Made by a program: the position numbers and the translations under genes. From Fimbriosthenelais zetlandica (lineage: Eukaryota): DNA of 64,000 nucleotides. Positions 1 to 64,000 of the stretch are shown piece after piece. Location: NCBI GenBank assembly GCA_977030845.1, contig OZ365117.1:2976001-3040000 (forward strand), written 5' to 3'. Below the pieces are notes generated by a model. It saw nothing but the letters and a program-made list of their open reading frames with translations. It made no database searches and had not been told where the DNA came from. Each line of letters begins with the position of its first letter. Within the stretch, counting starts at the first letter, position 1.

Positions 1-110
1 ATAAAAGAAAGGAGAGTTAATGCATGCATGTCCTGTGGTGTGTCTAGTCTGTTGGTCGGTAGGTGGCGTTGGTCGCAGGGGTCAAGAGGTCATACATCAG
101 TGGAACATAC

Positions 111-422
111 CCTTCTCAGCGCCTTTCACGCAGATTGGACGTAACATCTCCGTAGCGTCGCTTACTCCTTGTTTATTCACAGCTTTAATACGGACGTAGT
201 ACTCTTTACGTGCGGCCATGTTTTCAAGTTCACACTCAGTGACACTTGGTGGGAGTGTGGTCAGGGTGGCCCAGATGGAACATCCAGTCTCCCTCTTCTC
301 CAGAATGTAATGCATGAGTGGACTGCCTCCAGTATCCAACGGTGGATCCCAGGCTATAGAGCATGACGTGGCAGTTTGATGTGTGATGTGGAGCGCGCCT
401 GGCAGGCTTGGTGGGCATTTTT
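111..422 (-). CDS. FN3 exon (last exon visible in the window)
   Basis: KCPPSLPGALHI...WDPPLDTGGSPLMHYILEKR...YYVRIKAVNKQG. CTACAG acceptor, GTATGT donor. Confidence 0.92.
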
Positions 423-3400
423 CTGTAGGGCAAAGTGGGGAATAGTGTGTCAAAAACACCACCAAATCAAATGAAAAAATAACGAGCTGAGAAATGAATC
501 TAAACCAAATGAAATCATCGCAGAAGCCACAATGTTCAAGATGTCAACGCAAGCTTTTCATATTAGCGTTGGACTGAATTGTGTCACTTCCTTAGTATCT
601 GATATGTACAAATTCTAGCAAATATCTACTATATTTGCCTTGCAGAATTTTCAATCTTTTCATTTCATTTTCAGAAATGAAAGAGGAATATATATAAAGC
701 AAATGACAATCGAAAGACTAGTTCTTTTGAACAAGAATTACAATCCAAAATCTAGTCTACCGTTTACTTCAATTTATGAATGCAACAATTTGCTAACTGT
801 AAAATAATTTTCAATATAGGAGGACGGGTTTCGATATAAATTCATCAGAATTAAACATGCAGTAAAGAGATGCCAGCAATCAGTTGATATTACATCAAAC
901 TTGATAAAGAAACTTTGATGCATATCATAAAAACAAGAATGAGAGGACAAGCTGTTAAAAGGGGACACACTCATTACAAAACAGGAAAGGGGGATGGCGA
1001 AATCTACTTTCTAAAAGATCATGACCAGAACTTGATCTGTTAGAGGTAAGAAAATACTGAGGCAACAGAAGAAGTAAATCAATCATGATCAATCCCGTCT
1101 GTTAATGGTCTGGACATGTTGCTATGTCATTAGGGAAGCAAGAATCAAAGGACTGTTCTAACACTCGTGGGATCTCAAGACGTCAAAATCTCAATGCAGA
1201 CAAAATCCAAGTAACATACGCGAAAAGGGAGTTTAATGGATTAAGGACAGGCAGCAGCAGCGCATGAAGGGTGGTGTTTTGTGGACAGTTTTTTGTGTGT
1301 GGAAAAAACCCCAGGTATTTCCAAACTGGTGAGTTTATTAGGTGTTGATTTCAATCCATCAGGCAGCATGAAAATCCACTCTCAACAACTCGTCTCTCTC
1401 TCCATGGACCCCCAACCATTAATGGGGTATGGTTACCTTTGACAATGACTTGGCTTTTCTTCGTCACGTGAACTTCGCCTGTTTCGCTGATTTCACGTTT
1501 GACGTGCGTCTTGGTCAGTTTGGCCGTTACAGTCTCCTCCCTCTCTGATTCTCCTTCCTCTCGCATACATTTGATCTCCAGATTGTTCCTCTCTTTTATC
1601 TCGAGTTTTGTGGGAAGTTTCTTCACAAACCAAGGAGCACAACCTCCGTAACCAAGATGGCAAGCGAGGCTGAAGTTCTGTCCTTCAAGCATCTCCACAC
1701 GGGCTGGCAGTTTACGCAGAAAGTATGGAATCTGGTTGCGTCGCTTCGATCCTGGCGACAGGGATCCCTCCTTGGTTGTTCGGGCCACATCTAAAATTTT
1801 TTGTTTTGTTTTTGATTAGTCTCAAATAGAAATAAACTAACCCCACTTGGGGTTGAGTGGGGTTGGGGAGATGTATTTCCATGCAGGACGAGAACAACAA
1901 ATGACAACATGGCACACATTTCATGAAGATCAATTTTGAAAAAAAAATACCCGAGCAAAACCTCATATAGATGTGGTAATGTTGCTCGGGTTCCACAGTA
2001 AATCATTGGAATTGCTCGGGTCAATCCGACCTCGGCTCGGAAAGTACAATCTCTAACATGATGGTAGGGACAGTCTTTTCCAAACCAAGATCAGATATGG
2101 GACCTAGCTAACCACTAAACCTCATGGTCTCTGTCCACCAATGATGATAGAGTCAATGAGATCCAAGAGGGGAAAAAGCTGAAACCCCTACTGCTGACTA
2201 ACAGTGCTGGGATGCTGGAAATTAACATGGCTTGTTCAAGACCTAATCTCCATACAAGTAACAAATGAAGAGGTTTTCTCTGGAGACTTCTGAGAGATCG
2301 CTTACAAGCCAGGGTCACCAGGACTGAACGGATCCCGTCAGTGCATCAGCTCGCCCTAAAGTTCACCTCCGCATTCTGTTCACCATAAAGCAATGGCTCG
2401 CCTCAGCTATTAAGTTTCACTTTCAAAAGCAAGTCTTATTGATGTACGGACATTGTACCAAACTTGGATGAAAACAGGATCTTGACAACAGTGAATCACC
2501 CGCATCCAGCACATAGGACATCAGGGAGGCATTCATAAAAGCTATTTCCAGTTTTGTGAAGATATAGAGAGTCAATGGACTCAATATAAGACTGGAAAAA
2601 AGCTTAAATTTATGCAGGTCGACTATTCAAATACGCAAGATTCAATATGCAGACAAGCTTCATGCGAAAACAATTCCCGAAGGAAATGTCTTGGCATTAT
2701 GCTATGACTGCTGTATCGGTGACCTTGTGTGTTGGAAAGTCCTCAAAGAAGGAAAATCCATCACACAATGGTAACGTCAAGAAGTGAAATATAAGATAAA
2801 ACATTACAGAATATCATCTGAAAATGGTTACTCTCCATTAAGAGTTAACCATTTACAAGAGTCATCGACAGAATATGTCTCAAGGGAAATAAGTAAACAA
2901 TACTTCTGATCGATTGTTCAGCATCAGCTAGCTTCTAGTGCTGGCTACTACTTCAGCTTTAAGATATCCTCAGCAGCTGCTAATGATGAAAACAAATAAA
3001 ATATTATTTGAAACATTCACACTTACAATTAAAAAATAATTTATAAAAACCTCACATACTCACCCATACAAGGAGTCAGAACAACGAGCGCTGTTTATTA
3101 AAATATTCTATTTTATTTTCTGAGGATTTCGGGGGATATTACATTCACGAGGGTGGTGGCAAGACATGTCATACTACTAGAGGTTTGGGCTCTGCGGAAT
3201 GGAACAAGTCAGATTTCAAAATGAGGGTCCGAGATTTCCTCTGCATATCTCCCCGTATCAATAACCTTGGTGTACTCTAACCTACTTAATAACCCTAACC
3301 TGCACTGAGGGTGAACACATCCAAAACTCAGATGGAAAAAAAACTCCCTAACTAAATAAAACGCTGTACAAATAAAACTACCAATGGTGGTTGAAAGACG

Positions 3401-6400
3401 TGGATGGCCAACGTAAATAAATATATCACAAACAAGGCTGGATATATCCCATGAGGATCACAGACTGCAGGTAAATCTAGGATGGATGATGTCCTTTGGC
3501 TGTTAACAAAGAAAACTTAACCAATATTTAACTCACTTAAATCTAACTTAACGCTAGGATTGATGTATGTACACTACTTACAATTCAAGGTAATGATACA
3601 AGATGCGTCAATGACAGTCCCCCCGACGAACGAACGGGTTGGTGTTGCGGATGGCTCAGTGAGGTACAGCAGTCTTCTTTTTCTAAAACTTCGAAAGTGC
3701 TTCGAAATAACTAAAGATGTCAGAGTCTCGTAGAACAGCAGCTAGGCCAGGCTACGATGTGATGTTGCTAGGTTGGGTGCGTGTGAACAGTTAGTGATGC
3801 TGCTATGGTAATGGAACGAAAGCAGTTAGCCGTCCCACTGTCACCCCATCAAGTCCATCAGCAATACAATCGACTGCCAACAAAGTATTTTGTCAAAAAA
3901 AAAGAAAGTAAAGAAGAAGAAAGAAAACAACAAATAATCTTTGCAGTGACGTCACGAAGGGGGCTGCACGGTGGACTACCATTTCATGGCACATTCAGTT
4001 ATGCAGAGAAAGATAGAATAAATGACAAGTTCCATACTCACAGATAATCACCCTAACCTCAAGGTGGAGGATCAAATAAAAACTTAGAACCCAGACTTCA
4101 GAATGAAAAAAAATGAAAAATTTCACCTGGTGTTTTTAGTGGTATAACTCAATTTTGAATGGTGTGATCAAAAGTGCCCTAAACAAACCTCAAGCTGTAA
4201 ATGAGTGTATTGGTGGGAAGGTCTGTCTAAGATCTAAGGTAAGGAAGCTACATAATACTACAATACAAGGGTCACTTCGGGTGTTTTGGTTGGGGTCTCC
4301 CTTTTATGGTTTTGTAATATTTTGAGTCAAATCTGGTAGATTGGTGACCACTCGGAGGGCGAGGGTCAAACTAAACAAGCTGCTTCTTAAGTGCCACTCT
4401 AAATCTCTTAGTTACTTGGTCTCTCTTAGTACTTTACATTTCGATTCGTTTCTAGCTGCGTCAGTTACATGTACAGAAAGTTGTCTAATTCCTGGTTAAT
4501 CTAGAATCTGGGGACTAGCGAAGTGTTGAGTGAGTCTATGGTTGTTGTCAGGGGTTCGTCCCCGTACGCCAGGTATACCCGCTCAGATTGCTCCGAGACG
4601 CGCTGCAGAACGTGGGACGACTCTGAAGGACTCACAGTGGATTCCCTCAACCAAGACTCCAACTCTACCGCTGGGGCAGACTCTGTCAACGTAACAACCC
4701 AACATGGCATCAGAATCAACAACACATCAGTTACAAACAATTCTTAGAATTAAAATTCATTATTCATTAAATTATTAAACAATTCATAAGCAAACTCTTA
4801 AATTTCAAAGAATCTTAGTTGATACAGTGAAAACTATTGAAAAGTACATTGTATTTCAAAGAAGAGGGACCTCCTAATCCATAACATTCTAGTGCTGTGT
4901 GAACCAAATTCACACAGCTAATTATATCCTTATATATAATTGACAGCTAAAAAGATTACCTTGTATTCCTGTGGGGGAAAGATATAAGTTGTTAAGTAGA
5001 TAATGCACGAAAGTATGTAAAAAAAAACTTACAAAAGAAAAGAAATCTTACCGAAAATTCTCTTTGGAATGACTGGTTTGTCGAACTCAAGTGCATGACT
5101 GAGTCCATAGGCATTCTGTGCCTGGATCCTGAAGTAGTACATCTGGTTCTCAGACAGATCCGTCACACAGAACGCCGTGATGTCAGGGGGACACGTTCCA
5201 ACTTGTATCCATTGGCTCCGCTCAGCCTCACGTTTCTGAACGACGTAACGTTCAATAGGTGACCCGCCATTGTCTAGAGGAGGCTGCCAGTGAATGGCCA
5301 ACATGTTACGGGTCACTCGAATGAGGCGGATGGGGCCTTCTGGGGCAGTTGGTGGTCCTAAAGCAACAAAGGTAGATCGATTAAAATGAGCTGCACTATG
5401 AAATGCTACACCACAATTTGGGTACACATTTGTTCAGCAAGGTAGTGTAGGCACAATGGTAAATCATATATGTGTTCAAATTTGTTCAGGAAGGGAGTGT
5501 AGGCACATGGCAAATCATCTATGTGTTCAAATTTGTTCAGGAAGGGAGTGTAGGCACATGGCAAATCATCTATGTGTTCAAATTTGTTCAGGAAGGGAGT
5601 GTAGGCACAATGGTAAATCATCTATGTGTTCAAATTTGTTCAGGAAGGGAGTGTAGGCACATGGCAAATCATCTATGTGTTCAAATTTGTTCAGCAAGGT
5701 ATAGTGTAGGCACAATGATAAATCATATATGTGTACAGATTTGTTCAGCAAGGCAGTGTAGGCACAATGTTAAATCATATATGTGTACAAATTTGTTCAG
5801 CAAGGCAGTGTAGGCACAATGGTAAATCATTTATATATAAAGAACACTTTGTACTTACCCATTTGACTTTGTGGTACTACGGTTTCACGTAGTTCATTAG
5901 CTGGACTTGATCCAACATCATTCTCAGCGTAGACCCTGAACAGATAAGGATGGCCTTCTCTCAGGTTCTCTACACACATGATGAGACTGTCACTGGAGTC
6001 CACCTCCCGTACCCTGGACCAGGTCCCACCTGTACGAGACATGTCCTTCTTCTCTACGACATAGCGGAAGACTCGGCTGCCGCCGTCGTGTTCTGGTGGT
6101 AGCCAGCTGATCGTGACGCTGTCTTCAGTCACATCAGTGATCTCCAGGACCGCGGGTGGTGATGGTCTCCCTGAAAACAAGTAGTAACCACAATAAATCA
6201 GCTGGGCTAATTCTAACCACAAATTTCTTTTAGCAAAAAGTGCTCAAGACACCAAATTTCTGGATTGGCAGTTGGATTTTTCCTTATGATATTTGATATC
6301 TGATATTTGTATGATTTCGTGGTGGTTGGGTGTGATTTTTATTTCGCAATATTAGCGAATAACAGTCATTTTCTTTTAGCAAAGTAGCCTTTTTATTCGC

Positions 6401-9400
6401 AAAATGCGAGAGTGTGATCGGGTAGAGCGAGCCCAGATCAGCTTCCTTTCTTTTTTTTTTATCTGCTATCTTGGTTTAACCACCACCAGTTAGCAATTTT
6501 TAAGATATCTCAGGATTCGAATTTTCCAGATATCTCAAGAGTGGAATGAACATTTCCAGAACTATTAATTGTACTACTTCTAAACTTCTGGGGTAACACA
6601 TATTGCAGCAACCATGGTCACTGCAATACTACATTTAGGTGAAATGCAGATTTGATTACCAGTTACAACTTAAGTTTGACAATTATTGACGTTCTGTAGC
6701 ATAAAGAAGGACTTACATAGTGTTGGTTTGGGAACGATGGCAGTGCTGAGGGCCACAGGCTCGCCCACACCTTCAGGATTCTCAGCTCGAACACGGAAGT
6801 AATATTCACAGCCTTGAATCAGGTTATGGACGGTCCACCAGGTGCGGTGAGCTTCCATGGTAGCCACGGTGACCCACCGTCCACGTGCACCCTCACGCTG
6901 CTCCAGTACATAGCCTGTTAGTGGTACGCCTCCTGTGTTTTTAGGACGTGTCCACGTCAGTGTGATCGTGTCACGGGTGATATGGTCAATATCCAGACCC
7001 AGGGGAGCAGATGGCAGGCCTGGAAAAGAGATTATACCAGAGATGAGTCACACAAGTGATGTGTAAGGAGGCCAAGTTATGTTTGATTTCATATTAGGCG
7101 GTGTCAATTAGACACTGCACAATTGGACACCCTGACAATTGGTCAGACAATTAGGCACCCAGACAATTAGACACCCCACAAATAGATTCTTTGAAACAGG
7201 CACAGATCATTTAGGGTTAACCTAACCCTAGCCCTAGGATTTAAGCCTAGGGTTAGGGTTAGCCCTAGGTTTTAAGCCTAGGGTTAACCTTAACGCTAGG
7301 GTAAACGCTGGGTTAGGGCAGCTAACCTGGCGCCCCCACCCCTCTTGGGATCCACTCCTACACAATTGGACACCCTGACCCCAAAATTGATGACCCCACA
7401 ATTGGACAAAAATATGAGGATCTTACTTCTTGGTTTCATTGGTTTAATGGGATCGTCCAGCTCTCTCCATAAGCTGATGCCCTCTTCATTAGTCGAGGCT
7501 AGTCTGAGGTAGTAGGACAGGTTGGCGTGGAGGCCACGGACGGTGTACTTGGTCGTTACTGAGGACACTGTGGTAACAGTGGTCCATGTAGTTGAGGTAG
7601 AGTCACGTCTCTCTATGATATAACCTGTAATCGGTGCTCCACCCGATCTGTACGCCTCAGACCATTCTATGGTCACAGATTCTTCTGTGATTCCCACGAT
7701 GTAGATGTGAGCTGGTGGGCTTGGTATTGCTGCAATCACAATAATTGTATGCATTTAGATGGCATGGTCATGGTATTTCTGCTAGGTGATATGTGCCTAG
7801 AGGTGGTCTGGGTAGGTGATATGTGCCTAGAGGTGGTCTGGGTAGGTGATATGCAAGAGGTGCTGGTTTGGGGAGGTGGCATAGGGCAAGTTTGGGTAGG
7901 AGGTATGCATCTAGGGCAGGCCTGGGGCCTGTTTCATAACAATTGGCTAAAACATTGTTATGGAACAAATCCCAGTTTTAATTTCCAAAAGGTTATCCAT
8001 GGACATGTACAGGGTCCAATCTTAATGCCATAATTAAGATTACAAAAATATCAGCATGTCATTCTATATTTAACTAAATATAGCACTCACTGTATGGAGA
8101 TTTGGCCTCCACGGCCTTCCTGGTCTCCAGTGGCGTGCTCCTGCCGATGCTGTTCTCAGCGATTATTCTGAAGTGGTACATATGTCCAGCCATTAGATGA
8201 CCAACAGTGTATGAGTAGATGTGTGAGCGGACCCGGTCAACCCGTCTCCAGCTTGACCCGGCTGCTGTGTCGCGGTACTCTATGATGTAACCACTGACAG
8301 GTGCTCCACCATCAGACGCGGGAGGCTGCCAGGCGAGAGTCACTGACTGTCTGTTCAGCTGGGTGACGATCAGTGGACCGATAGGTGGTGACGGTGGCTC
8401 TGTAGGTAAAGGGAGAGAACATTGAGTATATTGTATACATTAAGCATGGCATTGAGTATATTGTATACATTAAGCATGGCATTGAGTATATTGTATACAT
8501 TAAGCATGGCATTGAGTATATTGTATACATTAAGCATGGCATTGAGTATATTGTATACATTAAGCATGGCATTGAGTATATTGTATACATTAAGCATGGC
8601 ATTGAGTATATTGTATACATTAAGCATGGCATTGAGTATATTGTATACATTAAGCATGGCATTGAGTATATTGTATACATTAAGCATGGCATTGAGTATA
8701 TTGTATACATTAGGCATGGCATTGAGTATAATGTATACATTAGGCATGGCATTGAGTATATTGTATACATTAAGCATGGCATTGAGTATATTGTATACAT
8801 TAAGTATGGCATTGAGTATATTGTATACATTAAGCATGGCATTGAGTATATTGTATACATTAAGCATGGCATTGAGTATATTGTATACATTAAGCATGGC
8901 ATTGAGTATATTGTATACATTAAGCATGGCATTGAGTATATTGTATACATTAAGCATGGCATTGAGTATATTGTATACATTAAGCATGGCATTGAGTATA
9001 TTGTATACATTAAGCATGGCATTGAGTATATTGTATACATTAAGCATGGCATTGAGTATATTGTATACATTAAGCATGGCATTGAGTATATTGTATACAT
9101 TAAGCATGGCAGTGAGTATATTGTTTACATTAAGCATGGCATTGAGTATATTGTTTACATTAAGCATGGCATTGAGTATATTGTATAAATTAAGCATGGC
9201 ATTGAGTGTATTGTATACATTAAACATGGCAGGGAACTATTGTAGTGATCCTGGGTCTAGTTTCATAACAATGCTTTAGTATATGGTTATGAAACAGGCA
9301 CCAGGGCCACAAGAGGATCTAGAAAAACCTGGAATCTAAAACAGGTTTTCTGACCAATGAATGCGAATGATGCTATGACATCGGTGGCATCAGGCCTGAT

Positions 9401-12400
9401 CCCCAGCATCACATTAAGCATGACAGGAGACTATTGTAGTGATCCAAAGGCTAGTTTCAAACAATGCTTTAGCATATAATTATATGGTTATGAAACAGGC
9501 CCCAGGCTCCAGGAATCTAAAAGGGTTTCTGACCAATGCTTTGAAAAGTATGAATGATGCCATGACATCGGTGGCATCAAGCCTGATCCCTGCAGCATCA
9601 AGCCTGATCCCTGCAGCATCAAGCCTGATCCCTGCAGCATCAAGCCTGGTCCCTGCAGCATCAGGCCTGATCCCTGCAGCATCAGGCCTGATCCCTGCAG
9701 CATCAGGCCTGATCCCTGCAGCATCAAGCCTGATCCCTGCAGCATCAGGCCTGATCGCTGCAGCATCAGACCTGATCCCTGCAGCATCAAGCCTGATCCC
9801 TGCAGCATCAGGCCTGATCCCGACTATCTTCAACTGCCCCATTCACCCAAGTATCTCCCCACCTAATTTCAGAAACAATATAAAAGATAACATAGCCTAC
9901 CTTGAAGGCGGATAGCCCTGACAGCAATGTCCACCTCCAGTGGGTCGCTCTCTCCCTCTTCATTCTGGCAGATCACCCGGAAGAGGTACTCAATGTTGTG
10001 ACTGAGACCACTGACTGTACAGAAGTTAGTGTAAGAGTCCACCATGGCCACTCTGTGCCAGTACAGACTGTCGAGCTCCCTGTACTCAATGATATAGGAC
10101 TTAATACGGCTCCCACCGTCACTACGTGGAGGATTCCACTCAATGGTGACCGAGTCAGACGTCACACGTCTCACCTTCAGACGTCCGGCAGGAGGATCTG
10201 GTTTGGCTGAGAGAAAAAACGAAAATTTATTTAGTTTGCTAAGGCATGAAAGGGTCTCCTGATGCCATATAATTAATTCTAAATGCACTTAGAAACAGTT
10301 GGCTAAGGCAAGAAAGGTGTGTTCTGATGCCATGTAACTATTTCTAAATGCACTTAGAAACAGTTAGCTAAGGCATGAAAGGGGTTTTCTGATGCCATGT
10401 AACTATTTCTATCATCCACAGGATATCCAAATGGATGTTTATCCGAGTTTTCATAGAACAATTGTCATCATAAGGCAGCCATTAAATAATGGTATAAAGA
10501 TACACTTACTTATTTTCCTGGCAGGAACAATAGCTCCATCAGAGCCGAGTGGTTCACTGAGACCTTCAATGTTCTCAGCGTACACTCTGTAGAAGTACTC
10601 CACGCCTTCTGACAGGTTATTGTTGGTGTACGTCAGATCGGTCGGTTTCACCCGGGCGACGCGCGTCCATGAGATCTGTCCGATGTCACGGCGTTCGATG
10701 ACATAGTCTGAGATGGCGGCGCCACCGTCGTGGGACGGTGGGTGCCAGGCGATGGTGATGGAGTCTCTAGTCCTGTCTGTGATGCGGAGAGGACCAGCAG
10801 GAGCTGCTGGACGCTCTGAAAACACAAATAAACATTTACAAGTATTTCTTTGCTTCAGGAACAAAATTACAGCATGTGATCCAATGGCTAGTTCTTCCAA
10901 AAGGGTCGACTGACTCTTTTATATGCAATTCAGATAGCGGGATACAGGGTTGGCCTCTTGGAAGCAGTACTTCAGTGGTGTATGCTTAGGGGCATGGTAC
11001 ACATTTGAGAAGTTAAAACTTTGAATGAATTAGGCTTACCATATGGTGTTTTAGCAATGAATGGTGATTCCATTTGGACAGCCTTTGATATGCCAGCTGC
11101 ATTCTCAGCCAGTACACGGAAGAAGTAATGGATACCAGTCTTCAGACCGTAGATGGTATGACTGTTCTCTGTCCCGTCCACTACTGTCACTGGGTCCCAC
11201 CGTGATTTGGTCATCTCACGTTTTTCAATGCGGTAACCTGTCACCAAGTCACCATCTACTGGTGCTGACCAGGTTAGTGTGGCGGAGTCACGGCTGAATG
11301 TACTGATGTCAACATGTCTTGGTGGTGCTGGTTTAGCTGGAAAAGACAAACAATTCAATTTTTTTTAGTTAGAATTTTTATAAAGCCTGTTATATGTGAA
11401 TACCAGCTCACACTCTTGATTACTCAAGTTTTCGTATGATTTTCAGCTGGGGGCTCTTTCTAAGTGCATTGCTACATTGCCTTCTGTGCAAGGGATATTT
11501 CTAGGTGCATGTGCTCTAGAACATTATGTACAACAGTGAGGAGGAAGGCATTGGAAATGCCTTGGACGGCTCGGGGGATTGAACCGCCGACCCTTCGATC
11601 ATTGGTCAATCACCCTGTATGGCGCTCTAACCAACTGAGCTAACTCCCCTCCTTAATTTGAGTCACAAAAGGCACCCCTAAAGTGGCCACATAAGATTTA
11701 AACAACCAGGAAAGAAGCAACACCCATGTACCAATAGTAATCTCTGATGAGGTCGTCCAGTGGTTTTATTTTTGCTTTGTAAGTGTGAATACAAGTAGTA
11801 TTAGTTACATATTACTACTAGCACATATAGCAAAACCCCTGCTAAAGTGCAGTTCCACTTGTGATAGAAGTTGCAGCAGAAAAATGGTAAATGTAGCAGA
11901 AAAATGGCAACATTTCCAAGAAATAAAATCAAGTGAATCATAAAACATAGCTCACCTGCCAGCCTTCTTGGAGTGACTGGAGTACTGGTCTCAACCGTAG
12001 CTCCAGTTCCAGCTCTGTTAACAGCAGCGATAGCAAAGTAATGAGCTTTGCCTTCTCTCAGTCCAGTTACAGTGAATGTTGTTGAGCGTGCGGTACCGAT
12101 CTCGTCCCAGATGTCATAGGCTGCGACCCGCTTATAGATCTTATAGCCTGTTACTGGCGTGCTGCCTTCATTAATAGGGGCAAACCAGTCCAGGGTAACA
12201 CTGTCCCGGGTAACTCGAGTCGGCCTCAGCATGTTGGGTGCTGCAGGTGTGGCTGTAAGCAACAACAGATCATGGTTACATATTTAAAGGCGTATTTATC
12301 TATGGTTGCAAAACCTTGTGACCATGGTCTTGTGCACCATAAGGATAAACATCTGACAAGGATCTAACGCGGATCCACAAATTTCTTTGAAAAGTGTTCA

Positions 12401-15400
12401 GAAATGCCCCTATAAAGACATCAAAAAAATAAAAACCAATGAGTTTCCGGGCCTCTAACTATGGGGAAGCTGCCACTGGGCCCAGATGGGTTCCTAAGGC
12501 GGCCCCCAGACCCCTAACCATTTTTCTATTTCCCCCCATTAGCCATTTTCTTCCCTGCAATTTGAAACTTACTGAGGACTTTGGGAGCAGACACGATGTC
12601 AGAGATGAGAGGCATACTCTCCCCCTCCTTGTTCCTGGCGATCACTCTCACCATGTAGTCCACACCATCCAGCAGGTTCTCTAGTCTGTAACGAGTGGTG
12701 GCCGGGCTGACATTAGCCACTCTCCGCCAGCGTGGCTGGGTAACATCCCGCATCTCTATGATATAGTTAATGATAGATGTACCACCGTTATCTTCAGGCG
12801 GGGACCACTTGATCTCAATGCTGGTTGATGTACGGTCCATGATCTGTACGGGACCACGTGGGATTGCTGGTGGCTCTGAAATAATAAATTGAAATTAAGA
12901 TTAAGAGTGGAACCTGTATTAGTTTGAAAATTTGACAGGTTTCAATATTTTGTTAACTGTGATCAAGTTGATTCCACATTAATGGACCTCTATACCATAT
13001 ATTTCCTTTTGAAAATTCATATTTGGGCCTGTACATCGGGAAATTTAACTCCTGATGGAACCATTTTGACTATTTCATGCTTGGATATATTCACTATGGA
13101 GGCCACCTTATATAATGGCCATAACAACCTTGGAACCTTGGTGGCCATAATAAAGAGTTTCAACTGGATCGAAGTTTCGAAATTGGATATTTTGATAATT
13201 TTCTGGGAAACCAACTTGAAACTAGAAGTACTTAAACTGAGACATAGACAATACTTACTGTACGGACTTTGAACCTTGACAGGTTCCTCTTGTTGTATAG
13301 CATCTCCCAGACCCACAATATTGATAGGTTTGATCCTGAAGAAGTAGTCATGTCCAGACACCAAGCCTGGTACAGTGTACTGCTGTGTTTCTGCGTCCAC
13401 TTTGTGCACGTAAGTCCAACGTTTCTTACGTGAGTCACGTTTCTCAATGACGTAGCCTGTCAGGGGGGCGCCACCGTCAAAGTCTGGGCGTTCCCATTCC
13501 AGCGTCACTGAGTCACGTTGGATACCTCTGGTCGCCATCTTGGATGGGGGAGCTGGCGTCACTGTGGACACAAATTGAAAATTGTTTTAGCTCATCTAGA
13601 AATTATCCCAAATATATATACATATAATTATGCAAGTATATTGACCCCAAATTTGTAACAAGAGACTGGGGCCATTTCAATCAAATACTGTGGACTATGA
13701 TCTATCTATTATGACTATTTGAAGAGTTATTGCAAAAAATCTGTGAATCCATGCACAATTTGGTGCCATGGCCCAACCCATCTTTTCTGTTGTTTTAAAT
13801 GTAGGTGGAATTCGCAAAATCGGCCCCAAAATTGACATCATTTCCCCCATAACTTTTTAACCACTCAACCGATTTGAACCATTTACAAAGCATTGCATTT
13901 CTCATGTTGCAGGCTATCATTTGAACTTATTTCTGCTAACTAAATTTTCCGTTCGCGTAGCTACTGAATTTCAGTTAAGACTTACTCATTGGTCTGGTTG
14001 GTACCACACAGTCTGACTGGAGAGGTGAGCTCAGACCTGACTGATTCTCAGCAGATACTCTGAAGAAGTAAGTCTGTCCCTCAACCAAACCAGAGATGGT
14101 GAACTGTGTGTCTCGGCTGTTGTTGTAGCCAACTCTCTTCCACGTTCCTCCACCTTCGCTCATCTCTATGACGTAGCCAATGACGTTTGCACCACCGTCG
14201 TCAATCGGACGTCGCCATTCAATCATGAGTGACTTGTCACTCACTTTGGTGACGATCATTGGTCCGACAGGACGAGATGGTTGTTCTGAAAATAAAAGAA
14301 TGAACATTTTGAAAACCAAACCTTTACTTGTGCAACATTTATCATGAATTAGTCCATAATTTTGCACAAATTGACCCAGAATCTTAGCTATTGAAGTTTA
14401 TGTAACTGCATCCAAGCTTTGCATACTGCAACAAACCAAATTCGGGTCCAGGGCAACATTTGCCCTTGTTTTCTGAAGCAAGTGAATGCCAGCTCAGTGA
14501 AATTACCATATCAGCACTGAGCAGAATCTCTATGTTCCACCAAACCTACTATCACTGGTCTCATAGGAAGTTTTTAACAGAACACTTAAGAAGACAAATT
14601 TGTCATTTTTACTTACCAGCGCGTCTCTCGGTGACAATTGGCAGTTCATACTCGAGTGGAGTATGAATCCAGCCTTCTGTTGTTTCTGTTCTGATTCTGA
14701 ACCTGTACTCTCTACCCTGGTCCAGGTCAGGTACTGTGTAGCGCTTGGTCGTTACCGGGAGGGCCGCAATACGTGACCAGGTTGGTAGAGGTTCCTCACG
14801 CCTCTCAATGATGTAGCTGCGGATGTTCTTTAGAGGTTCATACGATGGTTCCCAGGCTAATGTGACACGGTCAGGATAAACATCAGTGGGTTTGAGATGA
14901 GAGATGGGAGCGATCTCTGGTAGTACCCGAGGTTCTGTAAGTAAGGTAGAACAAGGAAAATGTCAGAATATGTGGAGGACATCAAGCTTAAATCATCATA
15001 ACGAATCAAGGTTCTAGCGTCAAGGCCCATTGGAGCAATGAATACCACCATCTTCCGAAGGACACTGTGTCTAAAGCCGGGACTCCACTGCTGCGATTTT
15101 GCTTGCGACACGTCTGCGACAAAGGTGATGCTTGTGAAGTTGTGTAAGAATAAAATTTCATAAATTGAGATTCAAGTTTCTAAGGCCTTAAGGCCGTCCT
15201 CCAATGGTAAAGTTATCATTGAAACACAAGCATCACTTTTGTCGCAGACGTGTCGCAAGCAAAATCGCAGCAGTGGAGTCCCGGCTTAACTCAGTCAGAA
15301 ATTTTTACTTCCAAAAGGCATCCTGTGAGGTGCATCTTAATGTTGTATACATAAGGCAACACAATTGGGAAGCAAGAAATGTTTTAGGAACATTAGACTC

Positions 15401-18400
15401 ACCATATTCCTCTAGGAGACGGACAGGGACATCGATCTTGCCGTAGTCTCCTGTACCGATCTCATTCTCAGCTCCAACACGGAAGTAATAATCCACGTTC
15501 TTTTGGATGTTGGAGACCACATAGGACGTCTTGTTGGCGTCGACAACACCGATGTGCGTCCATGTACCGCGGTCATCAGCCTGTTCAATGTGGTAGCAGT
15601 TAATCTTACTGCCGCCATCATTGCGTGGTTTGGTCCAGTTCAGTGTGATGGCACTCTTACCCATCTCAGTGGAGAAGATACCAGTGGGTGCTCCAGGAAC
15701 ATCTATATATAAAAGATCATTGTTAAGCATTTTCATTCATTTTCATGTATTTTCATGGCCGATTCAATCAATCTTTCAAGCCAGTGTATACAATTCACTT
15801 TTGGATAGATCGGTCGTGGAATAGTTACCGATTCTATCAGGTAACATATTCTTTACAGCAACACATTTCTTCTGATAGGTCACGTGCTTTGCCTGCACTA
15901 TCAGAAGGAAAGATTTAAGCAACTAATGCACCATAAATACAGCATCAAAATTACTTATTTCTTTATAAAAAACTCAGCAATTTAGAAATGGTGATGCTGA
16001 TTTATGGTAGTATTAAAGACAGAACTATGGAAGCAGTGACTGCTACAATAGTCTGTCAATAACAGTGAACGTGTGTCTGGATGATTTGACTCACTCTTCT
16101 CCATATACACTTTCTCTACAGCTGTTGAATCTAAAATGGACAGACGAGGAAGCACCCTATGATATTATTTCCTTTTATAAATAAAGAATAGACAAGAGCA
16201 TACAGGTCTTAAGTTTAGATGGCTATGGTTAGTATGATGGTAAGATAGACAGAGACAGAGAAGGGGACAGATTACTGAACAGAAGGACTGGATATCAGAT
16301 GGACAGAGGAAGACATAGAATTAACCAAGAAGTCATATTGAATCAGAGGGTCACCTAAGATCTTTAGCCTGAGATTGACCCCATGGTACCAACCGCCTTT
16401 CATGGTACCACCCACATTCATGGTACCAACAGCGCCTTTCATAGTACCACCCACATTCATGGTACCAACAGCGCCTTTCATAGTACCACCCACATTCAGG
16501 GCTTAATATGGACAGATCAGGGATAGGAAAAGGGGACAGAGAGAGATAGACACCTACCCATGACATGGACCTCAAACTTGGCCTCAGTGATGCCCCACTC
16601 ATTCTTGGCCACGACTCGGTAGTCGCCAGCATCATCGCGACCGACGCGACGCACAGCGAGCGATGTTGAGAAGTCTGTGGTATCGATATTAGCATGGCCA
16701 CGTGGTAGGACCTTCACTCCATCCTTGTACCACGTGATCTGTGGTGTAGGCTCACCCTCAACACTGACATTCAGCTTGAGGTTAGAACCGATGGGTAGGA
16801 GCATGTCACTGTAACGACTGTCATACTCCATGCGTGGTCCAGCTGTACCAAAAACAATTTGCTTTTTACAAATAAAATCTATTAAAAGACAATTGTTTGT
16901 TGATGATATCTTCTAACAAAATGCTCATGATAGGATAGGTGGGCAGATGCAAAAGCAGATAATCATTTAATTATCCCAAGATGTTTGATAATGTTTAACT
17001 TTTAAATGATTTTCATCATGACGATTTAATCTAAGTTAATAATTTAACATAGATTAAGTGATGTAGGTTTAAGCGTGTTCTACACTACACCGATCTCGGG
17101 TGCGATTTCATGATCTAAAAGGTCTCATCAGATCAAATTGAAGTCAGATTAAAACTCGGCATCATGTGTATGAAGATAAGATCATGATCAGGATGATTCT
17201 CTTATAGAGCTGTGCATGTCAGATCTGATGTGATTTGAGGGCAGATCTTGTATGTCAGATTTCAATCTGATCAGATCATAAATCGGTATAGTGTAGAACG
17301 CGCTTTAATTAATAAGTTAATATAGATTAAAGCCGGGACTCCACTGCTGCGATTTTGCTTGCGACACTTCTGCGACAAAGCTGATGCTTGTGAAGTTGTG
17401 TAAGAATAAAATTTATAAATTGTGGTTCAAGTGTCCAAGGCCTTAAGGCCGTCCTCCAATGGTAAATTTATCATTGAAACACAAGCATCACCTTTGTCGC
17501 AGACGTGTCGCAAGCAAAATCGCAGCAGTGGAGTCCCGGCTTAAGAGAGGGTACACAGATGTAGGTTTAGGTTACCTTTTACACGCAGGTTTGAGGTGGT
17601 GCTGGCCTGACCAAACTGGTTGCTGCCCTCACACGTATAACGTCCAGTGTCCTTGTCAAGGACATCATGGATGACGAGGGACGCGCGGGCGTCGCGGTAC
17701 TTCATGTCGTACTTCCTCCCAGGTGTCAAGGTATGGTAATCTTTACTCCTGTACAAAAGACAATCATACATGGATCAGGTGTCTTGTTACATTTCATATT
17801 GTAGCCCTACAGGTTTTAGAAATTGCACTATTTTCACAATACACAGGGCAACTGTGGAGTATTTTCAGGCAGTCTATTCATTTTTTTATTGAAAATTTTA
17901 CTAGTGAATTGTACTAAAGGATATAAGTGTTACAAACCATGCAATTTCGGGGTCAGGAACGCCGACTATTTGGCATTCTAGCACTGCGTCTTCTCCCATA
18001 CGGCAGTAAGTGTCATGTAGCCCTGCAGTTACTCGAGGAGACGACCCACCTACAATGACAAAGGTTAGGTATGTTACAGAAAGATTTGCGTTTTCCAGAT
18101 ACATTGCTTTCCCAACATTAGACTACCTCCTTTTGACGGCCCTAAAATGAACATGTTTGTTGCGTGCTATTTCCCTTCCTATGTGTTGAAAAAACCCCAA
18201 CTTCCCAATTAAATAGAGACAGGGGTTGTTTTTTATCCAAAAGTAAAAGTTTACAGCCACAAGGTTGGAACCTGAGTATTAGGTACTTACTTGGGGTAGC
18301 CTCACGGACCAGGACGCTCCTTGATGGTGGTGACGTATCACTGCGTCCCAGCTTGTTCTCAGCTGTGACACGGAACTCATACTGCGTCCCTGGTTGCAGG

Positions 18401-21400
18401 TCAGTAACGGTAAACGTAGGGTCTGGTACCTTCATTGCGATGTTAGCAACAACCCAGCTATAGGTCTGACTGCTTCTCATCTCCACGATGTAGTTGGTGA
18501 TGGGAGACCCGCCGTCTTCACGGGGAGGTGCCCAGGTCAAGGTGGCGCTGCCCTTTGATCCTAGGTTCACTTCGGGTCTTCCTGGAGCTGTAGGCTTCTC
18601 TGTTGATAAGAAATTGAGGGTTTATTTAATAATTGACAAGATTGGTAGTGCGAAATGCGGCTTGGTTGCATCTTTGCCTCAGTTATTAGAGTATGTAATC
18701 AACATGGCATAACTGAAGATCATCATCCAGCAATTTTCATCATCATAGCTCAATTTTACTGAATAAAGATACAATTAACATTGACAACATGAGTAGAGAC
18801 AGGTTCACACTTAAAAGATACAATCAAGACCTGCTTAAATGAGGTCACAACAAAAATTGTAAAAATAGACATACCGTATGGATCTTTGGCCACAACAGGT
18901 CCCACGGCTTTAGATGCCAGTCCCTGGCCAGCTTCATTCTCAGCCACTACTCTGTACTCATAGTCAGAGCCATCATAGACATTGGTGTCTTTATAGAAGA
19001 TGTCATACACCAGTCCTTTAGATGTCTTGATAAACCTGCTGCTGTATCCCTGCCTCCTCTCTACTATATAACCCTTAACTGGAGACCCTCCATCACTGTG
19101 TGGTGGGGACCATTCAATGACGATAGCGTTTCTTGACACATCTGTGATCTCCACGTTCCTCGGTTTGTCTGGGACTGTGAATGGTGATCTAACTTCTACA
19201 GCTGATGGCGTTTCACAAGGCCTGCCGGTACCTACAGAGTTCTCTGCAGCCACACGGAAGAAGTACTCATTGCCATCGAGGAGTTTACGGACACGGAAGC
19301 TGGTGCTGGTTCTGTCGACAGTGCCAGCGTTGAACCAACCTCCACGTTTAGCGTCACGACGTTCAATGACGTATCCAGTGATAGGATCACCGCCGTCATA
19401 TTCTGGTTCTTCCCAGGCCAGGGTGACAGACTCTGTGAGAATGCTCGTCACTCGGAGACTGGGTGGAGCAGATGGTGCAGCTGTAATAAAAACAATTTGT
19501 TGAATGATTGTTGGGTCGTTTCTGTGATCACCTCTAAAACTGGAGGCCTATAATGGCTGAGGTAGCCAACCAAGAGAGTAGACCATATGAGCCAATGTAG
19601 GCCAAAGTTAGGTATGTTTCTATTCCTTTTAAATTGGATGGTATTTCATCTATTTGAGGGAACAATATTAATAGTTGATTGTGATATTTTAAACATTAAC
19701 ACTTACTTTTGATTCCAACTTCAAATTCGTACTCTGCAGTGCCTGCGTTGTTCTCCAGACATAGCCTGTACTTGCCAGCTTCCTCCGGCTCTATACCAGT
19801 GATGGTTAGAGTAGAGTACTGGTCGCCAGTGTCTATATGGATGTGACCTTTCTGTGGGAATAGCTTACTTCCACCCCGGTACCAGGTGGCTTTAGGGGCA
19901 GTGCCAGAGAAGTTAACAGGTATGATGAGGGATGAGCCAGCCTTGACTGTTTGTTTGTCATGGTAGCGACGATCGACCTCGATGGTTGGTGCGACTAGAA
20001 AAAGGTATCAATCAAAGTTTTTGTTTCACACTTATCAAACATACAGTATCAGTATTGGTGAATACAAATGTTCTAAAAACCATAAAAAACTGGAGGGTTA
20101 AGAGACCTATGAACTTATGTGAGTCACAAGTCATATAAAGTCCACACTCACCAATACTACTACTGCCCCCATTCTAGGGAGGCCCTGTGTAATATTGAAG
20201 GGAATTTGGATATTTAGATCCTAAGAACTTATTTGGGACGATTGAATCAAGAGTGAACTACAATAATCATTGACTTACCATCCACAGTGAGTCTACATGA
20301 GGTGTCAATACGACCCATTCTGTTGCTAGCTTCACATCTGTATTTGCCGGTGTCACTGGCCTCTACATTGTGAATGTGGAGTGAGGCCAGGCCGTCAGCG
20401 TACGACATACGGTGTTTGTGTGATTTATAGATCTCCTTAGCATCCTTAAACCTGTAACCCAGCAAATACAAGATCAATTATTATAAGTTAAGTGTATTTG
20501 ACAACACAGTAGCAGTCTAATGGTGAAGCACTAGAATGTGTTAGCAGAAATCTAAAGATACAACACTAGGACACCATATGGCAACTCTGCATCAATTAAG
20601 GAATAATTATGGTTTTAGAAGAGCAGTATAACATTGGTTTTCCACAAGGTTTCCTGTTTAGAAAGGGACTTACCATCTGAAGTTGGCCTTGGGCTCACCA
20701 GGTGAGATTTCACACTCTAATGTGACGGGTCTGCCAGCGGTTGTACTCAGGTTCTGAAGCTTGGCAAGAACCACAGGTTCACGACCGACTGTAAAATGAA
20801 GAAACTCCAGTAAAATATTCCATAACTAGCAGAAAAAGTGACCCTTAAGCTACCAATATCTGAAGAACTGCACACAAATTTATAGGATACATGGTCTTAA
20901 GTGAAATAATGAGCCTGAGAACGTACCGACTGGATCTTTAGCTGTGACTGGTTGGGTACATTCTGAGTAAGGACTCAGTCCTGCCTTGTTTTCTGCAGCC
21001 ACTCTGAACTCATAGTCTGTATCGGCCAGTAGTCCACTCACTCTGTAGAAAGTCTCAGATGTTCTTTCCCCATCATTAGCCTTGATCCACTTGAATGATC
21101 CCACTGGGCGGTATTCTACCAGGTAATGCCTGATGTGGTTACCACCGTCTGAGAGTGGAGGCTTCCAGGAGAATTTACATGATCTCTTGGTCATGTCGGT
21201 GATGTAAGGGGCGATAGGCTCGCTTGGTTTCTGCCAGGGGTCTTTAGCAATGACTGGCTGAGATGGTCGGCTTGGTGCACCAGGGCCTACTGTGTTCTCA
21301 GCATAGACTCTGAACTCGTAAGATGAGCCCTCAGTGAGGCCTACAACATGGTAAGATGTGTCAGAGGAGCGATGGGTGGTGATTCTACTCCACATATCAG

Positions 21401-24400
21401 ATGTTCCTGCCTTCCTCTCGACCTGGTAGCCTAATATTGGTGATCCACCGTCACTGATGGGAGCAGTCCAGGCTAGATGGCATGAGTCCTTAAACACATC
21501 CATAGCTGTGACTGGCCCAGGAGCGGCGGGCACGGTGTTAGTGGCTTTAGCAGAGAAGGATTTGGATAGGTCCTCATAAGCTCCAACTCCCACCTTGTTC
21601 TTGGCCGCCACTCGGAAGATGTACTGGACGCCTTCCTGGAGTCGGGAGACTTTGTATCTGGTGTCAGACGTGGTACCCACGGGTTTCCAGGCCATGCGCA
21701 GAGCTTCACGCTTCTCTATGACGTAATCTGTGATGTCAGAGCCACCGTTGTCACGTGGTCTCGACCAGGAGAGTGTCACACTGTTGTCAGTGGAACTCTC
21801 AACTCTCAAGTCTTCTGGTGCACTGGGCTTGTCTGAAATTATAGAATTTTTTAGACATTTTTATTCAATTTCAACTTAATCTATTCTGTAACCATTCCCT
21901 GCATGGCACCTGGGTTCTTAATTCTGCCTTGTTCACCCTAGACTTAAATGACCATTTCACACTACCCCATTCTTGAACGGCCCTAAGTGGAATGATGACC
22001 AAGGAAACTACATAGAAATTATGACCTGTGAGCCTAATTTCTTCATTAGAAAGCTATAAAAGCATAATAGAAATGCATTTGATACTTGCGCTATATAAAT
22101 GAACTTTTACATTACATGAAGATGTCATGTGATTGTACTCACCTAGTACAGTGATTTTAACGTTGAGGGTTGATGAACCATGTGGGTTACTCAGTGTGAG
22201 TGTATATGTTCCAGCATCCCCCCTCTCAGCACGACCCAGCACCATTGATGTCATATTATAGATGGTATCTGTCTTGATCTTCCTCGTCTCCATCAGTGGA
22301 ACGCCGTCCTTCTTCCAGGTGACCTTGGGTTGAGGACTGGCCGTGAACTGGATCTCAATAGCAGTGCTGTCTCCAGTCTTCAGCATCAATCCCTTCTCAT
22401 ACTCTGACCCTGATGTAATCTTGGGTGGAGCTTCAACACTGACATGTCCCACTGACCTATGACCCTTGATGACGATGGCGTAATCACCGATGTCTTTACT
22501 CTCCACATTGTGGATCACCAGTCGGTGTGTGGTACCAACTACACTGATGTCGTATTTCCTATCAGAGTAGATCTCCTGGCCGTCTTTGAGCCACTGGGCC
22601 TTGGCGCGGTCCTTGGTGACTTCACATTCTAATGTGACGTCAGATCCCACACGGCTGACCTTGATGTCCTTCAGAGGTGAAATGAAGTCAATTGGTTCCA
22701 CTGTGAAAAGAGAAATAATGTGGGATAATTAAAATGACAGGCACGAACAGGTTGTAAAGTGACAAGAAACACTAAAATGTGCTGTGTAAAGCCTGGAATA
22801 CACTAATCCGATTCTCCATGCGATATCTGTGGGAAACCCCATTTCTAATGGCATTAATACAGCAGCAGTCCTATAGAGATATACCAGTATTATTACATTT
22901 TGAGCCAATGAAACTCACCATATTTAGCAGATCTTGAGGCAGGAGAAGGAGCACTAGAGCCACCTTTGTTTTCAGCAGATACTCTGAACTCGTAATCAGT
23001 CTCTTCCATCAGGTTTTTGATGTTGTAAGTCGTGCCTGTGACTTTCTCCACTGGGTTCACTGTGTCCCAGCGGTAGCCTCCCACTGTCCGCATCTCGATG
23101 CGGTAGTTGTTAATGGGACTACCACCATCTGACTTAGGAGCGGCCCAGCGGATTCTAGCGGAGTCTTTATCGATGGAGAGTATCTCTGGTTGACTGGGTA
23201 CTCCTGGTTTCTCTGTAACATGATATAACATGGGTTTCAACAAGATGGTTACACTATTACATGTCACACCCCCAATCCAAATCCGGTCCAAATCAAAATT
23301 GATCTTGCCCAGATCAAAATTTGGATCCAGGCCGACTAATGGGTAGGTAACTCCTGTGTAGGGAGGCATTGGACAATATGGGTAGGAAACTTTGCAAGAA
23401 TTGCAAGTCATGAATATCTAGTGGATATCTCAAATGATTTGGTACATAAGTTGGATGCCTCCAAGAGATAATTGCCTGGTGATTCTTGCAGTGATTCTTG
23501 CAAATGGAGCTTGTCTACAAGACCATCAACTGCAACTACATCAATTGCCCCTAGAAAATATTATTGATCTAAGGCAATTGATATTTTACTTTTTCACTTG
23601 GTCTTTTAGGGGATATCTCCCTCCACTTTCTATTATAATTGATCTAAGGCAATTGATAATTTAATTCTTCACTTGGTCGTTTAGGGAATATCTCCCTCCA
23701 CTTTCTATTATAATTGATCTAAGGTACTGGATATATTACTTTCTCACTTGGTCGTTTAGGGGATATCTCCCTCCACTTTCTATTATAATTGATCTAAGGC
23801 AATTGATATTTTACTTTTTCACTTGGTCGTTTAGGGGATATCTCCCTCCACTAACTATGATAATTGATCTAAAAAACGGAGAAACATAAGCACTCCGGGA
23901 ATAACATTTCCTTATATTCTATGGAAAAATGTGTCTTTTGAAAACATACTTATTGTAGAAAATTTCCAGAATAATTCAAATTAAAAAAAAGAAAAAGAAA
24001 TGAGCACATACCAAATGGATCTTTGACGATGACTGGTGATGTTGGGTCGCTGGGTCTGCTCACACCTGCAGCGTTCTCAGCCATCACCCGGTACTCGTAC
24101 TCATCTCCCACCTGAGCGCTGGTATCTACATGCTTCATCTCCTTGATGATGTGCCTGCTGACACGGCTCCACCTGGCACTGTATGGTGAACGACGCTCTA
24201 ACCAGTATCCCTTCACTGGTGAACCGCCATCATCACGGGGAGCGTCCCATGACAGAGACACCGAGTTCTTAGTCACGTCTGTCACTTGGATGTTACGTGG
24301 TGGGTCTGGTTCGTCTGCATCATATGACAATAGGAATTAGTATGCTAGCTTAAGGACTGGTTCCAAAGTCTCACATTAAATTATTCACCTATGCAACAAG

Positions 24401-27400
24401 TTGTAATTTGTTGAGACATAGATGGTAATTATGATGATGGGAAAGTGTTCATGAAGGGAATAGTACTCACTGTATGGCAGTTTAGGAATGACTGGTTTGC
24501 TCAGTTCGGCAAAGTCACTGCAGCCTACAACATTCTCAGCGGCAACCCTGAAGAAGTACTCTGTGCCCTCGAAGAGTCGGGAGGCATTGTACTCGTTGGT
24601 GTTAGCAGGGCTGGTGCCGGTACCCATCCAGTTAGTACGGGAGGCATCACGCTTCTCAATGATGTAACCAGTAATAGGTGATCCACCGTTAGATGTAGGA
24701 GGCTCCCAGGACAGGGTGACGTTATCATGCTCCACACTGGATACTCCCAGGTTACGTGGGACTGAAGGCTTGTCTGGAAAGCAGAAAGATGGGAGCTTGG
24801 GAGTCAAGAAAGTACTTAATGTAGTTTCAATGTGCAGCTGCAGTCTAGAGATGCAAACTTAGATAGTGGTGCAAAAATACAGCAGCAGTCTAAAGCCGGG
24901 CCTCCACTGCTGCGATTTTGCTTGCGACACTGCTGCGACAAAGCTGATGCTTGTGAAGTTGTGTAAGAATAAAATTTATAAATTGTGGTTCAAGTGTCCA
25001 AGGCCTTAAGGCCGTCCTCCAATGGTAAATTTATCATTGAAACACAAGCATTACCTTTGTCGCAGACGTGTCGCAAACAAAATCGCAGCAGTGGAGTCCC
25101 AGCTTAATATTGCAACATCAGAATGTGATGTGCCAACACAACAACATTCTAGGAATGCCTCTGTATCTCTGTAAATTTGTGGCCCCTCCCTTATAATGAA
25201 ATTTTGATAAGATACAAAACAATAGCTCACCTCTGATGTTAAACTCGAAGGAGGCGCTAGCACCTCCAGCCTTGTTCTTCACCTCTATTCTGTAAGCACC
25301 AGCATCCTCTGGTGCAGCTGACCGCACCATGAGATTAGAGCTGTACTCTGAACTGTCCACACTGATCCTCTGACTCGGTACAACCACTGCACCATTGAGG
25401 TACCATTCAGCTTTAGGTGTGGGGTGTCCTGTGTAGTCCACATGAATGGACAGGTTGGACCCTGCCTTGATGGATTGTGGTGATTTCAGGTATGAATCAT
25501 AGTCCAGTTCTGGTTTCCCTGTGGAGACAAATGGCAACATTTTATCAGGGTTCCGAGCAGTTCATGAAAACAGAATTCCCTGAGTTTTCCCTGAGTAAAC
25601 CCGTAAATTACAGGAGATAGTTTAGTCATATGAAGCATTCTGAACATCAGTGACGGGCACGAGATTGTACACGTCAATCTCTGAAATATTATCCTTCTCA
25701 GTCAGTGTTGAAATTCCCTAAATTCTACTTACTGAGTACGGTCACTGCGGCACGTGACTCGACCTGGCCCAGACGGTTGATGATGACACAGCGGTAGTTG
25801 GCCGTGTCTGATGGTTCAGTGTCCTTGATCACCAGAGACGCCTTGTTGTTCCAGTACAGCATCTCATATTTACGACCTCGGAACAACTCCTTAGAATCCT
25901 TGAACCTGTAGATAAACATTCTTTAGTTCCAAATCTCAAGGTGAGAAAGCTACTACTGTAATGTTCGACCCAGGGTGTGGTGAAAAGTGATTTGTCAGAA
26001 CAGTAATCCAGTTCTCACAAGTTGACCAATGCACTACTACATTTGAGCCAGAAGCCAATCTAATTTAGTGAAGCCCACATCCCCAATTGAGGGCTCGGGA
26101 ACTACCTCCTAGTCCTGGCATTCCTGGCCTTGATCCTTAATGTTGAGTAATAGTTTTTAGTACTTACCATGCCACTTCAAACTCGTCCATACCGGCCTTG
26201 ATTTCACATTCCAGGGTGGCTACCTCAGGAGCGACGACTGTCACGTCAGTCAGACCGGCGACCATCTTAGGTGCATTACCAACTGAAACAAACAACAACC
26301 AATCTTTATTGGTGTTCTTATCATTATCTACTAAATATTTCCAACACTCCCTCAGCTACATTCCCAACCGTATTTGGGATGATTCCACATTCATTGCTTG
26401 CAGCCCAGGGGCCTCCCAAATGTCGCATGTAGAATTGCCCTAAAAATCGGGGTCCTTGTAAGGCAAGGCAAAAGTATATTAAAAAAAATCTTATGCTGTA
26501 CTCACCGATGGGCTCTCTGACATCGACTGGGGAGTCACTCTGAGTGTAAGCCCCGACTCCTGCCTTGTTGGTGGCGGCTACTCTGAACTCATACTTGGTC
26601 TTGTCTTGGAGTCCAGTGACAGTGTACTTGGTGTTAGTCACTACATCTCCTTCATTAGCTACCAGCCATTTAAAGCCACCTTCAATACGGTACTCGATGA
26701 CATAGCCAGTGATGGGTGTTCCTCCATCCTCACGTGGGGCGGTCCATTTCAGACTCACTTCACGTTTACGGACTTCAGAGACATGGACTGGACCTGGTGG
26801 TCCTGGTTTGTCTGCAAAAAAACAAACAAATATTTGATGAAAAGTAGAAAGCGAATGGTTCAAATCTACTTCTTTTACCTTAAATAGGCAGATCAAGTGG
26901 AGATAGTACTACTATTTTTGCCACTCAAAAAGTAATGTTTGTGGGCCACAAGTTGGGACCCTTCCCTCTTCAAAATGTTGACATCCCTTTCTTTCCAAAA
27001 CTCTAGTTGCAGAGTGCTTGACCACCCTCCCTTCCCTTTTAGTCATTTGTGGGACCACAGGGTTGGGCCCTTTCCAAAATTTTGGATCCACCCCTGAACT
27101 ATGTGCTCCTTGATAGATTGATGTAACACTTGAAGACTAAAAAGGAAAATGTAAGTAAGAGATGTGACCTACCCCATGGGTCTTTGGCCACCATCCGTGT
27201 AGGCTCACTAGGTGTACCAGTGCCAACCTTGTTCTCAGCAGACACTCTGAACTCATACTCAGTGTCTTCAAACAGATCAGCAGCCTTAAGACGCAGGTCT
27301 CGTTTAGCCTCCTTGTTGATGAACACCCATCGTTTAGAGGCCGAGCTACGGCGCTCAATATGGTAACCTGTGATGGGGGAGCCACCGTCGTTACTCGGGG

Positions 27401-30400
27401 GTTGCCAGGAGACAACGCAGGAGTCCTTGAAGATCTCAGAGATGACAGGTTTCTCAGGTGGTCCAGGTGGAACTGTATATAGAAAACATGAATAAAATAA
27501 CTGTCAACTCTGGTCATTCATATATTGTTAAACGTTCAATTGAAAATCAGTCAGTCTGGATTTCTTTGTAAAGCAGATGGAGCCGATTAGAATCCAGGGG
27601 TAAATAAAGTGAAATATTGCATGAGAAGGAGCTGCAATATCTACTACATTACTACAAGGATGCAAGACAATACAAGAAATGGTGAAAAGACTACAAGAAA
27701 CTTACCAAATGGACTTTTGGTTTTGATGCTTTGTGAAAGCTCAGCTGCGTCTCCAATACCAACACTATTTTCAGCGCTGACCTGGAACACATACTCGTTG
27801 CCTTCTACCAAGCGTCCCACCTTGAACTCATTAGATCTCGTGGTACCAACTTGAGTGTAGGCATGCTTGAATGGATCTCTCTTCTCAATGACATACTGTG
27901 TGATCTTGGACCCTCCATCATGTTCAGGGGGTCCCCACTCCAGCAGTGCACTGTTCTCAGTAACTTTAGCCACCTTTAGTTTGGTTGGTGGGCTGGGTCG
28001 GCCTAACACTAGGACCTTGATGTTAAGAACAGCCTTACCAACACCATTATCTAAGGTGACAGTGTAATCTCCCGTGTCCTTCATCTCGGCACGGCCAATA
28101 CACAGGGAAGTCATGTTCCAGATCACATCTGTGACAAAACGTTTCTTGGTTGGCATGTTACCCTTGTTGAAGTGCCAGTCGACATTTGGTTGTGGGTTAG
28201 CATTGAATGGTAGTTCAATAGCCACAGATCCACCCTCCTTTAGTACGATGGTGTCCTCATACTTATCCACATTGAGGAATGAAGGAGGAGCTTCTATACC
28301 GAGCTTGGCTGATGATCGACTGTTCTTTGCCACAACTGTGTATTCACCGATGTCTTTGGCATCAATATCCTTGATGACAAGACGTAGGATCTTGCCTTCG
28401 GTTTCAATGCTGTATTTGGGACTGCGGCGCAGTGGTTGGTCATCTTTGTACCATTCTATATCTTTGACCGCCTTTGAGATCTCGGCTTCAAACTCAACGT
28501 TTGTTGGGAGTTTGGTGACCTTGGTGTCCTTCAGAGGTCTGATGAATTCTATGACCTCCTCTGTTGGAATAAATATTTGTAATTAGTAAGTGATTGTTGG
28601 CGCCTCTTTATTGGTTTAATTATGTCAAGGAAAAGGAAGAAAAATTGAATTTGTAATTGTAACATTGACTCACCATATTTGACAGGCTGGGAGGGAGATG
28701 ATGGTGGACCCACGCCAGCCTTGTTTTCAGCTGACACCCTGAACTCATACGCCAGGTCAGGTTGTAGATTCCTGGCGGTGTAATTCGTCCTGTCAACCTT
28801 CTCTCCTACATTGACCACGTGCCAGCGTATCTCACCCACTGCCTTCATTTCAATCACATAGTTGGTGATCGGGCTGCGACCATCATCCATAGGACGTACC
28901 CAGCTGAGAGCAGCTGTATTACCGTCCAGCCTAACATCTGGCTTACCAGGTTTACCTGGCTTATTGAATGGATCTTTAGCCACGAAGGTTCCTGTAGTTT
29001 CTGATGGTTTGCTACAACCCGCTTCATTCTCAGCGAGAATCCTGAACTCGTACTCGTCGCCTTCAATGAGGTCTGAGCATTTGTACATGGGTTCACGGAT
29101 TGGAGCTTTGGTGAGTCGTTGGTAGCGGGAACTGTAGGCCTGACGTCGCTCCACATAGTAGCCTGTGATGGGGGATCCACCGTCTGATTCAGGCTTATCC
29201 CACACCAGGGTTACAGTGGAGTGGGTCAGATCCTCGATGTGTAGGTGGCGGGGTGGTGAGGGCACATCTGAAATGTACAACAGGGCTTAATGCATGGCCA
29301 TGACCAACATGCTGGATAGATTTATCATACCAAACTTCAGATGAAACTGTCTCCATCCAGATCAAAAAGTTCAGGTGCAGATTAAGACCCTATCCCTATT
29401 TTTTGACGGTTAACCAAACCCTAACTTAACCCCAGGTTTTAAGCCTAGGTTTAACCCTATTCATAGGTAAAACACTAACTCTGGGGTTAGGGTTTAACCC
29501 TAACCCTAGAGTTAACCCTAACCCTAACCCGGCGCCCACTTTGGAAAAATCCTGGACCTGCCCCTGAAGTACGCAGAGTTTTGTAGAGGTAACTTACCGA
29601 ATGGCAGTTTGGCAGTGACTGGTTCATCCATATTACCGAATGGCCCAGCACCGATGGAATTCTCAGCTGCCACGCGGAACATATAGCTGCTACCCTCGTA
29701 CAGTTTAGTGGCCTTGTAGGACTTTACATCAGACCCTACTTCCCCGATCTGTGTCCACAAGGTGCGGTTAGCATCCCGCTTCTCAATGACATAACCGGTG
29801 AGACGGGATCCACCGTCAGACTCAGGCTCGTCCCAGGCGATGGTGATATAGTCCTTGTATTGTTCAATCATGTGAACATTCAGGGGAACAGTTGGCTTGT
29901 CTGAAACGAAATGGCATTTTTAAATTCATTGATGAAGTTGGACATCAGTGGCTGTTCTCAAATGGTCACAACAGGGAGGTCAAAATTCCCAGGGTTTTCC
30001 CAGGAGAGAAACACACTAGAACTACAGTCTGTTCACTCTAAGTTGATCCGAAACCACCATACATATGTACTGTGGTTTCGGATCAACTTAGAGTGAACAG
30101 ACTGTAGGGCAACAATACTTAATATTTGTCATATATGATATCTTTTCCAGGACTAGGCAGTATTGGGTTTTTCCAGTAATTAGCAGCACTGGAAACATAA
30201 TTTATCTTTACCAGAACTTTCCAGAAGGTTCTGAACCTTGCTTGATTTAAAGTCCCAGGAGAGAAACACACTAGAACGAGGGCAACCATACTTAATATTT
30301 GTCATATATGATATCTTTTCCAGGACTGGCCAATATTGGATTTTTCCAGTACTTAGCAGTACTAGAAACATAATTTATCTTTTCCAGAACTTTCCAGAAG

Positions 30401-33400
30401 GCTCTGAACCTTGCTTGATTTAAAGTAAGAACATTTACTCACCTTTGATGTCTACAGTGAAGTCAGCTGAGTCACTGCCGCACTTGTTGGTGGCCTTGAC
30501 CGTCCACCGTCCACTGTGAGCCTTGCTAACGTTGCTCACTTTAATCCGGGAGTAGTTGGCGGTTGTCTCAATGTTACAGTCACCAGTACTGCTCACTCTG
30601 CTGTCTTTATAGAACCATTCTACCGAGGGTTGAGGTTCACCATGTAGGCTGGCCTCCAGGATCAGGGTGGTGCCACCCTTGGCCTGTTGTGTGCCCTGGT
30701 ATCTTGAGTCAACCTCAATCTTGGGTGCAGCTGGAAAAATGAGTTATTTATTTAAGCAAATTTCACACATATATCTGTATTCAGAGAGGTTATGATATGA
30801 ACATGAAGCAACAGATTGCTGGAAATTACTCATTTATTAGAGACTTCTTCAATGCAGGTTGTATTCTATTGAAAGGAGTCTTAACCATCTATCTTATTAT
30901 TATATGAAAGGAAATCTAATGAATGCTATCTAACGAACGCTATCTAACGAACGCTATCTAACGAACGCTATCTAACGAACGCTAAGTAGAATACTTACTT
31001 TGTACAGTAAGTGCATTGCTGGTGTCACATCGGCCGATCTTATTGGCAGCTTCACACTTGTAAGTTGCATTATCAGAGATCTCAGTGCTGTGAATGGTGA
31101 GGGTGGCCTTGTCACCTTCGTAGCTCATGTCATACTTGGAGCTGGCATACACCTCCTTGTTACCCTTGTACCAGTGGAGGGTTGCTGGTGGTTCACCAGG
31201 ACGGATGCGACACGTCAATGTCGCGTCCTTAGGGCCAACAACTGTGAGCTCATCTAGACGGGATGTTACCTTTGGTGCTTCACCCACTGTAAGAGATATA
31301 TATAGATCAATAGAGATACGGCAAATAGATACTTCACTAAGAAATGGTTCACAGCTGCTGTATGACAGATTACAGGCCATTGTGCTGATTTAATATACTT
31401 AATGAATAAATAGGTTATTTCAGTAAAATAAGTAATTAAGTCTCATATTCCTACCTAGTGGTTTTTTTTACTGTGGAACTTAGTTTGGACAGACTGTAAC
31501 CAACAAATGGTTCCCATATGTTTTAGAGTTATTTTAGTGGTTACGATATTCTTACCTAGTGGTGCTTTGGCCTTGACTCTCTCTGTGTTAGGCCATTTTG
31601 TTCATGTAATACACTTAAGGAATGAATAAGTTACTTCAGTTTAAAGTAATTAAGACTGATTGTCTTACCTAGTGGAGCCTTTTTGTTCATTTAATACACT
31701 TAAGGAATGAATAAGTTACTTCAGTTTAAAGTAATTAAGACTGATTGTCTTACCTAGTGGAGCTTTAGCCTTGACTCTCTGTGTGTTGTCGGAACATGGT
31801 CCCTCTCCTGCCTTGTTGACAGCTGACACTCTGAACTGATACTGTAAATCGGTCATCAGCCCCTCAGCCTTGTACCCGGTCCTGGGGATGACATCAGATG
31901 AGACCCGCTTCCACCGGCTGCCTTCCATCTTAGCCTCCAGATAGTAGCCATCAATAGCACAGCCTCCATCATCATGGGGAGGTGTCCAGTTGAGCACCAT
32001 AGAGGTGTCTGTGATCTCACTCACCTGTGGTACCCCAGGAGGTCCAGGCTTGTCTACAAGTAACAGAGTAGGTTGCTTAATTCAATTCAATTCTTTATTC
32101 CAGACTAGTACATCCATATACATATAGTGAAGCAAGACAGATAAAAAACAGGTGGGGGGGGGGGGGCATATAAAGAACAGCACATTGACGGGTCTGTCAG
32201 CTTAACTTGAACAATAACTGCCTGAATTTTCATTGGAAAGAGACTGATGGAAAGTTATGATAACCCCAGAAGAGATCATATTCCTTGTGTAAAGGCGCTA
32301 TGGAAGATACAAGACATAAGACACTTACTGAATGGATCCTTGGTTGTGATAGGTTGTGATGGGAGACTAGGCTCACCCACGCCGATCTTGTTCTCAGCAC
32401 ACACTCTGAACTCATACTTGCTTCCTTCCTGAAGATCATTGAGTACAAACTCAGTAGAGGTGGCCTTCTTCTTGTGTTGGATCCAGTGGACGCCGGTACG
32501 ACGTTCGATGACGTAGCCGGTGATGGGGGAACCCCCGTCCTTCTCAGGAGGTTCCCAGGTCAGCTTTACATAGGTGGCGAATACTTCCTTCACAATTGGG
32601 ATAGATGGTGGGCCAGGCAGGGCTGTATTAGAAGAAATGAAAAAACGTTATGAGATATGCTTGAATTGTACACTTTTCAAGAACTCTTATAGCAATTAAA
32701 TCATTTCAAAGTTGTGTAGGAAGATCAGACTGGGAGAGACAAAAATGAGTATCAGGTTGATAGTCCACAGATTTCGGCCACCATTTTCGTTGCATTGTAC
32801 AATATTTCCTACTTGAGTACTTTATATACAATAATGATATGCTTGCTGCTTGCAAAATTGAGTAATAAAGTGGGAGATAGCAGTACAAGGACCTACCGAA
32901 TTGAGACTTTGGCACAACAGTGTCCTTCATCTCTACGCCTTCTCCAACACCACACTCATTCTCAGCGCTGATCTTGAAGACGTACTGGTTACCCTCGATC
33001 AGTTTAGGTACAGTGAACTCGCAGCTGGCTGACATGCCCACATTCTGCCACATACGTTTGTACCCTTCACGCTTCTCAATCACGTAATGTGTGATGGCGC
33101 TTCCACCGTCGTTATCAGGTGGTGACCAACGGAGTGTGACTGCGTTCTCTGTCAAGTCCTTCACTGTGGGGTTCTTTGGTGGACCAGGTTTGTCTAGAGA
33201 TAAGAAACAAAATCATTAGCATCAAAAGTACATGCTTTAGATGGCCTTCAAACTAATTATACATGGAAAAGTTATAAAATACTATTGCTTGAATGCTTGA
33301 TTGAATAGTGTTTAAAGTCACTTTCAACAATTTCTCAGTTATATCATGACAGTGCCTACTTGTGACAGTGAGCCCAATGGTCTTTTCACTGAGGTATCAT

Positions 33401-36400
33401 GCTATAAGTTCACTTACCAATGACCTTGACCTTGATGGTGATGGTATCTTTGCCGCTCTCATTCTCCACTGTTAGAGTATAGTTACCAGCGTCTGAACGC
33501 TTGGCTCTGCTGATGGTGAGAGCTGACATGTTATAAATGGTCTCTTCAGTAGTACGCCTGGCGTCTGGCAGTGGACCGTTGTTGTAAGCCCATTTAATCT
33601 TGGGCTGAGGGCTGCCAGTGAAGGGCACCTCAACAATGGCCGACTTGTTGGCAATGATCGTTAGACCATCCTTGTACTTGTTGTCAAGTGAAATCTTGGG
33701 TGGAGCTAGAGGAAATTAAAACAGATGGTATGTGTGAGTTTCAGAATCTAATACTGAGAATGACTTTCGAATTTGGACGGTACTTCTAAAATGTTGCAAG
33801 AGGGATGTTAGATTAAATAGCAAGAGTGAATTAAAACGGTTGGTATCTGTGAGTTTCAGAATCTAATACTGAAAATGAGTTTGAAATGTGGAAGGTCTTT
33901 ACTTCTGATTGTCACAAAAGGGATCTTAGACAAAATGGCCACTTACCGAGTACAATAAGTTTGGCTGTGGTGCTCTTGTTCTTGACTTGAGCTGAGTATT
34001 CTCCCACATCTCTGTCATCCACTTCATTAATGATGAGTTTGTGGATACAGCCGTCTGTCTTCATCGTGTACTTGTCGCTACGTTTGATGACTCTGTCACC
34101 ACGCAGCCACTCGACTGTGAAGCCCTCGTCTGAGAGTTCACACTCAAATGTCACCTGAGATGGAATGGCCGTGACCTTCTGATCGGTGAGTGGGCGGATG
34201 AAGTCAAACTTCTCCTCTGCAACAACAAGAAAGAGAAAAAATGTAGAATCATTTAGTTGAATGTTATAGAAGGAACAATGTCTTCCATTGTTTCTACATA
34301 ACCTTAGGCACTTTCTGGAGATATGAGGCATCTTCCCCCGAAAGATATGAGACATCTTTCTTCAAATATCATTGTCCAAAACTCTCTGTATTACTGTGAA
34401 AAAAATGAATCAAATAGAGGATGTGAACACTCACCAAACTTGGTTGTCTTTGAGGGATCAGAGGGAGGACCTTGTCCCACCTTGTTTTCAGCTGATACTC
34501 TGAACTCATACTCTGCGCCTTCCCTGAGACCACTGACAGTAGTGGAGGTCCTGGGAACCTTGTCTGTGGTAGCTGAGAGCCATGTGAAGTCACCTACAGC
34601 CCTCATCTCTACCGTGTAGTTAGTAATAGGACTGTTACCGTCATCATCAGGCGCTGCCCATTTCAAGGTCATCCTGTCCTTGACGTGTTCGATGACGCTT
34701 GGCACTCCTGGTTTACCTGGTTTGTCAAATGGATCCTTGGCAGTGATGTTTCCAGTCGCTTCAGATGGTTTGCCGACTCCTGCAGCATTTTCAGCACAGA
34801 CACGGAAGTCATACACATTGTGCTCGACTAGATCACGGACGTCTAGCTTGCAGGTTTTGACCGGGGTACGGTTGACCTTGATCCATCGTGACGTGTAACC
34901 TTGTTGACGCTCCACGTAGTAACCGGTAACCGGGGAGCCGCCGTCAAAGTCAGGAGCCTTCCATGTGAGGGTACAAGAAGACCGGGTGAGGTCCTCTACT
35001 TGTACCTTGCGTGGTGGTCCTGGTGGCTCTGTAAAACACATAGTGAAAAGGTTACTAATTGAGGAGAAAAGTCAATAAATGAGTTGCCTAAAAGGTAGTG
35101 TCTAAGTAAGCTCTTAATTTGGCATATTTTTGGGTCAGAAGCACTGGGCAGAGAAGAATAAAATGAAATACTAATGTGAAAAATACTTGGGGCGTTGAAC
35201 TAGGGTCCTGCCATAATAAAGCAGAATAGACTACCACCTAAACTATGCGCCCAAACCCAATGTTTATCTCAAACTTTCAACACCCTTGCTCTGCCAAATG
35301 TGTGTTTATACAGATAGGAGATCCCTCCACAAGGCACTAAGTTCTAGGTGAAAATAAACATACTAAAACACCTATAAGTATACACAATGCCACCTGGATT
35401 TAGGGCACAACCTTCAAGGTTCATTTGGGAAGTCTCTGATGTCCCTAACATTGAACAGAAGTGGGCAAAGATTATACTGCCAGAGACATTTTGTCTCTGG
35501 TAAAAAAAATGTCTTTTGGTATTTATGAACATTTCTGGTAAAAAATCAATTTGATTGAAGTATCTCAAGATTGCCAATGTGATTACGGATGCCACAATTC
35601 AAACCGCACATCAACAAAATTATTCCAGGATGCCTTTACCCAAATGAATTCTGTTCTAACGCAAAAAATATTGAGGCACAAAAATAAGTGGACGTGCGGG
35701 TTGTAAAGCAGACTGTTTACATGTTGTTTACACGTCTACCGGCTCAGTCACAGAGTGAAGTGACATGCATATGGCAGCCAGCAGGCAGACCTCCACCAAG
35801 GTTTACACATGCCTCATGGTGCACCACCCACAGCTGTAGGTGCGCAAAGGTGGGCTAGGATTACTGAGGCAAAAATGCGGCCAGCAAATTAGCTCAGATC
35901 CCGGAGAACTGGGTCAGGATTCTCCCTGTAATGCTGCCAGGCCTTGCTTACTTGAAACACAGGTATATAACGAGATCATTTACTGAATTTGGCAGCAAAT
36001 GAATCATTCCCTTTGAACCAAGGTCCAACCTTGTACTTTATGGCAACATATATGCTCAAGAACGTCTTATATATGCGGGCAAATCTGCTACATTTAGTAA
36101 TTAAATGTTAAATTAAAATCTGAGGTTTTATGACCACAGTCGAGGGGCAAAATCATGAACATGGTTTTAGATTCATGAAAGAACCACTAGGGAAGATTTA
36201 GCCGCTCTTGAACACAGGCACCAATACATTATGTAGGGACTTGTAGTTTGGCATTAAGTAGGGACCTGGTGGTTGAGAGGGCAGTGTAGGTGGAAGTATA
36301 GGGGTGTGTTAAGGGTAATAGACCATCCCACACATGTATGTTTATACCTCAGGCTGGGGTTTATTACCCTCAAGCTAAGTACAGGTATGCCATGCCTTTG

Positions 36401-39400
36401 GGCTCTTTGTACTGAAGGTAGCCCGGGGATAGTCAAGGGGCCACTTGGAAAAGGGCGCCTGTAGCCCTTGAACTGCAGTCAGGTCAACAATATGGGTACA
36501 ACTCTCTCTTTTGATGTTTTTATGACAATTTGCCATCGTTTCAAGGGATTTGATAGTTGAAATAAGATGCCCTGGCCAGGAAGATTGCTCTGCAGATGGC
36601 TCTGCAGATAATGAATGCGCCAATTTACACAAAGATAAACTGAAGAGGGTCTTATGCATCAGAGGTGCAACGACCAATTGCTTTGTGTTGAAGGTTACTG
36701 GCAAGCAAAGCCAAATTCAGTGACATTTAAGCACACTTGAGCCAGAGAAAAACACTCCTCAAGAATACTATTAAGTATACAAGCAAGAATTCTACACAGT
36801 TTTATCTATTTTTCAACAAGATAACTAAAGTAATGCAGTTCCCAGAGGACTTGTTCCATTTTTGTACGATTTCTCATCCCCTCTTCCCTTGAAACTCATC
36901 CCCACTCCCCTTAGGATAACAGGGAACCTTCCTGGATTTCTAGTTTAGATAATGTAATATGGTACCTCGATACTAAAATATTTTTCCAGGCGGCAGTTCC
37001 CGGTGATATTACTAGAAAAATATTATTAATACGTCAGTGAGAATGATATATAGGGTAAGATATAGCTCTAGTTGTATTAAGTAGCCATCAGCTACATTAG
37101 TTGGCATTCAAGTGAGATATACTCATCCATCCAACCTCTGGACTGCTCCAGGGGAGCCATGGTTGCCATGGAAACACAAGCACCTGAATATCACCACCTG
37201 GGGGGAAGGCTTGTCGCACAAACTGCCCGCATTTTAACACAGCCCCCTAGTGAGTGGATACTGCATCATAACTTCTCATTTTACACTTAATTCAAGGGAT
37301 GGTGAAAATAGCCAACGTCAAATCTAATAAAAATGAGATGACATTTTAATCATATTACTGATATAGAAGTATTACTAAACTCTCATGTAGTGCAAAAACT
37401 ATTTGCGCTCTGAGTTCTCCAAAGTGTTGTGACCAAGGTCTGAGTATATTATCGTTAACAATGTTATTAGAATCATTTTTTACATTTTCTTGGACTATAC
37501 ATCAGTTAAGGAACATTTACATTGTCAAGGATATGTTCTCAACCTCTTCCTCATGTTTTTTCAACAAAGTTTCTCATTATTTTCATAGATGTTAGGGACT
37601 ACAATTTTGTTTTGTCTAGAAGTCATAAATTCTCGGACCTATTTCTTGTCTCCCGAAGTCTTTTGAGGTAAGGGATAATAATTCTGTCAAAGTACACACT
37701 AATGCTTGTAGAGTTTTTAAAGTAGCCCCATGAACTACATTGAAAAAAACCTTTCTCAATATTTCTCTAGGCAGACCAAGACTTGCTGTTTTGTCTGCAA
37801 AACGAAATTTACGTATATTATCTCTACTCTGTTTGACTTCTCTGGTTTTTTAACAGTAAATGTTAGATTTATAGGATGGGGGATAAAAACACAACTTTTT
37901 TGTGCAACAGCCATAATTCTGTCAGTGCAAGAAAGACTTGAGGGAACCTGAAGAGGGATGTTGAGGATTAGTACTTGATGGCAATACAGACACAGTGTCA
38001 TATCATAGTGTGTTACAAGCTGAAACTAATAAACCTTACAGCTGCTTTACCTCATCCATGACTCAACCTAATGATTCAGAAGGTCACCTAATTAACAACA
38101 CCCTACATTAGTCACTCAGGTGGCCAGATTGACATTTTGTGAATCCTGCAAAACATAAAATTGTCATAACTTACTTATTTCATACTTTCCGTGAGGTTAA
38201 TTTTCACGTAATCGATTCCCTATCTGTCTTGGTTATTGGAAACATAACCAGTACAATGTCAGTAAACACTTTCCAACCAGTCCACACAAATGTCATGTTG
38301 GGCAACTCCTTCATAGGTTCAATCTTCGGAACTGTATGTCTGAACTTTGGCTGCCCTTTTTCTTTCTTTATGAACTTCGCCATGAATCACATACACATTA
38401 TAATAACTTCAAAAGGTTGTTCTGAATGAATCGGCTACACTTTTGTAACCAACAACAAAGTAACAAAGTTTCACTGGGTTATCCAAATTCTTAATCCTTG
38501 TGTTCACTTTAGGGATCGTGAGCTCTGTTCTCCCCTGTTCTCTTCCCTTGGCTATATCACAAAAGATATCCAGGCTTTGATCTCAGAACTCTTTCTGAAG
38601 TTCCAGTTCCCTTTATCTGGTAATGTCCAGCAGTTACTATCCTTACTGTTGGTTTAGTTTAGTTGTGAAGGTGTGATGTGTAGGTATGGTGTGGAGGGAG
38701 GAGTTGCTTGAGATGCTCACACTCTGAGTTCATACTTAAACAGAGCTGCTGCTCCTCCAACGGAGCAACTCACAGGTGGAGGGGGAGGGTGGGAGCAATA
38801 GGACGCGAAGGGGTTGAGACTGACTCATATCCACTACCCACAGGGCTTATAGTGCCTTCTTTTCATTTTTTGATATGAAAGTTTCATAGAATAATTCGAA
38901 AATAGAACTGAGAAACAGGATATCATGAAATTTGGGAGATTCAAAGCCAACGTTTATTTGATCTGAGGTGGAGTATGTCAAAATGTAGAAGTTAAAGTTC
39001 AAGTTGGAATCAAAGATTTCAAAACTTGAGTTGCAGGTTTGTTACTATTTATACCACAGCCAGTGGGGAGCCAATGCGAGCTATACATTACTAGTGGCGC
39101 CCCAAGTGCCCTGGGGGCACATCATGAGCGTGGCATGAGCATTACGAAGGCAGAAGTTATAGTGCCTCATCTTGCCATGGACTCCCTGAGCATTTTCACA
39201 ATTAACTCAGTGAATATTTTGCTGCACTACGATGGAAGTCTTCAGTCCAGACTTTAGCTTCAATATGTACCTGTGTCTAATGGCTTGAAAACATATGAAT
39301 TCCATTTAGGAAGCTCAGTAGACATTTTCAAGTAGCATCAATAGGGTCAGATGAAAGCAACTGACAGATTATTTCATTCAAGGAGACTCAAATTAAACCA

Positions 39401-42400
39401 TCATGTTCTCCGGCAAAGCTCAGAACTTTTGAGGCACACTGTTCTATGTTAATTCCTGATTTGTTTTAGCACAAACATTGGACACACATTTACCTAAACC
39501 TAACAAACTAATCTTTATGAACCATTTACAAAGTTCTGGCAGTTCACTTGAAGGTATTTCATCAGTACATATCTTTAGTAAAGTGGCCCAGGGTTGAGTA
39601 AGGATATGCCTGCTGAAAGACTTAATGTGTTTCACCTCTTTGAGCAAAGTTTAGTTTCTGCATGAAGTTAAGTGCGTTCTCAGGACTGTAGAGAAGTTAT
39701 GGGTGCACTGTAGCCAGAATTCTGCTGCCAGATGCTCACCCCATTCCTTCTGATACTTTTTAAAAGTTGCCCAGAGAAAGTTCAAGATAAAAAGGTCATA
39801 TCATTTTACACCTGTTGGTTGAAAACCTTTAGCCTGAGCCGACGCATTATGATGCAGGTATCAGGTACTAGGAATGGTGGGTACGCGAACAGAACTTGAT
39901 GATTTTAAGAACCAAGAGTGATCCCCAAATTCCTAGCAAGTTGGTTGGAAGAGAGTACTCAACAGATGGTCAGGGGCGCCCCCTGGAGTGAGGGATGGGA
40001 TGAGAGGGCAATCAGTGTGACCCAGGAACCCAGCTCTAAAGGGGAGGTCAAAGAGAAGAGCCATGAGCTTTTGAACTCAAGTTAAACCTTGTTAAACACT
40101 CAGCCTTGCCTTGTGGTCTCTCCACTTCACCGCTATTGACCCCTCATTTATAATGGAAGAGGCCTGCGTTTACCTTACGACTTTGTCCGTGCAATAAAGT
40201 CACAGATATGACAAGACAATTTGGGTAAACCTCCAAAACTTTTGAGCTCGTGAGCTCATTACTAATAAGTTGGACTTACGTAGGCAAAGCTTTCCTGTTC
40301 CAAAAATAATGCCATGAGCGAATGGAACTCATTAGGATTGGAAAAAACTTCAACCTTTGAGGCTAAGAAATAATTGACACCTGAAGGTGTGGAAGTAAAG
40401 TGTAGATGATGAATAGAAAGTGGAAACAGAAGTTCTGGGCAAAAAACATGAGCTGCACATGAAAACAGGAAGTGACAGCGGCCTAAGGTGTGCACTCCTC
40501 GGTACTTTTTGTTCCCAAGTGAAATTTTTGTCACCTTTACTTTTTATGTCTGTCTGAGCATATGCTCATACATCTACTGTGGCAGGAGTCTATAATATAT
40601 CTGTGATTAACAACACCTGGAGCTAAATATCGCGCTACAATCTCCAACATTTCCCTTCAGTAAAACCACTCATACCCATCCTATAATATGACTTTCATGT
40701 GTCCCAGAATGTTGTACCACAAGTTCATACTATTATTCAAAAAGTTCTGATGCAGCATCAGTCTGTAAGGTGGACCAGATTTATCTCTGTCTATGACTCA
40801 ATCTGAGTTTCAATAATACACAATGTTGAAGTTTGGACCAGACAAAAGAAATATTGACTCACCAAATGGTAGTTTAGCAGTGACGGGTTTGTCAAGTTCA
40901 GTCGGGTCGCTCGTTCCGATCTTGTTCTCGGCTGACACTCTGAACAAGTACTCACTACCTTCGAACAGCTTGGTGACTTTCATTTTCAGAGTACTGCCAT
41001 CGGTGTTCCCTGCAGTCAACCAGTTAGTCTTGGATGTGTCTTTCTTCTCAATGACATAACCAGTGATAGGAGAACCACCGTCTGATTCAGGCTCGTCCCA
41101 TGTCAGTGAGACATAGTCCTTGTAGACTTCAGTGACTCGGAGAGTGAGTGGACACGATGGGCGATCTGATAAAGAACCGAGAAGACATCATTAACATGGG
41201 TCAGATATCCCAAAACTAGAGTTAACTTTTGATAAAAAAAGATGAAATGACAAAACGGCAGGTCAGATTACTTACCAATTACAATGACGTTGATCTCGAC
41301 TTCATCCAGGCCGACTTCATTCTCAGCCTTGACCTTATAGTGGCCGCCATCTTTGCCCTTGGCGCCCTTCAAGGTCATGGTGGACTGATCAGCCGTGGTA
41401 TCTACCCGGATGTTCGACTCACGACCTAGTGGTTTGTTATTGTGGAACCAGGAAACATTAGGCACAGGGAGACCGGAGATCTTGGTAGGGATGATGATGG
41501 AAGAGCCAGCCTTGACGCTCTGACCATCAATCTTCTTGTCATAGTCAATCTTAGGAGGAGCTGAAAAGTAAAAACCCAATACTTAATCTTTTGCATATTG
41601 TTAGACATATGAAAGAGGGTCTTTTCTTGGCAAAAGTGAAGTGGAGTTACAGCCAGTTTTGGCAAGGTGACACCCCTGAGCAAGGAGTGTCCACAAGAAA
41701 GTTGGTACAAGGAGAAACACCAGTTGCGATGAGGCAAGACCACTTCATCTTTTCACCAACTTGCTCTAAACACTGTAAAAGAGATCATATAACTCACCAA
41801 GGACAGTTAGCCTGGCATCGCTCTTGATTGCCTTGACTTTGTTGTCCGCCTCACATCGGTATTTGCCTGTGTCAGCGACCTCCGTCTCCTCAATGGTGAG
41901 GGTGGCTGTATTGTCAGCATAGTCAGTGGTGTATTTACGACCAGCACTGATCTCCTTGTTGTCCTTGAACCAGCGGATCTTGGCTGGTGGCTCACCAGCA
42001 CTGAACTCACAAGTTAGAGACACCTTCTTGGGTGCTACCACCTTGGCATCCTGCATGCCCGCGATCATCTTGGGTGGTTTGCCATCTGGAAAACAATCAT
42101 GATTCATTTGAGTCAAAGAGCACAATACACTCTCCAATCTCCTATCAATTCCTGGCTATTGTCAGAGCATTTCATTCAAATCTTCTGACAGAAATAGCAC
42201 AGATATAGTCAACACCTTGACTACTGATATGGCATGAATTCACCAAATCATCTTTGAGATGTAATTGACTTACTCATTGCTATTGAGCATTTCCCTATCA
42301 GTGTTTGGTTTTATTTGGTGCACACCTTTATACAGGTGATGCAGGTACTGACTGTTACCTAACCTATGAAAACAACCACTCACCAGCTCTGTCTTCAGCC

Positions 42401-45400
42401 TTGGTGCTGGTGGGATCAGACGCTGGACCAACGCCCGCTCTGTTCTCAGCGGATACTCTGAACTCATACATGGTATCAGCCTCCAGGTTAGGCACCGTGA
42501 AGGCACATTCAGGCAGAGTATCAGGGTTAGCCCGCTTCCACTTATAAGCTCCCTCAGATCGGTATTCCACGATGTAGTTGAAGATCTCACTGCCGCCATC
42601 ATCTTTGGGTCGGCGCCAGGTGAGGGAAGCTCGTCCCTTCTTGATCTCCTTGATGTCAGGTGCTCCAGGCTTACCTGGTTTTTCTGTGGATGAATCAGAA
42701 AGTTAATATCGATATCTACGGAGAGCATTTCAACAAATTCAATCAGTAATTCTTAACCACCAGTGTCCCAGAACGGGGTCAGGGACCCAGAAAGGAGTCA
42801 TGGTCCCAGAAAGGGATCAGGGACCCAGAAAGGGACATTCTTTGAATTCTTAGACTTTCATCTGGACTTTCCAGAAGTGAAAAAAACCTTGTTGATACTC
42901 CAGAAATTAATGAAGTCTTTCAACACATCAGTCAATTTCAGGTTAAAGTTTAGAACTTTCTGTTCTGAGACTTACGCCATGGATCTTTGGCTGTGATGGT
43001 TCTGGAAGCAGGACCAGGAGGACCTTCTCCCACTTTGTTAACGGCCACGATCCTGAACTTATAGTCATTATCCTCAATCAACTGTTCCACCGTGAAGATG
43101 AGATCCTCTACCGGCTGACGGTTGATGCGGATGAAGTTGTCACGTTTAGTTGTACTTCTCTCCACGAAGTAACCCAGGATCGGGCTTCCACCGTCCGTGT
43201 CTGGGGCCTTCCAGCTCAGGGTACAGTTATCGTGGAAGATTTCTTCAGGAGTTGGCGCCGAGGGTGGACCAGGGAGGTCTGAGATGAATCATGTTTAAAC
43301 TTATTACATTATTGTTCACGCACAAATGTCTGCTTGATTTGGATAAAAAATCAATCATGGAATTTATAGGAAGAACATGTTTTCCAGAGCAATTACTTAA
43401 ATTGTGTCTTGGAAACTGATTTTTTCTGTTGCTGAAGTGTAAGAGATAAAAATATAAATCGTTTGTTTTATTTTGTTAAAAAAATAATAAAGAAATACTA
43501 TTAAGTTTTGGCACAGCATTCACAACAATTTACATTGGGAGCATATTCAATGAAATGCAAATATGAGTACACGAGTTTAAAAGTTTAGTGGTGCGATTGT
43601 ATATAATAATGTGGAAATGAAGTGTTTGTGGAGGTGTCAGTGCAAGCCGCAGTACCAGTACTGGGCTGAGGTGTGTCATAATGAGTATTAGTTTTAATGT
43701 GGACTATATCTGTGTGAAAAATACAGGAGGAATCAACACAGGAAAGTGTGTTGGACACCTCAGTGCATTTTCATATCTATGGCTAGTGCAGTAGTATCAA
43801 AGGCACAAGGACAAATTATCTACATACATGGAATATTTGTGAATATGATACAAAAACAAGTTGGTCCTTGTGCATGAGATTTCTGGCTAGTAGAAGTTGA
43901 AGCGGCTAGGGGCATATATGGAGCAGCGAGCGACATTATGTGAAAGCAAGTACAGTAACTATACGGTGAATTGTTTACTCCAACCATCATCAAATGCTCT
44001 GAATGTCTGCCCAGAAACATTAGGTTATATAGTGAATAAGACACTTCAACATTTCCGAAAGAATTGATGATGATTGGAACGAGCAAAAGCAGTGAATATA
44101 TTCTGGACATTATAAATGTATTATTGGTGACAGTGTAAGGTCTAATTTTTACCTCCAAAATCAAGTTTTTCCGAATAGAAATCCGTCAGGTGTGTGTGCT
44201 GTCCAGCCCTCAGTGAGAATGACTGGTCACCTATGGCCCCATGTATATATGGGTCATTTGGCTGCCTGCCAGCACACCTGAGGGCAGGGGTGAAGGGGGT
44301 GGGGGGCGGGTGATCGTTCACTGCCTACCACCCCCAACACGGTAGTCCTAAACACCGAAAGAATCCGAAAGAATCCGAAAGGAGCAAACGGACAAAACGT
44401 ATAGAAAACGTATAGAAAACGTATAAAACGTACATCTAACGGATACTAAACGGAAAGAAAACGTATTAAAAACTAACAAAACGTACATATAACGCACACA
44501 ACGGACAGAAAACGGACTCAGAACGGACGTACCGAAAGGATCCGAAAGGAGCAAACGGACAAAACGGATCCAAAACGGATAAATAACGCATAGAACGTAC
44601 GACTGACGGATATGACGGACGGAAAGAGACGCTGACAAAACGTACATATAACGCACACAGCGGATATAACGGACAGAAAACGGACTCAGAACGGACGTAA
44701 CGAAAGGAACCGAAAGGAGCCGAAAGGAGCAAACGGACAAAACGGATCCAAAACGGATAAATAACGCATAGAACGTACGACTGACGGATATGACGGACGG
44801 AAAGAAAAGCTGACAAAACGTACATATAACGCACACAGCGGATATAACGGACAGAAAACGGACTCAGAACGGACGTAACGAAAGGAGCCGAAAGGAGCAA
44901 ACGGACAAAACGGATCCAAAACGGATAAATAACGCATAGAACGTACGACTGACGGATATGACGGACGGAAAGAAAAGCCGACAAAACGTACATATAACGC
45001 ACACAACGGATATAACGGACAGAAAACGGACGTAACGAAAAGAACCGAAAGGAGCCGAAAGGAGCAAACGGTAAAAAAGGGATCCAAAACGGATAAATAA
45101 CGCATAGAACGTACGAATAACAGATATGACGGACGGAAAGTTCCTTTCGGTATGTCCGTTCTGAGTCCGTTTTCTGTCCGTTGTATTCGTTGTGTGCGTT
45201 ATATGTACGTTTTGTCAGCTTTTCTTTCCGTGTGTCATATCCGTTATTCGTACGTTCTATGCGTTATTTCTCCGTTTTGTATCCGTTTTGTCCGTTTCCT
45301 CCTTTCGGCTCTTTTCGGTTCCTTTCGGTTCCTTTCGTTACGTCCGTTCTGAGTCCGTTTTCTGTCCGTTATATCCGTTGTGTGTGTTATCTGTATGTTT

Positions 45401-48400
45401 TGTCAGCGTCTCTTTCCGTCCGTCATATCCGTTATTTGTACGTTCTATGCGTTATTTCTCCGTTTTGAATCCGTTTTGTCCGTTTGCTCCTTTCGGTTCC
45501 TTTCGGTTCCTTTCGTTACGTCCGTTCTGAGTCCGTTTTCTGTCCGTTGTATCCGTTGTGTGCGTTATATGTACGTTTTGTCAGCTTTTCTTTCCGTCCG
45601 TCATATCCGTCAGTCGTACGTTCTATGCGTTATTTCTCCTTTTTGTATCCGTTTTGTCCGTTTGCTCCTTTCGGCTCCTTTCGGTTCCTTTCGTTACGTC
45701 CGTACTGAGTCCGTTTTCTGTCCGTTATATCCGCTGTGTGCGTTATCTGTACGTTTTGTCAGCGTCTCTTTCCGTCCGTCATATCCGTCAGTCGTACGTT
45801 CTATGCGTTATTTATCCGTTTTGGATCCGTTTTGTCCGTTTGCTCCTTTCGGTTCCTTTCGGTACGTCCGTTCTGAGTCCGTTTTCTGTCCGTTGTGTGC
45901 GTTATATATACGTTTTGTACGTTTTGAATATGTTTTCTTTCCGTTTAGTATCCGTTAGATGTACGTTTTATACGTTTTCTATACGTTTTCTATACGTTTT
46001 CTATACGTTTTGTCCGTTTGCTCCTTTCGGATTCTTTCGGATTCTTTCGGTGTTTAGTACTACCCCTCCCAACACACCTTAGCGAAGGTGGTTGGGTGGT
46101 TGGGGAGGGGGCATTTAAGCCCTTCCAATCATGGGAGGGGAGGGGGGGGGGATTCCTCAACAAATACATGTCCAGGACTGTTATATCCTCAAGGAATAGA
46201 TTGCTTTGGTTCGTATTAATTTTACATATGGTACATAATATATACTTTAAAATTAATTACACATTTTGCAGCTTTTAATTAGATATACACTGTCAAATAA
46301 AAGAAAATGTGATAAATTAACAGATTAGATATATGACTAAGACTATGTGATAGTTTTAATCTGTATCTACTGAAATGAGGAGTAAATAAAGTATTGGTTA
46401 TCGCGCACACATTCCATTGACGAAATCAAGAATGAAATGTCGCTGTAAAAGAAGGAGAGATTGACATCTGCAAAGGAGGAGTGTATAGCATATGGAGAGA
46501 GAAAAAGTGGAGATAATAAAGAAAATGGTTTTATGAAAAAAATAGAAATAAGGGGAAAAAAAGGAGAAATTGTGGCGCGCATTGATTAAGTGCACTTTGA
46601 GGTGAAGTGACAGGAAAAAACTACCGTGACTTACTTTTGGGTACTGTAAAAAAGTGAAAGAGAACAAGACCAGATTACAAAAACTGACATGTACAAGTCT
46701 ATAAAAGAACAATCTTCCACTTTCAATATGTTTTCTTTATCCTTTGTTAATCATTTTGCAATTTCTGTAAACTTTGAGTTAGTTAGAAAGATGTCGGAAA
46801 TATGATAGTGGAAGATTGTCCTTTGAATATTTGGAAATCCTATCTGAAAATTTCTGAAGGGATGAACCTAAGAAACAAAGCACTATAATCGACAAAAACA
46901 AAATATAATCCAGTAAAAAGCGGAACTGAAAAAAGAAATAAAGTGTACATAAAAGTAAGAACAACTTAAAAGAGACTAAAAGGAAGAACAATACTGCTCG
47001 ATGAACCTAGAGATAAAATTCCTAAATTAAAAAAAGTAATGGATGTAACTAAAGCTGTGCAAACAAAAGCGCAACAAATACAATAAGGGGGGCTATATGA
47101 TACAGGAATAACAGCTAATGACATAATATATACAATATACAACTATCGCGCTTTCTCTTGGAATGATTTTCTCCGCATCTTTCACTGTTAATAACTATAG
47201 AATAAACACTGAAACTTTGGTTTTCTAGATATGAAAACATTATCTATATCAAAACCAAAACATCCAAACACCTATTCTGTCTTATTCTCATTTCTAAATA
47301 GTAACTCATGAACAACTGTTGAACAACAACTGTACAGTGTAAATTTCAACTGCTTGTTTTACATAAACTATTCTAACAAAGGTAAATAACATCTATTCTA
47401 AATAATTAACAGAGAAACACACGTACCATGTTGGCGTTTAGCTGTAACTGGTTGTAAAATTTCAGCAAACTCTCCCTGGCCGACCTCATTCTCGGCCGCC
47501 ACACGGAAGTTATATTGCTGGCCTTCAAACAGAGTGTCAACCACGAATTTACGTTGGTTGGCCTCCACTTCACCGATCTTATTCCAGACGCGGCCGCGGG
47601 CCTCGCGTACCTCAATGACGTAACCAGTGATATCGCTACCACCGTCCTTGTCAGGCTCAGCATATGTGAGGGTACAGGTCCTCTCTGTCATGTCTGTTGC
47701 TTGCAGGTTCCTTGGTGGACCAGGTTTGTCTGAAAGAAGTGAATTGATGCCTTAGATATCTTACATTTTTGTTCTCCCAGTCTTCAAAAAACTCGACTAC
47801 ATATGCTATGTTTTTAACTTGTATATTAGCTACTTTGCTACTAGAACAATGAACAATGAACCACCCACAGTCTTTATTTTCTTACATGATTGCTGCGATT
47901 GTATATACATTTTTATGGACGTAAATGTCCGGAATAAAAGCATTGAATTGAATTGAACAAAAAAGTGGCAACAAAGAGAAATACCAACCCAGGACTATGA
48001 CTTTGATGGTCAGTGAACATTTGCCAAAGTTGTTGTTTATGGTGAGAGTGTAGTCTCCCGTGTCACTCAGCTGGACCTTGGCCATCGTCATGGACGTCAT
48101 GCCGTAGATGACGTCAGTCTTAAAGCGACGAGCGTCTGGTAGACGGCCACCCTTAAACTGCCATGTCACTTCAGGAAGAGGACAGCCAACGAACGGAATC
48201 TCAACAACAGCTGAACTTCCCGCCCGTAGAACCATCTTATCCTTGAACTTGTGATCGCCAAAGGCAGGTGGAACTAGAGGAATAAAGACATGGGTTTAGC
48301 TACAAGGGAATGTAGGCCTAATATAGGACCAAATGAAGGGCATGGTGACAGATATGTTTAGCTCTGTTTAGGCATGTTGACAGATATGTTTAGCTCTGTT

Positions 48401-51400
48401 TAGGCTGCCTTGGGAATTAATTCAGCACCTAATGAGACTTTTAGCATTTGAATGAACCTGAGTAAAGCCGGGACTCCACTGCTGCGATATCGCTTGCGAC
48501 ACTGCTGCGACAAAGCCGTCAAAGGTGATGCTTTTGTTGCAATAACATTTACAAATTGTGGATGAAGTGTCCAAGGCTTTAAGGTCGTCCTCCACTGGTA
48601 AATTTATCATTGAAACACAAGCAACACCTTTGTCGCAGACGTGTCGCAAGCACTGTCGTAGCAGTGGAGTCCCGGCTTAAGATTCGTGACTTACTTTCGA
48701 TGGCTAGTTTGCCCGATGTCGTGGCCTTCTTGTAGGTAGCGCTGTACTCGCCTACATTCTCCATGTCAGGTTTCTCTATGACCAGTTTATGGACCTTACC
48801 GTCAATGAGGATGTCATGTTTCTCATCGCGGCGGATCTGTCGTTCACCCTTGAACCACTCGACCTTGAGCCCGGTCTTGGAGATCTCACACTCCAGAGTG
48901 ATGGCCTTGGTGGCCTCAGTGATTCTAACGTCCTGCAGCTCACGGGTGAAGACAATGGATTCCACTGAAAAGTAAAGACAATCATGAGCTGAATCATATA
49001 AAACTAACATGGACCGAACCCATGCTACATTTCTATGGTGGTTTCGGTCCAATTGTCACGGGTGAAGACAAAGGATTCCACTGTAAATTAAAGACAATCA
49101 TGAGCAAAGTCGAATGAAAGTTTAGTCTGTCAAACCTAACTTGGACCGAAATCATATGAAACTACACTCTGTCAAACCTAACTTGGACCGAAACCACCAT
49201 AAAAATGTACCATTGATTCGGTCCAAGTTTGGACAGATTGTAAAACATACTGAAGAGCAATTATAGATTAGAGCTCCCAAATTCATGTGATTCACCTTTT
49301 GCATAACCAAATGTTGTCTATGAAAACAAAATGGATGACATAAGGGCCGAATAATTGACACAGAAGAAACAAATGGCATCTTACCATACTGAGCAGGTTT
49401 GGAGGGAGAGGAAGGTGGTCCTTGTCCAGCCTTGTTCTCAGCTGTCACTCTGAACTCATACTTCCCTCCTTCCCTCAGTCCTGTCACCTTATACTGGAGG
49501 TCTGTCACCGATCCCTTGCTCATTGTCAACCATTTAGCTGCTCCTGACTCCTTCATCTCTATGATATAGTTAGTGATGGGTGTACCTCCGTCCTTTTGTG
49601 GGGCCGTCCATTTAATCTCGGCATAATCCACCGTAATCTCAGTGACATCGGGTGTCCCTGGTTTACCTGGTTTATCAAATGGATCTTTAGCGGTGAAGAT
49701 ACCGGTGGTTTGGGATGGTTTACCAATGCCAGCTTCGTTCTCGGCACACACACGGTATTCATAATCAGATCCTTCCACCAGATCCTTGAATGTCTTGTTC
49801 AGTTTGGTGATTGGGTCACGGTTGACTTTGATCCAGCGTTGGCTGTAGCCGCTGGACTTCTCAATGTAGTAACCTTTGACTGGTGAGCCACCATCAAATG
49901 CTGGAGGCTCCCAGAGTAAAGTACATGAGGACTTACTGACATCCTCAACGTGCAGGTTCTGAGGAGGTCCTGGTGGGTCTGAAAAACAGAACATAAAGCA
50001 TTGAAAAACGATGAAAGTGTGTACAGATGAACTAGAGAATTGATGACTGTAAAGCGCCTTCTACACTACACTGATCTGGGGCCCGATTTCATGATCTTAA
50101 CGATCTGATCAGATCAAATTGAAGTTAGATTAGAAATTGGCATTTGATCTGACATGTCAGATCTGATGCGATTTGAGAGCATATCTTGCAATACAGATTT
50201 TGATCTGATCAGGTCATAAATCGGTATAGTGTAGAAGGTCCTTTACACTCACTGAATAGTAAACCAATGCAACCTACGCTCACAATATGTCCACTTTTCA
50301 AACTAGAAAGATTATAGAAAACACTCACCAAATGGTAGTTTAGCCTCAACTGGTTCATCCAACTTAGCAGGGTTGCTGGTACCGATGTCGTTGACAGCGA
50401 AGACTTGGAACATGTACTCGCTGCCTTCATACAGCTTGGACACCTTGAATGTCAGTGTATCAGCATCAGACTCCCCGGCGTTGGAGAAGGTCTTGCGTTT
50501 AGCATCAGCTTTCTCTATTTTGTAAGCGGTGATTGGAGATCCACCGTCGTGTTCTGGAGTGTCCCAGGCCAGGCAGATGTGGGTCTTATAGACCTCAGTC
50601 ACCCGAAGGTTGACTGGAGGCGATGGTTTGTCTGGAAGAGAAATAAAAACATATAATGGGGAAAGTCCATAGTAATGGGTGATATCCACAGTAATGGGCG
50701 ACCTCCACAGTAATGGGCTAACACAGGATGTTTTCTTTTAAGGCTGTTGTGAATATGGTGCACCTCATTTTGTGGCCCTGTCACACTAGCAACAATTAAG
50801 TGTGGCAACATCTAAAATTTGGATCTAGCCACTCCTTGCAAGTAGTTATCCTGCAACTGAAATACTTGTGTAGCTCAATTAGCGCTATTTCTAGGGAACT
50901 CTATATGCCTGACACTGGCCAAGAAGCACCATAGAACCGTGGCAATTGTCAACAATATTACCTCAGTTGAGTTAACTATTACTAATGAGGAATCTAATAT
51001 CTTCTAATCACAGAAAGAAGAAATTTGGAACCAAAATTCTCAGAGTTCTCACCTTTGACAACGGCATCAAATGTAGCGGAAGCTTCACCCACTTCATTCT
51101 CAGCCTTGATCTTGTACTGGCCACCGTCACTGCCGCTGGCGTCACGTACGACACAGCGGGAGTAGCCCTCCCCATTCTCAATGGCAATGTTACCACTGGT
51201 GTGGAGAGGTTTGTCTGCCAGGAACCACTGAACTGTAGGTTCAGGTACTCCAGTAATGTTCACGTCCAATCTGAGGGTGGATCCTGCCTTAACTACTTGG
51301 GCATCCTTTAAACGAGCCTCGTAGTCAATGGCTGGTGCACCTGGTAATAGTATAAAATGGCGGTTTTACTCATAGTAGACATGTAAAACATCTAGCTGAT

Positions 51401-54400
51401 GCTACCTTTCATGGCCTGACACAGTAAAGCCTGGAGCACACTAATCAGATTCTCCATCCGATAGCTGTCCAAAACTATATTTCTATTCACACTAAATGCT
51501 TGTACTTTGAACAGTCCTTTACACCGAGGTAAGGCTATCCACTGACACAATTTCAATCATTGGTTGCCATAAGAAATAAGGGATCGGATGGCGACGGATT
51601 GGAGAATCAGATTAGTGTGTTCCAGGCTTAATATCACTTTCAACAGATCAAGAGGACTCAGAACTAGTAAACAAGGAAGGTAACTCACATTGGACTTGCA
51701 GGGTGCATTGAGTCTCAACTCGGCCCAGTTTGTTATGGGCCTCGCACCGGTACCAGCCACCATCATTGATGCTTGTCTCTCGGATGTCGAGTGAGGCTAC
51801 TTCATCATGGTATCCTAGTGTTATTTTACCTCCACCATACACCTCCTTGTTTCCCTTAAACCTGAAAAGTAACCAAGAACCAACATTAATTGAGGCGCTA
51901 CCTAAACATCTGGATGCTGACCACCTATCTCAACAAATTCATAAGGCCATATTGGGTCCATCCTGGTCTCAATTTCCCTTCCATACTGAGTCAAGATATT
52001 TGAGGTGAGATCAGTTTTAGAGACCTGTAAAGGATTGATAACCTTACCAGGTGATGCTGGATTTGGGATCTCCTACGTCAAGGTCACATTCGAGGGTGGC
52101 GTTCTCAGGAGCCACGACTACCATATCCAGCAAGGGTTCCAGCACTTTTGGTGGACGACCAACTGCAAATAAAAGCAACATGATTCAGAAACATTGCTAA
52201 CATTTAGTTTACAATTTGGCAACCATTTGGTTTTGGGACTTTCGACTTACCGACTTCCTCCTTGGCAGTGGTAGGTTCGGTTGGATCAGAAGCAGGTCCA
52301 ATTCCAGCCTTGTTTTCTGCAGCAACACGGAATTCGTAGGCATTGCCCTCTTTGAGGAACTTCACAATGTATTTGAGCTCAGATACAGTCTCATCATTAG
52401 CTCTTGTCCATTTGAAGCCTCCCTCAATGCGGTGTTCCAGGACATAGTTGAAGATTGGAGCACCACCGTCGTCTTTAGGTGGTTTGTAGGTAAGGGTTAC
52501 TGAGTTGCGACCAACACGTTCAATCACTGGTGGATCAGGCTTGCCTGGTTTGGCTGAGGAGAAAAGAGCAAATAACTAAGATATTGAACCATTTCGACAG
52601 TACAATGAACTCCTTATGAGTCCTTATATTTACTCTCAAGCAGTAGTAAAACCAATCCATCTACAGTCTGTTCACTCTAAGTTGATCCAAAACCACCATA
52701 CATTTGTACTGTGGTATCGGATCAACTTAGAGTGAACATACTATATGTGGTTCACAATATGCATGTCACATCAAGAAGCTATACCAGAGTAAAGCTGAAA
52801 TTTAAGACTTACCCCACGGATCTTTAGCTGTTGCAGGTTTGGATTTGGGTCCTGGTGGACCCTCACCCACTTTGTTCTCAGCTACGATCCTAAACTCGTA
52901 CTCAGTGTCTTCAATAAGCTCTGTGACATTGTATGTCATGTCGGTACAGCTCTGTTTGTTGAGGCGCAGCCAGCGGGAGCTCTGAGTCGTACTACGCTCC
53001 ACGTAGTAACCCGTCACTGGCGTTCCACCGTCAGATTCTGGAGCCTTCCATGTCAGTGTACAGGTCTCCTTGGTCATGTCAGTGACCTCAGGGGCAGATG
53101 GTGGCCCAGGTACATCTATAAGTGTAAGAAAACCATTAAAACTCACACTTTGTATTTTGAAATTTAAGAATTTCCATGTCTTCCTATACACAGACAGATC
53201 CATTCAGCACAAATCTATTGGTTGTGAACCAATTTTCTCAAATAAGAATGCTGTCCCAATTCATATATTCAGTCGGAACACTGAGAAACAAATGAAAGTA
53301 GCAAAATAGAGGAATATGTATATATATATTGCAGACGCCTACCATGCTTGCTCTTGGGAGTGATGGGCTTGGACATTTCAGCGAACGGTCCTTGTCCCAT
53401 TTCGTTCTTGGCAGCTACTCTGAAGTTGACAGGCTGGCCCTCAGCGAGTCCTGTAGCTTCAGCCTCCATGTCTTCAGTAGATGTGACAGTCTGCCATGTC
53501 CGCATGCTCTTACCACGCTGTTCTACGATGTACCCAGTGATGGCTGAACCTCCATCATCTTCAGGCAGGTCCCACTTGAGGTTAACGGTGCTCTCAGTGA
53601 ACCCTGCAGACCGCAGGTTCTCAGGAGCAGAGGGTTTGTCTGCAGAAATGACCAAGTATATGACTATGTAGTGCAACAAACAAGTTAGTTCAGTGGTGCT
53701 TTACAACTGATTATCCCCTCTTCATTGGGTCGATTAAATCGAAATCTTAAAACCTTAGTGTTAAGCCTGCATTCCATCTATCAGATTATCGGGTCAATAT
53801 TGATCTGATCAGATATTTTGTAGGCAAAAATACCTACAAAAATCTGATCCGATGAATTTTGACCCGATAATCTGATAGGTGGAATCCAGGATTTAAACCT
53901 AGGGATAAAATGAACACTATCCACCAGCAAAAGGAATTTGGTTCTCATATAGAAATGATACAATTCTTGCATGTTAACATAAATCGAATAAGAAATAGTT
54001 TGAAATATTGCTTACCCAGTACCAGGACCTTGACTGTGAGAGTACAGTTGCCATGTTCGTTATCCAGTCTACATGTATAACTGCCAGAGTCTGTCCTCTT
54101 GACTTTAGCCATAGTCATTGATGTCATACCACGGATGATATCCGTCTTGAAGCGCTTGGCATCAGGCAGTCTTCCGCCCTTGAAGTTCCATGTCACATCG
54201 GGCATGGGGTAGGCATTGAATGGCAGTTCAACCACTGCAGCTGTGCCAGCCTTCAGGATGAGTGTCTCTTCATATTTGTGATCTCCAAATGATGGAGCAA
54301 CTGAAAAATAGATGTTAAAGAATGGGCATTTCCGTTTGGGAGGGGTATCAGGACCGTGAGAGCTTTGCATAATAATGCCCTATACTTGTATGTCGACCCT

Positions 54401-57400
54401 AAAGCGCCTTCTACACTACACCGATCTGGGACCCGATTTCATGATCTTAACGATCTGATCAGATCAAATTGAAGTAAGATCGGCATAAATCGGCATAATG
54501 TGTATGAAGATCAGATCATGATCGGTGTACAGTGTGCATGTGATCTGACATGTCAGATCTGGTGCGATTTGGAGCAGATCTTGCATGTCAGATTTTGATC
54601 TGATCAGATCATAAATTGGTAGAGTGTAGAAGGCGCTTAAGACAGACACAAGTAACTGAACTTGAACACTGACCTGCAAAACTGAGTTTTCCAGTAGTGG
54701 AGAGTTTCTCGTATTTGGCAGTGTAAGCTCCCACGTCAGTGTCGTCAGCCTTCTCTATGATGAGCTGGTGAACCTTACCATCAGCCTTGATGTCAAACTT
54801 CTCATCGCGGCGGATCTTCTTCTCACCCTTGTACCATTCCAGCTTGAGGCCAGACTTGGAAATCTCACACTCCAATGTTACATTGATGTTGATCTCTTTC
54901 AGGGTGATGTTCTCAAGTTCCCGAGTAAAGACAATCTCTTCAACTTTAAGTAAACAGGAAAATAGCTCAGAAACATAAGAATATCATAAGCAGAAGATCA
55001 TGGACATCACAATGGTTTATTGACAAAAGAAAGGACAGGGCAGAAGGCAATGGCATCACACTTAAGGTGCCTTGTAAACCAATGTAATCACTGGTTGTAA
55101 AAACTACTCTGAATAGAAACTTCAAACTGGGGCTTACCATACTTGGCTGGTTTGGATGGAGGTGAGGCTTCGCCTACTCCAGCCTTATTCTCAGCAGCTA
55201 CTCTGAACTCATACTGTTTGCCTTCCTGAAGCCCCTTCACTACGGTCTTGGTCTCAGTGACTCTCTTCTCGGCCACTCTCCATTTGACATCTCCTGACAT
55301 CTTCATCTCTAGTACATAGTTAGTGATGGGTGACCCGCCGTCAGAGCTGGGTGGCTGCCATGTGACTGTAGCTTCCTCTGGAGTGATATCCTCCACAATG
55401 GGAGCATCTGGCCTGCCTGGAACATCGTATGGATTCTTAGCAACGAACCTTCCAGTGGATTCTGAAGGCTTACCGATGCCAGCTTCGTTCTCTGCAGAGA
55501 CACGGAACTCGTATTCTGATCCCTCAATGAGATCAGTGAACTCCATGACCATCTTCTTGGTGACGGTTTTGTTCACCTTGATCCAGCGAGTTCCAGTCTG
55601 CTTCTCCACATAATAACCTTTAATGGGTGATCCTCCATCAAACTCGGGAACATCCCATGTGAGTGTACATGATGAGGTGGTCACATCGCTTACTTTAACC
55701 TTGGTAGGTGGACCTGGTGGATCAAATGGTAGCCGAGCCGTCACAGCTTCATCATTCATGGCAGGGTCGCTACGACCGATGTCATTCTCAGCGAACACCT
55801 GGAACATGTAGCTGTTACCTTCCACTAGTTTAGACACGCGGAGGCTACGGCAGTCAGGGTGGGTGTTGCCAGCATTAAAGAAAGTCGACTTGCGGGTGTC
55901 TCTCTTTTCAATGATGTACTCTGTTAGATCTGACCCACCGTCTGACTCAGGCTCGTCCCAGGCCACCACAATGTAGTCTTTGTAAATCTCGGTTGCACGG
56001 ACATTCTTAGGTGGTGATGGTCGGTCTGCAAAGAGGGAAACATACATGAAAATACTGAGAATAACTAGGTGGAAAGCTTCTGACAAGTCAGCATACCATA
56101 TGGCAGCCAGCATAATTCATAAAGGCATCATTTGGTACCAGCCACTCCTGATATTGGTTTCTTCCTATAGACATAACATATGGGATTGAACAAATCAATA
56201 AAATCAAGGCAGTTGCCCTGTGGGTCACATATATGACTTACCCTTGATAGTGACAGTAAACTCTGCACTGTCTTCACCCACTTTGTTTTCAGCCACCACC
56301 TTGTAGGTACCACCGTTGATACCAGAGCAAGGTTTGATGGTCAGTGTGGAGGCGGACTCGCTGGTCTCTATCGTCACTTCACCACCAGCTGTCAGTTGGT
56401 TGTCGTTATGGAACCATGTCACTTTAGGGTTGGGTACACCACTCACCCTGACTGGCAGGGTAAGGGCTGAGCCAGCCTTCTGGACAACAGTCTCCTTCAG
56501 CCGGTCCTCATATACAATTGTTGGTTTGACTGGAAAAATGAAAGTAACAAGTGTTCAACCCTCAGATCTTGTCTCAGAGGATGTTACAGAGGTTGGTCGT
56601 TGCTGTGCAGTGACATACAAGATCAGGCTTACAAGACATTACATTATTACAATGTGATAATTATCATTGAGTATGTGAATGTACAGCAATAGAATGGAGA
56701 CAAATGTTTAGAAATACAGTAGACAAATGTTTGGGGATGCTTGAAACATGAGCTCACCATTGACACCTAGGTAGCACTCGGTGTGGCAGCGTCCTATCTT
56801 GTTGGACGCCTCACACTTGTAATGCCCAGCGTTTTTGAGTGTTGTGTCTTTGATGACCAGTGCAGCCACCATGTCATTGTAAAGCATCTCGTGGTGTTTG
56901 TCTGATAGTATGGCTTTACCATCCTTGTACCAGTTCAGGTTGGCCTTGGGGTCACCAGGCAGAATCCTCGTCTCCAAGATGATGTCTGCTGGAGCAACAA
57001 CTGTGTTGTCCTCCAAGGGCTCCTTCACCTCTGGTGCTTTGCCAACTGAAATGAAACATGATATTGTGATTTCTGCACAGGGAAATGGTGACTCAAACCT
57101 GGGGCCTATTCTATAACACTATATTTGATCAGTAAGTGGGATTTTAGTGACCCAAAGAACCAGATTTCCGTCAGAGAGAACTTACCAATAGGTTCCTTGG
57201 CCTCGACTGGTGCAGTAGGGTCAGACATGGGTCCCACCCCAGCTTTGTTCTCAGCCGCGAACCTGAACTCATAGATGTTACCCTGTACAAGCTTGGACAC
57301 GGTGTAGGAGAGACCAGAGATGGTCTCCTCCGTGACTCGCTTCCACTTGAGAGCGCCTTCGATGCGATATTCGATGACATAGTTAAAGATATCAGCTCCG

Positions 57401-60400
57401 CCGTCATCAGCCGGTGGCTTGTAGGCCAGGGAGATGGAGGTGTCCATGACCTTAGTGATGTCTGGTGGGTTAGGCTTACCAGGCTTGCCTGAAAAGGTGA
57501 AGGAGCATGACAAGTTTGGTTACGGCTCAATGGTAGATATAGGTCTTAGGAGCTGCCAAATCGAGTGACCAAGCGCCTGGGATAACTGATTTTAGAGTTC
57601 TAGCATAAATTTAATGTGATGCGTTATTAGAATATCAAAATTCCCTTCAATATTATACAGGGCCACCCTAGAATAGGGAGAATTTGATGGGACACCAAAG
57701 GAGGATAGGGGGACTTACCAAATGCATCTTTGGCGACCACTGGTTTGGTTGGGGAGCTGGGTTCACCTTGGCCCACCTTGTTGACAGCTGAGATCCTGAA
57801 CTCATATTCACTGTCCTCCATCAGGTCTGTGACTTTATATTTGAGTTCAGACACTGGCTCCTTGTTAACGACCACCCATCGTGTGCTGGTTGTCATACGG
57901 CGTTCCACCACATACCCGGTGATGGGAGAACCACCGTCTGTCTCCGGTACCTGCCATGACAGCCCAGCACTCTCCTTGTCTACATCAGACACCTCAGGAG
58001 ATTGTGGTGGCCCTGGTTTGTCTGGAGGGAAGGAATCAATACGGAAAATAGAATTTGGGAATATTTGGGTTGAATATTTAGAGAGATATTGTTTCAGGGC
58101 GCTTTTGTGGATTTACAAAGTTGTTGAAAATTTGGGTTTTTTGAAAATAAATAGATGGTAGTTTTGGTGGTGAATAATCAAAATTGTCTCTGGGATCCAA
58201 ACTAAAATATCCTAAACAAAAATTGAGGAATATTAAAAGTCATTCCTCATACTAAAATATAACTAGGCTAAGTCTAATATTCTATACTAGAACATGTAAT
58301 TAGTCTATATCATCTAAGTCTGATTCATCTAATGTCATTACATTCTAAAAAAATAAATTAAACACAAAAAACATAAATACTTCTAAAAGATATATGTTTT
58401 ATGGCTATTAAAACAAAGTGTAGGAGTGCATTCCTTGTATTGTGGAATGTACAAAATAAAATGACCCGATCCCCCCATAAACAAAGATATAATTAAATAA
58501 CTGGTAATGTTTTTCTAAATAAAATAAATAATCAGGAACGGCACAAACACAAACATATAATAGACGGAGACAGAGACGGAGCGATAGCTGGAGAGAGACG
58601 CGATGAACAACTCTCATAGAAGAGCAAAACAAAGCGGCAGTTACAGGTTTTAAAATGTCTAGATTTTTTTTATAGACTAAACCTACTTTTCTTCCAGCAA
58701 AATAGTGTATTTTTGATCAAAATGTCTGCCTTTCTATTGATAAATTGTTCATCACATAATGCAGCAAAGTGCGGGCCACAAGTGAGCACCTCAGTTTGGT
58801 TGACAACCAATCTGTTTACCTGCCAATCTTCCAGTTTTTATCATCGATGTAGTCTGGTTCTAATAATCTTACATATATCTCCAAAAAGCAGCAACATTTA
58901 AAACATCAAAAAGCAAAGATGGAGCAATGTTTTCACCTTAAAAAAGCACAAGTTAGGGGGGGGGGGGCAGTGTTGATACGGAATGTTGGTGTGATGCGTA
59001 ACCAAGACTTCCCCACATATTGTTACATTAAAACTGCTAAAAGTAACGTGATGTAACATCAAGTAACGTTGAACAGTGTATCTTACAGTGTATATGAATG
59101 ATAAAAGCGCAGAAGCATGTAAATTATGATGACAAGGAAGATTAGCCTGAAATCGTAACACTTACCAAACTGGCTTTTGGGAGTGACTGGTTTAGGAAGT
59201 TCAACCGTCGGGCCTTGGCCGACTTCATTCTCAGCCGAGACCCTGAACATGTAAGATGAGCCTTCCTTCAGTTGAGTCACTGTGGTTTCAAGGTCGTCTG
59301 ATTTCATGTCCTGGTCCCACGTACGTTTACCAGGTTCACGACGTTCTAACGTGTAACTGGTGACGTCACAACCACCGTCATCTTCAGGCTCGTCCCAGCT
59401 GAGACTCACCGAGTCCTCAGTCACAGAGGTCACCATGAACTCTTCAGGAGGTCCAGGTTTGTCTGAAAAAAAACCCAACAAGAATTACTTACTTTCCAAG
59501 TTTAGAATTGTGACAAATAGTAGGAGGAATCAAGCCCTGAAAATGAAGGATGAACTGCTAAAGATGACTAGAAAATACAATTCGCTCTACTCCGTTATGA
59601 AGTTGTCTGTTATGGGGTAACTCCACTGCACTTTTTTACCCTTGCGGCCCTTGCGGTTATACGTTGCGGATGACTTGCGGCTCTCTCACACGCCAACCGC
59701 AAGGCAGTGGAGTTATCCAAACCGCAGACCCGCAAGCACCGCAAGGGCCACCTTGCGGCCTGCGATTCGATCCAAATTTTTTGATCGGGCCGCAACAAAT
59801 CTTGCGAATAGCGGTCCTTGCGGCCGTTGAGTTTGTAGTGGAAGCAACCAAATGGAAGCACCGCCGGCTCCGCAACAGCACACAACGTAGGTCGACCAAT
59901 GAGGGTGCTAGTAGAGTTCACGTTATCCATACATCCGGTTAGCAACAAGATGGCGGGACGACGCCAACAAGCAAAAGCTACATCTCGAGGTAGGCCTAGA
60001 AGGCTAGGCCTAGGAGTAAACAGCACTAGGTCTAAGGCTGTTGTTTTCTGTTTTTCTTGGCATCATTAGCTGCTTTCTTTCGACGATAATTGCAGAAAAC
60101 AGTTGCTGCCAAAACGGCAATGATCGCCAGGTCCTCCATTTTGACCTCGACACCTGTAGTCATGGAAATACAGGTAGGTCTCTGCAGCCGCAAGGGAGCC
60201 GCCGGCTGCATAGGCTGCAGTGGAGTAGGTTCAACCGCAAGCACCGCAAGGACATCAACACCCGCAGAAAAAATAGAACGAGTAGAGCCGCAAGACGGCC
60301 GCAAGTGACTTGCGGTGCAGTGGAGTCCTGCCATTACTCAATTCCTTGGGGCAACATCTAATGTTATTCATCGGACTGGTAACTGCTAGAACTGTTCTTG

Positions 60401-63400
60401 CTGACCTTGCAAATGGCTTAGCTCTAGCGGCATGCCTTCATGACTAGAGACCCAGTCATTCAAGTTTACCACAAAAGTGTCATGATTGTCTGAACTAAAT
60501 CCAAGGAGTTGACATTGAAGTAAGATAACGTACCAATAACTTTGATGTTGATTGTGTGGGTGGCCTTGCCATACTTGTTCTCGATGTTCAGTTTGTACTC
60601 GCCGCTGTCTTTGCGCTGGACCTTTGCCATGGTGAGAGATGTCATACCATAGATGGTCTCAGATTTGATCCTCCGTGCGTCGGAGAACTTTCCGCCATTA
60701 AACTTCCACGTCACATCCGGCATGGGGTGAGCGCTGAAGGGCACTTCAATGACCTTGGCCGACCCTGCCCTCAGGACGATGTTATCTTCAACCTCGGTGA
60801 AGTCGAACTTTGGAGGTGCTGCATAACAAATATTTAAATATTTAACACTCAATTTTGGACAGAAAAATGACTGAATTGATTCATTAATTCATGACATAGT
60901 TTACCTTTGATGGTAAGGGTTGCGGTGGAGGTGAACCCCTTGATGTTGACGGAATACTTGGCTTCATCATCAGGCTGAGCGTTGTTGATGGTCAGTGTAT
61001 GTTGACCATTGGATTGTTTGATCTCGTATTTGTCAGAAGCTTTGATAGGTTTGTCACCAACAGACCATTCAGCTTTTAGACCTGATTTGGAGACCTCACA
61101 AGAGAAGACTCCAGGGATACCAACTTCCTCAAGGACAACGTCTTCAAGAGGTGTCACAAAGTTGATGGGTTCAACTGAAAATAGAGAGGAAAACAATTCA
61201 GAGATATAAGTCTATAGTCTACTTTACTCTAGTAGGATGGAAGGAGGAAGAGATAGCTTGCAACTAATGATCGCTTGGGTCTTGCTTTTTCTGTGAAATC
61301 ACATGCAATAGTGGAAAAAACCTATGAGGATGAAAGTTGTCAGCAACAAACCAAATGAACTTACCACATTTGTGAGGGAGTGAAGGATCAGAGGGAGGAC
61401 CTTGTCCAGCCTTGTTCTCAGCTGTAACTCGGAACTCGTACTCATTATCTTCCCTCAAACTTGGAATAGTAAACTTCAGATCAGTCACGGTCTCTTTCTT
61501 GTTTACAACTGTCCACTTGCGATCACCAACTTGTCTCATTTCTACGATGTAATTTGTGATCTCTGCTCCACCATCTGAGTCAGGAGCAGCCCAGGAGATA
61601 GAAGCAGTGACACCTGTTGATTCTTCAACAACAGGACGTCCTGGTTTGCCTGGTGGATCGAACGGATCCTTAGCAACAAAGCTGATGGGTTCACATGGCT
61701 TGCCTTGGCCAGCGTCATTCTCAGCGAACACTCTGTATTCATACTTCTCGCCTTCGTTTAGATCATCAAGAGCAAGCTCAAGGACCTTGACGGCTTTCTT
61801 GTTCACCTTGATCCATCTCGATCCAGAGCGTCTTTCTACATAGTAACCAGTGATGGGAGAACCACCATCAAGTTCAGGAGGTTCCCACGTCAGTTTGGCT
61901 GATGTTTTGGTGATATCATTTGCCTTGAGGTTAATTGGTGGACCCGGAGGATCTGAAAGAATACAAATTATGTGTTTTAAAAGTGAGAAACGGATTCATA
62001 AAGATGCTGTTCATGTCTAATACAAAGTATCGGTAGGACAAAAGTCAGTTGCTTACCAAATGGCAGTTTAGCAGTTACAGGTTCAGTTTGAGCTGGATCA
62101 CTTTCACCAATATCATTAACTGCTTTTATTTGGAAGATGTAATCTTTTCCTTCCACACATTTCTCCACCTTGAAGCTGAAGTCTTTGTCACTGACTTCTC
62201 CGACCTTAACAAAGGCCTCACGTTTGACGTCGCGGCGTTCTATGACGTAGCCAGTAATGGGTGAGCCTCCATCGTGTTCAGGCTTCTCCCAACTCACCAC
62301 AACAAAATCTTTGTAGATTTCTGTGGGACGAACATTCTGTGGAGGCGATGGGCGATCTAAAACAGAAGAAAAACATGTTGAATTTACTGGACTGGTCACT
62401 TAGAACATGGTTGGCACTAAACTAATATTTCTAATGCTGAAAATACGGTACCTTTGACAGTGACATCAAATTCTGCGGATGCCGAGCCTGCTACATTTTC
62501 AGCTGTCACTTTGTATGTGCCAGCATCAGCTGCTGTCAGGCCCTTCACCGCCAGCCTGGAATAGGTGCCCTGTGTCTCAATAGTGACACGGTTAGTGTTC
62601 TCTAGTGTCACATCACCTCTTGACCAAGTGACAGTTGGTGTGGGTGTACCAGTGACTGTCACATAAAAGATCAAACTTCCCTCTGCCTTCAGTGCCTGAG
62701 TCTCCTTGTACTTGTCTTCGTAGGTGATGACCGGTGCAACTGCAAAGCACAAAAACCATCATTCTCAAATTTCAGACCGTCAATAGCAAATTAAAAGACC
62801 ATAACTTTACTGATTATTGGAATATCAAGAAGATTTCTCAGTTTAAGAACGCCCAGATCAAGATTGAATAGAAGAGATCTTACTATTGACTGTGAGTGTA
62901 CATGAAGTCTCCACACGACCAAGCTTGTTGCCGGCCTCACAACGATATAGATGGTCGTCATTCAAATCTACCTTTGAAATCGTCAATGTTGCTACTTGAT
63001 TCTCATACGTCATGGCATATTTCTTGCCAGAACTAAGCTCTTCTTTGGAGTTCTTCCACCTGAAAAACGGTAGCATAATGTCCATATGAAGGGTGTAGCT
63101 TTTGAAACTAGTGTTTGGTTAAAGCACAGTGGAAACCAAAGATATTTGATAGTTAAGATAGAGTTGTTGCCTACCATTTAACCTTGGCAGCTGGATCTCC
63201 TGGCTTGATGGTACATTCCAGTGTTGCAGAGCAAGGAGAAGTCACAGTTTGGTCTTCCAGGGGTTTCACTAGTTCTGGTTTTTGCCCAGCTGAAATTGAA
63301 AAGCAAAAGACGTATATTCAATATAGAAAAAGATCAATATAGAAAGATTTTGAAACTTAGTCATGATGATATTGTTTCAGATCCAAAGGGCAGCAGTGCA

Positions 63401-64000
63401 AGGTACTTACATACGGGTTCCTTGAGAGTGACTGGCGGGTCGCTGGGATCAGACCATGGACCCTGTCCTGCCTTGTTGACAGCAGCCACACGGAACTCGT
63501 AAGTGATAGCTTCACCAAGTCTTGTCACTTTGTAGCCTGGTTCAGGTTTCTTGGTGTTGTCTGTGTCTCTGACCCAGGTGAGGGTACCTTCTATACGATG
63601 TTCCACCACGTAGTGAGTGATGGGGGCGCCACCGTCGTCAGATGGAGCTGTCCATTTAAGATCAACTGATGTTCCCCGGATGTTCTCATACTCGGCTCGT
63701 CCGGGTTTGCCTGGTTTTTCTGTAATTAACAAAAGATCAACATGAAGGTTTATTTACCATAAGATGACCAGTAACTGTGGTGATGTTCTGGTACTGAAAA
63801 GCCCAATGAAATGTTCAAATTGAGAAGGAAAGATTGGGAAGACTTACCATATGGATCCTTGGCAGTAAATGGTTCGGTTGGTGAACATGGTGGTCCAACT
63901 CCAACCTGGTTTTCAGCCATGATCCTGAACTCGTACTGATTACCTTCAATGAGTTCCTTCACCTTGTACTCGAGGTCTTTGACGGCTTCCTTGGTGATCT
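111..64000 (-). CDS. Giant titin/twitchin-family Ig-FN3 muscle protein gene (partial, 78 exons in window, extends beyond both ends)
   Basis: Successive minus-strand exons of mostly 270-312 nt carry FN3 motifs (W..P..DGG..I..Y.(I/V)E, Y.FRV.AEN..G) and I-set Ig motifs (L.C..G.P.P.V.W, D.G.Y.C/V.A.N). Boundaries are GT-AG and phase 1, except a phase-2 intron in the Trp codon of some Ig domains. The frame stays open across the joined exons. Confidence 0.96.
1437..1790 (-). CDS. 354-nt exon encoding two truncated Ig N-termini plus a charged Glu/Lys/Thr/Val-rich segment
   Basis: TTTTAG acceptor, GTAACC donor, phase 1-1, open frame: IPYFLRKLPARVEMLEGQNFSLAC...APWFVKKLPTKLEIKERNNLEIKC...EEGESEREETVTAKLTKTHVKREISETGEVHVTKKSQVIVK. 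Confidence 0.75.
4501..4682 (-). CDS. Candidate alternative terminal exon (ESAPAVELESWLRES...TSLVPRF*)
   Basis: gttacgttgacAG acceptor, phase-1 entry open for about 60 codons to TAG. It forms a GC-richer, coding-like island in AT-rich intron. Confidence 0.4.
4960..4968 (-). CDS. Candidate 9-nt microexon (G-I-Q)
   Basis: cttaacaacttatatctttcccccacAG|GAATACAAG|GTAATC, 83 nt downstream of the donor at 5051, phase 1-1. Confidence 0.45.
5052..15702 (-). CDS. Tandem array of 14 single-exon FN3 domains
   Basis: Exons 15403-15702, 14617-14934, 13986-14285, 13259-13561, 12573-12875, 11956-12252, 11040-11336, 10510-10815, 9901-10206, 8091-8399, 7427-7729, 6717-7019, 5859-6170, 5052-5357. All are phase 1-1 with lengths divisible by 3. 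Confidence 0.93.
5429..5830. repeat. 51-54-bp minisatellite, 8 copies
   Basis: TTTGTTCAG starts at 5429, 5481, 5532, 5583, 5635, 5686, 5740, 5792. Confidence 0.95.
7097..7410. repeat. Interspersed element with ACAATT(G/A)GACACC repeats around degenerate TTAGGG/CCCTAA runs (Helitron/Helentron-derivative-like)
   Basis: Several acaattggacaccc motifs, plus ttagggttaacctaaccctagccctagg...agggttagggttag at 7212-7320. Confidence 0.5.
7781..7850. repeat. 30-bp tandem repeat (GGTGATATGTGCCTAGAGGTGGTCTGGGTA), about 2.5 copies plus degenerate extension
   Basis: Directly visible. Confidence 0.8.
7924..7973. repeat. About 50-bp hairpin element (GTTTCATAAC...GTTATGAAAC); related copies at 9253-9302 and 9449-9503
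   Basis: Short inverted repeats shared by three sites. Confidence 0.55.
8421..9230. repeat. 30-bp minisatellite, 27 copies (ATTGAGTATATTGTATACATTAAGCATGGC)
   Basis: Column-aligned identical units in the 60-nt rows, with few variants. Confidence 0.98.
9577..9821. repeat. 21-bp minisatellite, about 11.7 copies (TCA(A/G)GCCTGATCCCTGCAGCA)
   Basis: Tandem units. Grows out of an about 190-bp duplication (9231-9424 vs 9425-9600). Confidence 0.95.
10231..10410. repeat. About 65-bp tandem repeat, about 2.6 copies
   Basis: GCTAAGGCA...CTGATGCCAT...TTCTAAATGCACTTAGAAACAGTT units. Confidence 0.85.
11563..11649 (-). mobile_element. tRNA-derived SINE-like head (or tRNA pseudogene)
   Basis: Minus strand GGGGAGTTAGCTCAGTTGGTTAGAGCGCC...GGCGGTTCAATCCCCCG has Pol III A and B boxes and a D-arm, but the acceptor and T stems are mispaired. 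An A-run follows about 200 nt downstream (about 11358-11366). Confidence 0.55.
15075..15286. mobile_element. PIF/Harbinger-type MITE family A, copy 1
   Basis: About 60-bp TIR AGCCGGGACTCCACTGCTGCGATTTTGCTTGCGACAC..., TAA on both flanks, 212 bp. Confidence 0.88.
16095..16130 (-). CDS. Candidate 36-nt cassette microexon (DSTAVEKVYMEK)
   Basis: Acceptor cttcctcgtctgtccattttAG, donor GTGAGT, phase 1-1, open frame. Confidence 0.55.
16382..16497. repeat. 39-bp tandem repeat, 3 copies
   Basis: CATGGTACCAACAGCGCCTTTCATAGTACCACCCACATT units. Confidence 0.9.
16558..20788 (-). CDS. Half repeat R7 (IgA-IgB-FN3x3) followed by an Ig-Ig pair
   Basis: Exons 20674-20788 + 20279-20451 (IgA), 19707-19994 (IgB VAPTIEVDRY...; absent from the ORF track, translated by hand), 18875-19480 (2 FN3), 18291-18599, 17938-18049 + 17576-17748 (Ig), 16558-16842 (Ig). 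Confidence 0.92.
17072..17304. mobile_element. PIF/Harbinger-type MITE family B, copy 1
   Basis: TIR AGCGTGTTCTACACTACACCGAT...ATCGGTATAGTGTAGAACGCGCT, TTA/TTA TSD, interior rich in GATC/AGATC motifs. Confidence 0.85.
17331..17541. mobile_element. MITE family A, copy 2
   Basis: Near-identical to copy 1, TAA/TAA TSD. Confidence 0.88.
20927..26282 (-). CDS. Super-repeat R6
   Basis: Exons 26168-26282 + 25733-25905 (IgA), 25231-25518, 24471-24773, 24012-24314, 22919-23212, 22143-22700 (IgC-IgD), 20927-21832 (3 FN3). Confidence 0.93.
22790..22850. mobile_element. Truncated Harbinger-like MITE end (family E; homologous copy at about 51428-51490)
   Basis: Both sites read TAA-AGCCTGGA.(T/C)ACACTAATC.GATTCTCCAT.CGAT. 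Confidence 0.5.
23563..23872. repeat. 75-bp tandem repeat, about 4 copies
   Basis: ATTGATCTAA recurs at 23563, 23638, 23713, 23788, 23863. Confidence 0.92.
24894..25104. mobile_element. MITE family A, copy 3
   Basis: Near-identical to copy 2, TAA/TAA TSD. Confidence 0.88.
26506..31286 (-). CDS. Super-repeat R5
   Basis: Exons 30999-31286, 30443-30730, 29598-29900, 28674-29267 (2 FN3), 27706-28560 (IgC-IgD-FN3 fused), 27173-27472, 26506-26811. Confidence 0.93.
29410..29530. repeat. Degenerate TAACCC/TTAGGG tract related to 7212-7320
   Basis: aaccctaacttaaccccaggttttaagcctaggtttaaccct...aaccctaaccctaaccc. Shares GGTTTTAAGCCTAGG with the 7.2-kb tract. Confidence 0.6.
29999..30426. repeat. 173-bp tandem duplication; copy 1 (29999-30253) carries the family D MITE, copy 2 (30254-30426) lacks it
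   Basis: Both copies run CCCAGGAGAGAAACACACTAGAAC...GAACCTTGCTTGATTTAAAGT. The length difference is 82 = 80 + TA. Confidence 0.92.
30025..30104. mobile_element. 80-bp hairpin MITE, Tc1/mariner-pogo type (family D), copy 1
   Basis: Perfect 33-bp TIR CAGTCTGTTCACTCTAAGTTGATCCGAAACCAC, 14-nt loop, TA/TA TSD. Confidence 0.88.
30925..30984. repeat. 14-bp tandem repeat, 4 copies (GCTATCTAACGAAC)
   Basis: Directly visible, about 14 nt from the donor at 30998. Confidence 0.92.
31409..31753 (-). repeat. Tandem duplications of the exon 31754 3' end plus 5' splice site
   Basis: C(T/C)TACCTAGTGG recurs with the donor AC ending at 31454, 31555 and 31668, in addition to the real one at 31753. Confidence 0.88.
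31754..42085 (-). CDS. Super-repeat R4
   Basis: Exons 41798-42085, 41276-41560, 40863-41165, 34435-35028 (2 FN3), 33947-34216, 33418-33705, 32897-33193, 32329-32622, 31754-32053. Sum 2919 nt = 973 aa. Confidence 0.93.
38200..39800 (-). pseudogene. Possible decayed pogo/Tigger-like (DDE_1) transposase remnant
   Basis: Frameshifted fragments in the expected order: SSELPELCKWFIK; ENVY/LPKWNSYVFKPLDTG (cf. pogo LPPHTSHxLQPLDVG); IFTELIVKMLRESMAR*GTITSAF; then a Cys/His remnant ICVDWLESVY*HCTG. Judged by eye, no HMM run. Confidence 0.4.
42384..52162 (-). CDS. Super-repeat R3
   Basis: Exons 52048-52162 + 51689-51861 (IgA), 51053-51340, 50329-50631, 49385-49978 (2 FN3), 48695-48964, 47989-48273, 47427-47729, 42976-43278, 42384-42683. 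Confidence 0.93.
44341..46065. mobile_element. Foldback-type (Mutator/FB-like) non-autonomous element: 1.7-kb palindrome of tandem 168-180-bp units
   Basis: Left arm 44341-45140 (GGTAGTCCTAAACACCGAAAGAATCCG...) is the reverse complement of right arm 45141-46065 (...CGGATTCTTTCGGTGTTTAGTACTACCC). No spacer. Flanks CCCCCAACAC and CTCCCAACAC form a 10-bp near-perfect direct repeat. Confidence 0.8.
46635..46643 (-). CDS. Candidate 9-nt microexon (V-P-K)
   Basis: gtcttgttctctttcacttttttacAG|TACCCAAAA|GTAAGT, phase 1-1. Confidence 0.5.
48466..48677. mobile_element. MITE family A, copy 4 (diverged)
   Basis: Same TIR ends, TAA/TAA TSD, diverged interior. Lies 17 nt from the exon end at 48695. Confidence 0.85.
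49056..49105 (-). repeat. Duplicate of the 3' splice site and first about 25 nt of exon 48695-48964
   Basis: TCACGGGTGAAGACAAAGGATTCCACTGTAAATTAAAGACAATCATGAGC vs TCACGGGTGAAGACAATGGATTCCACTGAAAAGTAAAGACAATCATGAGC. Confidence 0.88.
49165..49240. mobile_element. Diverged family D-related hairpin MITE (fragments also at about 49003-49052 and 49127-49152)
   Basis: TA-CACTCTGTCAAACCTAACTTGGACCGAAACCACCATAAAAATGTAC...TTCGGTCCAAGTTTGGACAGATTG-TA. Shares the CCGAAACCACCATA.A.ATGTAC core with family D. Confidence 0.65.
50053..50242. mobile_element. MITE family B, copy 2 (internally deleted)
   Basis: AGCGCCTTCTACACTACAC...GTGTAGAAGGTCCT, flanks TAA/TTA. Confidence 0.8.
52251..57045 (-). CDS. Super-repeat R2
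   Basis: Exons 56758-57045 (IgA), 56242-56529 (IgB), 55138-56025 (3 FN3), 54674-54943 (IgC, AAG acceptor), 54016-54300 (IgD), 53343-53639, 52813-53115, 52251-52553. Confidence 0.93.
52664..52743. mobile_element. 80-bp hairpin MITE family D, copy 2
   Basis: Same sequence as 30025-30104 with a few substitutions, TA flanks. Confidence 0.85.
53764..53892. mobile_element. 129-bp Harbinger-type MITE (family F)
   Basis: TIR AGCCTGCATTCCATCTATCAGATTATCGGGTCAA / TTGACCCGATAATCTGATAGGTGGAATCCAGGAT, TTA/TTA flanks. Confidence 0.75.
54403..54637. mobile_element. MITE family B, copy 3
   Basis: AGCGCCTTCTACACT...AGTGTAGAAGGCGCT, TAA/TAA TSD. Confidence 0.87.
57186..63289 (-). CDS. Super-repeat R1: IgA-IgB-FN3x3-IgC-IgD-FN3x3
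   Basis: Exons 63175-63289 + 62884-63059 (IgA, split in Trp), 62452-62739, 62057-62356, 61365-61952 (2 FN3), 60905-61174, 60534-60818, 59166-59462, 57719-58021, 57186-57488. Confidence 0.93.
59613..60333. mobile_element. 721-bp Harbinger-type non-autonomous element with subterminal CCGCAAG/CTTGCGG arrays
   Basis: Imperfect TIR TGGGGTAACTCCACTGCAC / GTGCAGTGGAGTCCTGCCA, TTA/TTA TSD. The ACTCCACTG core is shared with family A. Confidence 0.75.
63411..64000 (-). CDS. Last two FN3 domains of the preceding super-repeat (exons 63848->64000 and 63411-63719)
   Basis: YEFRIMAENQVGVGPPCSP and EKPGKPGRAEY...YEFRVAAVNKAGQGPWSDPS. Donors GTAAGT. Confidence 0.93.

What the first reader, a model, noticed from the sequence alone, without database searches (positions are those of the whole stretch)
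16558..64000. Giant titin-family protein built on an unusual 10-domain super-repeat (Ig-Ig-FN3-FN3-FN3)x2
Seen: the exon translations give a strict Ig-Ig-FN3x3 period. Alternate half-units differ by class. IgA (D..VV(A/G)P...L.C.I.PG.P, KY.M.Y, Y.CEA.NK.GR) and IgB (I.YD...Q..KAGS) alternate with IgC (F...L.D..V...VT.ECE(I/V)SK) and IgD (PF.G.P.P.V.W...LPDARR...IY.MTS). This makes a 10-domain, about 970-aa unit repeated six times (R1-R6) plus a half unit. Established: twitchin/UNC-22 and projectin use Ig-FN3-FN3 units, and vertebrate titin A-band uses 7- and 11-domain super-repeats. Neither matches this pattern. Inference: at about 4-4.4 nm per domain, 10 domains span about 40-44 nm, near the about 43-nm myosin filament repeat. 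This could be a separately evolved thick-filament ruler protein. I cannot exclude that this architecture is already described in some lophotrochozoan or deuterostome.
Basis: partly seen in the sequence, partly recalled or inferred. Interest (0 to 1): 0.82.

Follow-up and report, generated by a model that had tools for sequence, protein, structure and literature searches.

The report
Titin-like gene with ten-domain repeat
This invertebrate's giant titin-like muscle gene carries a strict ten-domain unit of about 978 amino acids, repeated six and a half times, that differs from the 7- and 11-domain units of vertebrate titin and so offers a second natural case for testing whether such repeats act as rulers along the myosin filament.

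Summary
The gene is on the minus strand. I built a 76-exon GT-AG model (63998..5052) that gives 8,128 aa with no stop. Its domain order is B4 B5, then (IgA-IgB-Fn-Fn-Fn-IgC-IgD-Fn-Fn-Fn) x6, a further half unit, an Ig pair, and 14 FN3.

- **Period:** 973-984 aa.
- **Position classes:** domains cluster by super-repeat position in trees, 0 of 200 shuffles as good.
- **Conservation:** a second species keeps the repeats copy for copy (63-89% identity, pN 0.18 against pS 0.70). The annelid Ridgeia piscesae has the IgC-IgD-Fn piece.
- **Variant:** a distant unnamed relative has a homologous ten-domain unit of about 974 aa in which position 5 is an Ig instead of an FN3.

The pattern matches neither titin (7/11 domains) nor twitchin (Fn-Fn-Ig). 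However, its Ig-Fn-Fn-Fn module aligns contiguously with human titin C-zone domains T5-T7, so the building block is shared and only the higher-order arrangement is separate. The terminal Ig-Ig plus FN3 run resembles the C-terminus of arthropod Sallimus-type titins.

A thick-filament ruler role is plausible (10 straight domains of about 44 Å give about 44 nm) but untested. I found no description of this repeat in the literature held here. The scan had already noted the same repeat on the adjoining window (s1-231893).

The parts
63411..63998 (-). End of the preceding super-repeat: a partial B4 FN3 cut by the window edge, and the B5 FN3 exon.
Evidence: HMM map and class assignment.
57186..63289 (-). 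Super-repeat 1: A1 (split by a phase-2 intron), A2, A3, A4-A5, B1, B2, B3, B4, B5.
   Evidence: It is orthologous to the first unit of L001.
52251..57072 (-). Super-repeat 2. A3-A4-A5 are fused in one 888-nt exon (56025-55138).
   Evidence: Pfam on all ten pieces.
42384..52162 (-). Super-repeat 3. It contains a 4.1-kb intron (47427 to 43278) between B3 and B4.
31754..42085 (-). Super-repeat 4. It contains a 5.8-kb intron (40863 to 35028) between A3 and A4.
26506..31286 (-). Super-repeat 5. B1-B2-B3 are fused in one 855-nt exon (28560-27706).
   Evidence: This exon found the Ridgeia B1-B2-B3 homologue.
20927..26282 (-). Super-repeat 6. B1-B2 are fused in one exon and B3-B4-B5 in another.
18291..20788 (-). 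Half unit: A1 (split), A2, A3-A4, A5.
16558..18049 (-). Terminal Ig pair of the A1/A2 kind. It is divergent (61 and 74 bits).
5052..15702 (-). Run of 14 FN3 domains, one exon each, all exons phase 1-1.
   Evidence: The tail forms its own group in the FN3 tree.
136..422 (-). A further FN3 domain after a 4.6-kb gap that has no recognised domain. Whether it belongs to the same transcript is not shown.

Best explanation
The window holds the A-band-type part of a giant titin-family muscle gene of a protostome-like invertebrate. The only named carrier of the same half-unit is an annelid.

**Building block.** The basic unit has five domains. An I-band-type Ig comes first, followed by an A-band-type Ig-Fn-Fn-Fn module that is homologous to the one in vertebrate titin.

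**Super-repeat.** Two diverged versions of this unit (A and B) alternate. Together they form a 10-domain super-repeat of about 978 aa, which is old, constant in length and conserved copy by copy.

**Most likely function (inferred).** The repeat region probably lies along the myosin filament and offers a periodic set of binding surfaces to myosin or paramyosin rods, as titin's C-zone does. The Ig-Ig plus FN3 run after it would be the equivalent of the thick-filament-anchoring C-terminus of arthropod Sallimus.

**What is shown and what is inferred.**
- Shown: the gene structure, the repeat, its conservation and its homology to titin domains.
- Inferred: the thick-filament location, and any match to the 43.5-nm three-crown repeat.
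For: **Gene and repeat**
- Intact 76-exon reading frame.
- I-set and fn3 domains.
- Position-specific clades, period of 973-984 aa and autocorrelation peaks.

**Conservation**
- Copy-for-copy orthology in a second species, with pooled pN 0.18 against saturated pS 0.70.
- The B1-B2-B3 half-unit start is present in Ridgeia piscesae.
- A homologous 10-domain unit of 963-988 aa in a distant relative has an Ig at position 5 instead of an FN3. The domain count and length are kept while one domain changed type.

**Relation to titin**
- Best solved-structure matches are titin chains from the human cardiac thick filament. A3-A4-A5 aligns with T5-T7.
- IgA is closest to titin I-band Ig I65-I70.
- Arthropod titin-like (Sallimus-type) proteins end in Ig-Ig plus 3-4 FN3, and these fall in the same classes.
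- Published spacing of about 44 Å per straightened titin domain.
Against: - No expression, splicing or localisation data could be obtained; no sequencing run was listed.
- The organism is not identified.
- No kinase and no elastic region lie inside the window, so membership of one particular titin lineage is not proven.
- If the chain were kinked as in vertebrates (about 39 Å per domain), 10 domains would span about 39 nm rather than 43.5 nm.
- The argument from conserved domain count rests on a single divergent lineage.
- The class HMMs were built from the window itself. Only the trees and the foreign loci are independent evidence.
Confidence: 0.6

Rival explanations
1. The ten-domain unit is only a frozen record of duplication history: a five-domain block duplicated, diverged and was then amplified in pairs. 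The protein binds the thick filament or links filaments in a generic way, and the period is not matched to any partner.
For: - The A and B halves are clearly paralogous, position by position.
- Relatives exist with only two half-units (L005, P0188, P0251).
- Twitchin-type proteins work with simple Fn-Fn-Ig repeats.
Against: - Unit length is held within about 1% across six copies.
- Each copy keeps its own identity across saturated synonymous divergence.
- The distant variant keeps ten domains and about 974 aa although one domain changed type.
Confidence: 0.25
2. The repeat is a periodic template, but for a partner with a repeat near 38-39 nm rather than the 43.5-nm myosin repeat. Candidates are the thin-filament regulatory repeat or a paramyosin-related spacing.
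For: - 978 aa per unit against 1,084 aa for titin's 430-Å unit.
- This gives about 39 nm if the packing per residue were the same as in vertebrates (plus arithmetic).
Against: - The FN3 and second-position Ig domains are of the A-band, myosin-binding kind.
- No actin-binding linker of the kettin type was seen between domains; the linkers are 0-18 aa.
Confidence: 0.12
3. The stretch is not a functional muscle gene: either a decaying repeat array or an extracellular Ig/FN3 adhesion protein.
For: Ig and FN3 domains also build adhesion receptors. Contactin, Robo and receptor phosphatases appear far down the hit lists.
Against: - 8,128 codons are open across 76 exons with consensus splice sites.
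- There is strong purifying selection.
- Titin matches are about 100 orders of magnitude better than those to adhesion proteins.
Confidence: 0.03

Closest known systems
[quoted passage not shown]
   Same: - Built of I-set Ig and FN3 domains, with position-specific conservation.
- Old copies at about 45% identity to each other.
- The Ig-Fn-Fn-Fn module is shared: A3-A4-A5 aligns contiguously with T5-T7, including the W-x-K-x-N motif of the middle FN3.
   Different: - 10 domains and 978 aa, against 11 domains and 1,084 aa.
- Every A-band-type Ig is preceded by a second, I-band-type Ig.
- No Ig-Fn-Fn triplet and no 7-domain D-zone type unit in the window.
- A kinase was not seen.
Twitchin / projectin (A-band titins of nematodes, insects and others)
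   Same: Giant Ig/FN3 proteins associated with thick filaments. Individual FN3 and Ig domains are similar (twitchin 3UTO, E about 1e-16).
   Different: Their core is Fn-Fn-Ig, with some Fn-Fn-Fn-Ig, as in the Anopheles, Anneissia and Capitella proteins mapped here. They have no tandem Ig pairs inside the repeat and no 10-domain period.
Sallimus / I-connectin type 'titin-like' proteins of arthropods
   Same: They end in Ig-Ig followed by an FN3 run. The Ig pair scores as A1-A2 and the FN3s as the tail class. This matches the window's terminal Ig pair plus FN3 run.
   Different: - Only 3-4 terminal FN3, against 14.
- One Ig-Ig-Fn... unit instead of 13 units amplified as a super-repeat.
Unnamed relative L004 (ENA assembly ERZ27333047)
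   Same: - Homologous A1, A2, B1 and B2 classes in a tree.
- Ten domains per unit and a period of 963-988 aa.
- At least 5.5 copies.
   Different: - The unit is Ig-Ig-Fn-Fn-Ig-Ig-Ig-Fn-Fn-Fn: an Ig related to B1 stands where the window has the A5 FN3.
- About 16 kb of coding sequence without introns.
Myomesin / M-protein
   Same: Local order Ig-Ig-Fn-Fn-Fn. Automatic annotation names some echinoderm relatives this way.
   Different: Myomesin is a single Ig-Ig-Fn x5-Ig x5 protein of about 1,500 aa at the M-band. It has no repetition of the unit.

Membership tests
Titin / connectin family (giant sarcomeric Ig-FN3 proteins) | Chains of I-set Ig and FN3 domains whose closest relatives are titin domains. 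| tested here: met
   Pfam I-set and fn3. Best PDB matches are titin 8g4l_bm and 8q6t_I, E 1e-146 to 1e-159.
Titin / connectin family (giant sarcomeric Ig-FN3 proteins) | Ig/FN3 domains arranged in a higher-order super-repeat with position-specific conservation. | tested here: met
   Trees, period, autocorrelation and a second species.
Titin / connectin family (giant sarcomeric Ig-FN3 proteins) | Super-repeat of the vertebrate kind: the 7-domain Ig-Fn-Fn-Ig-Fn-Fn-Fn and the 11-domain C-zone pattern. | tested here: not met
   The domain string is (IIFFF)n throughout 63289-18291. Vertebrate titin fragments in the same search show IFFIFFF and IFFIFFFIFFF.
Titin / connectin family (giant sarcomeric Ig-FN3 proteins) | Serine/threonine kinase domain near the C-terminus. 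| tested here: inconclusive
   No kinase in the ORFs of 1-16500. The gene may continue beyond the window start. In relative L005 the reading frame stops after the FN3 run at what looks like a splice donor.
Titin / connectin family (giant sarcomeric Ig-FN3 proteins) | Elastic PEVK-like region and tandem-Ig I-band part in the same gene. | not tested
   Lies outside the window. It is known only from earlier unchecked notes (s1-231898).
Titin / connectin family (giant sarcomeric Ig-FN3 proteins) | Location along the thick filament in the A-band. | not testable with these tools
   Needs microscopy. No sequencing runs were listed.
Twitchin / projectin | Core of Fn-Fn-Ig repeats. | tested here: not met
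   No Fn-Fn-Ig period in the window. Compare twitchin-type strings.
Sallimus / I-connectin type titin | C-terminus made of Ig-Ig followed by a short FN3 run, without a kinase. | tested here: inconclusive
   A terminal Ig pair plus FN3 run is present. But there are 14 FN3 and the true C-terminus was not found.
Myomesin / M-protein | Single Ig-Ig-Fn x5-Ig x5 architecture of about 1,500 aa. | tested here: not met
   13 tandem units and no Ig x5 block.

The most novel reading that the evidence does not exclude
A protostome titin has built its own thick-filament template from the same Ig-Fn-Fn-Fn module as vertebrate titin. Its ten-domain unit of about 975 aa would, when nearly straight, equal the 43.5-nm three-crown myosin repeat, with each five-domain half spanning 1.5 crowns. 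The domain count would be under selection, since a distant lineage kept ten domains when one FN3 was replaced by an Ig. This would be a second, independent instance of a titin ruler. It would contradict the common statement that invertebrate thick filaments lack titin.
Probability: 0.3. Interest if true: 0.85.

Novelty: new variant of a known kind. Interest (0 to 1): 0.62.

Why it matters
The titin-ruler idea rests almost entirely on vertebrates, where the 11-domain unit equals the 43-nm myosin repeat. Here there is a differently composed but equally strict super-repeat, conserved copy by copy, and a relative keeps the domain count while one domain changed type. That makes a natural experiment. 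If the unit spacing in the A-band of this animal is commensurate with its myosin crowns, periodic templating of thick filaments by titin-like proteins is older or more repeatable than thought. If it is not, position-specific super-repeats can persist for other reasons, which would weaken the vertebrate argument. The finding also bears on how the single chordate titin and the two protostome titins are related.

Tried and rejected
- **Sequencing runs.** Two searches listed none, so there is no RNA evidence and read laying was not used.
- **Identifying the organism.**
  - The protein atlas gave only generic titin clusters.
  - The neighbour gene of L005 turned out to be PPIL4, which is too conserved to name a taxon.
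  - The assembly and run accessions occur in no held paper.
- **Fragments from other phyla.** Named pieces from Capitella, Lottia, Helobdella, Asterias and Amphiura found with the FN3 triple are Fn-Fn-Ig or FN3-only, not the same architecture.
- **FN3 tail orthology.** One-to-one orthology between the window's 14 tail FN3 and the 14 of L005 was not found. The equal number may be coincidence.
- **Papers not held.** Ohtsuka et al. 2011 on amphioxus connectin, and the id I tried for Steinmetz et al. 2012, are not in the library. I cannot exclude that a figure in one of them shows this pattern.
- **Circularity of the class HMMs.** They were built from the window, so their calls on the window are circular. 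I relied on the trees and on foreign loci instead.
- **The 543-5032 region.** The ORFs tried here (including 1354-1815 and 4504-4743) gave no credible Pfam match.

Full report
**What is there.** The window has no gaps, and the coding strand is the minus strand. Pfam assigns I-set or fn3 to each of ten consecutive exon-sized open frames between 57519 and 51651. Two HMMs built from the window's own pieces mapped every domain on that strand. The map reads: two FN3 at the upper edge, thirteen units of Ig-Ig-FN3-FN3-FN3, one further Ig pair ending at 16559, fourteen FN3 between 15697 and 5074, and one more FN3 at 411-136. One first-half Ig exon was below threshold and was found by eye at 26282-26168.

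**Gene model.** I enumerated GT/AG pairs between neighbouring coding blocks and scored each candidate junction by splice consensus plus domain-HMM score. This gave 76 exons from 63998 to 5052.
- The exons join into 24,385 nt and 8,128 codons without a stop.
- Every intron between domains is phase 1.
- The only intra-domain introns are phase 2 and split the first Ig of some units into 115 + 173/176 nt.
- All other exons are multiples of three, as in titin genes.
- Exon fusion varies between copies. For example, A3-A4-A5 form one 888-nt exon in unit 2, and B1-B2-B3 form one 855-nt exon in unit 5.

**The super-repeat is real.**
- In an Ig tree, first-position and second-position Igs separate (97*). 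The even-unit Igs form their own clades: IgC 96*, IgD 99*.
- In an FN3 tree, seven position labels need six changes, the minimum possible, and 0 of 200 shuffles did as well.
- Mean identity is 36-49% within a position. It is only 25% between IgA and IgC or between IgB and IgD, and 32-43% between different FN3 positions.
- Successive IgA starts lie 973-984 aa apart.
- Residue autocorrelation peaks at 974, 1951 and 2929, clearly above the peak at 484.

The unit is therefore ten domains of about 978 aa, present six times plus a half. The last Ig pair (18049-16558) is of the A kind and is divergent.

**Conservation elsewhere.**
- *Second species.* A contig pair from another assembly (L001/L002, ERZ25767047) shows A1-A2-A3-A4-A5-B1-B2-B3-B4-B5 three times in order.
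  - Its units match window units 1, 2 and 3 one to one, at 63-89% identity against 35-65% to other copies. The exception is the first three domains of unit 1, which match only weakly (46-55%).
  - Over these pairs pN is 0.18 while pS is 0.70, which is saturated. The copies are therefore old and under purifying selection.
- *Annelid.* The IgC-IgD-FN3 exon finds a named protein only in the annelid Ridgeia piscesae (50% identity). That protein scores as B1-B2-B3 with wide margins.
- *Distant variant.* An exhaustive HMMER search gave L004 (ERZ27333047), with 16 kb of uninterrupted coding sequence.
  - It carries at least 5.5 units of Ig-Ig-Fn-Fn-Ig-Ig-Ig-Fn-Fn-Fn with a period of 963-988 aa.
  - Pfam confirms that the fifth domain is I-set in four copies.
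  - A joint tree places its Igs with the window's A2 and B2, and places its first-position Igs in the same group as the window's A1. Its B1-position Igs and the extra Ig both fall in a B1-related group with the window's B1, and the extra Ig forms its own clade there.
  - Ten domains and about 974 aa are thus kept although one FN3 is replaced by an Ig.
- *Short form.* Another relative, L005 (SRR8185553), has 31 Ig, then FFF-II-FFF-II and 14 FN3.
  - Its frame ends in ...RIFGKSLF. The window's fourteenth tail exon reads on as ...RIFGKISFLL.
  - Both look like read-through of a phase-1 donor, so the true C-termini are open.

**Relation to known proteins.**
- The FN3 triple and the second-position Igs match titin chains of the human cardiac thick filament best. 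A3-A4-A5 aligns contiguously with positions 380-622 of the 1,084-aa super-repeat chain, that is T5-T7.
- IgA matches titin I-band Igs I65-I70 best.
- Each five-domain unit is therefore an I-band-type Ig placed in front of titin's Ig-Fn-Fn-Fn module.
- Vertebrate titin fragments in the same search show IFFIFFF and IFFIFFFIFFF. Twitchin-type proteins show IFF repeats ending in IIFFIIF-kinase.
- Arthropod 'titin-like' (Sallimus-type) proteins end in Ig-Fn-Ig-Ig-Fn x3-4. Their Ig pair scores as A1-A2 and their FN3s as the tail class.
- Hemichordate twitchin-like proteins have FN3 runs of 15-18 followed by IFF repeats. A continuation of the window's gene into such a part cannot be excluded.

**Literature.**
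- The strings Ig-Ig-Fn3-Fn3-Fn3 and '10-domain super-repeat' occur in no held paper as a repeat unit. The hits concern only myomesin and titin's P-zone.
- Hanashima et al. 2025 do not treat it.
- Earlier notes of this scan report the same repeat continuing upstream, an elastic region about 34 kb further on, and a second titin-like gene with a unit of about 690 aa 2.7 Mb away. These are untested leads.

**How it probably works.**
- By homology with titin's C-zone, whose domains bind myosin tails at about 40-Å intervals, the repeat region most likely lies on the thick filament.
- The same preprint reports that eleven domains fit 430 Å only because of three kinks, and that a straightened chain has about 44 Å per domain.
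- Ten straight domains would then span about 440 Å, close to three 145-Å crowns. A five-domain half would span one and a half crowns, which would explain why the functional period is ten and not five.
- With vertebrate packing the unit would instead be about 39 nm.

This step is inference. No expression or localisation data were available.

Noticed in passing
window 44341-46065, inside the 4.1-kb intron 47427 to 43278: Long open frames on both strands with mirrored peptide repeats. This fits the 1.7-kb foldback palindrome noted earlier (s1-203976). It sits between the B3 and B4 exons of unit 3, and no domain is missing there.
   Followed up: no
window 8315-9236 and 9483-9842: Two minisatellite arrays, read as repeating peptides in several frames. 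They lie in the 1.5-kb intron between tail FN3 exons 9 and 10.
   Followed up: no
window 63289-16558, exon sizes: Exon fusion differs between otherwise equivalent units.
- A1 is split by a phase-2 intron in units 1, 3, 6 and 7 and in the terminal pair, but is intact in units 2, 4 and 5.
- A3-A4-A5, B1-B2-B3, B1-B2, B3-B4-B5 and A3-A4 are each fused in single copies.
This points to repeated intron loss.
   Followed up: partly
window 47989 (donor after B2 of unit 3): The only donor consistent with the domain frame is weak (GTTGGT). A stronger out-of-pattern donor lies at 47886. This could be an alternative splice site.
   Followed up: no
window 1354-1815 (-): A 154-aa open frame with two short stretches that look like Ig first strands and a Glu/Lys-rich part. 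It has no Pfam match. It lies in the 4.6-kb gap between the fourteenth tail FN3 and the FN3 at 422-136.
   Followed up: partly
window 14934-14617 (-): The second tail FN3 is aberrant. It lacks the DGGS motif and sits on the longest branch in the FN3 tree.
   Followed up: no
L003 (Ridgeia piscesae contig JAODUO010005921.1): B1-B2-B3 occurs on the plus strand and B1-B2-B3-B4 on the minus strand of the same 8-kb contig. This is an inverted duplicate or an assembly artefact.
   Followed up: no
L005 (SRR8185553 contig), 1-16840: A relative with giant exons: 31 tandem Ig, then only two half-units, an Ig pair and 14 FN3. It is followed by unrelated genes on the other strand (ANKRD40-like, PPIL4).
   Followed up: partly
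L001 498-2700 compared with window unit 1: A1-A3 of unit 1 are much less similar to their presumed orthologues (46-55%) than the rest of the unit (63-72%). This could relate to the patchwork homogenisation noted earlier (s1-231890).
   Followed up: no
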